Part shown: piece by piece, positions 1 to 55,840 of the stretch | Layout: the number at the start of each line of letters is the position of its first letter | Position numbering within the stretch: the first letter of the stretch is position 1 | Source: Nitrospirota bacterium | GTDB taxonomy: Bacteria; Nitrospirota; UBA9217 | Assembly (NCBI GenBank): GCA_029858565.1 | Contig: JAOUEV010000016.1 | Span: 1 to 55,840 of the forward strand | Reading direction: 5' to 3' | DNA: 55,840 bases | Program-made: the position numbers and the translations under genes | The notes under the pieces: model-generated | Told to the model about the DNA's origin: nothing | What the model saw: the letters and a program-made list of their open reading frames with translations, nothing else | Databases searched by the model: none

Positions 1-228
1 GGCCGAGTTTTCGCGGACGAGCGGACGTGGCCTTAGACGGGTCCAAAATTTCGTTCAGGCTGCGAAGGAGATATGCAAAAAAGCCATAGGACCACAAATA
101 GTACCCACACAAAACCCGGAAGACCCTTATTTTTATAGCTTCTCAAGGACTCAAATTTCCATGAAACTTTACGGAAAGAGGGATTTCTGCTATAGTAATT
201 CCGTCACGTTTGCGACGGGGATTCCGCA

Positions 229-627
229 ATGATCATGAAATACTTCATCGCCTGGTTCGGAATGATGGTGCTGGCAGTCCTGAACGGCGCTCTCCGCGAT
301 TTCGCGTATCAGCCGCACCTTGGCGAACTCGCGGGCCACCAGATTTCCACGGTCATCCTCCTCCTGCTGCTGTTCGCCGGCTATTTCCGGTTCCTGACCA
401 GGCGGTGGCCCATCGAATCCGGTAGGCAGGCCTGGGCCATCGGGACCATGTGGTTTCTGATGACCGAAGCGTTCGAGTTCGGCATGATCCTGATGACCTC
501 TGCGCACCCTTGGGACAAGATCTTCGAATCCTATTCCCTGTTCGAAGGGCAAGTATGGCTATTTGTTCCCCTGTGGGTGCTGATCGGACCCTATGTGTTT
601 TATCGCCTTGGACGAAAAGATAGCTGA
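229..627 (+). CDS. Hypothetical 4-TM membrane protein
   Basis: 132-aa ORF with several hydrophobic segments and host-like GC-rich codon usage. Confidence 0.7.
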   Translation: MIMKYFIAWFGMMVLAVLNGALRDFAYQPHLGELAGHQISTVILLLLLFAGYFRFLTRRWPIESGRQAWAIGTMWFLMTEAFEFGMILMTSAHPWDKIFESYSLFEGQVWLFVPLWVLIGPYVFYRLGRKDS

Positions 628-844
628 GGTTAAGAATCACGCATATTTGTTTCTTCCTGAAGTGTGTTCTTTACGGTGAGGACATGGTGTGCTTATTTCA
701 AGCTGAACCTGTGAACATTCCAGGATTCCAAGTCTGCCCCTCTGTGGTTCCATACCTGTTTTATCAGGGTGTGTTATGTATCTCAAAATCCGACAGTATG
801 AAAAGAAAGGTGTTGGCCAAAAAGATAGAAAAAAACAGCGACAT

Positions 845-904
845 TTGTAACCATTCGGCTCTAGAGGGTCGCAAAAACCTCGCCTCTCAGCAGAGCCGTT
901 AGTC
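845..904 (+). mobile_element. attC-like recombination site (degenerate)
   Basis: TTGTAAC-CATTC-GGCTCTAGAGGG...CCTCTCAGC-AGAGCC-GTTAGTC: R''/L''/L'/R' layout, 60 bp, directly followed by RBS AGGAG and ATG 919. Confidence 0.7.
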
Positions 905-918
905 AGGAGATAAGAAAT

Positions 919-1269
919 ATGATCAGGTACAAAAAACTGATATTACTGTTAGTTGTTTTTGGTTCAATTCATCTACTCTTTACAAGCATTGCAGGCCCAG
1001 CACTCAGCAAATGGCTATTTGAGCAATCAATTGAATCTAAATTACTTCCCACCAATCAGGCAACTTATTTGATTGCGTTCTTTCAATATGCAGCGATTAT
1101 AATCTGGATTCCCGTGTCTATATGGATTTATAAGGACTCAAAAAAAGAGCTATTCGCGCCTCTCCTTTGGTCAATATTAGTTCTGATAGCTCATTATCAA
1201 GGCTTAATCATTTATCTCTTGGTTTTGCTCTTAACTGACAAAGAAAGAGTGTCTGAATGCAAGTTCTAA
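919..1269 (+). CDS. Cassette-like hypothetical membrane protein
   Basis: AT-rich 116-aa hydrophobic ORF; its stop TAA lies inside TTCTAAC (R''-like), which is complementary to the upstream GTTAG. Confidence 0.7.
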   Translation: MIRYKKLILLLVVFGSIHLLFTSIAGPALSKWLFEQSIESKLLPTNQATYLIAFFQYAAIIIWIPVSIWIYKDSKKELFAPLLWSILVLIAHYQGLIIYLLVLLLTDKERVSECKF

Positions 1270-1484
1270 CAATTGTAGGTGATCCGTTATTTGGTTGGTT
1301 CTTCCTGAAATTGAGATTCCGTGAATGGCATGACGGATTATACGTTACAAGGGCTAATTGGTCGTTGGAGTCGGCATAGGTAAGCGAGTCACAGGCATTA
1401 TTCTTGCTAAACTCTTCAAGTACGGAAATCTGTTGTTACAGAGTTAGAGCTAACTCGACACCCACTGGTTGTACGGGAGATAAT

Positions 1485-2168
1485 ATGAACACATGCCCGC
1501 ATTGTAGTAAAGGAATCTATTTTGAAGAGTCCGGAATATCTGCATACTCATATGATACAGAGAAAAAGACGGCAAAAGAAGATGGGTACGCAATAACGCA
1601 TGGCTTTTGTCCTGCTTGCCATCAATTAATTGTACTCCTTCAAGAAGGGAAATATAAAGAGACTCAATATGGGACAACCCTAGAGGATGTTTCTTCCGAG
1701 GAGATACTTTACCCGAAAGCTGCAACAAAACCAGTCCAGCCGGAGGTACCTGATATATACAAAAATGACTTTCTAGAAGCGGTCTCTGTCCTTAACCTCA
1801 GCCCAAAAGCGAGTGCCGCTATCAGCAGGCGACTGCTTCAGTGTGTTCTAAGGGAAGAGCTAAAGGTAAAGAAATCTAGTCTCGCAAAAGAGATTGACGA
1901 TTTCCTAAAAATGAAAACTGCACCATCTTATCTTGCGGAGGCTATCGATGCAGTTAGGCAGGTCGGTAATTTTGCAGCTCATCCTGAAAAAGACATTTCT
2001 ACAGGGGAAATTGTTGATGTCGAAAATGGCGAGGCCGAGTGGCTCCTTGATGTGCTAGAAGCTCTTTTTGATTTCACCTTTGTCCAACCCAAGAGACTAA
2101 AACAACGGAGAGATAATCTTAACGAAAAACTATCACGCATCGGAAAACCACCAGCAAAGAATGAATAG
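1485..2168 (+). CDS. DUF4145 (HEPN-like) domain protein with N-terminal Zn ribbon
   Basis: CPHC...CPAC; ASAAISRRLLQ; AIDAVRQVGNFAAH motif typical of DUF4145; RBS GGGAGA before ATG 1485 (ORF-track start 1404 is probably too long). Confidence 0.8.
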   Translation: MNTCPHCSKGIYFEESGISAYSYDTEKKTAKEDGYAITHGFCPACHQLIVLLQEGKYKETQYGTTLEDVSSEEILYPKAATKPVQPEVPDIYKNDFLEAVSVLNLSPKASAAISRRLLQCVLREELKVKKSSLAKEIDDFLKMKTAPSYLAEAIDAVRQVGNFAAHPEKDISTGEIVDVENGEAEWLLDVLEALFDFTFVQPKRLKQRRDNLNEKLSRIGKPPAKNE

Positions 2169-2240
2169 TCCGCCTTTATTGAGACTTGATGTCATCGCTA
2201 GCTTTTTTAAGATCAATCCGATTATATACAAGGAGAAAAT

Positions 2241-2582
2241 ATGAAAATCGAACCAAAATTCTATCGTGTGCGTGTATCAGAAGGTTCACTTGCTGCGGGA
2301 TTAATATGCATCACCTCAAATTTTGATGCAGGAAAGCAGTTTGTTGGCATTGAATATTATGCCCTTGTATGGTCCTTTGATGATACCGTTTTCAGTATTC
2401 CCAGTTCGCGCCAAGCGACCTTTCAGGAAGAACTGAGAGTCCTTCACCATGCAATATCGACATATGAAGGCAAGAGGGTCGATGAGACAAAACACATCGA
2501 AACAAAACTCAAAGAGGCTTATGGCTCTGCTGTCACAGTTACTTTTGAGGAAATCCAAGCGATACCATCTTTAGCGAAGTAA
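2241..2582 (+). CDS. Cassette-like hypothetical protein
   Basis: 113-aa AT-rich ORF with AAGGAG RBS. Confidence 0.65.
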   Translation: MKIEPKFYRVRVSEGSLAAGLICITSNFDAGKQFVGIEYYALVWSFDDTVFSIPSSRQATFQEELRVLHHAISTYEGKRVDETKHIETKLKEAYGSAVTVTFEEIQAIPSLAK

Positions 2583-2643
2583 TCGAAAGACATCACAAAC
2601 TAAAACCTCGGTTCATCTTTCATGACCAACATATGTCTACCAG

Positions 2644-2702
2644 AAACAACCAGCGCCTCGACAGCGACGCGCCGACGGCGGCGCGTCAGGCGCGTGTTCA
2701 CA
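2644..2702 (+). mobile_element. attC-like recombination site
   Basis: AAC-CAGC-GCCT(C)GAC...GTCAGGC-GCGT-GTT: L''/L' pair with one extra base and a GC-rich central stem; marks the end of the AT-rich island. Confidence 0.7.
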
Positions 2703-2783
2703 TGTCAGTTTCGTTCCGTAATTGTTTATTGTTTCGTCAGGTAGAAACTACAGGCTTGTAGGTGTTATCCGCAGGCAGTCAAA

Positions 2784-3353
2784 TTACGCAAACACCAACG
2801 TCCCTAAGCCGAGCAGGATAAACAGGGCACCGGAGATCGGTGAAATGTACTTGGCGGGAATGAACTTATGCAGCCTTCCTGCGATCAGGACGCCGAGCAG
2901 CGTGGCGGCGCTCAGGGCTGCGAGGCTGCCGAGAAACACGGAAAGAAAGCTCTGATACTTCACGGACAACAGCAGCGTCGCGATCTGGGTCTTGTCCCCC
3001 ATCTCCGAGATCGCGATCAGGCTGAATGCGGTAAGAAATCCCGTACGCGCTGACGGTTTAGCCTCCTCTTTTTCTTCTTCCTCTCCCTTCCGAAACAGCA
3101 TGTACAATCCGAAGGCGATGAATACCCATGCCGAGATCCTTGTAATCAGGTCCTGATCGAGGAGCGATCCCAGCCCCTTGCCGATGATGGCGGCGCTGCC
3201 GGAGAGGAGCGCGAAAGCAAGGAACGCTCCGGCCAGCACCGGCTTCCCGCCGTAGCGAAGCGCCAGGGTGAAGACCATGAGCTGCGTCTTGTCGCCCAAT
3301 TCGGCCGTGAAGATCAGGCCGAAGGATATGAGGAAGATAGATATGAAGGACAT
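2784..3353 (-). CDS. TMEM165/GDT1 (UPF0016) Ca2+/Mn2+ transporter
   Basis: Two copies of the E-x-G-D-K-T motif (AELGDKTQ, SEMGDKTQ) in a 2x3-TM protein. Confidence 0.9.
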   Translation of the reverse strand: MSFISIFLISFGLIFTAELGDKTQLMVFTLALRYGGKPVLAGAFLAFALLSGSAAIIGKGLGSLLDQDLITRISAWVFIAFGLYMLFRKGEEEEKEEAKPSARTGFLTAFSLIAISEMGDKTQIATLLLSVKYQSFLSVFLGSLAALSAATLLGVLIAGRLHKFIPAKYISPISGALFILLGLGTLVFA

Positions 3354-3357
3354 AGGT

Positions 3358-4065
3358 TTACTTCAGCACTTCCTTCTGTTTCTTGATCAGCTGCCTGATC
3401 CCCTTCTCGCCCAGGGCGAGCAGTTTCTCCAGTTCCGCCTTGGAAAAAGGGTCCCCCTCCGCAGTCCCCTGGACCTCGACAATGCCGCCCTTCCCGGTCA
3501 TAACCAGGTTCATGTCTGTTTCAGCGCCTGAGTCCTCGGCATAGCACAGGTCAAGCATGGGCTTGCCTTTCACGATCCCCACGCTCACCGCAGCCAGATG
3601 GTCGATAACAGGGATCTCTGTGATCATGCCCTGCTTCTTCGCGTGCCTGAGCGCGTCCACGAGAGCAATGTAGGCTCCGGTGATGGAGGCCGTGCGCGTG
3701 CCGCCGTCGGCCTCGATCACGTCGCAGTCGATCAATACCGATCGTTCGCCCAGCGCGGTCATGTCAACGACCGACCGGAGCGACCTGCCGATGAGCCGCT
3801 GGATCTCATGGGTCCTGCCGCCGACCTTGGACCGCTCCCGCTGGATGCGCTGGGCTGAGGAGCGGGGCAGCATGGCGTATTCAGCAGTGACCCAGCCGGT
3901 CCCCTTGCCGCGAAGAAAGGGAGGAACGCTGTTCTCGACCGTGGCTGTGCAGATGACCCGGGTGTTGCCCATTTCGATCAGCACCGAGCCTTCGGCGGAC
4001 TTGATGTAGTTCCTGGTGATCTTGATGCTGCGGAGCTCGTCCGCTTTCCTGCCGTCGATGCGCAT
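3358..4065 (-). CDS. rph: Ribonuclease PH
   Basis: MRIDGR..., [30 protein letters not shown]; AGGAG RBS before ATG 4065. Confidence 0.97.
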
Positions 4066-4080
4066 GAAGCCTCCTAAAGA

Positions 4081-4247
4081 TTTCACTGCCGAATTGAACC
4101 ACGGAGTCACAGAGAGAAGCAAAACCCCAGGACTAGTTCTTAAAGATCAGACCAGCATCGGGTTTGATGTTGTCGTGCTTCGCAGCTTCGTATGAGGATA
4201 GGAGTTGACGTTGCCGTCCTCTGCGTCTCAGTGCCTCTGTGGTGAAA
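4081..4247. repeat. Inverted 9-mer-periodic intergenic element (ACCACGGAGTCACAGAG ... CTCTGCGTCTCAGTGCCTCTGTGGTGAA)
   Basis: Degenerate inverted arms with ~9-nt periodicity between thiD and rph. Confidence 0.6.
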
Positions 4248-4276
4248 AGGGTTGTCTTTTGATCTTAGGTGTATTC

Positions 4277-5044
4277 TCAGAACTGAAAATACTTCGTCCT
4301 TCCCTTACCCGCCGGTCTCGCCTTCTTCAACATCTTTTCCACAAATTGCTTACCCTTTTCCACAGCCTTTTCCACAGGTAATCCCTGTCCTATGAACAGG
4401 GTTATTGCAGCGGAAAGTACGCAGCCTGTGCCGTGAAAATCGCCTTTTTGACGCTCTGTGGAAAACTCAAGCACCTGTTTTCCGCCGTATAACGTATCCA
4501 CAGCCGGACCGGGCCGGTGGCCGCCCTTGATCAGCACGTACTTCGGCCCCAGGTCAAGAAGTTTACCAGCGGCAAAATCCATGTCCTCGTCGTTCCTGAT
4601 CAAGACACCGGTCAGGACCTCTGCTTCGGGGATGTTCGGGGTGACCAGAAGGGCCAGGGGAAGAAGCTGCTCCTTAAGCGCTTTGATGCCATCAGGCCTG
4701 AGCAGGATCCTGCCCGAGGTCGAGCGAACGATCGGATCCACGACAACGTTGCTGATACCATGCTTTTTGACGCTTTTCGCGACTGCCGCCACGGCCTGCC
4801 TTGTCAGGAGCATTCCCGTCTTGATCGCGTCAGGCCGCATGTCGCTCAACAGGACCTCGATCTGTCGGGTGATCGAGGCCGGAGGCACCGGCTCGGTCCC
4901 CGCGACGCCCCTGCTGTTCTGGAACGTGAGCGCGGCAGGTATGGCCATGCCAAAGGCGCCGAGCGCCTGGAAGGTCTTGAGATCAACCTGGATGCCGGCC
5001 CCGCCTGAAGGGTCTGAGCCGGCAATGGAGAGAAGTTTTATCAT
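4277..5044 (-). CDS. thiD: Hydroxymethylpyrimidine/phosphomethylpyrimidine kinase
   Basis: SIAGSDPSGGAGIQ, IKTGML, VTPNIPEAE, KGGH, HGTGC. Confidence 0.95.
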   Translation of the reverse strand: MIKLLSIAGSDPSGGAGIQVDLKTFQALGAFGMAIPAALTFQNSRGVAGTEPVPPASITRQIEVLLSDMRPDAIKTGMLLTRQAVAAVAKSVKKHGISNVVVDPIVRSTSGRILLRPDGIKALKEQLLPLALLVTPNIPEAEVLTGVLIRNDEDMDFAAGKLLDLGPKYVLIKGGHRPGPAVDTLYGGKQVLEFSTERQKGDFHGTGCVLSAAITLFIGQGLPVEKAVEKGKQFVEKMLKKARPAGKGRTKYFQF

Positions 5045-5958
5045 TCCACTTTCAACTTCATCAGCTGCAGCGGGTCCACTTTCGCGCCCTGCACGCGCGC
5101 GCCCCAGTGCAGGTGCGCGCCGGTCGATCTTCCGGTTGAACCGACCTCGGCGATCACGTCGCCCTTCATCACTGCCTGTCCCGGCCGGACATGGATCTTC
5201 GACAGGTGAAAGAACATGGTATAGATCCCCTGTCCGTGGTCAAGGATCACACTGTTCCCGGAAAAGAACTGTTCGTCAACGAACACCACCACGCCGTCAT
5301 TCGGCGCTTTCACCGGCTCCCCCTCGTCAGCGGTCAGGTCCACGCCGGAGTGGGAATTCTTCGGGATATTATTGATGATCCTGCGCACGCCAAAGGGCGT
5401 CCCGATCTCGTGACCCGGCAGCGGGTCAATGAACTTCCCTTCCCACATCCTGAGGGAATCGACCGGCCAGAGAGCGGCCACCCGTTTCTGCTCCCGCTCA
5501 GCCCGCGCCTCGTTCTCCGGCGAAAGGGTGACCTGGTCCTCGCGCAGCGTGAGCCGCTGAAGGGGGAACCTCTTTTTCCAGATCTTCACATCCCGCGAAA
5601 CGCTCTTGCCGCCGAGATTCATCACCAGGGGATATGATCCGGGCTCAGTGTTCAGATCAATGCCAACGATCGCCTTATAGGCTCCCTTGCTCTCGTTGAA
5701 GTGCAGATGCTTCTTCAGGAACGTCCCTTCCACAGGCCCGGAAGCTCCCTTTACCGTTACGACCGCGATGTCGCCGGGACCCGGCTTCTTCGGAGAAATG
5801 GAAACAACCGGCTTTCCCGCTGGAGCCGCAATAACTGGCAGTGCTGCAATGAGACACAGGATCACAATCAAGACCGGAGTTATTCCCCGCCAATCCGCAC
5901 TCCGCACTCCGCACTTCGCACTTGTCTTATTCCGCACTCCGCACTCCGCACTTCGCAC
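5041..5958 (-). CDS. Secreted M23 family metallopeptidase (start uncertain: GTG at 5958, 5937 or 5907 within the repeat)
   Basis: HSGVD and HLH Zn motifs, GSTGRSTGAHLHW, signal-like hydrophobic segment. Confidence 0.9.
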   Translation of the reverse strand: MRSAECGVRNKTSAKCGVRSADWRGITPVLIVILCLIAALPVIAAPAGKPVVSISPKKPGPGDIAVVTVKGASGPVEGTFLKKHLHFNESKGAYKAIVGIDLNTEPGSYPLVMNLGGKSVSRDVKIWKKRFPLQRLTLREDQVTLSPENEARAEREQKRVAALWPVDSLRMWEGKFIDPLPGHEIGTPFGVRRIINNIPKNSHSGVDLTADEGEPVKAPNDGVVVFVDEQFFSGNSVILDHGQGIYTMFFHLSKIHVRPGQAVMKGDVIAEVGSTGRSTGAHLHWGARVQGAKVDPLQLMKLKVE

Positions 5959-6000
5959 TTGTCTTATTCCGCACTTTCACTTCGCACTTGTCTCATTCCG
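5894..6000. repeat. Tandem repeat of TCCGCAC heptamers arranged as 37-bp units (x2 plus a degenerate third)
   Basis: TCCGCACTCCGCACTCCGCACTTCGCACTTGTCTTAT at 5894-5930 and 5931-5967, shorter copy 5968-5996. Confidence 0.95.
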
Positions 6001-6002
6001 TA

Positions 6003-7289
6003 TTATTTTTTCTTGAGGTACTGGCTCACGCCCTTCATGGAGCAGAACTCGCCGCACATGGTACAGACATCGGAGTCCGTGGGCATGCGGGATTCGCGCA
6101 GTTTCCGCGCCCGCTCCGGGTCCACCGACAGTTCGATCTGACCTTTCCAGTCCAGCGCTTTCCTGCGCCGGGCCATCTCGCGGTCCCAGTCCATTGCACC
6201 GGGAACGCCCTTGGCAATGTCCGCGGCATGGGCGGCGATGCGCGAGGCGATGACTCCCTGGCGCACGTCCTCCAGGTCCGGCAGACGCAGGTGCTCCGAA
6301 GGCGTGACATAGCACAGGAAATCCGCGCCAGCAGCACCCGCGATCGCCCCGCCGATGGCTGAGGTGATGTGATCGTATCCCGGCGCCACGTCCGTCACCA
6401 GCGGCCCGAGCACGTAGAACGGCGCGCCCTTGCACAACTCTTTCTGGATCTTGATATTCGTCTCCACCTGGTTGATCGGCACATGGCCCGGCCCCTCGAT
6501 CATGACCTGCACGCCGGCTTCCACGGCGATGTCCCGCAGCTCACCGAGCGTGATCAGTTCCTGGATCTGCGCCCGGTCCGTGGCATCTGCCAGGCAGCCC
6601 GGCCGCATGCCGTCGCCCAGGGAGAGGGTCACATCGAACTTCTTGACGATCTCGACCAGCCGGTCGTACTGGCTGTAGAGAGGGTTCTCCTGTTCGTTCA
6701 CAATGATCCATTCCAGATGGAACGCGCCGCCGCGGCTCACCACGTCCATGATGCGGCCCTGATTTTTGAGACGCTCCACGCTCTCCCGCGTGATGCCGCA
6801 ATGCACGGTGATGAAGTCGACGCCTTCGGCGCACTGTTCTTCGATGACCCGGAACAGGACCTCGGGATCCATCTGGACGATCGCCTTGCCGCCTGCCACG
6901 GTCTCCACCGCCGCCTGGTAGATCGGTACCGTGCCGATGGAGACGGTCGACTGCTTCAGGATCTCTTTTCGTATCTCGATGATCGGCCCGCCTGTTGACA
7001 GGTCCATGACCGCGTCAGCGCCTGCGGCTACAGCGGCCTTCAGCTTGGCGATCTCGTCGGCAACGGACATCTGGTCCTTGGATGTGCCGATATTGGCGTT
7101 GATCTTGGTCCTGAGCCCCCTGCCGATCCCGAGCGGAGTGATGGACTTGTGCGCCTTGTTCCGGGTTATAACGATCGTCCCTTTGGCGATCCCCTCAAGG
7201 ATCGTTCCAGGGCTCACGCTCTCGGCCCGCGCCACAGCCTCCATCTCGGGAGTTATATTGCCTTTACGCGCTTCCAGTATCTGTGTCAT
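6003..7289 (-). CDS. thiC: Phosphomethylpyrimidine synthase
   Basis: TKINANIGTS, MDLSTGG, VSRGG, EGPGHVP, C-terminal CTMCGEFC cluster. Confidence 0.98.
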   Translation of the reverse strand: MTQILEARKGNITPEMEAVARAESVSPGTILEGIAKGTIVITRNKAHKSITPLGIGRGLRTKINANIGTSKDQMSVADEIAKLKAAVAAGADAVMDLSTGGPIIEIRKEILKQSTVSIGTVPIYQAAVETVAGGKAIVQMDPEVLFRVIEEQCAEGVDFITVHCGITRESVERLKNQGRIMDVVSRGGAFHLEWIIVNEQENPLYSQYDRLVEIVKKFDVTLSLGDGMRPGCLADATDRAQIQELITLGELRDIAVEAGVQVMIEGPGHVPINQVETNIKIQKELCKGAPFYVLGPLVTDVAPGYDHITSAIGGAIAGAAGADFLCYVTPSEHLRLPDLEDVRQGVIASRIAAHAADIAKGVPGAMDWDREMARRRKALDWKGQIELSVDPERARKLRESRMPTDSDVCTMCGEFCSMKGVSQYLKKK

Positions 7290-7333
7290 CTATGCACCTC
7301 GGTCCTTTCAGGAACTTCCCGCGCTTCATCCGC

Positions 7334-7993
7334 CTATTCCCGGGGAGCGCAGCACTCGCAGATCGCTTTATCAGACATCCGCATTGCTTCCAGAATGTTC
7401 TCAGCCGCCTTTTTAACATCCTCCGCAGCAAGAATGGCAGATATCATTGATATCCCATCAGCTCCGCACCCAATAACCCTGATAATATTCCCACATTTTA
7501 TACCGCCCAACCCAAAAATAGGTATATTTATATTCTTTTTCAACTCTTTTAGCTCACACAACCCCACCGGAGCACCATATTTTTTCTTTGACGGGGTTTC
7601 AAATATAGGTCCGAATGTTACAAAATCAGCCCCATCATCCTGAGCTGTTATTGCCTCACTTTTGTTGTGTGTTGATGCCCCAATCAGCATTCCGCTTCCC
7701 ACTATAGACCTTACTGCATCAACAGGAATGCTGCTATGCCCCACATGAACACCATCAGCATCTACATTAACAGCTACATCAACCCGGTCATTTATGAATA
7801 ACTTCGCCTGAAACTCTTTCGTAAGCTGCCGCATGTCTTTAGCCAGAGCCAGAAGCTCCCGTACAGGCATGTCCTTTTCCCGTAGCTGTATGGCCCTGAC
7901 CCCGCCTTCCAAGGCCAGCCTCACCGCCTCAATAAGAGGCTTTTTTGTCGCATGGCGGTCGGTTATGAGATAGAGACGAAAATCGATAGCCAC
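7334..7993 (-). CDS. thiE: Thiamine-phosphate synthase
   Basis: LYLITDR, IQLREK, INDRVDVA, GASTH, GPIFETPSK, LGGI. Confidence 0.93.
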   Translation of the reverse strand: MAIDFRLYLITDRHATKKPLIEAVRLALEGGVRAIQLREKDMPVRELLALAKDMRQLTKEFQAKLFINDRVDVAVNVDADGVHVGHSSIPVDAVRSIVGSGMLIGASTHNKSEAITAQDDGADFVTFGPIFETPSKKKYGAPVGLCELKELKKNINIPIFGLGGIKCGNIIRVIGCGADGISMISAILAAEDVKKAAENILEAMRMSDKAICECCAPRE

Positions 7994-8089
7994 AGTAACC
8001 TCAGCTCAAGGATTAAGAGGATTAAGAGGATTAAGGATTATCGACCATTACTCCTCTAGCCCTGCTTCATCTGATCCTCTAATCCTTTA

Positions 8090-8869
8090 TTAGTTTCCTA
8101 TCATTCCTTCCACCGGGCTGCTGGCTGTGGCGTAGAGCTTTTTCGGCATCCTTCCCGCCTTGTACGCCAGCCTTCCGGCAAGCACGCCGTATTTCATGGC
8201 CTCTGCCATCTTGATGGGATCCTTGGCAGCCGAGATTGCCGTGTTCAGGAGCACCGCGTCGCAGCCCAGCTCCATGGCGATCGCCACATCGGACGCTGTG
8301 CCGACCCCCGCGTCAACGATCACCGGCACCTTCACGGTCTCCATGATGATCCGGATATTGTAGGGATTCCTGATGCCGAGCCCTGATCCGATCGGCGCTG
8401 CCAGCGGCATGACCGCGGGACAACCAATGTCCACGAGCTTCCTGGCCATGATCGGATCATCGCTCATGTAGGGCAGCACGATCAGGCCTTCCTTGAGCAG
8501 CACCTTCGCTGCTTCAAGAGTAGCCTCGTTGTCCGGGAAGAGCGTCTTCTCGTCGCCGATCACTTCGAGCTTCACCAGCTTCGTGATGCCCGCCTCGGCA
8601 GCCAGCATGGCGTACCGTATGGCGTCCTTGGCATTGAAGCACCCTGCCGTGTTCGGAAGGATCTTGTATTTCTTCGGGTCAATGAAGTCCAGCAGGTTCT
8701 CCTTGGACTTGTCGATGATGTTCACGCGCCGAACCGCGACCGTGACAACGTCGGTGCCCGAAGCCTCGATGGCCCGCCTCGTCTCGTCAAAATCCTTGTA
8801 CTTGCCCGTGCCCACCCAGAGCCGGGACTGGAACTCTATGCCGCCGATCACCAGCTTATCATTGCTCAT
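8090..8869 (-). CDS. thiG: Thiazole synthase
   Basis: [41 protein letters not shown]. Confidence 0.98.
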
Positions 8870-8912
8870 CGTTCGAAACCTCCAAAATCGTTAAGAGCCG
8901 AAACTACTTTAC

Positions 8913-9050
8913 TCTCGCAAAGCCGCTAAGCCGCAAAGAAAGACGTAGTCCTTTGACGTCCTTGGCGCCTTTGCGTCTTGGCGCGAGAACGCAGTTGCCT
9001 TCATCGCTTGTCCTTGCTTCCCTTCGCGTCCTTCGCGTCTTCGCGGTGAA
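8913..9050. repeat. Inverted 9-mer-periodic elements (TCTCGCAAAGCCGCTAAGCCGCAAAG...CTTGGCGCCTTTGCGTCTTGGCGCGAGA, plus a CTTCGCGTC arm)
   Basis: Same family as 13583, 25618, 46163 and 48160. Confidence 0.85.
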
Positions 9051-9055
9051 CGCCG

Positions 9056-9382
9056 TTATTTATTCCTTTTCTTCTTCGTCTTCTTCTCCACCCCGCCCCG
9101 CCCATGGACCTGGATGTAGCAGTTATAGGATGTCAGCGTCTTGCCGCTCTCGCGGTCCGTGCTGCGCTTGTACACCACCTGGAGCCTGGTCTCTTCATTC
9201 TCGCATGCCAGCAGGTCCTTGAGCCGCGACAGCACGCTGTCCACGAAGGTTTTGCTGCCGGTGATCCTGATGCCGTCCTCGGCGTAGGTGCTGCCCTCAT
9301 GGGTGTATCTGACAGGCTTGGGTGCCAGTTTCTGGTTCGCTCTCAGCTTTGCCCAATGCTTCAGGAACGGTTCCTTTTCCAT
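9056..9382 (-). CDS. Hypothetical basic protein inside the thi operon
   Basis: 108-aa ORF, AGGAGGG RBS, host-like codon usage, co-oriented between thiS and thiG. Confidence 0.75.
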   Translation of the reverse strand: MEKEPFLKHWAKLRANQKLAPKPVRYTHEGSTYAEDGIRITGSKTFVDSVLSRLKDLLACENEETRLQVVYKRSTDRESGKTLTSYNCYIQVHGRGGVEKKTKKKRNK

Positions 9383-9470
9383 GGTTCCCTCCTAAAAAAT
9401 AGAGCGATAAGAGATTACGTGATCAGGTGACAAGCGACGAACGACGATGGCCTTTGTTTTTACTCCGCAC

Positions 9471-9698
9471 TCAGCACTTCGCACTCCACACTTCCAAGTC
9501 GCCCCCTCCCATGAACTGCACCACCTCCACCCGGTCGTTCTCCTTGACCAGGACTTCGCCGTAAGTGGCCTTGCGTACGATCTCCTCGTTGATCTCCACT
9601 GCCACACGCTCAGGCTTGATCTCCAGGTGCTGCAGAAGCCCGGAAACGGTCAGACCGTCGGGAACGTCTCTTTTTTCACCGTTCAAGTGTATGTTCAT
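9471..9698 (-). CDS. thiS: Sulfur carrier protein ThiS with a 9-aa C-terminal extension
   Basis: LNGE...VAVEINEEIV...DRVEVVQFMGGG followed by DLEVWSAKC. Confidence 0.93.
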   Translation of the reverse strand: MNIHLNGEKRDVPDGLTVSGLLQHLEIKPERVAVEINEEIVRKATYGEVLVKENDRVEVVQFMGGGDLEVWSAKC

Positions 9699-9878
9699 GA
9701 TTTTCTAACCGCTTCCACTGACATTCGACAGGATCACAGAATAACGATCCGATCTCAAGCGTATAAATCCTGTTGGTCCTGTCGCCTGGGAGCGCCTACT
9801 TTTGGTATCCTGTCAAAAAAGATCCTCTGATTTTCTCCGCGCCTCTGCGTCTCCGCGCGAGAACCGATTTTATGAGAC

Positions 9879-9910
9879 CAAAAAAGCCGCATCCCGAATA
9901 GGATGCGGCT
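9879..9910 (-). terminator. Intrinsic terminator of the TPP riboswitch expression platform
   Basis: AGCCGCATCC-TATTCG-GGATGCGGCT followed by a T tract on the minus strand. Confidence 0.9.
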
Positions 9911-9937
9911 CGAAAGGTGTCATTCCCTCGAATTTCT

Positions 9938-10024
9938 CGCCTTCCCTACGCCGGAACTACCCGGATCAGGTTCCAAGGGTCGCCCTTTTGGAAGGGCTCT
10001 CAGCCATGCGGCTCCCCCGGCTCT
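9938..10024 (-). ncRNA. TPP riboswitch (THI element)
   Basis: Minus strand GGGGGAGCC...GGCTGAGAG...GACCCTTGGAACCTGATCCGGGTAGTTCCGGCGTAGGGAAG upstream of thiS. Confidence 0.97.
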
Positions 10025-10032
10025 GTTTCAAC

Positions 10033-10061
10033 AAAATACAGCAGGTTCCGGGTAAAGTCAA
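10033..10061 (-). promoter_or_regulatory. Sigma70 promoter of the thi operon
   Basis: TTGACT-N17-TATTTT just upstream of the riboswitch. Confidence 0.7.
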
Positions 10062-10219
10062 CGGCTAATCCGACCGGATCAGGCAAGCTCAAAGGGTAAA
10101 TATGACCAAAATGACCAACCTGTTTCATTCTTGACCCCCTCAAAACCGTCCTGTAGAATAAGCATAATAAATATACGATCTTCAAGCCTGTTGCTTTGAT
10201 CATTTTAGCGTGCTAAATT

Positions 10220-10456
10220 ATGAGCGTCACCTTCGAGATCATTGGAGAGATCGAACAGGTCGAGATCATCGCAGCCGGCTCAAGCATCCGAGTACTGCCG
10301 TATATCCAGAAGGTCTACGGTCCGGGCCGTTGGCGGAAGCTTAAAGGCGTAGCCGCGATCAGACTCCCGAATGGCATGATCCGGCGCGTGGAACTTCATT
10401 GGTATGAAGCCCATGGTATCGGCAGGAAGGACTTCAAGATCAAGCGGTACTTGTAG
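10220..10456 (+). CDS. Small basic protein, putative toxin (WRKLKG...ELHWYEAHGIG)
   Basis: 78-aa ORF forming a tight bicistron with the next gene. Confidence 0.75.
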   Translation: MSVTFEIIGEIEQVEIIAAGSSIRVLPYIQKVYGPGRWRKLKGVAAIRLPNGMIRRVELHWYEAHGIGRKDFKIKRYL

Positions 10457-10467
10457 AAAGGATTTCT

Positions 10468-10683
10468 ATGAAAAAAAAATACGCGCTCTGCATCGACAAT
10501 AAAGGCAATGAATCATCGCTCATCCCGAGAAAGATCTACGAGATCCTGCCGGATGACCAGGCAGCCCAGGATGATTTTGTACGGCTGATCGACGAAAGCG
10601 GGGAAGATTACCTTCACCACAAGAGTCATTTCGTATTTGTCGAATTTCCCGAGGAGGTGGAACGAGTACTGCTCGCAGCGTAA
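10468..10683 (+). CDS. Small acidic protein, putative antitoxin/immunity protein (RLIDESGEDYL)
   Basis: 71-aa ORF, AAAGGA RBS, 11 bp after the upstream gene. Confidence 0.75.
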   Translation: MKKKYALCIDNKGNESSLIPRKIYEILPDDQAAQDDFVRLIDESGEDYLHHKSHFVFVEFPEEVERVLLAA

Positions 10684-10859
10684 TTCCGTTGATGCTGCCC
10701 CGATGAGGAAGCAGACAGATCAAGAAACCCGCCCCTCCCCCGCGGCATCCCGCTAAACACGCTCACGGCAGGCCTCTCCGTCCTGCCTTTTTTGCGTTAT
10801 TATCCATCAGGACGATGTTTCCTTCTTGATTTTTCACATGATTTATACTATTTTTAATC

Positions 10860-11153
10860 ATGGACAAATTAACGACCATAAATTTACTCAAGACAAATTT
10901 AAACTATATTCAGGTCCACTTTGGCGTTAATAAGCTTCTGCTTTTTGGTTCTGTGGTCCATGGTACCGCTAAAGAAGGAAGTGATGTGGATATTCTTGTC
11001 GATTTCAGCGGCCAGCCGGACTTTGACCGTTTTATGGACCTCAAGTTCTTCCTGGAAGACCTCTTGAAAACAAAGGTCGATCTGGTCACCCGCGACGCCT
11101 TGCGACAGGGAATGCGACCGTCAATAGAACGAGAGGCGCTCAATGTCGCGTGA
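10860..11153 (+). CDS. Minimal nucleotidyltransferase (MNT) antitoxin
   Basis: LFGSVVHG...SDVDILV...KVDLVT. Confidence 0.92.
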   Translation: MDKLTTINLLKTNLNYIQVHFGVNKLLLFGSVVHGTAKEGSDVDILVDFSGQPDFDRFMDLKFFLEDLLKTKVDLVTRDALRQGMRPSIEREALNVA

Positions 11154-11490
11154 CTGGGCCCTTTATCTTGAGGACATTCTGATTTCCTGCCGGAAGATCC
11201 AGCAATACACGCGCGGAATGGACCCTGTGCAATTTCAGGCTGATGGGAAGACCTATGATGCTGTTCTTCGCAACCTGGAGATCATCGGTGAAGCCGCAAA
11301 GAACATTCCCTTCCCTGTCCAGGCATTGATACCGGAGATTGAATGGCGCAAGCCTGCCGGCCTGCGCGATATGATCGCACACGCCTATTTCGGGATTGAC
11401 AATAATATTCTTTGAGATGTGATACGAAATAAAGTACCTGAACTGCAACAAGCAGTAGAAGCTTTCCAGAAACGTCGAAAACAGGCATAG
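11143..11490 (+). pseudogene. DUF86/HEPN toxin with a premature TGA at 11413-11415
   Basis: AVLRNLEIIGEAAK...LRDMIAHAYFGID; NNIL*DVIRNKVPEL continues in frame to TAG 11490; TGA sits where a Trp (TGG) is expected. Confidence 0.85.
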
Positions 11491-11511
11491 AAGTTGGCAA
11501 TCTTGAACATA

Positions 11512-12396
11512 ATGCGCATCAGATACCTGACAAAATGGATCACTCCCCTCCTCCTGCTTTTCCTTTCCGCCGCATGCAGCGACGAGGTTTCCCGTGTCGG
11601 GTCCTCGACGATCCGCGCCAGGGACCTTGCGCGCCGCGTAAGCGTTACGGAGATCTACTACCCCGGGAGCGGAAAGAACTACGTCGCGCTCTCCCAGCTC
11701 ATAAAGGGAAACCTGTCGATCGAGATGCTGCGCTCCCTTGGCCGTACTGTTGACGACAGTGTCCTGGAAAAAGAAGCGCAGCGGATCGACCAGAACACCA
11801 AGGCGCCGGAGATGCTGAAAAGGATCAAGGACGTCTACAGGTCGGACCGCAAGGCGTATCTGCGCTCCTTTGTGGCTTTGGTATACGCGGAACGGGTCCT
11901 CTATTCCGAGGTATTCCTGAAATCACCGGACGCCCAGGCAACAGAGCGGAAACAAGCGGAATCCCTGCTGCAGCAGGCTTCCCCGTCCCCCTCGTCGTTC
12001 ATGCAAACGGCACGGAAGCAGGGCCTTTCCGCAGAGCAGTTCCGGGTCTCGCTCAAATATGGCGTTGTCCCGATCGAGCACACGCCGCTTGCCACCCCGG
12101 CTCCCCACGAGGCTGATCTCGAACATGCGGACCGGCTGCACCACCTGCTGGAAACAACCAAGCCAGGCGCGATCTATCCAAAGGTGATCGAATGGCAGGA
12201 GAATTTCCAGGTGGTCCGCCTTCTCAGGAGGACGGGAAAGGACCTGATCATCGAGTCCGCGGCCGTGGCAAAGCGGAGTTATGACGAATGGTTCTGGGAG
12301 AAGGCATCGAAAGTACCTGTGAGGATCACAAACATCGCGCTGAAATCCGAACTGCTCAAGGAAGTATCCTGGGCATCCCGCCTGAAACTGGACTGA
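11512..12396 (+). CDS. Hypothetical lipoprotein, possibly SurA/PrsA chaperone-like
   Basis: Lipobox LSAAC and a helical body; similarity to foldases is weak. Confidence 0.65.
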   Translation: MRIRYLTKWITPLLLLFLSAACSDEVSRVGSSTIRARDLARRVSVTEIYYPGSGKNYVALSQLIKGNLSIEMLRSLGRTVDDSVLEKEAQRIDQNTKAPEMLKRIKDVYRSDRKAYLRSFVALVYAERVLYSEVFLKSPDAQATERKQAESLLQQASPSPSSFMQTARKQGLSAEQFRVSLKYGVVPIEHTPLATPAPHEADLEHADRLHHLLETTKPGAIYPKVIEWQENFQVVRLLRRTGKDLIIESAAVAKRSYDEWFWEKASKVPVRITNIALKSELLKEVSWASRLKLD

Positions 12397-12450
12397 TCCA
12401 CTCGCGCAAATACCCCGTATTTACCCATTCTAGATACTTGATTGATAATT

Positions 12451-12490
12451 AAAACAAAACGGGCAGACCTTTCGGCCTGCCCTTCTTTTA
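12451..12490. terminator. Bidirectional intrinsic terminator
   Basis: A-rich run, GGGCAG...CTGCCC hairpin, T-rich run between convergent genes. Confidence 0.7.
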
Positions 12491-12496
12491 CCTCGA

Positions 12497-12858
12497 TCAA
12501 CTAGTGATTTTCTTGTCCTCAAGCAGACCGAGCTTTTCTTTTGTGGCAATGACCAGCACGGACTCCACGGCCTTCTTCTTTCCCTTGGGCGTGCGCACTA
12601 TCATCTTGAGCCCGCTCCTGCGGAGCGCATCGTCGGGGAAGACAAGCTCCCTGCCTGCTGTCAGCGGCTCGGCATGGCACAGGTCATTGGGATAGAGCTT
12701 GCTGATGCGCCATACTGGTCCACGCTGAAGAGATGCAGGTAGCCTTCCTGGTTCGTCGAGGCCTTCACCTTGATCGGTTCATCATGGGTCGCTAAGACCG
12801 GCGTGGAGAATATTGCCATCAGCACGATAGCGACCGCCGTCAGTCTATGAATTACCAT
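12497..12858 (-). pseudogene. Frameshifted DUF4384-like secreted protein
   Basis: Signal peptide + KASTNQEGYLHLFSVDQYG; the adjacent frame continues ISKLYPNDL...ELVFPDD...AVESVLVIATKEKL; 1-nt deletion near 12708. Confidence 0.7.
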
Positions 12859-12942
12859 GATTTCTCCCGGCATCAATGCCTTATTGCTTCTGATTTGATA
12901 CTGACTGCTTACCGCTTATCACTTTAGCCCTTGTTCTGCTCG

Positions 12943-13545
12943 CTAGCCATTAACCAATTTCACCACCGCCATGCCGTCCTCGTAATGATCGATGATGTTC
13001 AGCGCTCCGAAGTTCTGGTCAATACGGAAGAGGTTGAGCGGCGGCAGGCCCAGGGCCTCTGCAAGTATCACCCGGTTCACGCCGCCGTGCAGCAGCATGG
13101 CGATCTCCTGGCCAGGATGGGCCGCCACAATGCGGAGGTACTCGGGCAGGATCCGCTCCCGCACGTCATGCAAACATTCGCCTTCCGGCGGCCGGTAGTT
13201 CAGCAGGTCAGCGCGCCAGGCAGTGTAGTCCTCGGGATAGCGCTCCTTGATCTCCTCTGCGGTCAGACCTTCCCACTTGCCAACGCTCCGCTCCCGAAGC
13301 GTCCTGATGGGTGTGTGCGAAAGACCCAGGCGCTCGGAGATGATCCGGGCGCCCTTGACCGATCGGATCAGGTCGCTCGAGTAGACAGCTGAGACCGGTT
13401 TGCCGTCCAATAGCCCGGCGAGCCGGCGCATCTGCTCAACGCCTTTTTCCGTGATATCCACGTCAATATGGCCGTTGTAGCGTTTTTGTCCGCCATTGGC
13501 CACTTCTCCGTGGCGCATGAGATAGACTCGGGTGAATATCGCCAT
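12943..13545 (-). CDS. cobC: Alpha-ribazole phosphatase (histidine phosphatase family)
   Basis: RHG motif, YSSDL, HGGVNR; downstream of cobU-cobS. Confidence 0.85.
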   Translation of the reverse strand: MAIFTRVYLMRHGEVANGGQKRYNGHIDVDITEKGVEQMRRLAGLLDGKPVSAVYSSDLIRSVKGARIISERLGLSHTPIRTLRERSVGKWEGLTAEEIKERYPEDYTAWRADLLNYRPPEGECLHDVRERILPEYLRIVAAHPGQEIAMLLHGGVNRVILAEALGLPPLNLFRIDQNFGALNIIDHYEDGMAVVKLVNG

Positions 13546-13582
13546 ACAGCACCTGAAATACAGAATAACGTCAACAACCTCG

Positions 13583-13687
13583 TCTCGCGCAAAGGCGCCA
13601 AGCCGCAAAGGAAAGCAATGATCAAATTCTTGCTTCCTGTACTGAATCCTAAGGCCGTTCTTAGCGTCTTTGCGGCTTTGCGCGAGA
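13583..13687. repeat. Inverted 9-mer-periodic element
   Basis: TCTCGCGCAAAGGCGCCAAGCCGCAAAG ... CTTAGCGTCTTTGCGGCTTTGCGCGAGA. Confidence 0.9.
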
Positions 13688-13713
13688 ACGCCTTTTGCTT
13701 TTTTGGTCTGTCC

Positions 13714-14478
13714 TTACCGTTCGCTCAACAGGAACACGAACAAAAGCAGCGTCAGCGCCTCGGTCATCTCGCTCACCGCGCCAATGGAATCACCGGTGAC
13801 GCCGCCTACCTTGCGCGTCACGAACCAGCGCCAGAGCAGGGTGAAACAGACCACGGCAACGGGGATCCCGATCGCAAGAACGATGGTGCGAGGTTCATTG
13901 ATGATGACGAAGGCTGATATGCCGAGCGAAACGACCGACGCGGCGACCAGCCCGCCGGACCGGACATGGCCGACAAAGGCCTTTCCCATGCCTTCGTCGC
14001 GGCCGTAGTCGGACTTGTACATCATCAGCATCTGCGCCCAGCGGCTGAACGCGGGGGCCGTGAGCAATGCAGCGGTCTTGTACTCGGTGAAAAGATTGTT
14101 GAGGCAGGCATATTTTATCAGGAATATGAAAATGATGGCCAGCACGCCGGCGGTGCCGATCCTGCTGTCCCTCATGATCGCGAGCCGGGACTCATGATCA
14201 TGGCCGCCCATAATGCCGTCAACGCTGTCCGCGAGGCCGTCCACATGAAGCGCGCGCGTCAGCATGACCGACGCCAGCAGGAGGAAGATGTTGCCGATCG
14301 TGTCCGGGAACAGCCAGAGCAGCGCCTTGTCCGCCTGCACCAGGATAAGGCCGATCAGAAAGCCGATAAAGGGAAAGTAGACCATGGAGCGCGCGAGATC
14401 GTTCTCCGTGGTCTCATGGTCTTTCCTGACCGTGATGACCGTCAGGAACTGCAGCGCTGTGATGAAGTTTCTGAACAT
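13714..14478 (-). CDS. cobS: Adenosylcobinamide-GDP ribazoletransferase
   Basis: ALHVDGLADSVDG, IMRDSRIG, GGVTGDSIGA. Confidence 0.95.
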   Translation of the reverse strand: MFRNFITALQFLTVITVRKDHETTENDLARSMVYFPFIGFLIGLILVQADKALLWLFPDTIGNIFLLLASVMLTRALHVDGLADSVDGIMGGHDHESRLAIMRDSRIGTAGVLAIIFIFLIKYACLNNLFTEYKTAALLTAPAFSRWAQMLMMYKSDYGRDEGMGKAFVGHVRSGGLVAASVVSLGISAFVIINEPRTIVLAIGIPVAVVCFTLLWRWFVTRKVGGVTGDSIGAVSEMTEALTLLLFVFLLSER

Positions 14479-14611
14479 AGGGTTGTCCTGTGGTACCTGC
14501 TAGTCTCTTGTCCCGTGCTTTTGCTCGCTTATTACTTACCACTCATAGCCCTTCTTTTGTTTCCTATCCCTGGTTCTTAATTTTGCCCCTGACCCCTTAC
14601 GGCTTGCGGCT

Positions 14612-15130
14612 TTATTTAATTTTCACCGGCAGTCCCGCTGCGACAAAATAGGCTTCGTCCGCAGCAGCAGCGACCCGCTGGTTCATTATGCCCGCGAGGT
14701 CCCGGAACCTCCGGACAAGCGCGTTGTCCGGAACGATACCGAGGCCCACCTCGTTCGAGACCACCAGGAGCGTGCCGTCATGGGACCTGAGCGCGGCGGC
14801 AAGTTCGTCGATCGATTCCCGCACCTCATCGTCCTTCGATCTCCGCGCCATGACATTGCTGAGCCAGAGCGTAAGGCAGTCCAGCAGCACCACGCTGTAA
14901 CGGCCCGCAAGCTTCCCTACCAGTTCGGCGATGGCCAGCGGCTCTTCAAAGGTGTCCCAGGCGCCCCCGCGTCGCTTGCGATGATGTTCGATCCGCTCCA
15001 CCATCTCGGCGTCCAGCGCCTGCGCGGTTGCCAGATAGGCCCGTTTACCGGTTATCTCTCCCGCGAGCTTCTCGGCAAAGGCCGATTTTCCCGACCGTGC
15101 GCCGCCGGTGATAAATATAAGTTTCGACAT
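14612..15130 (-). CDS. cobU: Bifunctional adenosylcobinamide kinase/guanylyltransferase
   Basis: ITGGARSGKS, LLDCLTLWLSN, VSNEVGLGIVP. Confidence 0.95.
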   Translation of the reverse strand: MSKLIFITGGARSGKSAFAEKLAGEITGKRAYLATAQALDAEMVERIEHHRKRRGGAWDTFEEPLAIAELVGKLAGRYSVVLLDCLTLWLSNVMARRSKDDEVRESIDELAAALRSHDGTLLVVSNEVGLGIVPDNALVRRFRDLAGIMNQRVAAAADEAYFVAAGLPVKIK

Positions 15131-15167
15131 TCGAGAAATCTGGCAGCCCTGCCGATAGAAACGATCG

Positions 15168-15252
15168 TTCACACGAAGGCACAAAGGCACGAAGAAGATC
15201 GGATCAGATCGGGTTATGCCCTCCCTTTGTGGCTTCGTGGCTTTGTGTGAGA
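15168..15252. repeat. Inverted 9-mer-periodic element (CACGAAG subtype)
   Basis: TCACACGAAGGCACAAAGGCACGAAG ... CTTTGTGGCTTCGTGGCTTTGTGTGAGA. Confidence 0.85.
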
Positions 15253-15277
15253 AATGGTTATTGGCAGTTGCTTAGGT

Positions 15278-15317
15278 AAAAAAACCCTGCGGGAGCATTT
15301 ACTCCTGCAGGGATTTC
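15278..15317 (-). terminator. tRNA terminator
   Basis: CCCTGCAGGAG/CTCCCGCAGGG hairpin followed by a T run on the minus strand. Confidence 0.8.
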
Positions 15318-15328
15318 CTAGAGAGTTA

Positions 15329-15403
<75 letters not shown>

Positions 15404-15415
15404 TTTTCATGGGCT

Positions 15416-15444
15416 ATTATAATGATAGCCCCGTGCACTGTCAA
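15416..15444 (-). promoter_or_regulatory. Consensus sigma70 promoter of tRNA-Gly
   Basis: TTGACA-N17-TATAAT. Confidence 0.9.
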
Positions 15445-15459
15445 TCAAATTTCCGGAAC

Positions 15460-15945
15460 TTACAGAAGCGACTTGATGTCCTTTTCCAGATCGCCCTCCT
15501 CGGCGCCGCCGAGATACTGTTTCGCGATCATGCCGTCCTTATTGACGATATAGACCATGGGGATCGCCCGCACCATGTACTTCGCGGCGACCTCATCATC
15601 CCCCCTGAGCACGGGATAGCTGATGCCGAACTCCTTTGCAAAGGACCGTATCTCGTCCAGGCCGGATGTATCCATGGAAACACCAAGGACCACCAGCCCC
15701 TTGCCCTGATAAGCCTTGTGCAGCCGCTCCATGCCGGGAATGGACTCCCGACAGGGCGGGCACCAGGTCGCCCAGAACTCCACGAGCACCACCTTCCCCT
15801 TGAGGTCGCCGAGGTGGACGGCCTTCCCGGCAAGGTCCTTGAGGGTAAAATCAGGCGCCGCTGAAATTGCTGCGGTCTTCTCCTGCCTGGTGCAGCCTGC
15901 CAGCGCCGCCAGGAGAACGATAACCATGACAAACTTGTTCCGCAT
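15460..15945 (-). CDS. TlpA/ResA-family thiol-disulfide oxidoreductase lipoprotein
   Basis: LAGC lipobox, APDFTL, FWATWCPPC. Confidence 0.92.
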   Translation of the reverse strand: MRNKFVMVIVLLAALAGCTRQEKTAAISAAPDFTLKDLAGKAVHLGDLKGKVVLVEFWATWCPPCRESIPGMERLHKAYQGKGLVVLGVSMDTSGLDEIRSFAKEFGISYPVLRGDDEVAAKYMVRAIPMVYIVNKDGMIAKQYLGGAEEGDLEKDIKSLL

Positions 15946-16044
15946 TGTTTTGCAAAGCTCCTTGTGACACGTTGAAACTATTCCGGCGGCGCCCTGAGAC
16001 GGGAGCCGCCGGTCGATGAACGTCAGGGAAGTACCGTCAAGGGA

Positions 16045-16365
16045 TCAAGCCAGCAGCGCGTCGACCTTCGACTTGAGCTGGGACTTGGGCACCGCGCCCA
16101 CGATCTGGTCCACGGTCTGGCCGTTCTTGAAGAACATGAGCGTCGGAATGCCCATGATCCGGTATTTGCCAGCGATATCGGGATTCTCGTCGGTGTTGAG
16201 CTTCAGCACCTTGATCTTGCCCGCGTATTCCTTCGAGATCTCGTCAACGATCGGCGCCACCATCCTGCAGGGGCCGCACCACACCGCCCAGAAGTCCACC
16301 AGCACCAATCCCTGGGCTTTCAGCACTTCCTGGTCCCACGTTGCACTCGTTACTGCGTCTGCCAT
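16045..16365 (-). CDS. trxA: Thioredoxin
   Basis: [15 protein letters not shown]. Confidence 0.97.
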
Positions 16366-16389
16366 GCCATCCTCCTTAGGAACCTGATC

Positions 16390-16590
16390 TTATGGTGTTG
16401 CCGGTGCCGCGGCACTTGTCGCCGGTTGCTTCCTGATCGCCCCTTCGGGACATACGCGGGGGCAGGCCCCGCAATCCATGCATTCCAAGCCGATCGTTGC
16501 CTTGCCGTTCAGAACATCGATCGCTTCGGTGGGGCACACATCGGCACAGGCCCCGCAGCCGGAGCACCTGTCTTGATTCACCACATACAT
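16390..16590 (-). CDS. 2[4Fe-4S] ferredoxin
   Basis: CSGCGACADVCP and CMDCGACPRVCP. Confidence 0.9.
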   Translation of the reverse strand: MYVVNQDRCSGCGACADVCPTEAIDVLNGKATIGLECMDCGACPRVCPEGAIRKQPATSAAAPATP

Positions 16591-16606
16591 AGGACAACCG
16601 TGCTGG

Positions 16607-16635
16607 ATTATAGACCCCGTCCCAAATGTTGTCAA
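16607..16635 (-). promoter_or_regulatory. Consensus sigma70 promoter of fdx-trxA-tlpA
   Basis: TTGACA-N17-TATAAT. Confidence 0.85.
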
Positions 16636-16666
16636 TATGTTTTGATTGTGGCATAATCAACGGGCC

Positions 16667-19600
16667 ATGAGAACACAACTGATCCCCTACGGCGCCGACG
16701 GTTGGCGGGAAAAACTGAAGCTTATCGACGAACTTCTCGCCGAACCGGGCGGACCGCCGTTCCTGTATAACGATGTTCTGGTCCTGGTCCCCTCCTCGCG
16801 CCTCAGGAGGACCTACGGCCGGCTCGTTGTTGAGCGCGCGCTGGAGAAGCTGGGGACCGCGACAATATCGCCTCCCGATATCCGGACCCTCCATCAGCTC
16901 CTGCAGCACCTTCACGCACGCTCCGGCGGACGGCCGCTGATCGACGAGAACAGCAGGCTCGTGCTCGTCGAGGGCATTGTGAAGGAGCGCATGGCCTCGC
17001 TGCCTTTCGCGGACCCCATTCCCGACACGCTCGCGCCGTCCCTTGCCGCTGCCGTGGCCGATATGATCGAGGAACTGGGCGCGGCAGGGATAGGCCCGGA
17101 ACGGTTGTCCGGCGCGATCGCCGCGAGCGGCATCGGGGACAAGCGGCAGGTGGCGCTCCTGGAACAGGCCTATTGCCGCTACCAGGAGGTCCTTTCAGCC
17201 AAAGGCCTGAACGATCCGGCTGCCATGATCGTCGAGCTGGCGGAGAATTTCGATCCTGCGTGGCTCGCCCGGTACCGGCGCGTGATCGTCGACGGCCTGC
17301 ATGATGCAGGCGATCTCCAGGCACGGGTGCTCCGCAAGATCGCGCTGCACGAGCAAAGCACCTTCCTGATCGAGGCGCCCGGCGCGGACCTGGTAAGGAA
17401 CGCGTCCGACCAGCACCCGCTTCGGCTGATAAAGGAATTCTGCGCCAGGCTCGGGATCATGCTGGGAGAAGACCGTTCCGCTTCCGGGACCGATGCCGGG
17501 TTCCTGGCTGCCGCCCTGTTCGCGGACCGGCCCTTTGGCGAGTCTGCCGCTTCAGCGCCCCCGTCCTTTGCCCCGCGTCTTGACGCGCTTTCCGGCGTCA
17601 CCATGCGCGAAGAAGTGTCGCTCATCGCAGGCCGGGTCAAGGACTCTCTGCGCAGCGGGACCATTCCGGACTCGGTCCTGGTCGCGTTCCCGTCCCTGGA
17701 CGAGTACGGCCCTCTTGTTGAGGAGATATTCCGGGACTACGGGATCCCCTACAACCGTGCGCTCGGACGCCAGCTCAGCACCTCCGCGGTCGCGACCGCC
17801 CTGGTCTCCCTGCTCCAGACCGTGCAGGACAACTGCTCCGGCCGGTCCCTGCTCCGGGTCCTCAGTTCACCGTTCCTCAAGTTCAGCGAGGACCACTCGG
17901 TCGCCCCGGCATTCGAACGGCTGATGCGCGGCCAGCGGATCCTGGACGGCCGGGAACAATGGCTCAAAGCAGCACGGACCGCCTCATCCGATGAGAAAGG
18001 CCGCGACATCCTGTCCGGCCCTTTGCAGGACCTGTTCACCGCGCTCGACCCCTTCTTTACCAGCGACGCGCTGCCCCTGTCCGGGTGGATGGAACGGGCT
18101 GAAGCGCTCCTTCGGTGGTCCGGCATGGCCGAGCGGGTGGCGCTGATCAAAGGGCCGCTGAACGTGAACCTCCAATCCTTCAAGAAACTGAGCGAGGTCA
18201 TGGCGTCCCTGAGCCGGGCAGGCAGGCTCTTTCCGGAATACCGCTATTCCTTTGACGAGTGGTCCTTCCTGCTCAGAAAGACCTTCATGCATGCCCGTTT
18301 CCAGGTCCCGCCGGACGACGAGGGCGGCGTCCAGGTCCTGGGCCTTGAGGAGAGCGCGAGCCATGCCTGGAGCGAGATCTACCTGGGCGGACTGATCGAC
18401 GGAAAGTTCCCCCAGCGACTGCCGCAGAACATCTTTCTTCCCGAAGCAACGCTTGAGACCCTGGGCGTGCGGCCGCTGGAGCAGGCGCGCATGAACGCGG
18501 CCTATCATTTCTACCGCCTCCTGCTCTCGGCGCCGCGGGTCACGCTCACCTGGCCCGAGAACCAGGGCGACCGGCCGGTCGTTGCATCGCCCTTCCTGGC
18601 GGAGCTGAAGCCCTTGGAGATCGCCGGTCTGCTGAACCGGGGCATGGAAAGAACGCGGCAGTTCCAGTTCAGCCTCAGGCCCGAGGACGCGCGAAGCGTG
18701 GCTGAGCTGGCCAAGGCCATTGCCGTGACCGGCGCTCCTGTCTGTCTCGACGAGGTCCTTCGATCGGATATGGACAGCATGCCGGCTGTGCGCTCGGCAT
18801 ATCAAACACAACCATCTCCCGCGCCGGCTGCGATCCCGATCCCGGGCATTACGACCTTCTCGGTCACGGACCTGGATGTATATCTCAACTGTCCCTACGA
18901 CTACTATGTCAAAAAGATCCTCGGCATCGAACCGCTCGAAGAGGTGACCGAGGACATCTCGCCCAGCGACCGGGGAAGCAGGGTGCACGCCATCCTGAAA
19001 AGGTTCTACGAAGAGTGGCAGGAGCCGGTCACCTCATCCAATCTGGACCAAGCGCGCGGCCTGCTCCTGTCCCTGAGCGAAGGTTACTACAAGCGCGACG
19101 CCGACACCTTCCGCAACCGCAGGGAAAAAGACCTCTTCGTCACCACGGTCGCGGAACGGTTCCTGACTGCGGAAACAGGCTTCTGGACCCAGGGCTTCCG
19201 TCCTTTCTTCCTGGAGCAGCGGATCGACGACTTCACCTTCAACCTCGGCAGCGGCAGGGAGTTCACCCTCACGGCCAAGATCGACCGCATTGATGTGGAC
19301 GACAAGGGGAACTTTGTCGTGGTGGACTACAAGACCGGAAAATACCCGCAGCCGAAGATGGGGCCGGACCAGGAGATATTCCAGCTGCCGGTCTATGCCT
19401 GCATGGCCATACGGTCGCTCGCGGGAAGATCCCCGGCGCTCGGAAAGCCCGTCGGCCTGGCCTATTACGACCTTGCGGGAAAGTTCGGCAATGTTGCGCG
19501 CGATGTGGTGCTCTACGACAAGGACGCCGGATTCGACCAGCCCGCGGTCAAGCCCAAGGCCAGTCCGAGGAGTACGGAAGAGTTCAATGCCATATTGGAT

Positions 19601-19732
19601 CAGAGCATGCGAAAAGCAGCAATGGCGATAGAAGGCATCGTGAAGGGCGATTTTTCAGCAAAGCCGCTGGACAAGAACCGGTGCATGTTCTGCGCGAACG
19701 AGATGATGTGCGGAAAAGAACCGGAGGAATGA
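16667..19732 (+). CDS. addB: AddB/RexB-like helicase-nuclease subunit (PD-(D/E)XK, Fe-S staple)
   Basis: Inactive helicase N-terminal region; YLNCPYDYY, KIDRID...VVDYKTG, QLPVY, CMFC...C. Confidence 0.88.
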   Translation: MRTQLIPYGADGWREKLKLIDELLAEPGGPPFLYNDVLVLVPSSRLRRTYGRLVVERALEKLGTATISPPDIRTLHQLLQHLHARSGGRPLIDENSRLVLVEGIVKERMASLPFADPIPDTLAPSLAAAVADMIEELGAAGIGPERLSGAIAASGIGDKRQVALLEQAYCRYQEVLSAKGLNDPAAMIVELAENFDPAWLARYRRVIVDGLHDAGDLQARVLRKIALHEQSTFLIEAPGADLVRNASDQHPLRLIKEFCARLGIMLGEDRSASGTDAGFLAAALFADRPFGESAASAPPSFAPRLDALSGVTMREEVSLIAGRVKDSLRSGTIPDSVLVAFPSLDEYGPLVEEIFRDYGIPYNRALGRQLSTSAVATALVSLLQTVQDNCSGRSLLRVLSSPFLKFSEDHSVAPAFERLMRGQRILDGREQWLKAARTASSDEKGRDILSGPLQDLFTALDPFFTSDALPLSGWMERAEALLRWSGMAERVALIKGPLNVNLQSFKKLSEVMASLSRAGRLFPEYRYSFDEWSFLLRKTFMHARFQVPPDDEGGVQVLGLEESASHAWSEIYLGGLIDGKFPQRLPQNIFLPEATLETLGVRPLEQARMNAAYHFYRLLLSAPRVTLTWPENQGDRPVVASPFLAELKPLEIAGLLNRGMERTRQFQFSLRPEDARSVAELAKAIAVTGAPVCLDEVLRSDMDSMPAVRSAYQTQPSPAPAAIPIPGITTFSVTDLDVYLNCPYDYYVKKILGIEPLEEVTEDISPSDRGSRVHAILKRFYEEWQEPVTSSNLDQARGLLLSLSEGYYKRDADTFRNRREKDLFVTTVAERFLTAETGFWTQGFRPFFLEQRIDDFTFNLGSGREFTLTAKIDRIDVDDKGNFVVVDYKTGKYPQPKMGPDQEIFQLPVYACMAIRSLAGRSPALGKPVGLAYYDLAGKFGNVARDVVLYDKDAGFDQPAVKPKASPRSTEEFNAILDQSMRKAAMAIEGIVKGDFSAKPLDKNRCMFCANEMMCGKEPEE

Positions 19733-19734
19733 CT

Positions 19735-19761
19735 GTAGGGGCGGGTTTCAAACCCGCCCGC
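19735..19761 (+). repeat. GTAG-type REP palindrome
   Basis: GTAGGGGCGGGTTTCAAACCCGCCCGC. Confidence 0.92.
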
Positions 19762-20056
19762 AAAATAGGATCGACAAACAATGCCATTCAATCCCGACAT
19801 CCATCATCGTAAATCCATCCGCCTGAAGGATTACGATTACTCCCAGAGAGGCGCGTATTTTGTGACGGTGTGCACATGGAATCGGGAACATTCCCTTGGA
19901 ACGATTGAGCAAAACGTTCTGCAACCATCCGGCTGCGGAGATATCGTTCTTGATTGCTGGAATGCTTTGCCGAACCATTACCCACATATCATGCTTGATG
20001 CATTTACTTTGATGCCGAACCATATCCATGGGATTATCATGATCATGAACGATGTT

Positions 20057-20085
20057 GTAAGGGCGGGTTTAAAACCCGCCCCTAC
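20057..20085. repeat. REP palindrome inside the RAYT coding sequence
   Basis: GTAAGGGCGGGTTTAAAACCCGCCCCTAC, encoding VRAGLKPAPT. Confidence 0.9.
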
Positions 20086-20299
20086 GGAGAATCATCATGG
20101 CCTGTCTGAAATCGTTCGGGCTTTGAAAACTTTCTCCTCTCGACGGATTAACGCCTCCCGCAAAACTCCGGGCATGCCGGTGTGGCAACGGAACTATTAC
20201 GAACATGTGATCCGGAACGACGACGATCTGAATGCCATACGGGAATATATACAATACAATCCCGCAGGATGGGACAGGGACGAGGAGAATCCCCATTTT

Positions 20300-20328
20300 G
20301 TAGGGGCGGGTTTCAAACCCGCCCCTGC
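20300..20328 (+). repeat. REP palindrome in the 3' end of RAYT
   Basis: GTAGGGGCGGGTTTCAAACCCGCCCCTGC, encoding VGAGFKPAP. Confidence 0.92.
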
Positions 20329-20342
20329 CCAGGACAGGAACA

Positions 20343-23300
20343 ATGGATAACAGACCCGACACCTCACGCTCGGTCCACCTCTCGGCCTCGGCTGGCTCAG
20401 GCAAGACCCGCGCGCTCAAGGAACGCTACCTTGCGCTCCTTGACCTGCTTGATCGCGCCGGCCTGGGCATTGACCAGGCCGTGGCCATCACCTTCACGGA
20501 CAAAGCGGCCGCGGAGATCAAGGAACGGGTGATGAAGGACCTGCCCGAGACCATGCTCAGAAAGATCATCCGGGGCAGGCAGGACCTGCGCATCTCCACG
20601 ATCCATTCCTTTTGCATGAACCTGTTGAAGCGCTATCCCCTGGAAGCCGGGCTGCCTCCGGACTTCGGAGTGCTGGACAGCAGGGACCAGGCCGACCGGA
20701 TCAACCGCGCTGTGCTGGATGCGCTGGAAGGATCGGATCGGGACAGCTCTCTCATGTCGCCGCTCAGGACATTCACCGCTGACGAGCTCATAGGCGTGAT
20801 AACGTTCCTGATCTCGATCCGGAGCAGGCTGAAGCGCCTGGAGATCGACGCGGGAGGTCCCGGGCAGCTTATCGACGCGGTCAGGACCGGCATGGCCGCT
20901 GATGCGGCTGAAGCGGAACTGGGGGCACTGGTCGCATCAAGGGACTGGCGGACCTGTTTCGGCCGGATGGAAGAGATCCTGCGTGCTCAGCCGGACCATT
21001 ACGACAGGTCGCTGGGAGATCTGCACCGGCAACTGGCTGAGCCGACGGACAGGGCTTCGCTGCTCAGGATCGCGGCATCGCTTGCGCCGGTCTATTTCAA
21101 CAAAGATGGCGCACCATCGAAGAAGTTCTTTATCGCGAAAAAGAGCTTTGGCAAGGGAGACCGGCAGGGGTACGAAGAATGTTATCTCGCTATCCAGGAC
21201 CTGCTCGTCAGGACGCGCGATCTTGATGCCCGGGTCCGGTCCGCAGGCGAGGCAGCGAGCCTGCTCAGGCTCTATCTCAGCGCCGAGGACCGCTACCATG
21301 ACATGAAACTGCGCGAAGGCGTGCTGGACTTCGACGACCTGGAGGTCCATGCCTATCGCCTGCTCAAGAACATCGATTCCCCGGAGATCCTCTACTGGCT
21401 CGACCGGAAGATCCTTCACTTCCTTGTTGACGAATTTCAGGACACCAGCGACATCCAGTGGGCGATCCTCGAGACGCTGACCGCCGAGATCTTCGCGGGC
21501 CAGGGCGCTGACAAGCCCATGGGGCCCACGCTCTTCGTGGTCGGCGACCGGAAACAGTCCATCTACCGGTTCCGCGAAGCCAACTACCGGCTGATCGACG
21601 ATGTGCGCGAAAAGATGGTACGGAACCTGGCCGAGGGTTCGCGCAGCATCAGGACGCTGGACCGCAACTACCGCTCCGTGCCCGAGGTGATCAGCGCGGT
21701 GAACCAGGTCTTTATCTCCCTCTGGGGCAACGCCTATATTCCGTCGGAGTCCGACCGCAGGGACCACCAGGGGGTGGTTGACCTGATCGAGATCGTTCCT
21801 GACCCGTCAACGGACGACCAGGCCGGCCTGCCCGCGGAAGCTGAGGTGCTTGCCGCGGAGATCGGCCGGCTGATCGACAGCAAAATGCCGGTCCATGAAC
21901 ATAAGGACGGCCGCTGGCTCACGAGGCCGGTTGCCTACGGCGACTGCGCCATCCTGATCCAGTCGCGGACACGATTGAAGGAATACGAAGCAGCGCTCCG
22001 CGGCCGGGGCGTGCCGTTCCGCGTTGTAGGCGGCATCGGTTTCTATGAGCAGGAGGAGATCCAGGCCGTCATCAACGTGCTCTTCTTCCTCTGGAACCGC
22101 GAGGACCGGCTGAGCCTGGCTTCGGCGCTCAAATCCCCCCTCTTCGGACTTTCGGACCGGGACATCCTCGGCCTCTTTTCCCGGGAAGGCGACCCGCTCC
22201 GGCGGCTTGCCGAGAACCATCCTTTTGTCCACGGCCGCCTGGACGCCTGGTCGCGATACGCCGGCACCGAACCCCTGTCCGGCCTGATCCACCGCGTGAT
22301 CATGGACTCCGGCGCCTATGTGATCTTCGGCAGACGAAATTCCCAGGCAGTGTTCAACATCGACAAGCTGCTCGACACTGCCCGGGAGTTCGAACGCAGG
22401 GGCTACACCACGCTCCAGGACTTCGTGGAATGGATCAGGAACATCCGCGAGGCTGAGCAGCGCGAGGCGACCGCGGACATGAACCTGCCGGGGTACGAAG
22501 GCGCGGTCAGCATCATGACCGTGCACAAGGCAAAAGGCCTGGAGTTCCCCGTGCTCTTCCTGCCGGGGATGAACCAGAAACCGAGATCGGTCTCCCACGG
22601 ACCTGCGGCCATTATCGCGTCGGGCAGCGGGGTGCGCATGGCCGTCAAAGGGTCCGGCGGTCCGGTCTATGATGAACTATGGGAACAGGAGAGGGACGAG
22701 CTCCGCCAGGAGCACCAGCGGCTGCTGTACGTTGCCATGACCAGGGCGCGCGACCGGCTTGTGATGATCGGGACATTGGACACCGGCAAGACGCCGGTGA
22801 GCGAGAACAGCTGGCTCGGATTTCTGCGACAGGCAATACCGGCTCTTGACGCTGCCGGATCCCGGAGCCCGGGCCTGTACAGGTCATCGTACCCCGACTG
22901 GGCCGCAGAGACCCTGGAGATACCGGAGACCCGCGAAACCGGGGCCGGGACAAGGACGCCGGAGCGGACCATCGATGCCACCGCGCTTATCGAACGCCTG
23001 AGGCCGGTCACGGGACCGGGAGCCCTTGACTGGAAAAAGACCACGGACCTTATCAGCGCGGACCGCGAATGGTGGAGCGAACATCCGGCGCCGCAGCAGC
23101 CCGGCGGCCTGTCCCCCCTGACCAGGGGGAGCTTCCTGCACCGCTGTCTTGAGCTTATGACAACTGCCAGGGATGCAGATCCCGGGAAGATCAGCCATGA
23201 GTTCCCCGAGATCGAGGCGCTGGAGGGATCGCGCAGGCAAGCGTTCCTGGACGATGCCGCTGCGGTCCTTGGCCGCGTGACCGGGAACAAGGATATGGAA

Positions 23301-23594
23301 TGGATATTCGAACAAGGTCCCGGGGCTTACAGCGAACTGCCCTTCTTGTCGCGCCGGGAGAACGACATCATGAGCGGCATCATGGACCGTGTGGTGGTAC
23401 GGGACGGAATTGCGCGGGTCGTGGATTACAAGGCCATCAGCATCAGGGACCAGGCGGACCTTGCAGCCTGGAAAGATCATTATCTGCCGCAGATACAGAC
23501 CTACTGCGATGCGGCAAAGGCCCTCTTCCGGGTCAATACTGTCGAGGGATATCTGCTCTTCCTGGACAGCGGATTGCTGGAGCGGGTCGTCTGA
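20343..23594 (+). CDS. addA: AddA/RexA UvrD-type helicase-nuclease
   Basis: SASAGSGKT, ITFTDKAAAE, VDEFQD, VGDRKQSIYRFR, TVHKAKGLE, YVAMTRA, C-terminal GIMDRVV..VVDYK. Confidence 0.92.
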   Translation: MDNRPDTSRSVHLSASAGSGKTRALKERYLALLDLLDRAGLGIDQAVAITFTDKAAAEIKERVMKDLPETMLRKIIRGRQDLRISTIHSFCMNLLKRYPLEAGLPPDFGVLDSRDQADRINRAVLDALEGSDRDSSLMSPLRTFTADELIGVITFLISIRSRLKRLEIDAGGPGQLIDAVRTGMAADAAEAELGALVASRDWRTCFGRMEEILRAQPDHYDRSLGDLHRQLAEPTDRASLLRIAASLAPVYFNKDGAPSKKFFIAKKSFGKGDRQGYEECYLAIQDLLVRTRDLDARVRSAGEAASLLRLYLSAEDRYHDMKLREGVLDFDDLEVHAYRLLKNIDSPEILYWLDRKILHFLVDEFQDTSDIQWAILETLTAEIFAGQGADKPMGPTLFVVGDRKQSIYRFREANYRLIDDVREKMVRNLAEGSRSIRTLDRNYRSVPEVISAVNQVFISLWGNAYIPSESDRRDHQGVVDLIEIVPDPSTDDQAGLPAEAEVLAAEIGRLIDSKMPVHEHKDGRWLTRPVAYGDCAILIQSRTRLKEYEAALRGRGVPFRVVGGIGFYEQEEIQAVINVLFFLWNREDRLSLASALKSPLFGLSDRDILGLFSREGDPLRRLAENHPFVHGRLDAWSRYAGTEPLSGLIHRVIMDSGAYVIFGRRNSQAVFNIDKLLDTAREFERRGYTTLQDFVEWIRNIREAEQREATADMNLPGYEGAVSIMTVHKAKGLEFPVLFLPGMNQKPRSVSHGPAAIIASGSGVRMAVKGSGGPVYDELWEQERDELRQEHQRLLYVAMTRARDRLVMIGTLDTGKTPVSENSWLGFLRQAIPALDAAGSRSPGLYRSSYPDWAAETLEIPETRETGAGTRTPERTIDATALIERLRPVTGPGALDWKKTTDLISADREWWSEHPAPQQPGGLSPLTRGSFLHRCLELMTTARDADPGKISHEFPEIEALEGSRRQAFLDDAAAVLGRVTGNKDMEWIFEQGPGAYSELPFLSRRENDIMSGIMDRVVVRDGIARVVDYKAISIRDQADLAAWKDHYLPQIQTYCDAAKALFRVNTVEGYLLFLDSGLLERVV

Positions 23595-23646
23595 GCCGGG
23601 ACGATCAGCGCACCTTGAGCTTCTTGTCGATCTTCTTATCCCCTGT

Positions 23647-24906
23647 TCAGAACGACTCCCAGGGATAACCGAAAATGATCGAGGTCTCGATCCCTTCCCT
23701 GCCCGTTGCGAAATCGAACCGCAGCACCACGCCCGATGCCGTGACCATGCGGAATCCCGTCCCGTAGGACGACCGGAACACCTCCCGGAGGTCGTCGCGG
23801 TTGTCCGCCACGCTCGCCATCTCGTAGAAAAAGGCGATCTGCAGTGCCGTTCGCACGTCCCTGGCAATGAAGATATCGAACGGACGCGCCTCCTCGGTGA
23901 GGTTCCATCGGATCTCGGTGGCGTAGAACACCGAATGGGCGCCCTTGAAACGGTCATTGGGATAGGAGCGCATCCTGCTCGTGCCGCCCAGCGCGCTCAC
24001 GGTCCCGTAGGTGTTCGCGGCGATGATGTTGTCGATCACCTGTTCGCATTCGGTCCGTTCCGCCGGGTCGGAGATCGTGGAGCAGTTCAGGTTCTGTTCC
24101 GCTGCCACCGTGGCCCGGTCGGTCGAACCCGGACGGTTGACGTGGGCGTCGGACCGGAAATAGTTGATAAGCCAGGTGCTGATCCTGCCGAGCGGAACGT
24201 ATGCCGTGGCGTTGTACTCCATGTTGTAGAAATCCGCATCAATATGGTTCACCGGAGGGGACCACCAGCGGCTGACATCAAGGCGGAATCCGCTGCGCGG
24301 GTCGGCGTAATCATCGCTCAGGTCGATCCGCGTGCCCAGGGCGTAGACCTTGGTGCGCCAGGGCCGGGGGTCATCGATATCAAGGATCACGTTCCCGTTG
24401 TTGTCCCGGATCTTGTCGAGCGTTGACTTGATGTTGTAATTGCCGCCGTAGATCTCGAACCGCCGGTCCGCGAAGGTGGCCGTGAGCCGTTCGCCCACGA
24501 ACCAGAAATTGCCGAGTTCCATGAGGCTGTAATCGTGCTTCCCGGTCTCCATGCCCCGCTGCCGGAAACTCGTCGCCGTTATGGCGTTGAAATTCTGGTT
24601 GAACAGGTCAAGGATCAGCGTTTTCGGCACGAGATGGACGTCCGCCAGGCCGAGCCCCAGTCCGCGCACTTCGCCGCCGAGCAGGAATCCGAAGGCATCG
24701 GTGTGCGTTCCGGCGATGTTATTGGCCAGCCCGATCAGCGCGCCGCCCGCGCCGATGCCCGGAATGCTGTAGGGCGACGGAAACAGATAGTATCCCGGGT
24801 CCGTCTGGAACTGGGGCTTGCGGCGCTCCGGGTAAGAGGTCTCCTCGCACCATGCATTGCCGGCGACGGTGACGATCAACAGCACAACGAACGGAACCAT
24901 GCGCAT
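23647..24906 (-). CDS. Outer-membrane beta-barrel, Omp85/BamA-TamA barrel-like
   Basis: Signal peptide, alternating strands, LGG..RMRSYP (VRGY-like), YGTGFR, terminal Phe. Confidence 0.7.
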   Translation of the reverse strand: MRMVPFVVLLIVTVAGNAWCEETSYPERRKPQFQTDPGYYLFPSPYSIPGIGAGGALIGLANNIAGTHTDAFGFLLGGEVRGLGLGLADVHLVPKTLILDLFNQNFNAITATSFRQRGMETGKHDYSLMELGNFWFVGERLTATFADRRFEIYGGNYNIKSTLDKIRDNNGNVILDIDDPRPWRTKVYALGTRIDLSDDYADPRSGFRLDVSRWWSPPVNHIDADFYNMEYNATAYVPLGRISTWLINYFRSDAHVNRPGSTDRATVAAEQNLNCSTISDPAERTECEQVIDNIIAANTYGTVSALGGTSRMRSYPNDRFKGAHSVFYATEIRWNLTEEARPFDIFIARDVRTALQIAFFYEMASVADNRDDLREVFRSSYGTGFRMVTASGVVLRFDFATGREGIETSIIFGYPWESF

Positions 24907-25079
24907 TTTCGCAGTCCTCACCAATGTTTTCCGGAAATACTGGATAAAATATTTCTTTAGGTCCGCTCCGATGTCATCAGGCAACCGGCGCGCTTGCGAC
25001 AGCACGCATGAACTCATTGAAACGCCACCACTCTAGGAGAAAACCCGAATGCCTGCCAATCACACTGAGGGAGACCGGA

Positions 25080-25514
25080 TCAGTCGCGGTCCTTGATCAC
25101 GTCCACCATGGTCTTCGGCTGCTGGCAGAAGAGCTTACGCACCCGTTCCCGGTATTCCTCAGGCGTCACATGCTCCTGGTGCGTGCCGATCACGATGCTG
25201 ATCCCGGGAAACTCCTTTTCCAGCGCGGTCTTGTACTTTTCCTTGAACGGACAGAGCGCTTTCATGCAGTAGGTGAAGTGAATGACATCAACGCGGAACT
25301 CGGTCAGCGCGCGGACGCGGCGGAGCAGCTTTTCCGGTCCTGTGAGCGTGGGGCATCCCGGGCAGTTGATGATCCCGACAAGGTCGAGCGGCTCGCCCGC
25401 GGGATAGTCCGCGAAGGTCCCGCGCCGCTTCCGCAGGTCCGCAAGACAGCTGACCGAGGAGCAGCCCAGGTCCTGGGTGGCGTTGGAACAGGTGAGTATC
25501 CCGATGCGTGCCAT
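25080..25514 (-). CDS. CGGC domain metal-binding protein
   Basis: IGILTC...C...CL...GIINCPGCP...IHFTYCM...CPF...GTH. Confidence 0.85.
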   Translation of the reverse strand: MARIGILTCSNATQDLGCSSVSCLADLRKRRGTFADYPAGEPLDLVGIINCPGCPTLTGPEKLLRRVRALTEFRVDVIHFTYCMKALCPFKEKYKTALEKEFPGISIVIGTHQEHVTPEEYRERVRKLFCQQPKTMVDVIKDRD

Positions 25515-25617
25515 GGGAGGATTCCTTTCCTGAGTTGCCTACGATAAAGATACGTTATGACTTGGCAGGTAAATTTTGAGCAAAAAACGTACTGCTGTAA
25601 AAAAGCCTAAACCCGTT

Positions 25618-25706
25618 TTCGCGCAAAGCCGCAAAGACGCAAAGGAGATCATAAAAGATTATGTATAACGTTGCCTTTCTTTGCGGCTTGGCGTCTTTGC
25701 GCGAGA
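25618..25706. repeat. Inverted 9-mer-periodic element
   Basis: TTTCGCGCAAAGCCGCAAAGACGCAAAG ... CTTTGCGGCTTGGCGTCTTTGCGCGAGA. Confidence 0.9.
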
Positions 25707-25742
25707 CGCCCTTCTTTTGATTTTTCCGAGGCTAGATTGCTG

Positions 25743-26351
25743 CTACTTCCCGGTCTTCTTCACCTGATACCGGATGATCGTGTAGTACTTCTCCGGATCT
25801 CCCGCAGAGAGCAACCCCGGTCCGCGCAAATATTCTTCCTCATGGGGTCCGGCGATCTTGTAGCCTGCTTTGGCGATGAATGCCAGAAGCTTCTCGATCG
25901 TCGGTTGTTCCGCGCCGTAGGGGCCCACGTGAAGGATCTCGGCAACTTCGCCGTAATTCCACGTCGCGATCTTCACCTCCAGGGAACCTTTCTTTTCAGG
26001 AAGACGCGTCACGTCATCGGGGATCGGGATAGCGTAGATACCGAGCCACTCGCTCCTGGGCGCGGTAAATTCCTTTGGCCACCGCGCCCGGGGCACGGCA
26101 GCACCCGCGTTCGCAGACGACTTAATGACCTTATAGTAAGCGCTGAAGAGATTGCTGAAGGCTCTGTTGCCTGCCACAGAGGGATCTCCGGTCACGATCG
26201 CCTCGATCATCTTTTGGGCCGGAAGCGTGGTAATGCGGGGCTCCCGCAGGTGCTCATAGGAGGAGAGGTCCGGACCGGAAGAAGAGACGAACGAGAGTAC
26301 CAGCAGCACCACAACACCCAGGACCGCACTGACGATCATCGCTTTTTTCAT
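25743..26351 (-). CDS. GyrI-like small-molecule-binding protein, membrane-anchored
   Basis: VAEILHVGPY...GPHEEEYLRGPG...YYTIIRY; N-terminal TM segment. Confidence 0.8.
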   Translation of the reverse strand: MKKAMIVSAVLGVVVLLVLSFVSSSGPDLSSYEHLREPRITTLPAQKMIEAIVTGDPSVAGNRAFSNLFSAYYKVIKSSANAGAAVPRARWPKEFTAPRSEWLGIYAIPIPDDVTRLPEKKGSLEVKIATWNYGEVAEILHVGPYGAEQPTIEKLLAFIAKAGYKIAGPHEEEYLRGPGLLSAGDPEKYYTIIRYQVKKTGK

Positions 26352-26436
26352 AGCAAGTCCCCCCTTGTCACTCGTCTCTTTTCTCTGGTCCAATCCGCAA
26401 TCCGAAATCCGCATTCCGCAATGGAAACCCTTGCCT

Positions 26437-27489
26437 TCAAGCAAAGGCCTTCCTGGCATCTATTGCCAGGTCCTCGGGCAGGGTAAAGATCAGCTCGGAC
26501 TGGAGCATCTTCTGGAGAAAATAATCGTCATTCCGGTAGTTGGCGCAGAAGTTCTGCCTGGTCACGATCTTGAACAAGCACCGGAACCCTATCGTCTCCC
26601 CTCCCCGCGCCGAGTAGAGCGAGAAGTTGAAGCTCAGATGGCCGAGGCCCTCTATCAGGCCGAGCACGCGGGAGATCCCTTCGCTCAGCTCCCGGAGATC
26701 GCGCACCGTGATCTTCCCCAGGTCGCCTTCCTCCTCATGGATTGCCATGATCTCGTTGCTTCCCAGGGGAGAGAAGGCCGTGAGCCAGTGCCAGGCCCCG
26801 TGCTTGACGATGTACCGCTCGTTGGCACGCATCTCCTCCTCCAGGAAATCAGCGAAATAGTAGGTGCCCCGCTGAAGCAGATATTCCGTTGATCCGTTCA
26901 GGAGGCGGGCATGATAGGAGTAAGGAACCGGCGTCACGAGCATCTGCATGTGCGGGTGGACCAGGCTCGCTCCCGCCGGGAGAAGATAGTTGCAGTTCAC
27001 CGTGGCAAAAGCAAGGGTCACGTCCTGCTGATAGATGTCGTTCAGGAAAATGCGGGCCGCCTGGAAGCCGTCGGCCAGCAGCGGCGGACTGAACTGGGAG
27101 GGCCGAAGAAAGTGCGCTTTGGACAGGACAATCACGGGATGGTGAGGCGCCAGCGAGAACAGGTTCGCGAACAGCACGGCTTCGCCCTGCTCCATCCTTC
27201 CGCCGGGCAGCAGGCTGTCGGGATACCGGGCGGTCTTCTGGTGCGCGTTCTCGCCGCAGAAGATGCAGGAACCCGCGCTCTCCTCCACCAACTTCCGTAG
27301 GAGCTCTTCGTCGTTCTGGCCGAAGAAGGCCTTTGCCTTGTCCCTGAGATAGGGGTTGTAGACGCTCGTATCGCCGGTGAGCGGGTCCTTCCGGACCTCG
27401 ACGGTATGCAGTTCCGGCGCGAAGTCGTTGAAGGGGTTCAGGATCGTGAAGCTCGACTCGAACTTCTCAAAGGCGATCTTTCCCATCAT
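26437..27489 (-). CDS. Galactose-1-phosphate uridylyltransferase family (GalT-like)
   Basis: EVRKDPLTG, CIFC, AGASLVHPHMQ. Confidence 0.85.
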   Translation of the reverse strand: MMGKIAFEKFESSFTILNPFNDFAPELHTVEVRKDPLTGDTSVYNPYLRDKAKAFFGQNDEELLRKLVEESAGSCIFCGENAHQKTARYPDSLLPGGRMEQGEAVLFANLFSLAPHHPVIVLSKAHFLRPSQFSPPLLADGFQAARIFLNDIYQQDVTLAFATVNCNYLLPAGASLVHPHMQMLVTPVPYSYHARLLNGSTEYLLQRGTYYFADFLEEEMRANERYIVKHGAWHWLTAFSPLGSNEIMAIHEEEGDLGKITVRDLRELSEGISRVLGLIEGLGHLSFNFSLYSARGGETIGFRCLFKIVTRQNFCANYRNDDYFLQKMLQSELIFTLPEDLAIDARKAFA

Positions 27490-28060
27490 TCTCTCCCATG
27501 CCCTGGCTGCTCTGGCCGGTCGTGGTCTCTCCGCTCGCGGGCCCGCTGCCCGTCTCCTGCCTGCTGCCGAAGTCACTGAAGGTCTCGCGGCTGTAGATCC
27601 CCGGCATGGCGTGTTCTCCCGCCGCGAAGATGAACTCCACGGCCTTGATCGAGGGGCTCTCGGTGAGCGTGTAGGTGGCGGCGGCAAGATACCCCTGGGC
27701 TCCCGAGGTGCCCATGCGCTCGGTCAGATACCCGCTGTTGATGATCTCCACCCGGGCTACGCCCTTGTCAATGGCCTGAAGACGCAAATGGGGAAGTTCT
27801 GCAGCGGCTTCGTCCGGGCCGCTGTCCCGAAAGGAGCGGTTCAGGGCGAAGATCAGCTTGTTCACATCATCCCGTATCTCATTGATCCGCGCGCCGCGAA
27901 CCAGCCGATCCGCGCCGCTGTTCGCGTCCTCTTCCACGGACCAGGCATGGTCGCGGCCATAGTTGGCGAAATCATTCTTCTTCATGAAGCGGATGGTCCC
28001 GATCAGAGCCGCTATCACCACCGCGCTGATCCAGAGCGTCTTGATCATGTGAGGTTTCAT
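27467..28060 (-). CDS. Membrane-anchored protein with a GerMN-like domain
   Basis: N-terminal TM segment; GTSGA...ATYTLTESPSIKAVEF. Confidence 0.65.
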   Translation of the reverse strand: MKPHMIKTLWISAVVIAALIGTIRFMKKNDFANYGRDHAWSVEEDANSGADRLVRGARINEIRDDVNKLIFALNRSFRDSGPDEAAAELPHLRLQAIDKGVARVEIINSGYLTERMGTSGAQGYLAAATYTLTESPSIKAVEFIFAAGEHAMPGIYSRETFSDFGSRQETGSGPASGETTTGQSSQGMGENDGKDRL

Positions 28061-28093
28061 GGAAACTCCAAAAATGGGATCCCGGCTTCCGTA

Positions 28094-29365
28094 TTACAGC
28101 AGGATTATCTGCCCCTTGGGCTCGCCCTGTTCCAGCCGCTCAAATATCCGTATCTTACCATATTCGCCGTCGTACCCGGGCGCGATGCGGACCTTTCCCG
28201 CGCGCATGAGCGTGACCGCCTCGGCAACAGCGGGCGTTGACGCGGCCTCGATGTCGCGGGGCTCGGCCTTGAGCAACACCGAGAACTCGTTGCCCAGGTC
28301 ATCAAGCATCTTTTCGTGGATCGCGCGGACCTTTTTCGTGTTCACCCCGCACTGCAGGGTCTCGGCAATGATCTCGGCCAGGGGAATGATGCTGGAATAT
28401 CCCGGCGCGTCCTTGGGACGGAATCCCTCCTCGCGGTCAGCCAGTTTGTCCACGCGGTGCATCACGCCCACGGTCACGCGCTTGCCGCAGGACGGGCAGA
28501 GATAGTTGTTCCTGACCGTTTCCCTCGGCGTAAGGCTTACGCCGCAGTCCCGGTGGCCGTCATAATGGTATTTCCCCTCTTCGGGAAAGAACTCGATCGT
28601 TCCGCCGAAGCCCTGCTTCGTCTTGATCGCGTCTATCATCGCACCATAGGAGATATCGGTATCGAAGATATTCGCCTCGCGGCCGAGCTTTGCCGCGGAA
28701 TGGGCATCGGAATTCGAGACCAGCGTGAGATCGTCGAGTTTCGACAAACGCCAGTTCATGGCAGGATCGGAGGAAAGTCCGGTCTCGATGGCGTGAATGT
28801 GCGGGGTCAGGTCCTCAAAGCACTCCTCCATCGTATCAAAGCCCGACATGGCGCCGAAGACCGAGAACCAGGGGGTCCAGACATGGGCGGGGATGAACAT
28901 TCCCTCGGGCGAGGCATCGAGCGTCATCCTGAGCAGTTCCTTCGCATCCAGCCCGAGGATCGGCCTGCCGTCGGAATGGAGGTTCCCGATCTTCGCCAGG
29001 GACGCGTTCAATCGCTCCGCGGACGCGAAGTCCGGCATCAGCACCACGGCATGGACTTTCCGGGTTTTTCCGTTCTTGCTGTAGATGCAGCTGATCTCCG
29101 CGGACAGGATGAACGAGACCTCGGCTGCGCAGGACGCTGGCACGTCATTGGCGCGGTACTTGTTCTTGAGCGAGAACAGCCCCGGCTCCCCCGGCTCCGT
29201 CTTTTCTTTCAGTTCTTTGATCCATGCGGGATGGGTGAAGTCGCCGGTGGCGATCACCCGGATGCCCTTGAGCTGCGCCGCACGCCAGAGCCCCTCCGGG
29301 GACATGTCCTGGCTGGTGGCGCGGGAGTATTTCGAATGCACATGCAGGTCGGCGATAAAAGACAT
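28094..29365 (-). CDS. Endonuclease Q family (PHP domain + Zn finger)
   Basis: DLHVHSKYSRATS, TGDFTHP, PAHVWTPWFS, IETGLSSD, SNSDAHS, GKYHYDGHRDC..CPSC, PGYDGEYG. Confidence 0.92.
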   Translation of the reverse strand: MSFIADLHVHSKYSRATSQDMSPEGLWRAAQLKGIRVIATGDFTHPAWIKELKEKTEPGEPGLFSLKNKYRANDVPASCAAEVSFILSAEISCIYSKNGKTRKVHAVVLMPDFASAERLNASLAKIGNLHSDGRPILGLDAKELLRMTLDASPEGMFIPAHVWTPWFSVFGAMSGFDTMEECFEDLTPHIHAIETGLSSDPAMNWRLSKLDDLTLVSNSDAHSAAKLGREANIFDTDISYGAMIDAIKTKQGFGGTIEFFPEEGKYHYDGHRDCGVSLTPRETVRNNYLCPSCGKRVTVGVMHRVDKLADREEGFRPKDAPGYSSIIPLAEIIAETLQCGVNTKKVRAIHEKMLDDLGNEFSVLLKAEPRDIEAASTPAVAEAVTLMRAGKVRIAPGYDGEYGKIRIFERLEQGEPKGQIILL

Positions 29366-29457
29366 GGCGGATTATAACACGAAACAGCGGATTTTCCAGA
29401 GAGAAGCGGCGGAAGGCACGGGAGCGGCTTCGGCTATAGCAGTTTTCCAGGTTTTGC

Positions 29458-29486
29458 TTGACAACCCCGGGAGGAATGCATATACT
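29458..29486 (+). promoter_or_regulatory. Strong sigma70 promoter facing the cassette island
   Basis: TTGACA-N17-TATACT. Confidence 0.8.
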
Positions 29487-29541
29487 CGATTCTCAGCACT
29501 TCCCCATTTATTCACGCATTAAAAATTGAATACCGAAGTCG

Positions 29542-29611
29542 GTAGGTCGGGTAGAGCGTTCATAGCGAAACCCGACATTTGTTGGGTTTCACTGTGGTCT
29601 ACCCAACCTAC
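29542..29611. repeat. GTAG REP doublet (REPIN-like)
   Basis: GTAGGTCGGGTAGAGC...GAAACCCGACA TTTGTTGGGTTTC...CTACCCAACCTAC. Confidence 0.88.
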
Positions 29612-29636
29612 AAACTAGTTATACCATAGAGAAAGA

Positions 29637-31097
29637 ATGCGCACCCTATTAACCATAGCCGTAATCATATATGTTATCCACCTTATATCAAATGTCTTTC
29701 GAAGGAGACATGATCTTGCTACCCCTCCAGAGATTGATAGCCCTCAGCAAATATCACATCAACAGCGATCAAGATCCCACAAAAAGGCTCATTCCGATAT
29801 TGATATTGCAGATATAGAAATCAACGAGGACTACAAGGCCGTTCTAAATCTGGTAGAAGTACAGAATAAAAGTGTCTATGTTACAGGCAAAGCAGGAACA
29901 GGTAAATCTACGCTCCTAAAATATCTGATAGCTACGACAAAGAAAAACATGGTTGTATTGGCACCCACGGGACTTGCGGCGATAAACGTTGGCGGCCAAA
30001 CCATTCACTCCTTCTTCAGATTCCCGCCGAAGCTTATCAAGAGGGAAGATATTAAACCCTCTAGAAATGCAATCTTATACCAGAAGCTTGATGCAGTGAT
30101 AATTGATGAAGTATCTATGGTGCGCGCGGACCTCATGGATGGCATTGACCACTCGTTGAGATTAAATAGACGAAGGCCGCACGAACCATTTGGTGGCGTT
30201 CAAATGATATTTTTTGGGGATTTGTTTCAACTCCCGCCTGTTGTCAGGGGTAAAGACCTTGAAGCCTATTTCAAGGAAGTTTATGGGGCACCGTATTTCT
30301 TCTGTTCTAAAGCAATTCGAAACAGCGGCATAGGCTTTATTGATCTGAAAAAGATTTACAGACAATCGGATGGCGACTTCATACAAATATTGAATAGTAT
30401 AAGAGAGAACAAATTGACCGCTGGTACCTTACGAGAGTTAAATAGCAAAGTTGTCACGAACCTCGCGAGTGTGGCACGTAAGGACTGCGTTACCTTGACA
30501 ACTACCAATAAAGCTGCGTTCGAAATTAACGAAGAATTCTTGGGAGCGATAAAGGAAAAGGAGTTTGAGTACTCCGCCGATATTCAGGGGAAATTTGATC
30601 AAAGCGATTATCCAACAGAAGCAAGCTTACGCCTGAAAAGAGGCGCAAGAATCATTCTTCTTCGGAATGACCCATTTAAGAAATGGGTAAATGGCACCCT
30701 AGCCCGAGTGTCTGATTTGGGAGAAAACAGAATCAGCATCGACGTTGATGGTTCTAAATATGAGATTAATAAGGAAATTTGGAAGAAGATCGAATATTAC
30801 TATGATAGGAATACGAAGAAGATAGAAGAGCGAGTGATTGGCAGTTTTGAACAATATCCCATTCGCCTTGCGTGGGCGATCACAATTCACAAGAGCCAGG
30901 GGCAAACGTTTGACCGCGTTTATATTGATCTGGGCAGTGGTGCTTTTGCTCATGGCCAGACATATGTCGCGTTGAGTAGATGTACTTCTTTTAATGGCAT
31001 ACAATTGCGCAGGCCTGTGGAGTCACGAGATGTAATATTCGACCCAAGAGTCTATGGTTACGCAAAAGTAATGGCAAACCACAGCCATAATGTATAA
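29637..31097 (+). CDS. Pif1/RecD-like SF1B helicase with N-terminal membrane anchor
   Basis: TGKAGTGKS, APTGLAA, TIHSFF, IDEVSMVRAD, FGDLFQLPP, QYPIRLAWAITIHKSQGQT, YVALSR. Confidence 0.93.
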   Translation: MRTLLTIAVIIYVIHLISNVFRRRHDLATPPEIDSPQQISHQQRSRSHKKAHSDIDIADIEINEDYKAVLNLVEVQNKSVYVTGKAGTGKSTLLKYLIATTKKNMVVLAPTGLAAINVGGQTIHSFFRFPPKLIKREDIKPSRNAILYQKLDAVIIDEVSMVRADLMDGIDHSLRLNRRRPHEPFGGVQMIFFGDLFQLPPVVRGKDLEAYFKEVYGAPYFFCSKAIRNSGIGFIDLKKIYRQSDGDFIQILNSIRENKLTAGTLRELNSKVVTNLASVARKDCVTLTTTNKAAFEINEEFLGAIKEKEFEYSADIQGKFDQSDYPTEASLRLKRGARIILLRNDPFKKWVNGTLARVSDLGENRISIDVDGSKYEINKEIWKKIEYYYDRNTKKIEERVIGSFEQYPIRLAWAITIHKSQGQTFDRVYIDLGSGAFAHGQTYVALSRCTSFNGIQLRRPVESRDVIFDPRVYGYAKVMANHSHNV

Positions 31098-31149
31098 TCT
31101 GGTGTTCGAGAGGGGCCTTGAAACTGCCCCCTCATCAACCGCGTTGGCT
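31092..31149 (+). mobile_element. attC-like recombination site
   Basis: GTATAAT-CTGGT-GTTCGAG-AGGGGC...GCCCC-CTCATC-AACCGC-GTTGGCT; R'' overlaps the helicase stop and mirrors GTTATAC at 29618. Confidence 0.72.
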
Positions 31150-31158
31150 TGGAGTCCT

Positions 31159-32244
31159 ATGATTACGAAGTTTCATGATGCAATGCGACTATATGGCGGG
31201 CGTCTCAACCACGAACACTTAGAAGAGTCAGGGATAACGCTAATTGAAGCCTATCGCACGCGAGCTGAACGCTTAATTGCTAGTGCCCGACGCGATCATC
31301 CTCGCTTACCTGCAATTCACTTCGACTACGTCAATAATAATTCTTTGAATGCCTATGCGTTCAAATGGGGCGGCGACTATTTTATCGGAATTACTTGGGG
31401 CGCCTTCACCATTCTACGGCTTCTGTTTATGCGGATGTTGGCAGATAAAAATGCACTGCTGACAATCGGCGACCCAAATCGAGAAGGTAATAATTTGCTC
31501 CCACTTGACAAGATGATTACGATAGGGCCGTCAGTACAATTACCATCCACTGGTCGCCTAGTTGTCGGTGCACCGCAAGACCCAACTCGTTTGCAGTTTG
31601 CTGTCACCGCTTTTGAAACAGCATTCTCCTTTTTGATCCGACATGAAATTACGCATATCCTCCACGGTCACCTCTCCCACCCTCTAGTAGCCTCCACAGA
31701 AGCGCTGCTCCCAGAGTTTGGTTGGCAACCCAAAACAGCGTCTGCGTCTTCGACTCGTCAAGTTCTCGAATATGATGCGGACAGATATGCTTCAATCGGG
31801 CTAGCAAAGTCTTTTATGTCTCATATTTCGACAGCACAAAATAATAGCATCGATCATCGTGCTTTCATGACGGAAACGTTTGTTGGTATAGGCTCAATGT
31901 TCCGGTTATTTGGCGATGCGAGTGCTTCGGGTTTAGATCTAGGCACCCTCCCGTACCCTCCTGTTAGATATCGCCAATATATTAGCATGACGGGGTTCTG
32001 CGATTACTTGAACATGGCAGCTAATAAAACCTTATTCGAGCTCTCGCAGGCCGTCTTTACCGAATCTTTTGCAGCGATAGAGAACGCATTCCCTAATTTC
32101 ACAAAAGTTGAGCCGTCAATCGAAGGACTTAATGAAGTATTGTCTGCCAATGGACGAAGGCATATCCAATGGCTCTTTGACGAATGGCAGAATCGGGTCA
32201 AGGGCGAATTACTGCCGTATTCCTTTGCTAAATTTTTATCTTAA
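31159..32244 (+). CDS. Lit/peptidase U49-like Zn metalloprotease
   Basis: LNAYA, FLIRHEITHILHGH (HExxH), QVLEYDAD, YPPVRYR; GGAG RBS before ATG 31159. Confidence 0.7.
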   Translation: MITKFHDAMRLYGGRLNHEHLEESGITLIEAYRTRAERLIASARRDHPRLPAIHFDYVNNNSLNAYAFKWGGDYFIGITWGAFTILRLLFMRMLADKNALLTIGDPNREGNNLLPLDKMITIGPSVQLPSTGRLVVGAPQDPTRLQFAVTAFETAFSFLIRHEITHILHGHLSHPLVASTEALLPEFGWQPKTASASSTRQVLEYDADRYASIGLAKSFMSHISTAQNNSIDHRAFMTETFVGIGSMFRLFGDASASGLDLGTLPYPPVRYRQYISMTGFCDYLNMAANKTLFELSQAVFTESFAAIENAFPNFTKVEPSIEGLNEVLSANGRRHIQWLFDEWQNRVKGELLPYSFAKFLS

Positions 32245-32249
32245 AGTTG

Positions 32250-32330
32250 GTAGGTTGGGCAAAAGGCTCATCTTGCCCAACTTTTCGTCAATAGCAGACG
32301 CGTTGGGCTTCATGCCTCAGCCCAACCTAC
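32250..32330. repeat. GTAG REP doublet (REPIN-like)
   Basis: GTAGGTTGGGCAAAAG...TTGCCCAAC ... GTTGGGCTTCATGCCTCAGCCCAACCTAC. Confidence 0.88.
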
Positions 32331-32364
32331 GACTTACCGCCGCTATTATCTGTAAAGGACCAAC

Positions 32365-33369
32365 ATGTTCAATGACCTAGAAAAAGAAATAAAACGCTTA
32401 AATGGCCAATCAGTATCTGTCCCGATTGAATCAGACGAAAAAGGATATATAGACAAGGAATGCCCATCAGCAGAATGTAAGTTCATCTTCAAGGTAAATA
32501 AGGCTGACTGGGCTAATATATTTAAAGATGAAGCAGTCTGGTGCCCTTTTTGCCGACATGAAGCACCGGCAAAGCAATGGTTCACAACAGAACAAGTCAA
32601 ACACGCTAAAGCCGAAGTGTTTACAGTTGTAAAGGGAATAATTCATAACACTTTAAAGTCACGCGCAGAAAAGTTCAACCGTAGTCAAACTAGAAATGGT
32701 TTTTTCACAATATCCATTGAAGTTAAAGGTGGTGTAAAGCGAACATACCCAATCCCTGTCAAAGCTGCTGAATCGATGAGGCTTGAGATACAGTGTGAAA
32801 AATGCCAGTCTCGTTTCGCAGTTATCGGCAGTGCATATTTTTGCCCTGCATGTGGTCACAACTCAGTTGTCCGAACATTCTCAGACTCACTCAGAAAGAT
32901 CACAGCAAAGAAAGACAGCATTCATATAATCAGAAAGACTCTCATTGAATCAGCAGGAAAAGATGAGGCAGAGTTGGTCTGCCGATCGCTTCTCGAATCT
33001 TGCATTTTGGATGGCGTTGTTGCATTCCAAAAATATTGCGAAGGTTTATACAATCGTTTTGGTGAAGCACCATTCAATTCGTTTCAGCGTCTAGATCAAG
33101 GTAGTAGTCTCTGGCGTAGTGCTATTCAAAAAGGCTATAGTGCTTGGTTGTCTGATCCGGAGCTAGCCGCTCTTAATATTCTTTATCAAAAGAGACATAT
33201 ACTTGCCCATAATGAAGGGATTGTTGACTCACGATATTTAGAAAAATCCGGCGACGTAGCATACAAGGAAGGCCAGCGAATTGTCGTTTCGGAAACAGAC
33301 ATCGATATTCTGGTATCGACACTCGACAAGTTAAGCAAAGGAATTAAAGAAATGTGTGACAATATATAA
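32365..33369 (+). CDS. Double Zn-ribbon protein with C-terminal HEPN-like RxxxxH domain
   Basis: CPSAEC/CPFC and CEKC/CPAC pairs; KRHILAHNEGIVD. Confidence 0.72.
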   Translation: MFNDLEKEIKRLNGQSVSVPIESDEKGYIDKECPSAECKFIFKVNKADWANIFKDEAVWCPFCRHEAPAKQWFTTEQVKHAKAEVFTVVKGIIHNTLKSRAEKFNRSQTRNGFFTISIEVKGGVKRTYPIPVKAAESMRLEIQCEKCQSRFAVIGSAYFCPACGHNSVVRTFSDSLRKITAKKDSIHIIRKTLIESAGKDEAELVCRSLLESCILDGVVAFQKYCEGLYNRFGEAPFNSFQRLDQGSSLWRSAIQKGYSAWLSDPELAALNILYQKRHILAHNEGIVDSRYLEKSGDVAYKEGQRIVVSETDIDILVSTLDKLSKGIKEMCDNI

Positions 33370-33412
33370 CAAGCGCGACCACAGCGAAGCGCCAAGTGCG
33401 GCGCGTCAGCGC
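33364..33412 (+). mobile_element. Truncated attC-like site at the island boundary
   Basis: ATATAAC-AAGCGCGACCACAGCGAAGCGCC...GCGGCGCGTCAGCGC; resembles the 2644-2702 site; R' is missing where the GNAT 3' end begins. Confidence 0.65.
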
Positions 33413-33909
33413 CCCATTTCCCGCCACCTCCCATCCGCCAGCACCACCGACGTCTCGGTCTGGCGCTCCGGGATGTTCCAGTACTTCCTGAGCAGCCGCT
33501 CCTTCTCCTCCCACGTCACAAGCCGGAATCCATGCTTCTCGTAGAACCGGACCGCCCAGTCCGCGGCCTGCCAGGTCCCGACCAGCATCGGCCGGGCCGA
33601 GAGCGTCTTGAGGTGCTCGATCAGCCTGCCGCCGACGCCCCTGCCGCGGTCCGCGGTCCGGACATAGGCATGCCGGATTAGCGTTACGTCCTGCACATCC
33701 TGGATGCCCATGACGCCGAGCAGTTTCCCCTCTCCTTCATACCCCCAGAAGACAACGCCTGCTTCCTGTTCATGCCTGAGATAGTCAACTGACATGTACG
33801 GTTCCCGCCACCGGTCAGCCGGAATGCGGCCTTTGTATGCCTGGGCAGCGTCATTGATGATTGCGAGAATGCTGTCGAAGTCATTTGATTCGCAGCAACG
33901 GATCATCAT
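33406..33909 (-). CDS. GNAT N-acetyltransferase
   Basis: RHAYVRTADRGRGVG, AVRFYEKHGF. Confidence 0.9.
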   Translation of the reverse strand: MMIRCCESNDFDSILAIINDAAQAYKGRIPADRWREPYMSVDYLRHEQEAGVVFWGYEGEGKLLGVMGIQDVQDVTLIRHAYVRTADRGRGVGGRLIEHLKTLSARPMLVGTWQAADWAVRFYEKHGFRLVTWEEKERLLRKYWNIPERQTETSVVLADGRWREMGR

Positions 33910-35852
33910 TCGGTCCTCTGCACAACCGCCCTCGCCTCTTCAAGCCACGTTGCCACGGCCTGCTCAAGCGTTCTTTGCTCCTGACCCGATATCCCCCGGG
34001 GATCGAACCGGTACCGGTAATGGAGCGCGAGCGCTTCGCCAAGTCCCTGCACCGACAGGCCGTTCTGCCCGTTGATCCGTTCGAGCCAGAGGCCGCAGGT
34101 CTCTCCGGACCTGCGCTCCCATTCAGTCGCCTGCAACAGCCTCTCGACTGCGGAAAAAGGCGAATCGCTCCCTAATCGGGGAACGGGAACTTCTTTTTCT
34201 TTCACCGAACCCGGCCTGCGGCGGAACCGCTTTCGCAATTTCCATGCTCCGGACAAAACCAGCGCCAGGACAGCGCCAAGTCCATAAGAACGATAAGCTG
34301 CCATACCGCTCCCCTCGCTCCAACGCCATTTGGAAATCTGAAAGGACAGAAAGGACCACAGATCCCCTGCAGGACCGAGCAGGCCTGTTGACGCCTGTTC
34401 GTCCTTGACCCAGCTCGGCGGCGTGGGATCGAAGGTTTGCCAGGAACCATCAACCCAGACCAGGACCCATGCATGGGCATCGCGGGAACGGACCAGGAAC
34501 GCCTTTTCAAGGGAGCTGTATTCATGGGCAAGGTATCCCACGGCATAGCGCGCAGGCACGCCTGCTTTCCTGAGCAGAAGCGTTGCCGCGGTGGCGAAAT
34601 ATTCGCAGTGGCCTGCCCGCGTTGTTTGCAGAAATCCCGCAAGAGGCGTTTCTGCGCCGTTTCCCGATTTTAGATCGAGCGTATACACGAAGCGGTCTTC
34701 GAAATATCGCTGGACCCTGTCGAGAGCGGCTGTTGGTTTGAGAGATGACAGTTTCAGCTCGGACTCGGTTGCTGAAATCGCTGGTTCTTCCTGCTTTGGC
34801 ACGGCCAGGTCGCTTTCGTCCGGCGGACCGAGGAATGACCTTTTGTCACGAGAGCGTTGCGTCCGGAACACTGCGAGTCCCGGCCCGCCCTCCACCGTGA
34901 CCGCTCCAAGACGGCTCACCACAAGGGACAATGCTTTCAGTCCGCTTACGTTAACACCATCGCTCAACAGGACAAGAGAGCCCTCTCCGTGCCTGAGAGT
35001 CATCGAAATTTCCACTGAATCCGGGGACGGAGTTCCCGGTCCGAGCATCCATCCTCCCTCGCCTGCTGCAGCACGAGCAGAGGACGCTTTTACGCCGTAC
35101 CAGGATTGCTTCCGATACACATTGTAGCTCGTTGAAAAAAGATAGAGCGGATTCCCTGAGGGGGGAATATTCGCGGCGCGCAGGACGACCCTGCTTGATT
35201 GCTTCCGTTTCCCAATATCTCCTATGGCAGTTGCAACGGACGTGGTATCGATCTCCTGCTGGAACGACCGGAGATAGAGACTTTCCACGGTCTTCTGGAG
35301 TTCGCGCAACGAGACTGCGCCGCCGAAACCCATGATCGAGACCGCGCCAAAGAGCGCGATCCAGACAAGGACCGAAGAACCCCTTGGCCGCGCGTTCCAG
35401 AGCATCCAGCCGATCAGGATCGCCAGGCAAGGAAAGAACCAGACAGCCTGCTCCTGCGCTGAGGAGGCAGCGCCGAGCACCAGCATGGCATAGGGGACGC
35501 CGAGATTGAACGGCTCCATCCTGATCCAGAGGAAGAAGATCCGCGAATCGATCCGCGCCGTGGTGCTGAAGGACTGGGCAGCCACAAGAGGGAAGAATAT
35601 GGCCGGCGCCCACTGCAGCGGCCGGAGCGCCTGTTCCCTGTTCACGAGAAAGACCACTCCGAGAATGATCAGGAACAGGACGGACGATAGTCTCCAGATC
35701 CGCGAGAAGTCCCGCTCCGCAAGGTTCATCCGCCAGGCTACGATGCGGTGCGCCTCGAGCACGAGCGCCATCGGCACGGCAGCAGCAAGCAGCCCTGTCT
35801 GCCAGCCCCAGAACAGGAGCGACAGGCCGATCAGGAGCGGCGGCGTGTTCAC
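33906..35852 (-). CDS. Membrane transglutaminase-like protein (TgpA-like)
   Basis: Multi-TM N-terminus; GHCEYFA, DAHAWV, FDPTP catalytic triad; GTG start overlaps the DUF58 stop. Confidence 0.88.
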   Translation of the reverse strand: MNTPPLLIGLSLLFWGWQTGLLAAAVPMALVLEAHRIVAWRMNLAERDFSRIWRLSSVLFLIILGVVFLVNREQALRPLQWAPAIFFPLVAAQSFSTTARIDSRIFFLWIRMEPFNLGVPYAMLVLGAASSAQEQAVWFFPCLAILIGWMLWNARPRGSSVLVWIALFGAVSIMGFGGAVSLRELQKTVESLYLRSFQQEIDTTSVATAIGDIGKRKQSSRVVLRAANIPPSGNPLYLFSTSYNVYRKQSWYGVKASSARAAAGEGGWMLGPGTPSPDSVEISMTLRHGEGSLVLLSDGVNVSGLKALSLVVSRLGAVTVEGGPGLAVFRTQRSRDKRSFLGPPDESDLAVPKQEEPAISATESELKLSSLKPTAALDRVQRYFEDRFVYTLDLKSGNGAETPLAGFLQTTRAGHCEYFATAATLLLRKAGVPARYAVGYLAHEYSSLEKAFLVRSRDAHAWVLVWVDGSWQTFDPTPPSWVKDEQASTGLLGPAGDLWSFLSFQISKWRWSEGSGMAAYRSYGLGAVLALVLSGAWKLRKRFRRRPGSVKEKEVPVPRLGSDSPFSAVERLLQATEWERRSGETCGLWLERINGQNGLSVQGLGEALALHYRYRFDPRGISGQEQRTLEQAVATWLEEARAVVQRTE

Positions 35853-37195
35853 AGGCTCATCATCCCTTCGGCGATTTTCCCGGTCTCGAGCACATGAAAG
35901 GATTCGAGCCGGCCACTCATGGGACCGGGATCGAGCGGACGGCCCGCCGGCTCTTGCACAACGATGACCTTGACCGGGATGCCGAGCGCCTGCAGCTTTC
36001 CCACGAAATCCCTGCGCTCCCGGTCCCATGCGAGCAGCACGCAGATGCAACTCGACAGGAGCCCTGCCCTGCCCAGCACGAGGCTTTCGAGCGAGTCAAG
36101 GGAACGGTCCGGACAGGCCCGCGCGCAGGCCAGGACTTCGAGCGCCCGCTCGGCCCGGCCGATGCTCCGGCCGGTGGTGATGCAGTATGCCTCGTTCCCC
36201 ACGAACATGAGGTCAAGAAGCGAATCGTTCGTCTCGACCTGCGCCAGAAAGGACGCGGCAACAGAGAGCGCTTCTTCGAATACCCGGTCCTCGCCAGGGG
36301 AAAAGGTATCGAGCACCAGGGCATGGCGCGCGAAGAACTCGTCAGCATGTTCCTTTACCACCGGTCTTCCGGTCCTTGCCCAGCTCTTCCAGTGGATGTT
36401 CCTGAGCGGATCTCCCTGGCGGTAGTCCCTGAGCGACATGAACTCATCGGAATTTCCGATGTTCGATGCGAGCGTGACGCCGCCCTGGTGGTACTTTCTG
36501 CCTCCGCCGAGCCGCATCTGCGGCAAAGGGTAGCGCTTCGGAAGGATGAGGATCGACTGGGCCGACGGAACTGCCCTGACTGAGCGGAACAGGCCGAAGG
36601 GATCGCTCCTGCCGACTGCCAGGGCCTCGAACTGCAGGCGTCCCCTGCGCAGCGGAACAAGGTCAAGAGAAAGCTCAGTCACTCCCCGTGCAGGCACTAT
36701 GGGAAGATCTTGGCGAGTTGGCTCGGCGATCCGGTCACGGTCCGTGAGCATGCGCCAATCGCGGTACATGGAGTCCCTGATCCATTTGCGGCCGTGAGCA
36801 TACCCGTACTCGACCCGTGCGCTGAACTCGGCAAAGGACGGCCGGGGATCGCTGAAGCGCTCGGTCAGGGAAAGGTTCCTGAGCAGCCTGTGGCCGGTGT
36901 TCCGGAGAGTGATCCGGTAGGTGAAGGGCTGGCCTGCGGTCCCGAACCTGGGCAGGTCGCGGCGCAGTTCAAGGGACGGTCGAAAACGCCTGTTTATGAG
37001 GAAAGCAACAAGGACCAGCGCGGCAAGGAGCGTGAACGCTTCATGGGCCGCGTTCTTGGTCGTGTCCATGCCGAGAACCGCTGACCCCGCAAGGCCCGCG
37101 AGAACGAGGAGGCCCGCAGTCGTGGCCCGCTGGGACAGGCTGTGGCGAAGGCCGGAAACAAGCCGCAGAAGAAAGTAGTAGATCCTGATGGCCAT
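35849..37195 (-). CDS. DUF58 domain protein
   Basis: EFMSLRDYRQGDPLRNIHWKSWAR...VVKE; DPFGLF. Confidence 0.9.
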   Translation of the reverse strand: MAIRIYYFLLRLVSGLRHSLSQRATTAGLLVLAGLAGSAVLGMDTTKNAAHEAFTLLAALVLVAFLINRRFRPSLELRRDLPRFGTAGQPFTYRITLRNTGHRLLRNLSLTERFSDPRPSFAEFSARVEYGYAHGRKWIRDSMYRDWRMLTDRDRIAEPTRQDLPIVPARGVTELSLDLVPLRRGRLQFEALAVGRSDPFGLFRSVRAVPSAQSILILPKRYPLPQMRLGGGRKYHQGGVTLASNIGNSDEFMSLRDYRQGDPLRNIHWKSWARTGRPVVKEHADEFFARHALVLDTFSPGEDRVFEEALSVAASFLAQVETNDSLLDLMFVGNEAYCITTGRSIGRAERALEVLACARACPDRSLDSLESLVLGRAGLLSSCICVLLAWDRERRDFVGKLQALGIPVKVIVVQEPAGRPLDPGPMSGRLESFHVLETGKIAEGMMSL

Positions 37196-37208
37196 GTTCA
37201 AAAACAAA

Positions 37209-37357
37209 TTAACAGGCTGTTGAAAAAGTCGCTCTCTCCTGCTTAGCTCGTCATCCCCGTGAAAACGGGGATCCAGAACAACTTGAAAACACTGGATTCC
37301 CGCTTGCGCGGGAATGACGGCCAAGGATATAAAAATCGTTTTTCAACAACCTGTTAA
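37209..37357. mobile_element. TIR-bounded MITE containing a CGTC-type REP doublet
   Basis: TTAACAGGCTGTTGAAAAA ... TTTTTCAACAACCTGTTAA enclosing CGTCATCCCCGTGAAAACGGGGATCCAG ... CTGGATTCCCGCTTGCGCGGGAATGACG. Confidence 0.85.
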
Positions 37358-37480
37358 GAATTCAGAATTATGAATTAAGAATTGCTACCTTTGCCACGGA
37401 TGAACACGGATGCACACGGATATAATATGAATCAAAATTCAAAGTATTGCTCGCAGTGGTTTTAAATTCCGCATTCCGAA

Positions 37481-38431
37481 TTAAACCGGCGCTTGCACCG
37501 TTTTCACAATCTCCTTCACCACGTTCTCCGCTGTCACACCCGAGAACTTTGCCTGGGGATCGAGGCTCAAGCGGTGGGCGATCACCGGAACGGCGATCTC
37601 CTGAATATGGTCAGGCGTCACGAACTCCCTGCCGTCCATGAGCGCAAGGGCCTGGGCAGCCTTGGTGAGCGCAATCGAGGCCCGCGGGCTCGCCCCGAGC
37701 CGGACCCCCTTCGCTCCCCGCGTTGACGCAACCAGATCAACAGCATACTGCCGCACCTCGGCGCTCATGCGCACATCAGCAGCATGGCCGCGGAGCGCGA
37801 GAATATCGTCCACCGATGCGCAGCTCCTGACGTCTGCGATGGGGTGGCCCTTGCTCTGCGACGCGATGATCGCAGCCTCTTCCCGGCGCGACACATAGCC
37901 CAGGCCGAAATGGAACGCGAAACGGTCCATCTGCGCCTCGGGCAAGGGATAGGTTCCGTGGGATTCCACGGGGTTCTGGGTGGCGATCACGAAGAAGAAA
38001 TCGTCGAGCTTCCTGATTGTCCCGTCCGCGCTCACCCGGCCTTCTGCCATTGCTTCGAGCAGGGCCGACTGGGTCCGGGGCGAGGACCGGTTGATCTCGT
38101 CGGCCAGCACGATGTTCGCGAACACCGGGCCTTCATGGAACCGGAACGCCTGTTCCTTTTGGTCGTAGATCGAGACGCCGGTGATGTCCGACGGCAGCAG
38201 GTCCGGCGTGAACTGGATGCGCTTGAACCGCGCGCTCAGGGAGAGCGCCAGGGCCTTGGCCAGCGTGGTCTTGCCCGTGCCGGGATAGTCTTCGAGCAGC
38301 ACATGGCCTCCGCTCACCACCGCGGCCAGGAGCTTGCGGATCGCGGCGCCCTGGCCGCGGATCACGGTCTCGATGTTCGCCGTGATCCTGTTGAACAACT
38401 CCCTGCTGAACTCCATGTCCTTCTGCGTCAT
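37481..38431 (-). CDS. MoxR family AAA+ ATPase
   Basis: LLEDYPGTGKT, IQFTPDLLPSD, LADEINR, ATQNP, LPEAQMDRF. Confidence 0.95.
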   Translation of the reverse strand: MTQKDMEFSRELFNRITANIETVIRGQGAAIRKLLAAVVSGGHVLLEDYPGTGKTTLAKALALSLSARFKRIQFTPDLLPSDITGVSIYDQKEQAFRFHEGPVFANIVLADEINRSSPRTQSALLEAMAEGRVSADGTIRKLDDFFFVIATQNPVESHGTYPLPEAQMDRFAFHFGLGYVSRREEAAIIASQSKGHPIADVRSCASVDDILALRGHAADVRMSAEVRQYAVDLVASTRGAKGVRLGASPRASIALTKAAQALALMDGREFVTPDHIQEIAVPVIAHRLSLDPQAKFSGVTAENVVKEIVKTVQAPV

Positions 38432-38519
38432 TCAACACCTCTCCCTGTTGTTCTGTTAACTGGCCGTTGTTGGTTATTCCGTTTTCCTGGCCCGAGCGAT
38501 GAGCTGCCCAAAAATTCAA

Positions 38520-38790
38520 CTCCTTTTGTCACCCTTCTTGCTCGCCCAAAGAAGGGTGACCCCAAGAAGGGCGCCCGGCGGCCATTCTGATCCGTCCTGC
38601 TCAATCGTCCTCGGTACATTTCAGAAACTCGGGCTTCGCCCTCAAACAGTCTGAAATGTTTAACCCTCGGACTCGGTCGCATGACGGGAATGTCCGCATG
38701 GGGAAGAGCGCAAAAAGACCATGGAACAAAGATATTCTTCGGCTTTGCCTTTACCCCCAACCCGGGCTGCTCTGAGCAATAGCCGCAAAC
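38520..38790. repeat. Highly structured palindromic non-coding element (MITE-like)
   Basis: GTCACCCTTCTT...AAGAAGGGTGAC hairpin; ACATTTCAGA...TCTGAAATGT enclosing GGGCTTCGCCC; CCGTC...GACGG. Confidence 0.65.
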
Positions 38791-38814
38791 AAGCATGCGC
38801 CTGCCGGCACCCAA

Positions 38815-40524
38815 TCATCGCCCAATCGCCTTGTCTTTGGAAGCAGGAACACCATCCCCGCTGACCACGGTCACCCGAACAAGAGGCTCCTTCCGCGATC
38901 TGGCATTGACTGTGGTCTCGATATTCTCCAGTGGCACTCCGCATTGGGTCATCAGGATGTTCTTCACCGCCGCGATCCGTTTTTCCATCAGCTCCCGCCG
39001 CTGCCGTTGCGCGAGTCCGGTTTCGGGGACCGCCTCGACCCGGCATCGCATGCCGTCGACCCGCTTGTACAGATCGCCGATGACAGCGAGCTGCGAGCGC
39101 ATCTCCGCGCTGAGCGCGGCATCGCCGCGCTTGAAGACCAGCGGGGCAACAAAGGGAACTGTCTCGATCGAGAGTTCCACGGGCACGCCAAGCTCCGATT
39201 CGAGCAGCCGCCGGATCCAGACGCGCTCATCGCCGGTCATCGGCGCATCGCGCCGCAGCTTCATGGCAATATCGACGCCCAGGGTCTTGTCGCGGAAGCC
39301 GATTGCCAGATCGGCGACCGTGGACGGAGCAATGATCTTCTCCACTTTTTCCGCTGATTGCCGCACCACGGTCACAACGCTCTCGCGGGAAGCGGCGATG
39401 ATTTCACGGGGCGGACGGGGCGGCGCGATCACCGGCGCCGGGGTTTGCGCGGCCACGGCTTTGAGACCTCCCGGCTGGACCTTCACCTGCTCCAGATTCA
39501 GCGCCGTTGTTTTCCCGAGGCCCTTCGACAGTTCCGCTTCAACGGCAACAACATCCTCCTCGCTCAGCAGCTCAACGGCATTTACCACCGCATTGACCCT
39601 GATCCGGCCTTCCCGTTTCCGGTAATCGAACCCGGTGAGATGGGACCGGCCCTCGCGGTCGAATCCCTTCTTCAGAATAGCGTTCAGCGTGCCGCGCAGA
39701 CGCACCTCGGCAATCGAGGCATGGAGCGTGTAGACAAGGGGGATCGAGATGACCACGAGAACGGCGCTCAGGAACGCGAACCGTTTGCGCAGCTGCCGGA
39801 CATCCATTTCCGTCACCATCCGGGGACGAAAACCGTACACGAACAACACCGTGCAGGTCGCGATCACGATCGCGACAAAGTTCGTGAAAAACAGCAGGAA
39901 CCCGCCGGAAACAACGGCGAAGTTTCCGATGCCTGCGCCGAACCCGGCAACGCTCAGCGGCGGAATGACCGCGGTCGCGATCGCGACGCCCGGCACGATC
40001 GTGAGATAATTGCGCCTGGTGCAGAGGGCGGCCGAGCCCGCGATGCCGGACAGGAACGCTATCACCAGATCATACAGGTTCGGCCGCGTCCTGCTCAGGA
40101 TCTCCGGCGTGATCTCTTTCAACGGGGAAAGAATCGCTGCAAGCGCGGCGATGACGAGCGTGACCGCCACGCTCAGGGATATTTTCCTGATCGAGCGGCG
40201 CCAGACCGTCCGGTCGCCGGTGATGAAGGCGAAACCGAAACTGAGCAGCGGCCCCATGAGCGGCGAGATGAGCATGGCGCCGATGATGACCGGCGCGCTG
40301 TTCGTGATCAGGCCGGAGAGCGCGATCAGGTTCGCCAGGGTCAGCATGACGAAATAGTGGCCCGACAGGTCCGTTTCCTGGACAATGTCCTTGATCACCG
40401 ACTCATGGTTCACGGCCGTTGCCGCGCGCTGCAGGCCGTCTTTCACGGCCCTCTTCAGCAGGTAGGCGATCCGGACAAGCAGGCGGGGCTGCTGTCGCTT
40501 TTCCTCGCCGTTCATGACTTCCAC
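38815..40524 (-). CDS. DUF389 (TIGR00341) membrane protein with C-terminal OmpA-like extension
   Basis: [35 protein letters not shown]. Confidence 0.88.
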
Positions 40525-41072
40525 ATCTCATTGAAGGCGATCTCTTCCAGCGGCTTCCGCCCCGGCCCGCCTTTGCCTTCCTCAGTCGGATAGCCGAGCG
40601 GGAAGAGGCCCACGACGCGGATGTTCTGCGGAATGCCGAGAATGCCCTTCACCTTCACCTCGTCGTAGATGCCCACGAAGACCGAGCCGAGCCCCTGCGC
40701 CCGGGCGGCGAGCATCAGGTTCTGCGAAGCGATGCCCGCGTCCACGAGGTAGTAGCTCTGGCCCCAGAGCGTGCCGGACTGCTGCGGGTCCGCGCAGAGC
40801 ACGATCACCACCGGCGCCTCGGCAAGCGCCTTTTTAGAAGGGTTCGCCTTGTACCCCTTGGGAGCGAAAAAGGACTCCACATAGGAGAGATCGCTCAGTT
40901 CCTGCTTGACCTTCTTGTCCGTCACCACCACCATGCGCCAACACTGCATGTTGGCCCACGACGGCGCCTGCCGGACCGCCTCGAGCACAGCCTGCAGCTT
41001 TTCCTCCTCCACCGGCTTGTCGAGATATTTCCTGACACTGCGTCTGCTCCTGATCGTTTCGAATAATTCCAT
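40512..41072 (-). CDS. Nitroreductase family protein
   Basis: [32 protein letters not shown]. Confidence 0.93.
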
Positions 41073-41103
41073 GATTGCCTCCTGATAAATCGCTATTGCA
41101 ATA

Positions 41104-41652
41104 TTATAACATCCCTATGATCTCATCCGCACTGAGAATCTTCGCGTAAACCGCACCAAGAGCAGCCATATACGATCCATGCACATGGGCCGCCGGTATT
41201 TCGGCGTTGTTGAACATCAGGTTCCTTGTGGCGCAGGCATCATGAGCCACCACGCAGGTATAGCCCTTGTCGAAAGCGGCCCGGGTCGTGGCATCGATGC
41301 ACATGTGGGACATCATGCCGCAAACGATAAGGTCCGTCACCTCCAGCGTCCGAAAATGTTCATCCAGGTCCGTATTGCGGAAGCTGTTGGGAAAATGTTT
41401 AACAACCGCCTGCTCACCGGGGACAGGGCTCACGTTTTCATGAATCTCGATGCCCACTGTATGCGGAAGCAGGAAGGTCGCGTTCGGCCGCGCGGCAATA
41501 TGCTGAATATGCACGACCGGCAGCGCCTTGGCTCGGAAGTGCTCCAGCAACCTTTTCGCTGCAAGGGAGGCATCCACCGCACCTGCGACTTCCATCCTTC
41601 CACCTGGGAAATAGTCTTTCTGGATGTCGATCAGCAACAATGCCCTTTTCAT
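41104..41652 (-). CDS. Cysteine hydrolase (isochorismatase family)
   Basis: LLIDIQ, KHFPNSF, GMMSHMC, DAC. Confidence 0.93.
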
Positions 41653-42143
41653 AAGTTCTCCTTGCCCAAAGGTCTTCCGTATTCCATGCTGGTCATCACC
41701 ATGTCGATGAAAGCGATATCCTGCCCATGGATGCGGTGTATGCTCTCGCCAATCGGCAGGAATCCGACGCGCTCATACAGCCGCGACGCACGAGGATTGT
41801 TCTTTCGTACGATAAGGCTGATCGTGCACAGGTTCAGTTCCCGGAATCCTTTATCGACCGCTGCAAGCGTGATCGCGCGTCCGAAACCCCTGCCGAGCCA
41901 GTCCCGATGAAGGGCGATGCGAAATTCCGCTTCTCGTTCCGATGTCTTGCTCAGAAGGCAGAACCCGATGAGCCGCTCCAGGAATACACTAGCATAGATC
42001 CACGTGTTCGGTTTTCCCCTGAACTCGTCGAGCCAGCCCTTTTCGCGCAGGGCATAGTCCATCTGCTCGAATCCGTCGCCATAGGACGGCCAGGCTTTGA
42101 TCTGTGATATATCGTCAGGAGTTATTGATCTCAGTTCCGGCAT
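41649..42143 (-). CDS. GNAT N-acetyltransferase (RimJ/L-like)
   Basis: WLGRGFG, NNPRASRLYERVGF. Confidence 0.88.
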   Translation of the reverse strand: MPELRSITPDDISQIKAWPSYGDGFEQMDYALREKGWLDEFRGKPNTWIYASVFLERLIGFCLLSKTSEREAEFRIALHRDWLGRGFGRAITLAAVDKGFRELNLCTISLIVRKNNPRASRLYERVGFLPIGESIHRIHGQDIAFIDMVMTSMEYGRPLGKENL

Positions 42144-42150
42144 CTTTCCT

Positions 42151-42612
42151 TCAGGATCCTCCGGCGCCCCGGCCAGAGACATCGGGATTCCGTATCACCA
42201 TGAACCGCTCAAGAAGCGGCGTTTCCTTCAGTTTGTGGAATCCGAACTTCCGGTACAGTTCATGCGCATCCTGGGTCCCGAGAATCCAGAGCCGCAGTCC
42301 CTGCAATTCGGGATGATCCATGATCGCCCTGACCAGCCGCTTGCCCAGCCCCTTGCCGCGGTGCGGTTCGAGGATGAAGACATCGCCGAGGTAGGCAATC
42401 GTAGCAAAGTCCGTCACGACCCTGGCGAAACCCACCTGTTGCCCGCCGCAATAGACGCCGAAGCAGAGCGCGTTTTCGACCGACCTTTCGATCGTCGCGC
42501 GCGGGACGCCTTTCGCCCAGTAGGACCGGTTCGACAGGAAATCGTGGATCATGGCGACATCGAGCCAGCCTTTGTCCGCGCTGATCTCGAATGAAGCATC
42601 ATCCTTTTGCAT
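42151..42612 (-). CDS. GNAT N-acetyltransferase
   Basis: GFARVVTD, DVFILEPHRGKGLG, DAHELYRKFGF. Confidence 0.92.
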   Translation of the reverse strand: MQKDDASFEISADKGWLDVAMIHDFLSNRSYWAKGVPRATIERSVENALCFGVYCGGQQVGFARVVTDFATIAYLGDVFILEPHRGKGLGKRLVRAIMDHPELQGLRLWILGTQDAHELYRKFGFHKLKETPLLERFMVIRNPDVSGRGAGGS

Positions 42613-42642
42613 CGCGTCCTCCGTTGGAGCTATCGAGGCTGA

Positions 42643-43044
42643 TCAAAGATTCTTTCCTTTTATATACCGGAACTCCTGGGTCGCGCCCGCATAGCCCCAG
42701 GAATCGGCAGCTATGTCCCTGATGATGACATAGCTTGCAGGATGCAGTTTCCCCCAGAGGGCTTCCATCGTTGAGAAGACTTCCTTTACGTATTTTGCTT
42801 TCTCGTCCTTCGTGTTCGTGCCTTCGGTGACGTTGATCTCCAGCAGGAACGTTTTCATGCCCTGAGAAGAGATAGGAGATCCTGCCACGAACCATCGCGA
42901 CCCATCGACGTACTCGACCGTGATAGACGTGAGTTCCTGTTTCTTCCGGAGAATGGACGAGGTCAAGCTTGCCAGCGCATCTGCTACCTGCTTTGTTTGT
43001 TCCGGCGATCCCTGGTCGCTTATTTTGATATTGAGGTACGGCAT
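42643..43044 (-). CDS. 4-oxalocrotonate tautomerase family protein
   Basis: N-terminal catalytic Pro, GTNTKDEK, SWGYAG. Confidence 0.88.
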   Translation of the reverse strand: MPYLNIKISDQGSPEQTKQVADALASLTSSILRKKQELTSITVEYVDGSRWFVAGSPISSQGMKTFLLEINVTEGTNTKDEKAKYVKEVFSTMEALWGKLHPASYVIIRDIAADSWGYAGATQEFRYIKGKNL

Positions 43045-43139
43045 GGGGTTCCTTTCGGCGTCCAGAGTACGTTACGAACTGACACCTTGAATTTTGAGTC
43101 ATGTTTTTAAGTCGAAAAACCAGAACCTGATATTCACAG

Positions 43140-43223
43140 GTCGACACAAAGCTCACGAAGATAATCGTGAATCATCTTTCTTCGTGCCTCATCGTGGTCT
43201 GTGACCATCGTGGCTTCGTGAGA
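43140..43223. repeat. Degenerate 9-mer-periodic element
   Basis: ACACAAAGCTCACGAAG ... TTCGTGCC...ATCGTGGCTTCGTGAGA. Confidence 0.6.
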
Positions 43224-43295
43224 GATAGCTTTTGGTTCACTGGCCTGAGGCTTGGCACTTTTTAATGGCCTCCAAATAGAAACCGATACGAGAAG

Positions 43296-43397
43296 CACCT
43301 CCCCGCACCCCTCCTTGCCAAGGAGGGGCCACGATTATACCCTCACCTGGCCGCCAAAAGTAGGCGCCTCTCGGCGAGGGGAGGTCAGGTGGGGTGA
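43296..43397. repeat. CCCCTC-type palindromic element
   Basis: ACCTCCCCGCACCCCTCCTTGCCAAGGAGGGG ... CCTCTCGGCGAGGGGAGGTCAGGTGGGGTG. Confidence 0.75.
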
Positions 43398-43470
43398 TTT
43401 GTGCGTTCGGAATTCCCTGATCCACCCTGCAAGGATATTTGCCGCTGCGCCATGACTGCGTTGCTGCGAG

Positions 43471-44295
43471 TCACCTCTTGATCGTTCCCGTGGTATAGAG
43501 CACCCCTACATCGAGCCGGATGCCGTCCTGTGTCCTGAGCTTCTCGACCTCTGCAAGGTGTTCGTCTTTGAACCGTTCCTGTTCCTGCTCCGAAAGTTGC
43601 GCCACCAGCCTCCGGAACCCCGCGTTCCAGACGATGTCCCACCACTCCTCAGCGCTGGCCAGGTGATAGCCAACATTCCGCTTCTCGACAGAGATATCTT
43701 TCAATCCTGCTGTTTCAAAGAGCTGCCGGCATCCATCCTCGTGAGCGATGCGTTTCCAGGCCTGGGGCGGGCTCTGGACCCCGTAGGCTGCAAGCCTATC
43801 CATGAACAAATCCTTCAGCGGATGGAAGTAGCTCTCTTGGAAATTCGAGATCATCACCCTGCCGCCGGGCCTTACCTGCGATGCGATATGGCTGAGCTGG
43901 GTCTCCATGTCCTGGACAAAGAAGATGCCGAAAGCGCAGACCGCGGCGTCGAAAGGCCTGTTCGAAAAACCGAGCTTCTGCATGTCCCCTTCCAGGAACT
44001 CAATGTTCCCGATCCCAAGCGCATCCGCTTTCCGCCGCGCCTGGTCCAGCATGCCGGCGGAGAAATCCACGGCAGTCACCCGGCCCTTCAGCAGTTTCTT
44101 CGCCACCGCAAGGGACGCATGGCCGGTGCCGCAGGCAACGTCGAGGATGTGCTCGTCGCCCTTGAGATCCAGCAGGGCCGCCATGTTCTCGGCGCTCCGG
44201 GGAAAGAACCTGAGGCTGCTGCCGTCATAGCCGGCTGATACCGTATCAAAGGTCTCTTTCAAGGCTATTTTCATCTTTTGTTCGTCCATGCTCAT
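43471..44295 (-). CDS. Class I SAM-dependent methyltransferase
   Basis: ILDVACGTG, VDFSAGML, FDAAVCAFG. Confidence 0.92.
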   Translation of the reverse strand: MSMDEQKMKIALKETFDTVSAGYDGSSLRFFPRSAENMAALLDLKGDEHILDVACGTGHASLAVAKKLLKGRVTAVDFSAGMLDQARRKADALGIGNIEFLEGDMQKLGFSNRPFDAAVCAFGIFFVQDMETQLSHIASQVRPGGRVMISNFQESYFHPLKDLFMDRLAAYGVQSPPQAWKRIAHEDGCRQLFETAGLKDISVEKRNVGYHLASAEEWWDIVWNAGFRRLVAQLSEQEQERFKDEHLAEVEKLRTQDGIRLDVGVLYTTGTIKR

Positions 44296-44582
44296 TCGCT
44301 CCTTTTGAACAACGACATTTCCTTTTGAATAAAACAGTCTATCAGTGTCCGATAGGTCTTTTCCGCGATCTCCGGGTCTAGTCCCGATTCAACCGCCTTT
44401 GCCCTGACCTTTTCGATCACCTGCTCCACGCGCTTCGGGTCCCGCACCCCCTGTTCGTTCTTTTTCAGGGTAGCGGCAGCAGCAACCATATCAGACCGTT
44501 TTGCCAGAAGCGAGATGATCATGCTGTCGAGCTGGTCGATGTTCTTTCGTAGACGTTCCAGTTCCATCTGCCTATCCTCCAT
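44292..44582 (-). CDS. Chorismate mutase type II / PchB-like protein
   Basis: LRKNIDQLD...LLAKR...VRDPKRVEQVI. Confidence 0.88.
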   Translation of the reverse strand: MEDRQMELERLRKNIDQLDSMIISLLAKRSDMVAAAATLKKNEQGVRDPKRVEQVIEKVRAKAVESGLDPEIAEKTYRTLIDCFIQKEMSLFKRSE

Positions 44583-44597
44583 GAACGATTCCTATTG

Positions 44598-45152
44598 TTA
44601 CAGCTCCAGCGGCAGCGGGTCGTTGTTTTCCAGGGCAGCAAGGACCCGGTCCCGGACCTCCCCCGTGCCGAGGTCCTCCTTGCCGGTCATCTCCTGCACA
44701 TCGATCCTGACAATTGCCGTGATACCGAGTTTCTCCTGGAGATAGGCGCCGGCGACGCCTTCGGGCTGGTATTTCTCCAGGAGGCTTCGGAACGCCGCGG
44801 CCCGCTCCTCCGGATCCGACACCAGGGACGCCCGTCCCTTGATGATAACACTTCGGTACAGGTAATCGGCTTTGCAGGGTTGGCGCCGAGCTTTGATATA
44901 TGCAATCGGCAGGTCTGTTTCAAAGCAGACCCGGTCATCCCGTTTGATATCCTCGATCTTCTCGCCTTCCAGCGCCGAATGAAAGTAGATCTTCCCGTCG
45001 TAATAGGAGAAGTTCAGTGGCTTCACCCTCGGATAGCCGTCCTTTCCATTCGTGGCGAGCCTCCCCACCGGACAGGTCCTGAGCAGTCCTTCGACAACAG
45101 CCCGGTCTTTGATCTCCTTGTTCCCTCTCCTCAAATCAGCCTCCCGATGCAA
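44598..45152 (-). CDS. Pyridoxamine 5'-phosphate oxidase-like flavin-binding protein (NimA-like)
   Basis: GRLAT...P...PLNF...IYFHSALEGEK...VCFE...YRSVIIKG. Confidence 0.88.
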   Translation of the reverse strand: MHREADLRRGNKEIKDRAVVEGLLRTCPVGRLATNGKDGYPRVKPLNFSYYDGKIYFHSALEGEKIEDIKRDDRVCFETDLPIAYIKARRQPCKADYLYRSVIIKGRASLVSDPEERAAAFRSLLEKYQPEGVAGAYLQEKLGITAIVRIDVQEMTGKEDLGTGEVRDRVLAALENNDPLPLEL

Positions 45153-45228
45153 ATTCTTTCTGTTCGCCTTTCCTCACTAGGCAGTCCGAACACCGCGCGA
45201 ATGTCCCCCGCGTCTCCCTGTCCCCGTG

Positions 45229-46119
45229 TCAGTTTCTTCTCTGCCCCATCACCACCAGCATCACTCCCACCAGGATGATCCCCATGGCCCAGACTTCGAG
45301 CATCCCGACCTTTTCCCCGCCGATCCAGAGGCCCAGCAGCAGCGCCAGCACCGGATTCACGTAAGCATAACTCGTTGCCAGGCTGGGCCGTACCCTCCCG
45401 AGCAGATACGTGTAAGCATTGAACCCGATGAGCGAGCCAACGATCCCGAGATAGATCACCGCGAGAATCGATTGCGTTGTAGGCATGGTCAAGACCCGTT
45501 CGCCCATCGCAAATCCGACGATCAGGACGATTGCCCCGCCTGTTATCATCTGGGCCGCGCCCCCCATCATTCCCCTCGGAAGCGGCAGATGCCTGCTCCA
45601 GGCTGAGCCGAATGCCCAGGACACGGCGGCAAGCAGCAGAAGGCCGGCTCCAAGCGGACTTGCCCGCAGATCTCCACCCAGGTTCAGCAGCACGATGCCG
45701 CTGAACCCGACTGCAAGGCCCAGCCACTCGATCCAGTTGGGCCGGTGTTTCCAGATGGTCGCGAACAGAACGGTCCAGAGCGGCGTGGTCGCGATCACGA
45801 GCGCGGCAAGGCCCGAGGCGACCCACTGCTCCGCGTAGGCTACGCCGGCGCTGCCACCGAGCATCAGGAACGTACCGATCACCGCAGACCACAGCCACTC
45901 CCGGAGGGAGGGCGTTCTTTCGCCGCGCTTGAGCAGCCAGAAATACATGCCAAGTCCGAACAGGAAGAACCGGATGCCCATCATGAAGAGCGGGGGCAGG
46001 CTTTCAAGCGCAAACTTGATCGCGATGTAGGTGGAACTCCAGGAAAGATACACCGCAAAGAGCGCGATGATCACGTTGGTCCTGCCTGGTTCGGAAGTCT
46101 CCTGTGCTCGTTGCATCAT
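45229..46119 (-). CDS. yedA: EamA/DMT drug-metabolite exporter, YedA-like
   Basis: WSSTYIAI, SGLAALVIATTPLW, LATSYAYVNPV. Confidence 0.85.
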   Translation of the reverse strand: MMQRAQETSEPGRTNVIIALFAVYLSWSSTYIAIKFALESLPPLFMMGIRFFLFGLGMYFWLLKRGERTPSLREWLWSAVIGTFLMLGGSAGVAYAEQWVASGLAALVIATTPLWTVLFATIWKHRPNWIEWLGLAVGFSGIVLLNLGGDLRASPLGAGLLLLAAVSWAFGSAWSRHLPLPRGMMGGAAQMITGGAIVLIVGFAMGERVLTMPTTQSILAVIYLGIVGSLIGFNAYTYLLGRVRPSLATSYAYVNPVLALLLGLWIGGEKVGMLEVWAMGIILVGVMLVVMGQRRN

Positions 46120-46162
46120 TGTTCTGTCCGGTCCCCGTTAATCAAGATACAAGACAAAAGCG

Positions 46163-46412
46163 TCTCGCGCAGAGCCGCAGAGCTCGCAGAGAATGACGTA
46201 CATTCAACACCAACTGTGTTGTCATTCCCGCGAAGCCGGGTATGACGGCAAATCGCCCATGCGTGCTGCCTTCGTGGCTTCGTGACTTCGTGTGAGTAAG
46301 AGCTTTTGCTCTTAGGCTCACCCCCTGGTCCGGATCTGCCTCTCGCTGTGCTTGTGTAGCAACTTGGTTGCTTGCGTCATTTTCCCTTTGCATCTTCACG
46401 ACTTTGCGCGCC
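46163..46412. repeat. Nested repeat cluster: 9-mer arms around a CGTC hairpin (46221-46246) and a CACGAAG arm (46270-46296)
   Basis: TCTCGCGCAGAGCCGCAGAGCTCGCAGAG at 46163; opposite arm CTTTGCATCTTCACGACTTTGCGCG lies inside the leuA 3' end. Confidence 0.7.
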
Positions 46413-48104
46413 AAAAACGTCTCTTTTTCCGGTTTCATCCAGCATCCGGTTCACTGCCGAAAGCACTGCCTTGAATGACGCCCGGTCGATGCTCGTATCT
46501 ACTCCCGCGCCGAACACCCGTTTGCCGTCCGCAATAATGCCGATGTACGCGACGGCGTGGGAATCGGATCCCTGCTCCAGCGCGTGCTCGCTGTAGGTCT
46601 CGATCCGGAAGTCCATGCCGGACTCCTCCCGGAGCGCCGTGCTGAAAGCATCCAGCGGTCCGTTGCCTTGGCCGGAGATGGACCGCTCCTCACCGTTTAC
46701 GCTGATCGCCGCATCGATCGTCGTGGTCCCTTCCGCTTCCCCTGCCCGGTCCGTTATGCTGCAGCGGACGAGCGAAAAGGGCGATTCACTGCGCAAGTAC
46801 TCCCTATCGAAAGTCTCCATGATCTTCTCCGGCGTAACTTCGCCGCCGCTTTTTTCCGCCACTCCCTGGACCATGCGTCCGAACTCGGGATGCATAGCCT
46901 TGGGCAGGGAAAAGCCGAAGTCCTTCTCCATCACATAAGCAGCCCCGCCCTTGCCTGACTGGCTGTTTATCCTGATCACGCCCTCGAAGGTGCGGCCCAC
47001 GTCGGACGGATCGATCGGAAGATAGGGCACTTCCCAGAGATCCGACCGCTCTGCCGCGCGCGCCTTGAGCCCTTTATTGATCGCATCCTGGTGGGAGCCA
47101 GAGAACGCGGTATAGACAAGCTCGCCTGCGTAAGGATGGCGGCTGTGCACGGGCATCCTGGTGCAGCGTTCGTAGACCTCGATGATCCGGTCCATGTCAT
47201 GGAACCGGAGGTTCGGATCGATGCCCTGTGAATGGAGGTTCATGGCAACCGTGACGATGTCCACGTTCCCGGTCCGCTCCCCGTTCCCGAAGAGCGTCCC
47301 TTCCACACGGTCCGCGCCTGCCAACAAGGCGAGCTCGGTAGCGGCCACGGCCGTGCCGCGGTCGTTGTGGCTATGCACGCTGATGATCCTGTTCTGGCGA
47401 TCGTTCACGTTCCGGCAGAACCATTCGATCTGGTCTGCATAAACGTTCGGCGTCGACATCTCCACGGTGGCAGGCAGGTTCAGTATGATCCTGTTCTTCG
47501 AGACCGGCGCCCAGACTTCGCAGACCGCCTCGCAGATCTCGAGGCTGTAGTCCAACTCCGTGCCGGTAAAGCTCTCGGGCGTGTATTCGTACGTGACGTC
47601 CGTGCCTTTGAGCTTCGCAGCTTCAGAGGCGATCCGCCCGGCTCCTTCCACCGCGATCCGCATGATCTCCTGCTGGTCCATGCGGAACACCACCCTGCGC
47701 TGGAGTTCGGACGTGGAATTGTACATATGGACCACCGCGCGTCTCGCTCCCCGGAGCGATTCGATCGTCCTGTCGATCAAGTGTTCCCGCGCCTGGGTCA
47801 GCACCTGGATCGTCACGTCCGAAGGGATGAGGTCCTGCTCGATCAACGTGCGGACGAAGTCGTACTCCACCTGCGAAGCCGAAGGAAATCCCACCTCGAT
47901 CTCCTTGAATCCCATGGTCACGAGCAAATTGAACATCTCGAGCTTCTCGCTGACGCTCATGGGGATAGCGAGCGCCTGGTTCCCGTCCCGGAGGTCCACG
48001 CTGCACCAGGCCGGTGCCTTGGTGATGGTCCTGGACGGCCAGGTACGGTCCGGAAGATCGATGGAGGTATATGGTCTGTATTTATGATAGGGCATGGTAT
48101 TCAT
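46377..48104 (-). CDS. leuA: 2-isopropylmalate synthase (yeast/actinobacterial type)
   Basis: WCSVDLRDGNQAL, EVGFPSAS, NLPATVEMSTPN, HSHNDRG, SGSHQDAI, GNGPLDA. Confidence 0.96.
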   Translation of the reverse strand: MNTMPYHKYRPYTSIDLPDRTWPSRTITKAPAWCSVDLRDGNQALAIPMSVSEKLEMFNLLVTMGFKEIEVGFPSASQVEYDFVRTLIEQDLIPSDVTIQVLTQAREHLIDRTIESLRGARRAVVHMYNSTSELQRRVVFRMDQQEIMRIAVEGAGRIASEAAKLKGTDVTYEYTPESFTGTELDYSLEICEAVCEVWAPVSKNRIILNLPATVEMSTPNVYADQIEWFCRNVNDRQNRIISVHSHNDRGTAVAATELALLAGADRVEGTLFGNGERTGNVDIVTVAMNLHSQGIDPNLRFHDMDRIIEVYERCTRMPVHSRHPYAGELVYTAFSGSHQDAINKGLKARAAERSDLWEVPYLPIDPSDVGRTFEGVIRINSQSGKGGAAYVMEKDFGFSLPKAMHPEFGRMVQGVAEKSGGEVTPEKIMETFDREYLRSESPFSLVRCSITDRAGEAEGTTTIDAAISVNGEERSISGQGNGPLDAFSTALREESGMDFRIETYSEHALEQGSDSHAVAYIGIIADGKRVFGAGVDTSIDRASFKAVLSAVNRMLDETGKRDVFGAQSREDAKGK

Positions 48105-48159
48105 TGTTTTTCTCCTATTCCGGGCTTGCCGGAACTGATAAATTAAAAAGACACTGCGA

Positions 48160-48304
48160 TCTCGCGCAAAGCCGCAAAGGCGCTAAGAAGACCTGTTATT
48201 AAGCAATCGCCGCTAAAGAAGTTAAATTCTTCGATCCATGATGATCTCTAAGTTAATTTCAATAGCATTGGCCTTTCTTTGCGACTTGGCGGCTTTGCGC
48301 GAGA
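48160..48304. repeat. Inverted 9-mer-periodic element
   Basis: TCTCGCGCAAAGCCGCAAAGGCGCTAAG ... CTTTGCGACTTGGCGGCTTTGCGCGAGA. Confidence 0.9.
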
Positions 48305-48308
48305 CGGA

Positions 48309-49081
48309 CTAGCCTTTTTTCCCAAAAGCAAACAGCCTGGTGAAACGGAACTCTATCCCCTTCTCAGTCCGGTTCTTCTCAAATCCCTCTCCAAAAGCTT
48401 CTATGAAGCAGGGATGGGCGATTTCAGGCAATGACGCGAGATAAGGACGCAAACCCGCTGACGTCCACCAGGCAAGGACATCAGCCCTGTCATTGAACAC
48501 AAGATCATATACCCTGGTAACCACGTCCACTGCCCCGAAGCCGGCATCTGTCAGATAGCCGCATATTCCTCCTGATCAGGGAAATGCCAGGGCGATCGCC
48601 AGCCTTCAAAGAATCGTTCGTACCCCAGTTCCGATATGGCCGTTTCAACGGATGCGCTGAACTCCCTGCAGAAGTTCTTTGCAGGGAACTGAAATGCGAT
48701 CCTGCCGCCCTTTTTGAGCGCCTGATAAGAGGCCATGGCTGCTTTCGGCTGGTCCTGGACCCAGTGCATCGCTGAATTGGAGAACACCAGCTCGAACTGT
48801 TCTGCATATCCGATGTCTTCGGCAGCAGCACGAACCAGGCTCACGTTGCCGTCATCCGACGAGATGATCCGCGCTTTTTTCAGCATCTCCTCTGACGGAT
48901 CAAGGCCCGTGACCCTGCCTTTTGTCGCGAGACGCGCCAGTTCGATCGTCAGCTTGCCCGTGCCGCAGCCCAGGTCCAGGATATGATCGTCCTCCCGCAC
49001 CTGCGCAAGGCTGATAAGCTCCCTGCCCGCGTCGATCTGCGGCGCTTTCACGGCGTCGTACTGCTGCGCGTCCCACTTCAT
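48309..49081 (-). pseudogene. Trans-aconitate methyltransferase-like (Tam) gene with a 1-nt frameshift near 48553
   Basis: MKWDAQQY, LDLGCGTG, FSNSAMHWV; ...EEYAAI then TDAGFGAVDVVTR...LRPYL...RFTRLF in the adjacent frame. Confidence 0.8.
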
Positions 49082-49108
49082 GCCGCACCTCCTGACAGGA
49101 TGAACAAC

Positions 49109-49146
49109 AAAAAAGGCCGCGGAAATTGTTGATTTCCGCGGCCTTT
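49109..49146 (-). terminator. Attenuator terminator (3:4 hairpin)
   Basis: AAAGGCCGCGGAAAT-CAACA-ATTTCCGCGGCCTTTTTTGTT, ~30 bp upstream of the tam-like start. Confidence 0.9.
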
Positions 49147-49179
49147 GAGATGAAATGCGTCTGTTGTTTCAGAAAAAAG

Positions 49180-49266
49180 CTAAGACGATCCCCCTTCAGC
49201 CACGGCTATGGTCAGCCATGCTGCGATCTGCAGTCGACGGGTCTGAAGGGCTTTAACGTGCATCAT
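49180..49266 (-). CDS. Leader peptide MMHVKALQTRRLQIAAWLTIAVAEGGSS
   Basis: 28-codon ORF starting at the predicted TSS and overlapping 1:2 and 2:3 pairing segments upstream of the terminator. Confidence 0.72.
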   Translation of the reverse strand: MMHVKALQTRRLQIAAWLTIAVAEGGSS

Positions 49267-49272
49267 GTATGG

Positions 49273-49301
49273 AATATAGACAAAGTCATTGAGCATGTCA
49301 A
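49273..49301 (-). promoter_or_regulatory. Sigma70 promoter of the leader-tam-leuA operon
   Basis: TTGACA-N17-TATATT, 6 nt before the leader ATG. Confidence 0.85.
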
Positions 49302-49459
49302 GAGCTTTGTGTCCCAATTAATGATTTTTCTCCGCTCAATGCCGCTGAAACAGGCAGGAGAAGGTCCTTTTTCAACCACATAATGCACAGAAGGCTGCGA
49401 GGGAACATATCTGCGTTCTTGTGCTTTTTGTGGCTAAACCTTGATTATCTGGAGCCTGA

Positions 49460-49758
49460 TCAGAACTCGATCACCGGGATCTCCCGTTCCTTCATGTTCT
49501 GTTCGATCGTCCAGAAATGCGCCTTACCGTGGGACAGGCGCAGCAGTTTGAAGCCGGGATCGTTTGCCCGGTCCTTGAAGGGCTTAAGGTAGTCCCGTTC
49601 ATTCACGAGCTGCTGTTTCTTCGCGTGGTGAAACAGATATTCCCGTCGCCAAACAGGACCGCAAGGAATCCCCGCACCCCCGGCTGGTCCCCATCCATTG
49701 TTGCGATGAAGCGCTCGGGATTCTCCCGCACGAAAGACAGCATTTCTTCCTTTGACAT
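49460..49758 (-). pseudogene. Pyridoxamine 5'-phosphate oxidase-family pseudogene (frameshift, probable internal deletion)
   Basis: AGGAGG RBS; MSKEEMLSFVRENP..FIATMDGDQPGVRG..ICFTT, then another frame KKQQLVNERDYLK...LSHGKAHFWT...IEF*. Confidence 0.7.
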
Positions 49759-49876
49759 AGGTCCCTCCTGTCCTTTTTTCGCCCTATCATGGAGCAGGGA
49801 CAGGAGGAACTGCTTTCAAGATGCGATCATTGCTTTTCGAGATCCGACCATCCGGAGAGGGAATGACCAGGCGTAT

Positions 49877-50374
49877 TTACGGTTTCTTCATGAACTTTGC
49901 TATCATGCCGATGGTCCAGACCGCGGTGAATAAGAGGTAAACAACGAGACTTGTCAGGGGATGCTCCAACGCGGCGGCCTTGCCTATGTTCACCCTGAAG
50001 GTTTGATGAAAACCATCCATCAGCATCAGGAGCGTCGCCGATCCGAACCACAGGAACCAGCGGGACAGGAAATCGAACGTCCGCTGCCTGCGTTCCGGCG
50101 ACAGCCAATAGTCCCTGTTCGGCAGACTGATCAATTTATCGGGCACCCGGGAGAGCAGATATCCGGCCAGCGAAAACAGGACAGCGTTAACAGCCGCAAT
50201 GGTGAGATAGGCCTCCAGGAAAGACGCTTTGCCCGTCCAGCCGTCCGGCTGCCCCGTGGCCCCGAAGTGGGACGCGACCCTTTCCGGAAGAAGAGGATAA
50301 TAGTAGGCGGCGTGCGCTAAACAGAGCACGACAAGAGCGATAAATACGAGGTGCGTTATTTTCCGCATAGGCAT
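49877..50374 (-). CDS. DUF1648 membrane protein
   Basis: YPLLPERVASHFGATGQPDGW, 4 TM segments. Confidence 0.85.
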   Translation of the reverse strand: MPMRKITHLVFIALVVLCLAHAAYYYPLLPERVASHFGATGQPDGWTGKASFLEAYLTIAAVNAVLFSLAGYLLSRVPDKLISLPNRDYWLSPERRQRTFDFLSRWFLWFGSATLLMLMDGFHQTFRVNIGKAAALEHPLTSLVVYLLFTAVWTIGMIAKFMKKP

Positions 50375-50389
50375 GGTGTGCGTGGTTCA

Positions 50390-50456
50390 TTAACAGGTTG
50401 ATGAAAAAGGCACTTCGAACTGTCATTGCGAGGAGCGAAGGCGACGAAGCAATCTC
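50390..50456. mobile_element. Partial copy of the TIR-MITE plus a CGTC-type palindrome
   Basis: TTAACAGGTTGATGAAAAAG, then GTCATTGCGAGGAGCGAAGGCGACGAAGCAATCTC. Confidence 0.7.
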
Positions 50457-50697
50457 GTATTTGTTTGAATTTCTTACCTGCGGGCTTTCCGCTTATTCCT
50501 CGCCCCATATGGCATTAAATTCTTCGCGACAAATGTACCTGCCTCTCACCACTCCCCTACGGATCCATTATCCTGATTTCGATTTCCCGACCGCACCCAT
50601 TAGCTCCCTTCCGACGGCAACCTCCTCTTGTCTCTTGACTTTACCCCGGCGATGTGTAAAATCACTACATTGGTCTCTGCGGGAAAGGCTGATATAT

Positions 50698-51147
50698 ATG
50701 AAGACATTCGTCCGTTCCACCGTGGTATTGTTCTTCGCCGGCGTTAGCCTCGCTGCGGCTTTCGCGATCGCCGCGCCAAATGCGGCAAAACAGGCCCTTA
50801 TGGGATCCTGGAATCTGACAGAACGGTCCATTGATGCCCAAGGCCAGCCCTGCCCCTTTGTGCCCGAGAACATCGAGTTCTTCGGCGATCAAACCCTGAC
50901 TATGTCGAATATGCCGGGCAACCGGCTGCAGTTCAAGACCAACGTTACCGCTGACGAGCGGACAGCCATCGAGGCGAGGATGCCGGGGCTCAAGAGCAAG
51001 TCCCTTCTGCTGATCAGGCCCATGCCCCAGATGGAATGGAAGAACACTCCCATCGCCTACGGGTACTCGCTCTCAAAAAAGAAGGACATTCTCACGCTCC
51101 TCGTTCCCGGGTGGTCCCCGGCGAAGTTCCAGCGGGTAAAAAAATAG
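50698..51147 (+). CDS. Secreted hypothetical protein (lipocalin-like)
   Basis: Signal peptide, LMGSWNL motif, GAAAGG RBS. Confidence 0.7.
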   Translation: MKTFVRSTVVLFFAGVSLAAAFAIAAPNAAKQALMGSWNLTERSIDAQGQPCPFVPENIEFFGDQTLTMSNMPGNRLQFKTNVTADERTAIEARMPGLKSKSLLLIRPMPQMEWKNTPIAYGYSLSKKKDILTLLVPGWSPAKFQRVKK

Positions 51148-51177
51148 ACGGGGGACGGAAACCTGCGAAGCTGACCA

Positions 51178-51852
51178 ATGCCATCACTGTTAGAAAGATT
51201 GTTCGGGAAGAGGTCCAGGATACAGCTGGATCACGACAGGATCTGGAAGACCCAGACCCTGAAGCTGAACGGCATCATGGCCCACGCGGCATGGCTCGAC
51301 CGGCATGCCACGCGTGTTCTGATGGTCACGCATTTCATCGACACGTTCCGCACCCTTGAAGCCCTCTTCCACTCCCGCGCTCTTCCCTATACACCCATGA
51401 TGACCGGCAGCAGCGCCGTCCAGCTGCGCGACCTGCAGAATTACCGGCCCGGTCATGTGCTGCTGGCCCTTTCCGATGCTCTTCCCGATATTCCGAAGGA
51501 CCAGGCGAAGCGCGTTGCCGAATGCGGGTTCGACATCTGCATTCTTGTGGCGGAACACCATCCGGTACCTGCCGGGGAAAAAGTGATCGATGAGTTCGGC
51601 GAGAAACTTCCCTGCACCGTCCGCTTGTGCTATCACGAGGCTTTGGACGCAGCGCTGCTAAAGCAGTTCAGCGGCGACCTGATCGGCAATGCCTTGTCCT
51701 TACTGAAAGTTCCGGACACTGAGGCCATCACCCACGCCAGCATCGACCGCGCCATCCGCCAGGCGCAAAAAAAGATCTCCCGGCGTACGAAGACCAATCA
51801 CGCCGCCGATTCCGCGGACCAGTGGTTCAGAAACAACATGCCGCGGGATTGA
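51178..51852 (+). CDS. Stand-alone degenerate SecA NBD2-like protein
   Basis: DRIWKTQTLKL...VLMVT...AEHHP...ALDAALLKQF...EAITHASIDRAIRQAQKKI recalls SecA DLVY...VLVGT...TERHE...[19 protein letters not shown]. Confidence 0.65.
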   Translation: MPSLLERLFGKRSRIQLDHDRIWKTQTLKLNGIMAHAAWLDRHATRVLMVTHFIDTFRTLEALFHSRALPYTPMMTGSSAVQLRDLQNYRPGHVLLALSDALPDIPKDQAKRVAECGFDICILVAEHHPVPAGEKVIDEFGEKLPCTVRLCYHEALDAALLKQFSGDLIGNALSLLKVPDTEAITHASIDRAIRQAQKKISRRTKTNHAADSADQWFRNNMPRD

Positions 51853-51855
51853 GAA

Positions 51856-51950
51856 GAAGCGATAAGCGATAAGCTATAAGTTGTAAGCTTTAAGCAAGCT
51901 TACTACTTACTGCTTTACTGCTTACCACTTACCGCTTATTACTTACCACT
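51856..51950. repeat. Inverted heptamer arrays (TAAGCGA-type / TTACTGC-TTACCAC-type)
   Basis: 7-nt periodic runs facing each other between convergent genes. Confidence 0.8.
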
Positions 51951-53182
51951 TACTTCGTCACCACCACGATCCCCGAATCGGTCACCAGGCATCCCCGCTC
52001 CCGGTCCTCCTCAAGGTCATAGCCGATCTCCATGCCTTCGGGGATGCAGATGCCCTCGTCGATGATGGCTTTCTTGATCTTCGCGTGCCTTCCGATCTCC
52101 ACATTCTCGAAGAGGATCGAATCCTCGACCCGGGCATAGCTGTTCACGCGGCACGATGGCCCCAGGATGGAACGGCGAACGACGCTGCCGCTCGTGACGC
52201 AGCCGCCGCAGACCAGGGAATCGAGGTTCTGGCCGCGCCGTCCTTCGTCGTCAAAGACAGTCTTCGCAGGCGGCAGGTTGCCCTGGTTGGTCAAGATGGG
52301 CCACTGGTAATTGTAGAGATTCAGTTGGGGCGTGACGCTGATAAGGTCCATGTTCGCTTCGTAGTAAGTATCGAGGGTCCCCACGTCGCGCCAGTACCCC
52401 CGCTCATGAGGTTCCATGCCCGGAATGGAATTGTCGTAGAAACTGTAAGCATAGACCTTGTCCTTTGCCTCCAGCATCAGAGGAATGATGTGCTTGCCGA
52501 AATCCAGGTCCTCGAACTTCTTTTTGCCCTTGTGCAGCAGGTCTATCAGTTTGTCCCGGGAGAAGATGTAGTTCCCCATGGATGCAAAGCAGGTCTTCCT
52601 GCCCGGAATATTGCAGGGTTCGCTGGGCTTTTCCACAAAGGCCTTCACCCGGAAGTCGTCATCCACCTTCATGATGCCGAAGCGCTTTGCCTCCTCGGGC
52701 GACACCTCGAGCACGGCGATGGTAAGGTCCGCCTTGTTCATGCGATGGTACTGGAACATCTGGGACACGTCCATCTTGTAGACGTGGTCCCCTCCGAAAA
52801 TGGCGATCTGCTCCGCATCCGAAGCTTCGATGAACCGGATCGTCTGGTAGATGGCGTCGGCGGTGCCCCGGAACCACTGTTCGCTCATGCTGCTCGTTTC
52901 CGGAGAAATAGTGTCGTAGAACTCGCCGAGGCCGGTCCACTTGCCCCAGGACTCCTTGATGTGCTTGTTCAGGGAATAGGCCTGGTACTGGGTCAGGATG
53001 TAGGCCCGCCGAATCCCGGAGTTGAAGAGGTTGGAAAGAACGAAGTCGATGATCTTGTATTTGCCGCCAAAAGGGACCGACGGTTTGGACCGCCTGATCG
53101 TGATGGGGCTCAACCGCTCGCCCTTCCCCCCGGCCAGCACCATGGCCAGGGTGTTCTTGGTGATATTGCCTGATGAGTACAT
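51950..53182 (-). CDS. glgC: Glucose-1-phosphate adenylyltransferase
   Basis: VLAGGKGERL, SKPSVPFGG, GTADA, GDHVYKMD, FVEKP, ASMGNY, YWRDVGT. Confidence 0.97.
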   Translation of the reverse strand: MYSSGNITKNTLAMVLAGGKGERLSPITIRRSKPSVPFGGKYKIIDFVLSNLFNSGIRRAYILTQYQAYSLNKHIKESWGKWTGLGEFYDTISPETSSMSEQWFRGTADAIYQTIRFIEASDAEQIAIFGGDHVYKMDVSQMFQYHRMNKADLTIAVLEVSPEEAKRFGIMKVDDDFRVKAFVEKPSEPCNIPGRKTCFASMGNYIFSRDKLIDLLHKGKKKFEDLDFGKHIIPLMLEAKDKVYAYSFYDNSIPGMEPHERGYWRDVGTLDTYYEANMDLISVTPQLNLYNYQWPILTNQGNLPPAKTVFDDEGRRGQNLDSLVCGGCVTSGSVVRRSILGPSCRVNSYARVEDSILFENVEIGRHAKIKKAIIDEGICIPEGMEIGYDLEEDRERGCLVTDSGIVVVTK

Positions 53183-53280
53183 GTTGGCCCCCCGTTCCCC
53201 GCGTTATCCTGCTGTCAAATAACTAGCATAAAATCAGCTCAATGTCAAAAATCAGCGGGACAGGAGCGGGACGAATCCTT

Positions 53281-53309
53281 TTGACACCCGGGCACAATGG
53301 CTTTATAAT
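53281..53309 (+). promoter_or_regulatory. Consensus sigma70 promoter of gpsA
   Basis: TTGACA-N17-TATAAT, 8 nt before ATG 53318. Confidence 0.9.
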
Positions 53310-53317
53310 CGATGTCT

Positions 53318-54319
53318 ATGACTGATTCTGTTGCTGTGATCGGCGCCGGAGCATGGGGTACGGCCCTGGCGCTCGTGCTCGCGGACAAGGGTGTTCCCAC
53401 GGCCCTCTGGATGTACGAAAAGGACCTGGCCGAGGAGACCGGCCGGACCCGCGAGAACCGCGTGTATCTGCCCGGGTTCCCGCTTCCGGCCTCAATTTCC
53501 GTGACGTCATCGCTGGAAGAGGCTGTCAAGGGCCGTCCTTTTGTGCTTTCCGTAGTGCCATCCCATACGGTCCGGCCGGTCTCAAAGCAGTTCGCGCCCT
53601 TTCTGGCTCCGGGCGCGATCATCATCAATGCTTCCAAGGGCATTGAGATAGAAACGCTCAGTCCCCTGGCCGAGGTGTTCAAGGACACCCTTCCAGAGGA
53701 ATATCATGACCGGCTCTGTTTTCTCTCCGGACCGAGCTTTGCCAAGGAAGTGGCGAAGAAAATGCCGACCACCGTGGCACTGGCCTGCGCGGACCCGGCA
53801 ACAGGAAAACGGGCACAGCAGCTCATGAGCGCTCCCTATTTCCGCGTGTACACCAACAATGACGTGATCGGCGTGGAACTGGGCGGATCGATCAAGAACG
53901 TGATCGCCATCGCGGCCGGCGTGCTCGAAGGCCTGGGCTTCGGCCACAACACCATGGCAGGGCTGATCACCCGGGGACTGGCGGAGATGTCCCGCCTGGG
54001 CGTTGCCATGGGAGCGGACCACCGTACCTTCGCCGGCCTCGCGGGAATGGGCGATCTGGTGCTCACCTGCACGGGAGACCTTTCCCGGAACCGCACGCTC
54101 GGTGTGCGGCTCGGCAAGGGCGAAAAGTTCGATGATATCATGAAAGGCCTGAAGACCGTTGCCGAGGGTGTGAAGACCGCCAAAGCTGCCCGGGAACTCG
54201 CGAGAAAGCAAGGCGTGGACATGCCGGTCGTCGAAGAGGTCTACCGCATCATCTATGAAGGCAAGGACCCCCGGCTCGCGCTCAAGGACCTGATGAGCAG
54301 GGAGCTGAAGAACGAATGA
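53318..54319 (+). CDS. gpsA: NAD(P)H-dependent glycerol-3-phosphate dehydrogenase
   Basis: IGAGAWGTALA, SKGIE, LSGPSFA, KNVIAIAAG, GDLVLTC, SRN. Confidence 0.97.
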   Translation: MTDSVAVIGAGAWGTALALVLADKGVPTALWMYEKDLAEETGRTRENRVYLPGFPLPASISVTSSLEEAVKGRPFVLSVVPSHTVRPVSKQFAPFLAPGAIIINASKGIEIETLSPLAEVFKDTLPEEYHDRLCFLSGPSFAKEVAKKMPTTVALACADPATGKRAQQLMSAPYFRVYTNNDVIGVELGGSIKNVIAIAAGVLEGLGFGHNTMAGLITRGLAEMSRLGVAMGADHRTFAGLAGMGDLVLTCTGDLSRNRTLGVRLGKGEKFDDIMKGLKTVAEGVKTAKAARELARKQGVDMPVVEEVYRIIYEGKDPRLALKDLMSRELKNE

Positions 54320-54444
54320 TCCGAATGCGGAATGAAAGGACCTGTAGCAGGTAGCCGGTAGCAAGTAGCCAGGAAAGACGAATGCTCGTTCTCGCGATGC
54401 ATTGCTCATGACTTCGTGTCTTCGTGGTAACTAGAGGTTTTATC

Positions 54445-55548
54445 ATGAATTTCTTCTCGTTGTTTTTTTCCATAATTGTCGCTCTTATCCTCTATTCCCA
54501 CGCCATCGCCGAGATCAAGGTGATCGAGGCGGACAGCTCCTATGTCATAGGCGACAATGACAGCAAGGTGGATGCCCGCAGGATCGCGACCCAGGAAGCC
54601 AAGCGCAAGGCCCTGGAGCAGGCCGGGACCTTCGTAGCAAGCCTGACGCAGGTGAAGGAATACCGGCTTTCGAAAGACGAGGTGACCGCGTACACCGCGG
54701 GCATTGTAGAGGCCGAGACCATCAGCGATGAGACGCGCGGCAGCCTCCAGCATCCCGAGGCCTACATCAGGATCAGGTGCAGGATCGACACGGACGTGCT
54801 GGTGCAGCAGATCGCCAGGTATCAGGAGAACCAGGAGCTCCGCGACCAGCTCCAGGCCTCGGCAAAAGAGCAGGAAGCGCTGCGCAGGGAGCGCGACACC
54901 CTCGCAGGGCAGCTTGCCGCTGAAAAGGATAAAACAAAGACCGCTGAAACCCGGAAAAAGCTCGGCTCAGTCCTTACCCGGGAAGAGAACATCGACGCCA
55001 CGAACCGGGTCTGGGCGCGAGTTGCTCCGCAAATGGATTTTTACGGCAGTTCCGAGATAAACAAGGAGGTCAGGCTCGGCGACCTTCAGGATAGCGCGGT
55101 GGTCCTTGTCAAAGCTGTCGAGGACAATCCCTCGAACCAGCAGGCGCGCATCCTGCTGGCTTCGGTCTATGAACAGCAGAACGACCGCCCTGCGGCTGAG
55201 CAGCAGCTCAGAAGCGCCCTGGAACTGGACCGGAACAATACGTTACTGCGCCTCCGGCTCGGCATCGTGCTGAGGGAACAGGGCAAATTCCACGAAGCGC
55301 TCCAGGAGTTCCGCGCGATCGAACAAAAGCGGCCCTACCACCCCCAGATGCTCTTCCAGACCGGACTCACGCACCTGGCCATGAAGAACTGCCGGCTTGC
55401 CGGCGCCTACATGAAGCGTTTCCTGCTGTTCACGAAGAAGAGCCGTTCACCCCAGATCGAAAAGGTCAAACCGCGGGCAAAAGAGATCCTGGACAGATGC
55501 GGGGAACCGAAACCGGAGAAAAGGTCCGGCCGCAAGCCGCGCCGTTAG
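54445..55548 (+). CDS. Secreted protein with LPP20/FlgT-N-like domain, coiled coil and TPRs
   Basis: Signal peptide; ARRIATQEAKRKALEQAG; C-terminal TPR-like helices. Confidence 0.75.
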   Translation: MNFFSLFFSIIVALILYSHAIAEIKVIEADSSYVIGDNDSKVDARRIATQEAKRKALEQAGTFVASLTQVKEYRLSKDEVTAYTAGIVEAETISDETRGSLQHPEAYIRIRCRIDTDVLVQQIARYQENQELRDQLQASAKEQEALRRERDTLAGQLAAEKDKTKTAETRKKLGSVLTREENIDATNRVWARVAPQMDFYGSSEINKEVRLGDLQDSAVVLVKAVEDNPSNQQARILLASVYEQQNDRPAAEQQLRSALELDRNNTLLRLRLGIVLREQGKFHEALQEFRAIEQKRPYHPQMLFQTGLTHLAMKNCRLAGAYMKRFLLFTKKSRSPQIEKVKPRAKEILDRCGEPKPEKRSGRKPRR

Positions 55549-55565
55549 AGCAACGGAGAAAAATC

Positions 55566-55840
55566 ATGATGAATATATTCATAGCCCTTTTCTCGGCCAG
55601 TGCGCTCCTTTTCCTGCAGACTCCGGCCTTCGCCGCCCTGAAAACGATCGAGGCCGAGAACTTGTACCATATGGGCGACAACGACAGCAAGCTTGACGCC
55701 CGGCGCATCTCCACGCAGGAGGCGAAGCGGAAAGCGCTGGAACTGGCAGGCACCTATGTCGCCAGCCTGACCGAGGTGAAGGACTACCGCCTCACAAAAG
55801 ACGAAGTTACTGCCTATACCGCGGGGATCATCGAGACCGA
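55566..55840 (+). CDS. Tandem paralog of the preceding gene (runs off the window)
   Basis: GDNDSKLDARRISTQEAKRKALELAGTYVASLTEVKDYRLTKDEVTAYTAGI is nearly identical to the upstream N-terminal domain. Confidence 0.85.
   Translation, partial: MMNIFIALFSASALLFLQTPAFAALKTIEAENLYHMGDNDSKLDARRISTQEAKRKALELAGTYVASLTEVKDYRLTKDEVTAYTAGIIET

Follow-up and report, generated by a model that had tools for sequence, protein, structure and literature searches.

The intergenic gaps of the window (the whole 55,840-nucleotide stretch of Nitrospirota DNA analyzed here) hold about 20 gene-less elements, which on balance appear to belong to a family of "word-armed hairpin cassettes" found all over the genome; in their full form, these carry nuclease or four-helix-bundle (23S_rRNA_IVP, hereafter IVP) genes. 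Each arm is made of two to four tandem 7-nt words with zero to three free bases between them, and a spacer separates the two inverted arms. One small promoter-less gene makes up this spacer in the full form. The design, in which hairpins of word-built arms go with tiny nuclease genes, is widespread, but the literature hardly describes it.

Only gene-less forms are present in the window (Table 1). The four elements of the main family (starting at 8913, 13583, 25617 and 48160) are built of TCTCGCG followed by three CGCNAAGN words, a spacer, and the reverse complement of this arm. They lie where the original prediction had placed them, as do its sibling types, including the solo arms, the hybrid element and the degenerate one. 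The arms vary in that some stand alone and the number of words differs between elements. A single thi operon led by a TPP riboswitch has six of its gaps occupied by elements. The 9-nt periodicity that had been proposed did not hold: the words recur every 8 nt (CGCAAAGN, CACGAAGN), 10 nt (CACGGATGNA) or 7 nt, and every 9 nt only at 8005-8039. The description of the elements as near-identical fits their arms, which are alike, but not their spacers: those of 40 CRC-type elements have nothing in common, with 6 trivial BLAST hits among them, and these elements are thus not recent copies of one master element. The heptamer arrays of Table 1, including the heptamer-armed pair, and the solo arm at 9020-9050 had not been noted earlier.

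Table 1. Word-built elements in the window (positions from its first nucleotide; "." denotes no assigned strand).
Position	Strand	Element	Spacing and context
4097..4243	.	CACGGAG/CACAGAG-word gene-less hairpin, period 8; arms: left AACCACGGAGTCACAGAGAG, right ...CTCAGTGCCTCTGTGGT	spacer ~100 nt; thiD-RNase PH gap
5887..5964	.	two adjacent, like-oriented CCGCACT-word heptamer arrays	thiC-M23 peptidase gap
8005..8091	.	GGATTA-word element; left arm GGATTAAGA x3, period 9; right arm period 8	thiG-thiE gap
8913..8988	.	CGCNAAG-word hairpin, period 8	spacer 20-22 nt; directly upstream of thiG
9020..9050	.	CTTCGCG x3 (= CGCGAAG words), solo arm without partner	
9424..9492	.	GACGAGN-type and CCGCACT-type heptamer arrays	thiS-ORF108 gap
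9728..9783	.	ACAGGAT-word hairpin	between TPP riboswitch terminator and thiS
9834..9862	.	CTCCGCG/CTCTGCG x3 solo right arm (CGCGGAG type), CGCGAGA at end	
12901-12924		heptamer array	
13583..13687	.	CGCNAAG-word hairpin	gap between cobS and cobC-like phosphatase gene
14586-14612		heptamer array	
15166..15253	.	CACNAAG-word hairpin (CACGAAG), period 8	between tRNA 15332-15403 and cobU
25617..25706	.	CGCNAAG-word hairpin	gap between CGGC-domain gene and GyrI-like gene
26388-26423		heptamer array	
37353..37425	.	AAGAATT heptamer array 37353-37387, then solo period-10 CACGGATGNA arm 37391-37425	
43141..43225	.	CACGAAG/CATCGTG complex element, degenerate arms	
46163..46295	.	hybrid element, CGCAGAG left arm and CTTCGTG (= CACGAAG) right arm	EamA gene-leuA gap
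48160..48304	.	CGCNAAG-word hairpin; best fold of six tested, z = -7.0	spacer 85-89 nt
49372..49436	.	CACAGAA/CACAAAA degenerate hairpin	
51852..51945	.	AAGCGAT vs GCTTACC heptamer-armed pair	convergent gap
54340..54432	.	GTAGCNG heptamer array 54340-54374 and two-word CTTCGTG arm 54410-54432	

In the whole genome, a 144-contig assembly from whose counts identical repeats may have been lost, 245 of the 1905 gaps of at least 60 nt contain an array, and there are about 120 paired elements. Using a criterion of 13 of 16 self-matches, the same for every period, with a Markov shuffle as the null, we recovered 154 period-8 arrays against 15 in the shuffle and 285 period-7 arrays against 10. The period-8 arrays are largely intergenic (134/152); those of period 9 lie mostly inside coding sequence as codon repeats (108/130). 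An inverted partner with at least 70% identity within 700 nt accompanies 179 of 596 arrays versus none of 300 random 26-mers. About a dozen mutually unrelated word classes coexist in this one genome. The words are conserved as words, with the bases in between left free; the terminal motifs TCTCG/ACC are fixed in the elements, and the purines that define the subfamilies covary across arm pairs (1.00 and 0.97 versus 0.58 and 0.69 by chance). Because the inter-word bases pair only at the chance level (0.43 versus 0.42 at phase 8; 0.54 in gene-bearing cassettes), the stem is broken every 4-8 nt. The flanking sequence is rich in A 5' of the elements and in T 3' of them, at an offset from the stem.

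The claim that such arms flank GxxExxY PD-(D/E)XK nuclease genes is borne out both in this genome and in the wider family. The genome encodes seven PDDEXK_3 (GxxExxY) genes and five strong 23S_rRNA_IVP genes. Inverted arms bracket six of the seven PDDEXK_3 genes, and the seventh lies between two complete small hairpins; judged by eye, 10 of the 12 cassette genes are bracketed in this way, with the gene on contig C100 between two complete hairpins. The arms of one cassette (C142:57083) are CGCAAAG, i.e., the words of the window's main family. The classes CGCNAAG, CACNGAG, CGCNGAG, CACGGAT, GCGGAGT and GACGAG are each represented by a single gene-bearing copy and by 23-83 arms, the highest number being that of the CGCNAAG class, and no gene-bearing copy of the GCGGATT (57 arms) or GGATTA (16 arms) classes was found among the contigs of this assembly.

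For the family comparison we sampled 36 PDDEXK_3 and 34 IVP genes from 61 genomes. All but one of the PDDEXK_3 genes (35/36) lie inside an inverted repeat. The arm period of these repeats is 8-11 in 34, was scored as 6 in the remaining one and is never 7, and 27 of the 35 have arms with at least two CRCNRA[GT]/ACAGGAT words (CRCNRAG type). The IVP genes, which encode the four-helix-bundle "23S IVS protein", lie inside an inverted repeat in 28 of 34 cases, with period 7 in 24 of the 28 and CRCNRA[GT]/ACAGGAT words in none of the 28. This second partner gene family with its heptamer arms, and the parallel with the 23S rRNA intervening sequence (IVS), had not been noted earlier. The number of arms follows the number of PDDEXK_3 genes across the 61 genomes (Spearman 0.69, with kin genomes as non-independent points), the median being 1 arm in the 13 genomes without such a gene and 43.5 in the 48 with one; the exceptions that have arms without a PDDEXK_3 match are G018 (91% complete), with 16 arms, and G054 (65% complete), with 97. 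The residues D67, E77 and K79 of the nuclease are invariant in 22 of 22 sequences, and its structure model (pLDDT 95.4) adopts a restriction-endonuclease-like fold, with restriction-endonuclease-like proteins as the best structural matches (Z 7-8, a likeness at the fold level only). With its D...(D/E)XK residues and this fold, the partner gene is predicted to encode a PD-(D/E)XK nuclease.

Gene and arms form one heritable unit that moves between sites and can take the place of a different cassette. Across genomes, protein identity predicts the sharing of arm words for both the nuclease (Spearman 0.26; 1 of 1000 permutations as high) and the IVP (Spearman 0.46; 0 of 1000). Among 56 pairs of cassettes with proteins at least 60% identical, the flanks are unrelated in 35 and syntenic in 21; thus, part of the co-divergence of gene and arms is plain vertical descent. 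At one shared site, G000 has a cassette with CGCAAAG arms and G001, of the same genus, one with CACGAAG arms, their proteins being 54% identical. The G001 protein is 79% identical to that of a G009 cassette, also with CACGAAG arms, and the G000 protein is 86% identical to that of a G064 cassette with CGCCAAG/CGCAAAG arms. Three states were seen at one site: the gene is present in G000, G001 and G003, the site is empty in G007, where a stop overlaps a start, and G009 has a heptamer array and the mini-palindrome ACCAGAGCTCTGCGGT there. Likewise, the gap corresponding to 13583..13687 is empty in four relatives and has other repeats in two, and close relatives with a ThiG 95% identical have other elements or none in the corresponding gaps. 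The orthologous gaps sought in relatives include both empty and differently occupied ones.

The elements are not terminators, in agreement with the original prediction, which had pointed to their positions inside operons: we found 15 terminator-like sites within 3500-16500, none of which is an element, and six elements are located within one riboswitch-led operon. The 89 short elements with both flanking genes called occupy 77 co-directional, 8 convergent and 4 divergent gaps, against a background of 1258, 167 and 254, respectively, for all gaps of at least 80 nt. Cassettes between co-directional flanks are in sense in 55 of 55 cases (25/25 for the IVP), as are all 12 of those in the present genome, and a neighboring gene has the same strand in 122 instances and the opposite one in 5. 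Being always in sense between co-directional genes, the cassettes must be read through within the host operon. The six elements tested fold better than their shuffles (z -1.6 to -7.0), and the genome encodes an RNase III. The G.U-compatible mismatches displayed no RNA-strand bias in the gene-less elements (96 sense versus 95 antisense) and no sign of RNA-specific pairing in the cassettes (81 sense versus 89 antisense, and 85 versus 69). The single 23S gene (C115:4773-7773) contains no period-7 to period-10 array.

These observations are compatible with a scenario in which the encoded protein recognizes its own words. A nuclease, likely dimeric, would suit two inverted arms and might cut at or near them, after which recombination would insert a copy of the cassette into a new gap or a gene-less hairpin whose arms match. 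When transcribed, the arms may pair as a beaded stem and so make the insert tolerable to the host operon, by analogy with the action of RNase III on the 23S rRNA intervening sequence. The gene-less hairpins could be collapsed cassettes or non-autonomous partners. The search for traces of movement yielded no target-site duplication at 40 elements, where direct repeats between the flanks follow the null distribution, and no nuclease or IVP remnants in 40 spacers of at least 60 nt without an intact gene (44 searched). The sole near-identical multi-copy family that could be inspected, from G009, proved to be an ordinary MITE: it has terminal repeats of its own and a 6-bp duplication, and its nine near-identical copies merely carry a CRC hairpin; the G008 copies lie within a larger repeat. 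The genome has 12 Y1_Tnp matches, and none of the 11 inspected Y1-type (RAYT-like) genes lies between word arms, other, non-periodic inverted repeats or palindromes being found instead.

Several of these results could also be read as evidence for RNA hairpins useful to the host, the transcribed stems of which would set mRNA processing, stability or cistron-specific decay in the manner of REP/BIME, with the genes as passengers. The enrichment in co-directional gaps and depletion in divergent ones (4/89 versus 254/1679), the six occupied gaps of the riboswitch-led operon, folds that beat their shuffles and the presence of an RNase III all agree with it, as do, in the available sections of these papers, the cleavage of a published IVS by RNase III (PMC4990558) and a like placement bias of the Xanthomonas and Nostoc heptamers (PMC4692102). 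However, the turnover between relatives with 95% identical ThiG argues against a conserved role per gap, the sense-strand G.U bias is absent, the inter-word bases are unpaired, and it is left unexplained why the word classes track the enclosed gene family; hence, we regard this account as unlikely. Conserved words with free, unpaired bases between them and strand-symmetric pairing constraints have, on the other hand, the look of an array read by a protein, and Aklujkar 2009 (PMC2700814), in the sections available, read the same layout in Geobacter metallireducens as binding sites of a host global regulator or nucleoid protein of the IHF/HU type. Such a reading is improbable for the present elements given the dozen or so unrelated word classes in one genome, the turnover of gap occupancy among close relatives, arms that move together with the gene they enclose and vary with its family, and a median of one arm in genomes without the nuclease gene; moreover, no host regulator has been identified, either here or in those sections of PMC2700814.

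The elements might alternatively be functionless by-products, with replication slippage generating the tandem arrays, and chance or local inversion-duplication the inverted pairs. Heptamer arrays are indeed common in many bacteria, according to the available text of PMC4679880, and the window has solo arms and variable word numbers. The statistics on pairing and gene association largely refute this option and make it very improbable: inverted partners are absent from the random controls, the arm purines covary far above chance with fixed TCTCG/ACC ends, and the specificity of the arms for gene families goes unexplained. We give still less credence to the view that these are ordinary MITEs or REPs whose movement depends on a conventional transposase (RAYT/IS200-like Y1 or DDE). 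The Y1_Tnp matches and the G009 MITE that carries a CRC hairpin could speak for it, but none of the inspected Y1-type genes has word-built arms, and the elements have neither target duplications nor internal sequence in common.

Returning to the word-armed cassettes, a bolder and distinctly tentative proposal is that the GxxExxY proteins are word-reading nucleases and, with their repeats, a third bacterial repeat-plus-mobilizer kind beside REP/RAYT and IS200/IS605, the IVS coming from a parallel lineage. A dimer would bind both inverted word arrays and cut, recombination would copy the gene with its arms into intercistronic gaps, and the gene-less hairpins would act as landing pads. The parallel lineage would consist of the four-helix-bundle/heptamer cassettes, with the classical 23S rRNA IVS as a copy that landed by chance in rRNA. 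If true, this would provide a function for a family of more than 40,000 protein clusters (GxxExxY) and an origin for the IVS.

Among known systems, REP/RAYT combines abundant intergenic palindromes with a Y1/HUH (IS200/IS605-like) transposase gene flanked by inverted repeat copies. The analogy drawn with it in the original prediction stands for the architecture, i.e., a small enzyme gene between inverted repeats and many gene-less copies per gene-bearing one. It fails for the enzyme: between the word arms lie PF13366/TIGR04256 or PF05635/TIGR02436 genes, for a PD-(D/E)XK nuclease or a helical bundle that is no enzyme rather than for Y1/HUH, the arms are tandem words and not one imperfect palindrome, and the palindromes of the Y1 genes in this genome are different ones. 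The interpretation as a whole is supported in part, by the nuclease link, the empty or differently occupied gaps, the positions inside operons and the correlation of arm number with nuclease gene number. MITEs are likewise short, gene-less, intergenic, bounded by inverted ends and related to gene-bearing elements; however, the present elements have no target-site duplication, conserved internal sequence, gene remnants or transposase partner. Further heptamer simple-sequence repeats are the cyanobacterial STRR. Heptamer repeats are also known as GGGNATC in Xanthomonas and Nostoc (Rehm 2015, PMC4692102) and TAACTGA in Beggiatoaceae (PMC4679880), and share with our arrays the 7-nt units (2-26 copies), the intergenic, transcribed location, and a preference for aligned over divergent ORFs. 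In the available parts of these accounts, they are described as direct-repeat arrays (G-quadruplex/regulatory) rather than inverted arms around a gene, and no link is drawn to GxxExxY or four-helix-bundle genes.

Closer in layout are the "putative global regulator binding sites" of G. metallireducens, classes 1-3 of which comprise 3-5 tandem octa- or heptanucleotides in opposite-strand pairs at variable distance, intergenic and also within operons (proB-proA), with dozens of pairs per genome (PMC2700814). The present elements have this arrangement of two opposite-strand sites with 3-5 tandem 7-8-nt units, and TCTCCGTS, the word of class 2, is complementary to the CACGGAGA word here, an equivalence that rests on the supplement legends of that paper. 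Its available sections concern another phylum, read the sites as IHF/HU and report no link to small genes. The 23S IVS of Coxiella burnetii (helix 45) has an S23p ORF and, in its 5' stem, the heptamer GACAGAT three times in tandem, at the first copy of which RNase III cuts; the authors, who also cite the Leptospira IVS, term it a selfish element of unknown origin in the text available (PMC4990558). As far as that text describes it, the IVS shares with our IVP cassettes a small promoter-less S23p four-helix-bundle gene in sense inside the host transcript and inverted repeats that form the stem base around this optional ORF, and GACAGAT-like heptamers flank IVP genes in relatives (L082, L085). 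Unlike it, the present elements lie in gaps between protein genes of mRNA operons and not in rRNA, most copies are gene-less, the classes in the window belong to the GxxExxY nuclease with 8-11-nt spacing, and the stems are broken between words, against 28 bp with a single mismatch and a single bulge in the Coxiella stem. On balance, we regard the elements as a variant of the IVS/REP-like kind.

The window holds four main elements in which TCTCGCG and three CGCNAAGN words are followed by a spacer of 20–89 nt and the reverse complement. All four lie where the original prediction had placed them (8913, 13583, 25618 and 48160), three of them being recovered independently by a blind inverted-repeat scan, and the sibling word types that it had listed are also found in the window. 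Its 9-nt period, however, did not hold: the 7-nt words are actually spaced at 8 nt (CGCAAAGN, CACGAAGN), 10 nt (CACGGATGNA) or 7 nt, and period 9 is confined to one stretch of the window (see table). Across the genome under study (G000; 3.92 Mb in 144 contigs with 57% G+C, the window being contig C19, whose ThiG shares 95% identity with its counterpart in uncultured Nitrospirota and 79% with the one in Nitrospira), 108 of the 130 arrays with period 9 are codon repeats in coding sequence, and 134 of the 152 period-8 arrays are intergenic. Under an identical criterion, we obtained 154 period-8 and 285 period-7 arrays as against 15 and 10, respectively, in a Markov shuffle. An inverted partner with at least 70% identity exists for 179 of 596 arrays and for 0 of 300 random 26-mers.

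Paired elements number 120 in G000 (median spacer 36 nt); the period is 7 in 55 of them, 8 in 53, 10 in 7 and 9 in 5, the last five being spurious. At least one array occurs in 245 of the 1905 gaps of at least 60 nt (13%); in the window, automatic flagging picked out 16 of the 36 gaps of at least 40 nt, and inspection by eye added three. Genome-wide, arms with at least two words are distributed over CGCNAAG (83), CACNAAG (42), CACNGAG (35), CGCNGAG (28), CACGGAT (23), GCGGATT (57), GCGGAGT (52), GACGAG (56) and GGATTA (16). No Rfam family matched any element.

Table. Positions of elements, thi operon features (in operon order) and other observed features of the window
Feature	Position	Strand	Remark
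Main element	8913–8988		
Main element	13583–13687		
Main element	25617–25706		
Main element	48160–48304		
Period-9 stretch	8005–8039		
TPP riboswitch	10028–9925	minus	68 bits
Riboswitch terminator	9911–9884	minus	classic hairpin and T run right behind the riboswitch
Solo arm and ACAGGAT hairpin		minus	between terminator and thiS
thiS, then heptamer arrays		minus	
ORF108	9056–9382	minus	108 aa, between thiS and thiG
Solo arm and CGCAAAG hairpin		minus	behind ORF108
thiG, then GGATTA hairpin		minus	
thiE, thiC, then heptamer arrays		minus	
M23 peptidase gene, thiD, CACAGAG hairpin, RNase PH		minus	
Palindrome-bearing region	19733–20342		palindromes at 19739, 20061 and 20304
ORF with partial Y1_Tnp/IS200-like domain	19781–20350		
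Region with atypical ORFs	31098–33405		ORFs 31090–32244 and 32365–33369

Elements whose spacer is one small gene, here called cassettes, are found in the same genome. G000 encodes seven PDDEXK_3 proteins (equivalent to TIGR04256, GxxExxY) and five strong 23S_rRNA_IVP proteins (IVP; equivalent to TIGR02436, four-helix-bundle). Inverted word arms are readable around 10 of these 12 genes, with one further gene lying between two complete hairpins, and the cassette at C142:57083–57433 carries CGCAAAG arms, the window's own main type. The gene lying between hairpins, a PDDEXK_3 member at locus L004 (G000:C100:32600–33390), has a complete small CACGAAG hairpin on either side and no single arm pair around it; a layout resembling it, with two hairpins, gene and right arm, is found on contig C117 of the related genome G009.

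We then sampled 36 PDDEXK_3 and 34 IVP loci from 61 genomes of the family. The link of such arms to GxxExxY PD-(D/E)XK genes, which the original prediction had put forward, is borne out in that 35 of the 36 PDDEXK_3 loci have inverted arms; their period is 8–11 in 34 of the 35 and 7 in none, and CRCNRA[GT]/ACAGGAT words occur at 27 of them. Inverted arms flank 28 of the 34 IVP loci, with a period of 7 in 24 of the 28 and CRCNRA[GT]/ACAGGAT words in none. Since the arm classes follow the gene family in the 61 genomes, the CRC-type arms of the window (CRCNRAG-like words) can be designated nuclease-type and its heptamer arrays four-helix-bundle-type. Moreover, the number of CRC-type three-word arms rises with that of PDDEXK_3 genes (Spearman 0.69 over 61 genomes, a descriptive value as kin are non-independent): the 13 genomes lacking PDDEXK_3 have a median of one arm, with G018 (16 arms) and the 65% complete G054 (97 arms) being exceptions, and the 48 genomes possessing it have a median of 43.5, with four or fewer in G013, G048, G061 and G071. 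Cassette genes lie in sense with their neighbours in 12 of 12 cases in G000 and in 55 of 55 cases between co-directional flanks, with 122 neighbours on the same strand and 5 on the opposite one. Because of this constant sense orientation, they appear to lack promoters and to be transcribed by read-through from the host operon.

The nuclease itself retains D67, E77, K79 and the GxGxxExxY motif invariantly in 22 of 22 sequences. Structure searches (Foldseek, VIA) with its AlphaFold model (pLDDT 95.4) recovered generic PD-(D/E)XK matches only; these fold-level matches to restriction enzymes, Hjc, Cas4 and the tRNA-splicing endonuclease, all with Z of ~5–8.1, do not separate DNA-junction from RNA substrates. 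A sequence search for solved structures yielded no relative of the protein. The family comprises 41,508 clusters at 50% identity (E ≤0.001) in a library of 1.8 billion proteins, and its best hits (P0001–P0020) include many ~270-aa proteins with two full domain copies in tandem; the sequences hint that the single-domain form may work as a dimer.

Protein identity and the sharing of arm words are correlated across genomes for both the nuclease (Spearman 0.26, a value reached in 1 of 1000 permutations) and the IVP (0.46, reached in 0 of 1000); for a few cassettes the frame picked as the ORF was antisense, which is a source of noise in this correlation and not of the signal. Arm 6-mers are common to 75% (nuclease) and 50% (IVP) of the pairs with 60–80% identical proteins, and rarely so in pairs below 50% identity. 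Among 56 pairs of cassettes with proteins at least 60% identical, synteny is kept in 21, and the flanks are unrelated in the other 35. Judged from these comparisons, gene and arms are one unit that moves. Inversion between the arms was rejected, as orientation is kept in 20 of the 21 syntenic pairs, the lone exception having only one flank in common.

The site C142:57083 is a case of cassette replacement in which the arms follow the gene. In place of the CGCAAAG arms of G000, G001 (of the same genus) has CACGAAG arms around a protein that is only 54% identical; CACGAAG arms are also present in G009, the protein of which shares 79% identity with that of G001. In G064, a cassette with CGCCAAG/CGCAAAG arms encodes a protein with 86% identity to that of G000. 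Another site, C142:9750, bears a gene in G000, G001 and G003, is empty in G007, with overlapping stop and start codons, and in G009 holds a heptamer array and a mini-palindrome, ACCAGAGCTCTGCGGT, that resembles a fusion of the two outermost words. Mini-palindromes consisting solely of the two outermost words stand where other genomes have full elements at L184 (G009:C45; ACCAGAG.CTCTGCGGT) and in the gap downstream of thiG at L093 (ACCGCAGAG.CTTTGCGGT); these are possible collapse scars.

Orthologous gaps likewise differ in occupancy between genomes. The element at 13583 sits, as had been claimed, in the cobS–cobC gap, flanked by cobS and a gene for a cobC-like phosphatase; this gap is empty in G009, G007, G017 and G012, whereas G003 has a CACGAAT element of period 10 there and G001 a solo heptamer array. 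In 78 Nitrospirota, the gaps around thiG contain arrays in 19 cases downstream and in 10 of 76 upstream, made of 26 and 11 different units, respectively, and five relatives with 94–95% identical ThiG each differ in content around the gene. Positions therefore turn over rather than being fixed, and the nuclease link is present. The tRNA–cobU gap of G001 holds an ordinary 230-aa gene. An hmmsearch of six-frame translations of 44 spacers recovered only four intact genes and no remnants, and contigs of two DNA runs compared with window positions 1–20000 gave no bridge over element presence or absence, only other copies with other spacers. A look for RNA runs containing window positions 7000–16000 returned none.

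The placement of the elements inside operons, and not as simple terminators, was upheld: in the thi operon, the clearest case, six gaps are occupied, and 0 elements are found among the 15 terminator-like sites at 3500–16500. Of the short elements, 89 have gene calls on both sides; 77 of these lie in co-directional, 8 in convergent and 4 in divergent gaps, the corresponding figures for all gaps of at least 80 nt being 1258, 167 and 254. The supposed adjacency of thiS and thiG is not found, as ORF108, which lacks a Pfam match and has repeat arms on both sides, is directly upstream of thiG; homologous C-termini occur there in some close relatives (L089, L090, L092, L098) and thiS in others. Elsewhere in the window, the palindrome GGGCGGGTTT(C/A)AAACCCGCCC occurs three times (0.01 expected by chance) in a region between two large genes; an ORF overlapping this region has a Y1_Tnp/IS200-like domain reduced to its last half. 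The region resembles a decayed element of RAYT type that has REP-like hairpins of its own and no relation to the word arms. Two long ORFs farther on fail codon-usage gene calling, unlike their neighbours, and this region may be foreign DNA.

The anatomy of the arms was measured on period-8 pairs collected without a motif filter. In 47 of 49 such pairs, six of the eight word phases are complementary between arms in 89–98% of cases, whereas pairing is 0.43 (chance 0.42) at phase 8, which is the inter-word base, and 0.55 (chance 0.39) at phase 4. The purines defining the subfamilies CGCAAAG, CACGAAG, CACGGAG and CGCAGAG covary across arms (1.00 and 0.97 versus 0.58 and 0.69). Likewise, gene-bearing cassettes pair at 0.94–1.00 in the words and 0.54 at inter-word bases. 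As the words pair and the inter-word bases are near chance, the arms are conserved as words, with a predicted stem of 3–7-bp blocks and 1x1 mismatches; predicted folds match such a stem (z −1.6 to −7.0). The outer end is fixed as T(C/T)TCG or ACC, beyond which the flanks are only A-rich 5' and T-rich 3'. Target-site duplications are absent at the elements, the spacers of 40 elements are unrelated to one another, and one element is nested in another at C62:112031 and C89:105208.

Action of the arms at the RNA level would agree with their strict sense orientation and operon context, with the presence of an RNase III gene in G000, and with a published IVS (23S rRNA intervening sequence) with S23p, which, in the part of the source available, has tandem GACAGAT heptamers in a stem cut by RNase III (PMC4990558). 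A purely RNA constraint is opposed, however, by G.U-type mismatches, which number 96 in sense versus 95 in antisense in gene-less elements and 81 versus 89 and 85 versus 69 in cassettes, and by the unpaired inter-word bases; conserved words with free inter-word bases fit recognition by a protein. Word conservation would also be accounted for by regulator-binding sites (Aklujkar 2009, PMC2700814, in the portion available), yet turnover, the many word classes and gene specificity are left unaccounted for by that reading.

As for movement, a RAYT-type transposase could be drawn from the 12 matches to such genes in G000, but the 11 inspected carry other palindromes. Replication slippage alone does not account for arm pairing. 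Conventional MITEs are brought into play by the sole identical multi-copy family inspected, in G009, which rides on one: this MITE (nine loci, L170–L178) is ~150 nt long, with terminal repeats GATGAAGTCGTAAAAAC... and a 6-bp A/T-rich target duplication; its central part contains a CGCTGAG/CTCCGTG word hairpin, and some insertions are in tandem. Since the MITE merely carries the hairpin, this family was rejected as recent copies of an element, as were copies in G008, which lie inside a longer repeat.

With its period corrected, the observation is real, and the gene link, empty sites and non-terminator status are supported. We consider it somewhat more likely than not that the window elements are gene-less members of a class of IVS-like, word-armed selfish cassettes with arms read by the cassette's own protein. 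The GxxExxY and four-helix-bundle families are both very large and consist of tiny proteins lacking an assigned function. Should gene and arms together form a single selfish unit in operon transcripts, annotators need not label the arms as regulatory sites, rRNA intervening sequences gain an origin, and the PD-(D/E)XK nuclease can be tested as a compact enzyme that reads sequence through modular recognition of words; with 13% of the G000 gaps of at least 60 nt affected, the unit would be relevant for operon structure and metagenome assembly breaks.

A literature search, with the supplementary repeat alignments of PMC2700814 and PMC2996986 outside its scope, found no paper joining word arms to GxxExxY genes or describing the class, and PDDEXK_3 has entered the literature as 'unknown, multiple transfers'. 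No 23S rRNA IVS was found in G000. The Geobacter, Xanthomonas/Nostoc and Coxiella reports of word-built repeats have never been joined. As far as the available portions of these sources go, a matching layout in Geobacter metallireducens, whose strain GS-15 has class 2 sites with the CACGGAG word in common with the present elements, was read as IHF/HU 'regulator sites' (PMC2700814), heptamer arrays with a matching placement bias were called 'quadruplex repeats' in Xanthomonas/Nostoc (PMC4692102) and are also present in Beggiatoaceae (PMC4679880), and the word-built repeats of Coxiella are known as IVS stems (PMC4990558).

What the first reader, a model, noticed from the sequence alone, without database searches (positions are those of the whole stretch)
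29458..33412. Candidate anti-phage cassette array: membrane-anchored Pif1 helicase, Lit-like protease and Zn-ribbon HEPN protein
Seen: an AT-rich three-gene island behind a near-consensus promoter (29458-29486). Gene 1 is bracketed by GTTATAC (29618) and GTATAAT (31092), near-perfect R'/R'' complements, followed by a full attC-like hairpin. Gene 3 ends in ATATAAC plus a truncated attC resembling the one at 2644. Established: Lit (peptidase U49) is a phage-triggered EF-Tu protease, HEPN RxxxxH domains are RNase effectors in abortive infection, and integron cassettes can carry defence genes. Inference: a fixed, host-promoter-driven array of possibly new defence genes, acting separately or as a sensor-protease-RNase unit.
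Basis: partly seen in the sequence, partly recalled or inferred. Interest (0 to 1): 0.82.

Follow-up and report, generated by a model that had tools for sequence, protein, structure and literature searches.

The report
Immobilised integron cassettes with candidate defence genes
A small foreign DNA islet holds three unrelated genes (a membrane-anchored helicase, a zinc protease and a zinc-ribbon RNase-like protein), at least one of them a stranded integron gene cassette; they are plausible but untested phage-defence genes and do not look like one three-part system.

Summary
The three genes, the AT-rich islet and the near-consensus promoter are real. The islet lies between a PHP-family gene and a GNAT gene, which are adjacent or nearly so in two relatives.

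Gene 3 (two zinc ribbons plus a HEPN domain with an invariant Rx4H motif) is a genuine integron cassette. Its relatives in 13 genomes of many phyla have no shared neighbours and mostly carry cassette boundaries. In the window it keeps a 59-nt attC of the same family as attCs elsewhere in the genome, one of them on the contig of one of its two intI genes. That attC ends in ATT instead of GTT and overlaps the GNAT stop codon.

Cassette boundaries for genes 1 and 2 are only suggestive. The two strong hairpins in the islet are REP doublets of the host, not attC sites.

Gene 2 is a soluble M48-like zinc peptidase. Membership in Lit/U49 is not supported. Gene 1 is a Pif1 helicase of a subfamily with an N-terminal hydrophobic anchor.

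None of the 13 gene-3 loci or 19 gene-1 loci holds a clear relative of the other two genes, so a sensor-protease-RNase unit is unlikely.

The best defence lead is gene 3: its N-terminal domain matches the PADLOC candidate PDC-M14A. This is a new member of a known kind.

The parts
28094..29365 (-). Left flank: conserved PHP-family gene (423 aa)
   Evidence: Orthologues at 67-74% amino-acid identity in 9 relatives' loci. Weak Pfam PHP_C match.
29458..29486 (+). Sigma-70-type promoter-like site, TTGACA-17-TATACT, pointing at gene 1
   Evidence: 11 of 12 matches. Sites of this quality are about 16-fold enriched in the window over shuffles. Activity not tested.
29537..29616 (.). REP doublet 'a': two inverted GTAGG-headed palindromes, in the 5' leader of gene 1
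   Evidence: DNA fold -19.4 kcal/mol, z -3.69. Half-copies flank a Y1 transposase (RAYT-like) ORF at C82:36954-37271 of the same genome.
29618..29624 (+). GTTATAC, an R'-like cassette 5' boundary 13 nt before the ATG of gene 1
   Evidence: Read from the sequence. The same heptamer is the R' box of gene-3 cassettes in L010 and L011. As a 7-mer alone it may be chance.
29637..31097 (+). Gene 1: 486-aa Pif1-family SF1B helicase with an N-terminal hydrophobic anchor
   Evidence: Pfam PIF1 1.9e-29. PHROG Dda-like helicase 7e-82. Kyte-Doolittle 19-aa maximum is 2.15, and 8 of 10 relatives examined exceed 1.6 (a threshold recalled by me, from no call).
31092..31149 (+). attC-like candidate (GTATAAT ... 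hairpin ... GTTGGCT) between genes 1 and 2; unsupported
   Evidence: Read by eye. Fold z -0.42 and -1.08. No BLAST relative. Not found by attC model R1 at E<=10.
31159..32244 (+). Gene 2: 361-aa soluble M48-like gluzincin (H162 E163 xx H166 ... E204 xx A207 D208)
   Evidence: AF2 pLDDT 92.5. The 11 best VIA matches are all zinc peptidases of families M13, M48 and M49, Z 7.2-9.9. 51 of 83 family members match Pfam M48.
32244..32335 (.). REP doublet 'b' between genes 2 and 3
   Evidence: DNA fold -23 kcal/mol, z -4.69. A 93% identical copy lies at C88:31740-31830 and partial copies on C62.
32345..32351 (+). ATTATCT: degenerate R' box marking the 5' boundary of the gene-3 cassette
   Evidence: 9 of 13 homologous loci carry GTTA[CT][GA]C 22-27 nt upstream of the ATG. 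L013 carries the same ATT variant.
32365..33369 (+). Gene 3: 334-aa protein with two Cys4 zinc ribbons (16-166) and a C-terminal HEPN domain (165-334, R277x4H282)
   Evidence: Invariant Cys, Arg and His residues. PADLOC PDC-M14A 3.4e-15. VIA Z 11.1 to HEPN protein 4nqf; the 13 best matches are all HEPN proteins.
33364..33422 (+). attC of the gene-3 cassette: R'' ATATAAC, R' ATTTCCC (core ATT, not GTT); overlaps the GNAT stop codon
   Evidence: Model R1, trained only on attCs outside the window: 20.4 bits, E 0.0014. Same family as C128:4418-4479, which lies on the contig of one intI gene.
33406..33909 (-). Right flank: GNAT acetyltransferase gene; its last three codons and stop lie inside the attC
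   Evidence: Pfam GNAT families. Orthologue C-terminal tails compared.

Best explanation
The 3.9-kb AT-rich stretch is a horizontally acquired islet. It lies between two chromosomal genes that are adjacent or nearly so in two relatives.

Its right-hand gene is an integron gene cassette captured away from any integrase. It still carries its own 59-nt attC, but the recombination core reads ATT instead of GTT, and the attC now supplies the last codons and the stop of the neighbouring GNAT gene. The cassette is therefore probably stuck in place.

Genes 1 and 2 may have arrived the same way. Cassette-like boundary heptamers remain, but their sites are decayed or were never there. Host REP doublets later settled in two intergenic spacers. 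A strong sigma-70-type promoter upstream could transcribe all three genes.

The three genes are independent passengers, not one system.
- Gene 3 is predicted to be a single-protein HEPN ribonuclease. Its double zinc-ribbon N-terminal domain would be the sensing or regulatory part, as in toxin-like abortive-infection effectors. This is the best defence candidate.
- Gene 2 is a soluble M48-like zinc peptidase with an intact active site and an unknown substrate.
- Gene 1 is an active-looking Pif1 helicase tethered to the membrane.

Shown: gene content, folds, motifs, attC homology, lack of co-occurrence, and absence from kin. Inferred: the order of events, immobilisation, co-transcription and any anti-phage role.
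For: Foreign origin. GC is 0.43-0.50 against about 0.60 in the flanks. At the thresholds used, the islet genes were found in few of 400 other genomes of the phylum: gene 1 in 43, gene 2 in 0 and gene 3 in 1. None was found in the 63 genomes of the same family. The closest relatives of gene 3 (59-72% identity) are in other phyla.

Insertion. In relative G012 the PHP and GNAT genes are about 160 nt apart. In same-genus G001 they flank a single GC-rich membrane-protein ORF.

Assembly. An independently assembled 9,004-nt contig of the same run spans 28314-35000 with no differences.

Integron link.
- The genome has 2 IntI genes above the NCBIfam cut-off, on other contigs.
- Ten genomic sites belong to one attC family, two of them in the window.
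- A model trained on 9 attCs outside the window finds 2644-2703 (45 bits) and 33364-33422 (20.4 bits, E 0.0014); the next best hit has E 0.29.
- Among gene-3 relatives, 9 of 13 loci have GTTR 22-27 nt upstream of the ATG, and 8 of 13 have the stop codon inside TAAC. L008 has the same attC on both sides.

Independence. No neighbour is shared across the 13 gene-3 loci. Gene 2 is in 0 of 13; gene 1 gives only one weak helicase hit. Genes 2 and 3 are in 0 of 19 gene-1 loci. The families also differ greatly in how many near relatives the word-index search returned: 565 scored for gene 3, 8 for gene 2 and about 8000 for gene 1; an exhaustive search finds 1003 cluster representatives for gene 2.

Functions. 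See the calls listed under parts (3, 4, 39, 43, 45, 51-55, 108, 109).

REP identity. Both hairpins are GTAGG-headed palindromes, and the same type flanks a Y1 transposase ORF at C82.
Against: - Only one attC in the islet passes a test. No IntI lies in the window, nor within 6 kb of gene 3 in any of 13 loci, and 3 of 5 genomes checked lack an IntI. 'Integron-derived' is therefore firm for gene 3 only.
- The attC hit is modest (20 bits) and does not fold better than shuffles (z -1.1 to -1.5).
- PHP-GNAT adjacency is seen in 1 relative (G012) and near-adjacency in 1 more (G001). In five others the two genes matched on different contigs, and in G014 they lie about 164 kb apart on one contig.
- No expression data exist.
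- No defence-database model covers a whole protein. The PDC-M14A match covers only the ribbon domain and is itself an untested candidate.
- Pfam HEPN_RiboL-PSP is matched by only 2 of 42 members, at E 0.035 or worse.
- The REP head is not enriched genome-wide: 22 hits against 16-98 for permuted motifs.
Confidence: 0.6

Rival explanations
1. The three genes form one co-operating defence system: the helicase senses, the protease relays and the HEPN RNase executes. They would be inherited and expressed as an operon.
For: Same strand and short spacers (61 and 120 nt). One strong promoter-like site upstream and no plus-strand terminator-like site between the genes. All three are absent from kin.
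Against: No co-occurrence anywhere that was examined: 0 of 13 gene-3 loci hold gene 2, gene 1 gives one weak 25.6% helicase hit there, and 0 of 19 gene-1 loci hold genes 2 or 3. Gene 3 travels as a solitary cassette. Contexts of the close gene-2 relatives could not be fetched.
Confidence: 0.05
2. The islet is a generic genomic islet from some other mobile element. The integron features are incidental: a single stray attC-like sequence and chance heptamers.
For: No integrase in the window. Only one model-supported attC in the islet. The candidate site after gene 1 fails every test. REP elements and a RAYT-like fragment occur in the window.
Against: The attC after gene 3 aligns over the full length of a model built from attCs outside the window (one on an intI contig), with E 0.0014 against 0.29 for the next hit. 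Gene 3 relatives carry cassette boundaries in most loci. The window's own gene 3 keeps the TAAC stop and an R'-like box at the homologous place.
Confidence: 0.15
3. Gene 3 is not anti-phage. It is a self-regulated toxin or addiction-type RNase whose spread reflects selfish maintenance in cassette arrays. Genes 1 and 2 are housekeeping-like accessories (DNA repair helicase, protein-quality-control peptidase).
For: HEPN domains are common toxins of toxin-antitoxin pairs, and such toxins (HepT, SO_3166) are among the top structural matches. That integron arrays are rich in toxin-antitoxin cassettes is recalled knowledge, not from a call. Bacterial Pif1 and M48 peptidases have ordinary cellular roles.
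Against: No antitoxin-like partner is conserved next to gene 3. The ribbon domain matches a PADLOC defence-candidate model in 42 of 42 members. On two plasmids the relatives sit beside a PLD-like protein and a P-loop NTPase near transposases, which is typical defence-islet company though weak evidence.
Confidence: 0.2

Closest known systems
Integron gene cassettes outside an integron (CALIN / solitary attC, in the terms of IntegronFinder 2; recalled)
   Same: A probably promoterless ORF followed by an imperfect-palindrome attC, with R'' overlapping the stop codon. The same attC family occurs elsewhere in the genome, one copy on the contig of an intI gene. The gene occurs as a cassette in many phyla.
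   Different: Only one supported attC in the islet. The R' core is ATT. The site overlaps a host gene's stop codon. A host-type promoter and REP doublets are present. The nearest IntI genes are on other contigs.
HEPN abortive-infection and toxin RNases (HepT, AbiV, LsoA, Csm6 HEPN domains)
   Same: Four-helix HEPN fold (Z 11.1, rmsd 2.7 over 125 residues to 4nqf; Z 10.4 to 8xdj) and an invariant Rx4H motif.
   Different: Fused to a 150-residue double zinc-ribbon domain. No MNT or antitoxin partner. Below threshold for every Pfam HEPN model. Activity untested.
PADLOC candidate system PDC-M14 (protein A)
   Same: Residues 16-166 match 146 of the 152 profile positions, E 3.4e-15; 42 of 42 family members match.
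   Different: Here the domain is fused to HEPN. No other PADLOC model matched gene 3, so no match to a protein B, if PDC-M14 has one. PDC-M14 is a prediction: a full-text search for 'PDC-M14' found 0 papers.
Lit (peptidase U49) of E. coli prophage e14
   Same: An HExxH helix followed by an E-x-x-A-D helix. hhalign aligns 56 columns around them. The PADLOC Lit model touches 42 residues.
   Different: hhalign probability is 14.7%. 0 of 83 members match Pfam U49, and 8 of 83 match PADLOC Lit at E 0.001-0.01 only. The rest of the protein is unrelated by sequence. No Lit structure was available for comparison.
M48 peptidases (soluble forms such as BepA and the Geobacter protein 3c37)
   Same: Gluzincin fold (Z 9.0 to 3c37, 8.3 to BepA, 7.7 to ZMPSTE24) and active-site motifs. 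51 of 83 family members match Pfam M48 at E<=0.1, best 1.4e-7.
   Different: The window's own protein scores 14.2 bits, below the 20.3-bit cut-off. It has an extra C-terminal helical domain. M13 peptidases score as high structurally (Z 9-9.9).
Bacterial Pif1 helicases (SF1B; phage Dda-like)
   Same: Full helicase core with Walker A (GKAGTGKS) and DExx.
   Different: An N-terminal hydrophobic segment and basic linker, shared by the closest relatives. Sits in a foreign islet, with no Pif1 in 63 same-family genomes.

Membership tests
Integron gene cassette | attC downstream of the ORF: R'' (RYYYAAC) - L'' ... L' - R' (GTTRRRY) imperfect palindrome | tested here: inconclusive
   Gene 3: full-length match to attC model R1 (20.4 bits, E 0.0014), with R'' ATATAAC present but R' reading ATTTCCC. 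Gene 1: the candidate at 31092-31149 was not detected. Gene 2: no attC; a REP doublet fills the spacer.
Integron gene cassette | The same gene is found as an attC-bounded cassette in other genomes | tested here: met
   Gene 3: 9 of 13 loci have an R' box 22-27 nt upstream, 8 of 13 have a TAAC stop, and L008 has identical attCs on both sides. Genes 1 and 2: could not be tested because no contexts could be fetched.
Integron (complete) | intI with attI and Pc adjacent to the cassettes | tested here: not met
   IntI genes above the cut-off lie only on contigs C137 and C128, not in the window.
HEPN superfamily | Rx4-6H motif in a four-helix bundle | tested here: met
   R277 and H282 are invariant in 42 of 42 sequences. 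VIA Z 11.1 (rmsd 2.7, 125 aligned) to 4nqf, and the 13 best matches are all HEPN proteins. Foldseek probabilities 0.8-0.97 but E>=0.1.
Pfam HEPN_RiboL-PSP (PF18735) | Profile match above threshold | tested here: not met
   Window protein: no match at E<=1. 2 of 42 members match, at E 0.035 or worse. UniRef nevertheless names two relatives this way.
Peptidase U49 (Lit) | Profile-level similarity over the peptidase domain | tested here: not met
   Pfam U49: 0 of 83. PADLOC Lit: E 0.0066 over 42 residues, 8 of 83 members. hhalign probability 14.7%.
Peptidase U49 (Lit) | Phage-peptide-triggered cleavage of EF-Tu | not testable with these tools
   Needs biochemistry.
Peptidase M48 / gluzincins | HExxH plus a downstream Glu ligand helix in the zincin fold | tested here: met
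   H162, E163, H166 and E204 are invariant or nearly so in 83 sequences. The 11 best VIA matches are zinc peptidases, Z 7.2-9.9.
Peptidase M48 / gluzincins | Pfam PF01435 above the gathering score | tested here: not met
   14.1-14.2 bits against a cut-off of 20.3 for the window protein. 51 of 83 relatives match at E<=0.1.
Pif1 helicase (SF1B) | Pfam PIF1 above threshold with intact Walker A and B | tested here: met
   103.3 bits against 25.9. GKAGTGKS and IIDEVSM are present in the translation.
PADLOC PDC-M14 | All component proteins present | tested here: inconclusive
   Protein A model matched. No other PDC-M14 model matched any of the three proteins at E<=1. The make-up of PDC-M14 could not be looked up.
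REP / REPIN elements | GTAG-headed palindromes in inverted pairs, the same type flanking a RAYT (Y1 transposase) | tested here: met
   Elements a and b. a-type halves at C82:36834-36870 and 37460-37489 flank a Y1_Tnp match at C82:36954-37271. Copy number is low. The definition of REP/RAYT is recalled.

The most novel reading that the evidence does not exclude
The double-zinc-ribbon-HEPN protein defines a widespread, cassette-borne, single-gene anti-phage system not yet tested. It has at least 565 clusters at 90% identity and is 59-84% identical across Pseudomonadota, Nitrospirota, Chlorobiota, Bacteroidota, Campylobacterota and the window's own phylum. In this reading the ribbon domain, shared with PADLOC candidate PDC-M14A, senses a phage component and releases the HEPN RNase. 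The window would show such a cassette domesticated under a host promoter.
Probability: 0.35. Interest if true: 0.6.

Novelty: new member of a known kind. Interest (0 to 1): 0.42.

Why it matters
Integron cassettes are already known to carry phage-defence genes; I read passages of the bioRxiv preprint 10.1101/2024.07.02.601719, which reports defence systems among cassettes of unknown function. This locus adds three things.

1. A concrete, very widespread and unusually conserved cassette family (zinc ribbons plus HEPN), a ready candidate for a plaque-assay screen.
2. An uncharacterised family of soluble M48-like peptidases, with about 1000 cluster representatives.
3. An example of a cassette stranded at a non-integron site. 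Its attC core has decayed, it rewrote the end of a host gene, and it has acquired a host promoter and host REP elements.

None of this overturns current views.

Tried and rejected
- Both metagenome-contig scans for gene 2 contexts found nothing.
- The gene 2 family was not found in 400 further genomes of the phylum, in 401 genomes around a Halomonas genome, or in 5 genomes holding gene 3.
- Gene 2 had no plasmid match and one weak phage match, 24% identity, annotated M48. Gene 3 had no phage match.
- Foldseek against the PDB gave no hit at E<=0.001 for either model. Profile searches of PDB sequences gave nothing useful.
- HEPN-domain homodimer prediction: no verdict.
- No RNA holder was listed for the islet, so there is no expression evidence either way.
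- Rfam gave no credible match in 29300-33500.
- My ad hoc attC finder (AAC...GTT plus fold) gave many false positives in GC-rich coding DNA. I used it only to get coordinates.
- MAFFT alignments of attCs from several organisms were out of register. Model R1 was therefore built from 9 sites of this genome only. It is specific to that family, and its miss at 31092-31149 is no proof of absence.
- I first considered elements a and b as attC sites. I rejected this because GTT lies on the 5' arm and AAC on the 3' arm, the reverse of attC, and because they are REP-type.
- No IntI lies within 6 kb of gene 3 relatives.
- Supplements of papers were not consulted.

Full report
WHAT IS THERE

The window is one whole contig (C19) of a 3.9-Mb, 144-contig genome assembled from a sediment metagenome.

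Between 29.4 and 33.4 kb the GC content falls to 0.43-0.50, from about 0.60 on both sides. The stretch holds three plus-strand ORFs:
- gene 1, 29637-31097 (486 aa);
- gene 2, listed from 31090 but almost certainly starting at 31159 (361 aa), because all relatives align from that methionine and a GGAG precedes it;
- gene 3, 32365-33369 (334 aa).

The flanks are minus-strand chromosomal genes: a PHP-family gene (28094-29365) and a GNAT acetyltransferase gene (33406-33909).

TTGACA-17-TATACT at 29458-29486 is real. Sites matching 11 of 12 or better occur 5 times in the window, against 0.31 expected in 100 block shuffles (maximum 2). One lies directly upstream of the tRNA-Gly gene, so this consensus seems to be used by the organism.

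An independent assembly of the same run has one 9,004-nt contig that covers 28314-35000 without a difference. The islet is therefore not a joining artefact, although this is the same data set.

FOREIGN ORIGIN AND PLACE OF INSERTION

I searched 400 other genomes of the phylum.
- Gene 1 has relatives in 43, with a best identity of 51%. None is in the 63 genomes of the same family.
- The gene 2 family is in 0.
- Gene 3 is in 1, at 40% identity.

In relative G012 the PHP and GNAT orthologues are about 160 nt apart. In same-genus G001, two overlapping contigs show them separated by a single GC-rich membrane-protein ORF. In five other relatives the two genes matched on different contigs, and in G014 they lie about 164 kb apart on one contig. 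The empty-site argument therefore rests on two genomes.

GENE 3

It has 565 scored relatives, the best 120 at 64-100% identity. There are 13 loci in species-representative genomes: Marinobacter, Halomonas, Vreelandella, Halovibrio, Pseudomonas, Nitrospira, Chlorobiaceae, Kordiimonadaceae, Cyclobacteriaceae, Syntrophaceae, Georgfuchsia and others. Plasmid copies exist in Aliarcobacter (72% identity) and Sinorhizobium (42%).

No neighbouring gene is shared among the 13 loci. None holds a gene 2 relative, and gene 1 gives only one weak 25.6% helicase hit, in L009.

Eight cysteines in two CxxxxC...CxxC / CxxC...CxxC ribbons, together with R277 and H282 (KRHILAHNEG), are invariant in a 42-sequence alignment that includes a 21% identical paralogue.

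The AlphaFold model (pLDDT 84) has a C-terminal helical domain (165-334). Its 13 best VIA matches (Z above 8) are all HEPN proteins:
- 4nqf, Z 11.1, rmsd 2.7, 125 residues aligned;
- an AMPylated HEPN toxin, 8xdj, Z 10.4;
- sacsin HEPN, Z 9.7;
- SO_3166, Z 9.3;
- Csm6, Z 8.3.

AbiA, AbiV and LsoA follow lower in the list.

Foldseek ranks the same families first, but at E>=0.1. No Pfam HEPN model reaches threshold: HEPN_RiboL-PSP is matched by 2 of 42 members, at E>=0.035.

Residues 16-166 match the PADLOC candidate PDC-M14A (E 3.4e-15). All 42 of 42 family members match it.

On the two plasmids I examined, the neighbours are a PLD-like protein and a P-loop NTPase, next to transposases.

GENE 3 IS AN INTEGRON CASSETTE

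In the 13 loci:
- 9 have GTTA[CT][GA]C 22-27 nt upstream of the ATG;
- 8 have the stop codon inside TAAC;
- most are followed, 50-115 nt later, by GTTRRRY, with an imperfect palindrome between;
- the Pseudomonas locus has the same 73-nt site on both sides.

The window's own genome has two integron integrases above the NCBIfam cut-off (381 and 355 bits against 265). They lie on contigs C137 and C128, beside low-GC cassette ORFs and canonical attCs.

One attC family, with the inner stem CGCGCC/GGCGCG and a CACAGCGA bulge, occurs at ten places in the genome. A covariance model built from nine attCs outside the window finds two sites in the window: 2644-2703 (45 bits, E 2e-11) and 33364-33422 (20.4 bits, E 0.0014). 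The next best hit has E 0.29.

The second site starts at gene 3's ATATAAC and runs the full model length, so it is not truncated. Where its relatives read GT-GTT-RRRY, it reads CC-ATT-TCCC. The GNAT stop codon (33406-33408) lies inside its 3' arm.

GNAT orthologues share ...VVLAD and then have variable tails of 8-20 residues. The window's tail, GRWREMGR, is among the shortest, and its last three codons are attC sequence. I infer that the cassette was inserted at, or recombined into, the 3' end of the GNAT gene and can no longer move.

Upstream of gene 3, at the place homologous to the R' box, the window reads ATTATCT (32345-32351). This is again ATT, as in locus L013.

GENES 1 AND 2 AS CASSETTES

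- GTTATAC, 13 nt before gene 1, is identical to the R' of two true gene-3 cassettes.
- GTATAAT overlaps gene 1's stop.
- It is followed by a 12-bp bulged stem and GTTGGCT just before gene 2's ribosome-binding site.

Three tests fail, however. The 59-nt candidate folds no better than shuffles (z -0.42 and -1.08). It has no BLAST relative in the genome. Model R1 misses it. That model is specific to one attC family, so the result is inconclusive rather than negative.

Between genes 2 and 3 there is no attC.

THE STRONG HAIRPINS ARE REP DOUBLETS

The elements are 29537-29616 (z -3.69) and 32244-32335 (z -4.69). Each consists of two inverted palindromes headed by GTAGG. GTT lies on the 5' arm and AAC on the 3' arm, the reverse of an attC.

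Element b has a 93% identical copy at C88:31740-31830 and partial copies on C62. Halves of element a flank a Y1-transposase (RAYT-like) ORF at C82:36954-37271. Related copies occur in relatives.

A different GTAGG-headed REP flanks a weak Y1 match inside the window, at about 20.1 kb.

Copy number is low, and the head 11-mer is not enriched: 22 hits against 16-98 for permuted motifs.

GENE 2

Close relatives are few: 8 by word-index search, all from metagenomes or one NCBI record. An exhaustive search finds 1003 cluster representatives at E<=0.001, and 426 at E<=1e-10, mostly about 365 aa long.

H162, H166, G170, E204, R144 and R272 are invariant. E163, H171, A207 and D208 are nearly so. Together they give HExxHxxxGH ... 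ExxAD.

The model is confident (pLDDT 92.5). Its 11 best VIA matches are all zinc peptidases:
- M13 (PepO Z 9.9, neprilysin 9.5, Zmp1 9.1, ECE-1 9.0);
- M48 (3c37 Z 9.0, BepA 8.3, ZMPSTE24 7.7, Ste24 7.2);
- M49 (DPP III, Z 8.1).

Pfam M48 is matched by 51 of 83 members (best 1.4e-7). U49 is matched by none, and the window protein itself is below the M48 cut-off. One relative is named 'Peptidase family M48' by UniRef.

PADLOC's Lit model touches 42 residues around HExxH in 8 of 83 members. hhalign against E. coli Lit aligns only the two active-site helices, at probability 14.7%.

Gene 2 is thus a soluble M48-like gluzincin. A distant kinship with Lit is possible; membership is not shown.

GENE 1

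It is a complete Pif1/SF1B helicase: Pfam PIF1 at 103 bits, PHROG Dda-like helicase at 7e-82, with Walker A and DExx intact. About 8000 relatives were scored.

The first 20 residues are hydrophobic (Kyte-Doolittle 2.15) and are followed by a basic, proline-rich linker. Eight of ten relatives examined exceed 1.6, a membrane-segment threshold that I recall and that comes from no call. A ninth, at 1.59, has the same kind of N-terminus.

The PADLOC hits (PDC-S68, RecD-like) cover only the helicase core of much longer models.

HOW IT MOST LIKELY WORKS

The islet is a set of independent passengers. The evidence for independence is the lack of co-occurrence, the very different numbers of near relatives, and the solitary-cassette life of gene 3.

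I commit to gene 3 as a self-contained HEPN ribonuclease held in check by, or triggered through, its double zinc-ribbon domain. The fold and motif are shown. RNase activity, the trigger and the anti-phage outcome are inferred from what HEPN proteins do in abortive infection and toxin systems (established knowledge, recalled).

Gene 2 would cleave an unknown cytoplasmic protein. Gene 1 would unwind DNA at the membrane. For both, a defence role is a guess.

Transcription of all three from the 29458 promoter is plausible, since there is no plus-strand terminator-like site between the genes. It is untested.

WHAT IS KNOWN

That integron cassettes encode phage-defence systems is published. I read passages of the bioRxiv preprint 10.1101/2024.07.02.601719, and saw search listings only for the other papers. 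A full-text search for 'PDC-M14' found no paper.

The locus is a new member of a known kind. The zinc-ribbon-HEPN cassette family is the part worth testing.

LIMITS

- No genomic contexts could be fetched for gene 2, or for the close relatives of gene 1.
- There is no expression data.
- Only one family-specific attC model was used.
- Paper supplements were not seen.

Noticed in passing
window 1-2703: A second AT-rich islet (GC 0.41-0.49) with four plus-strand ORFs: 229-627, 919-1269, 1404-2168 and 2241-2582. The third carries Pfam DUF4145 (3.6e-15) and matches PHROG 1305. The islet is closed by a strong attC at 2644-2703 (model R1, 45 bits, E 2e-11). It is probably another stranded cassette or cassette cluster. 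I recall DUF4145 as a HEPN-clan family; this was not checked.
   Followed up: partly
window 19730-20326: Three copies of a GTAGGGGCGGG...CCCGCCCC palindrome (repeat family D7) surround a weak Y1-transposase match at 20093-20257. This looks like a decayed RAYT with its REPs.
   Followed up: partly
G000:C82:36834-37489: A Y1-transposase ORF (36954-37271) is flanked by inverted copies of the same REP type as element a of the islet. This is the classic REP-RAYT-REP arrangement.
   Followed up: partly
window 31096-31098, 32345-32347, 33418-33420; G000:C62 near 53338: Every cassette-boundary core in the islet carries a transition (AAT for AAC; ATT for GTT, twice). Another attC of the genome, on C62, also ends ATTAGTC. 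Either immobilised sites decay, or this is a tolerated variant.
   Followed up: no
L039 and L040 (relative G010, contigs C148 and C150): a-type and b-type palindromes recur every 381-693 nt between small ORFs in low-GC stretches. In that genome they punctuate cassette-like arrays.
   Followed up: no
window 15416-15444, 16607-16635, 49273-49301, 53281-53309: Four more sigma-70-type sites matching 11 or 12 of 12. One lies directly upstream of tRNA-Gly (15329-15403, minus strand).
   Followed up: no
window 9925-10028 (minus): TPP riboswitch (Rfam RF00059, 68.3 bits).
   Followed up: no
window 5894-6000 and families D2-D4 (e.g. 8957-9001, 13576-13700, 25610-25719, 48153-48317): Short tandem and dispersed repeats built of heptad-like units (TCCGCAC..., CGCAAAG/CTTTGCG...) lie in intergenic spacers. 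Their nature is unknown.
   Followed up: no
G000:C88:31830-31950: Directly after the second copy of REP doublet b starts a small ORF whose N-terminus looks like a HigB/RelE-type toxin (judged by eye). It lies in another low-GC islet that also holds a Y1 transposase match (C88:30680-31009).
   Followed up: no
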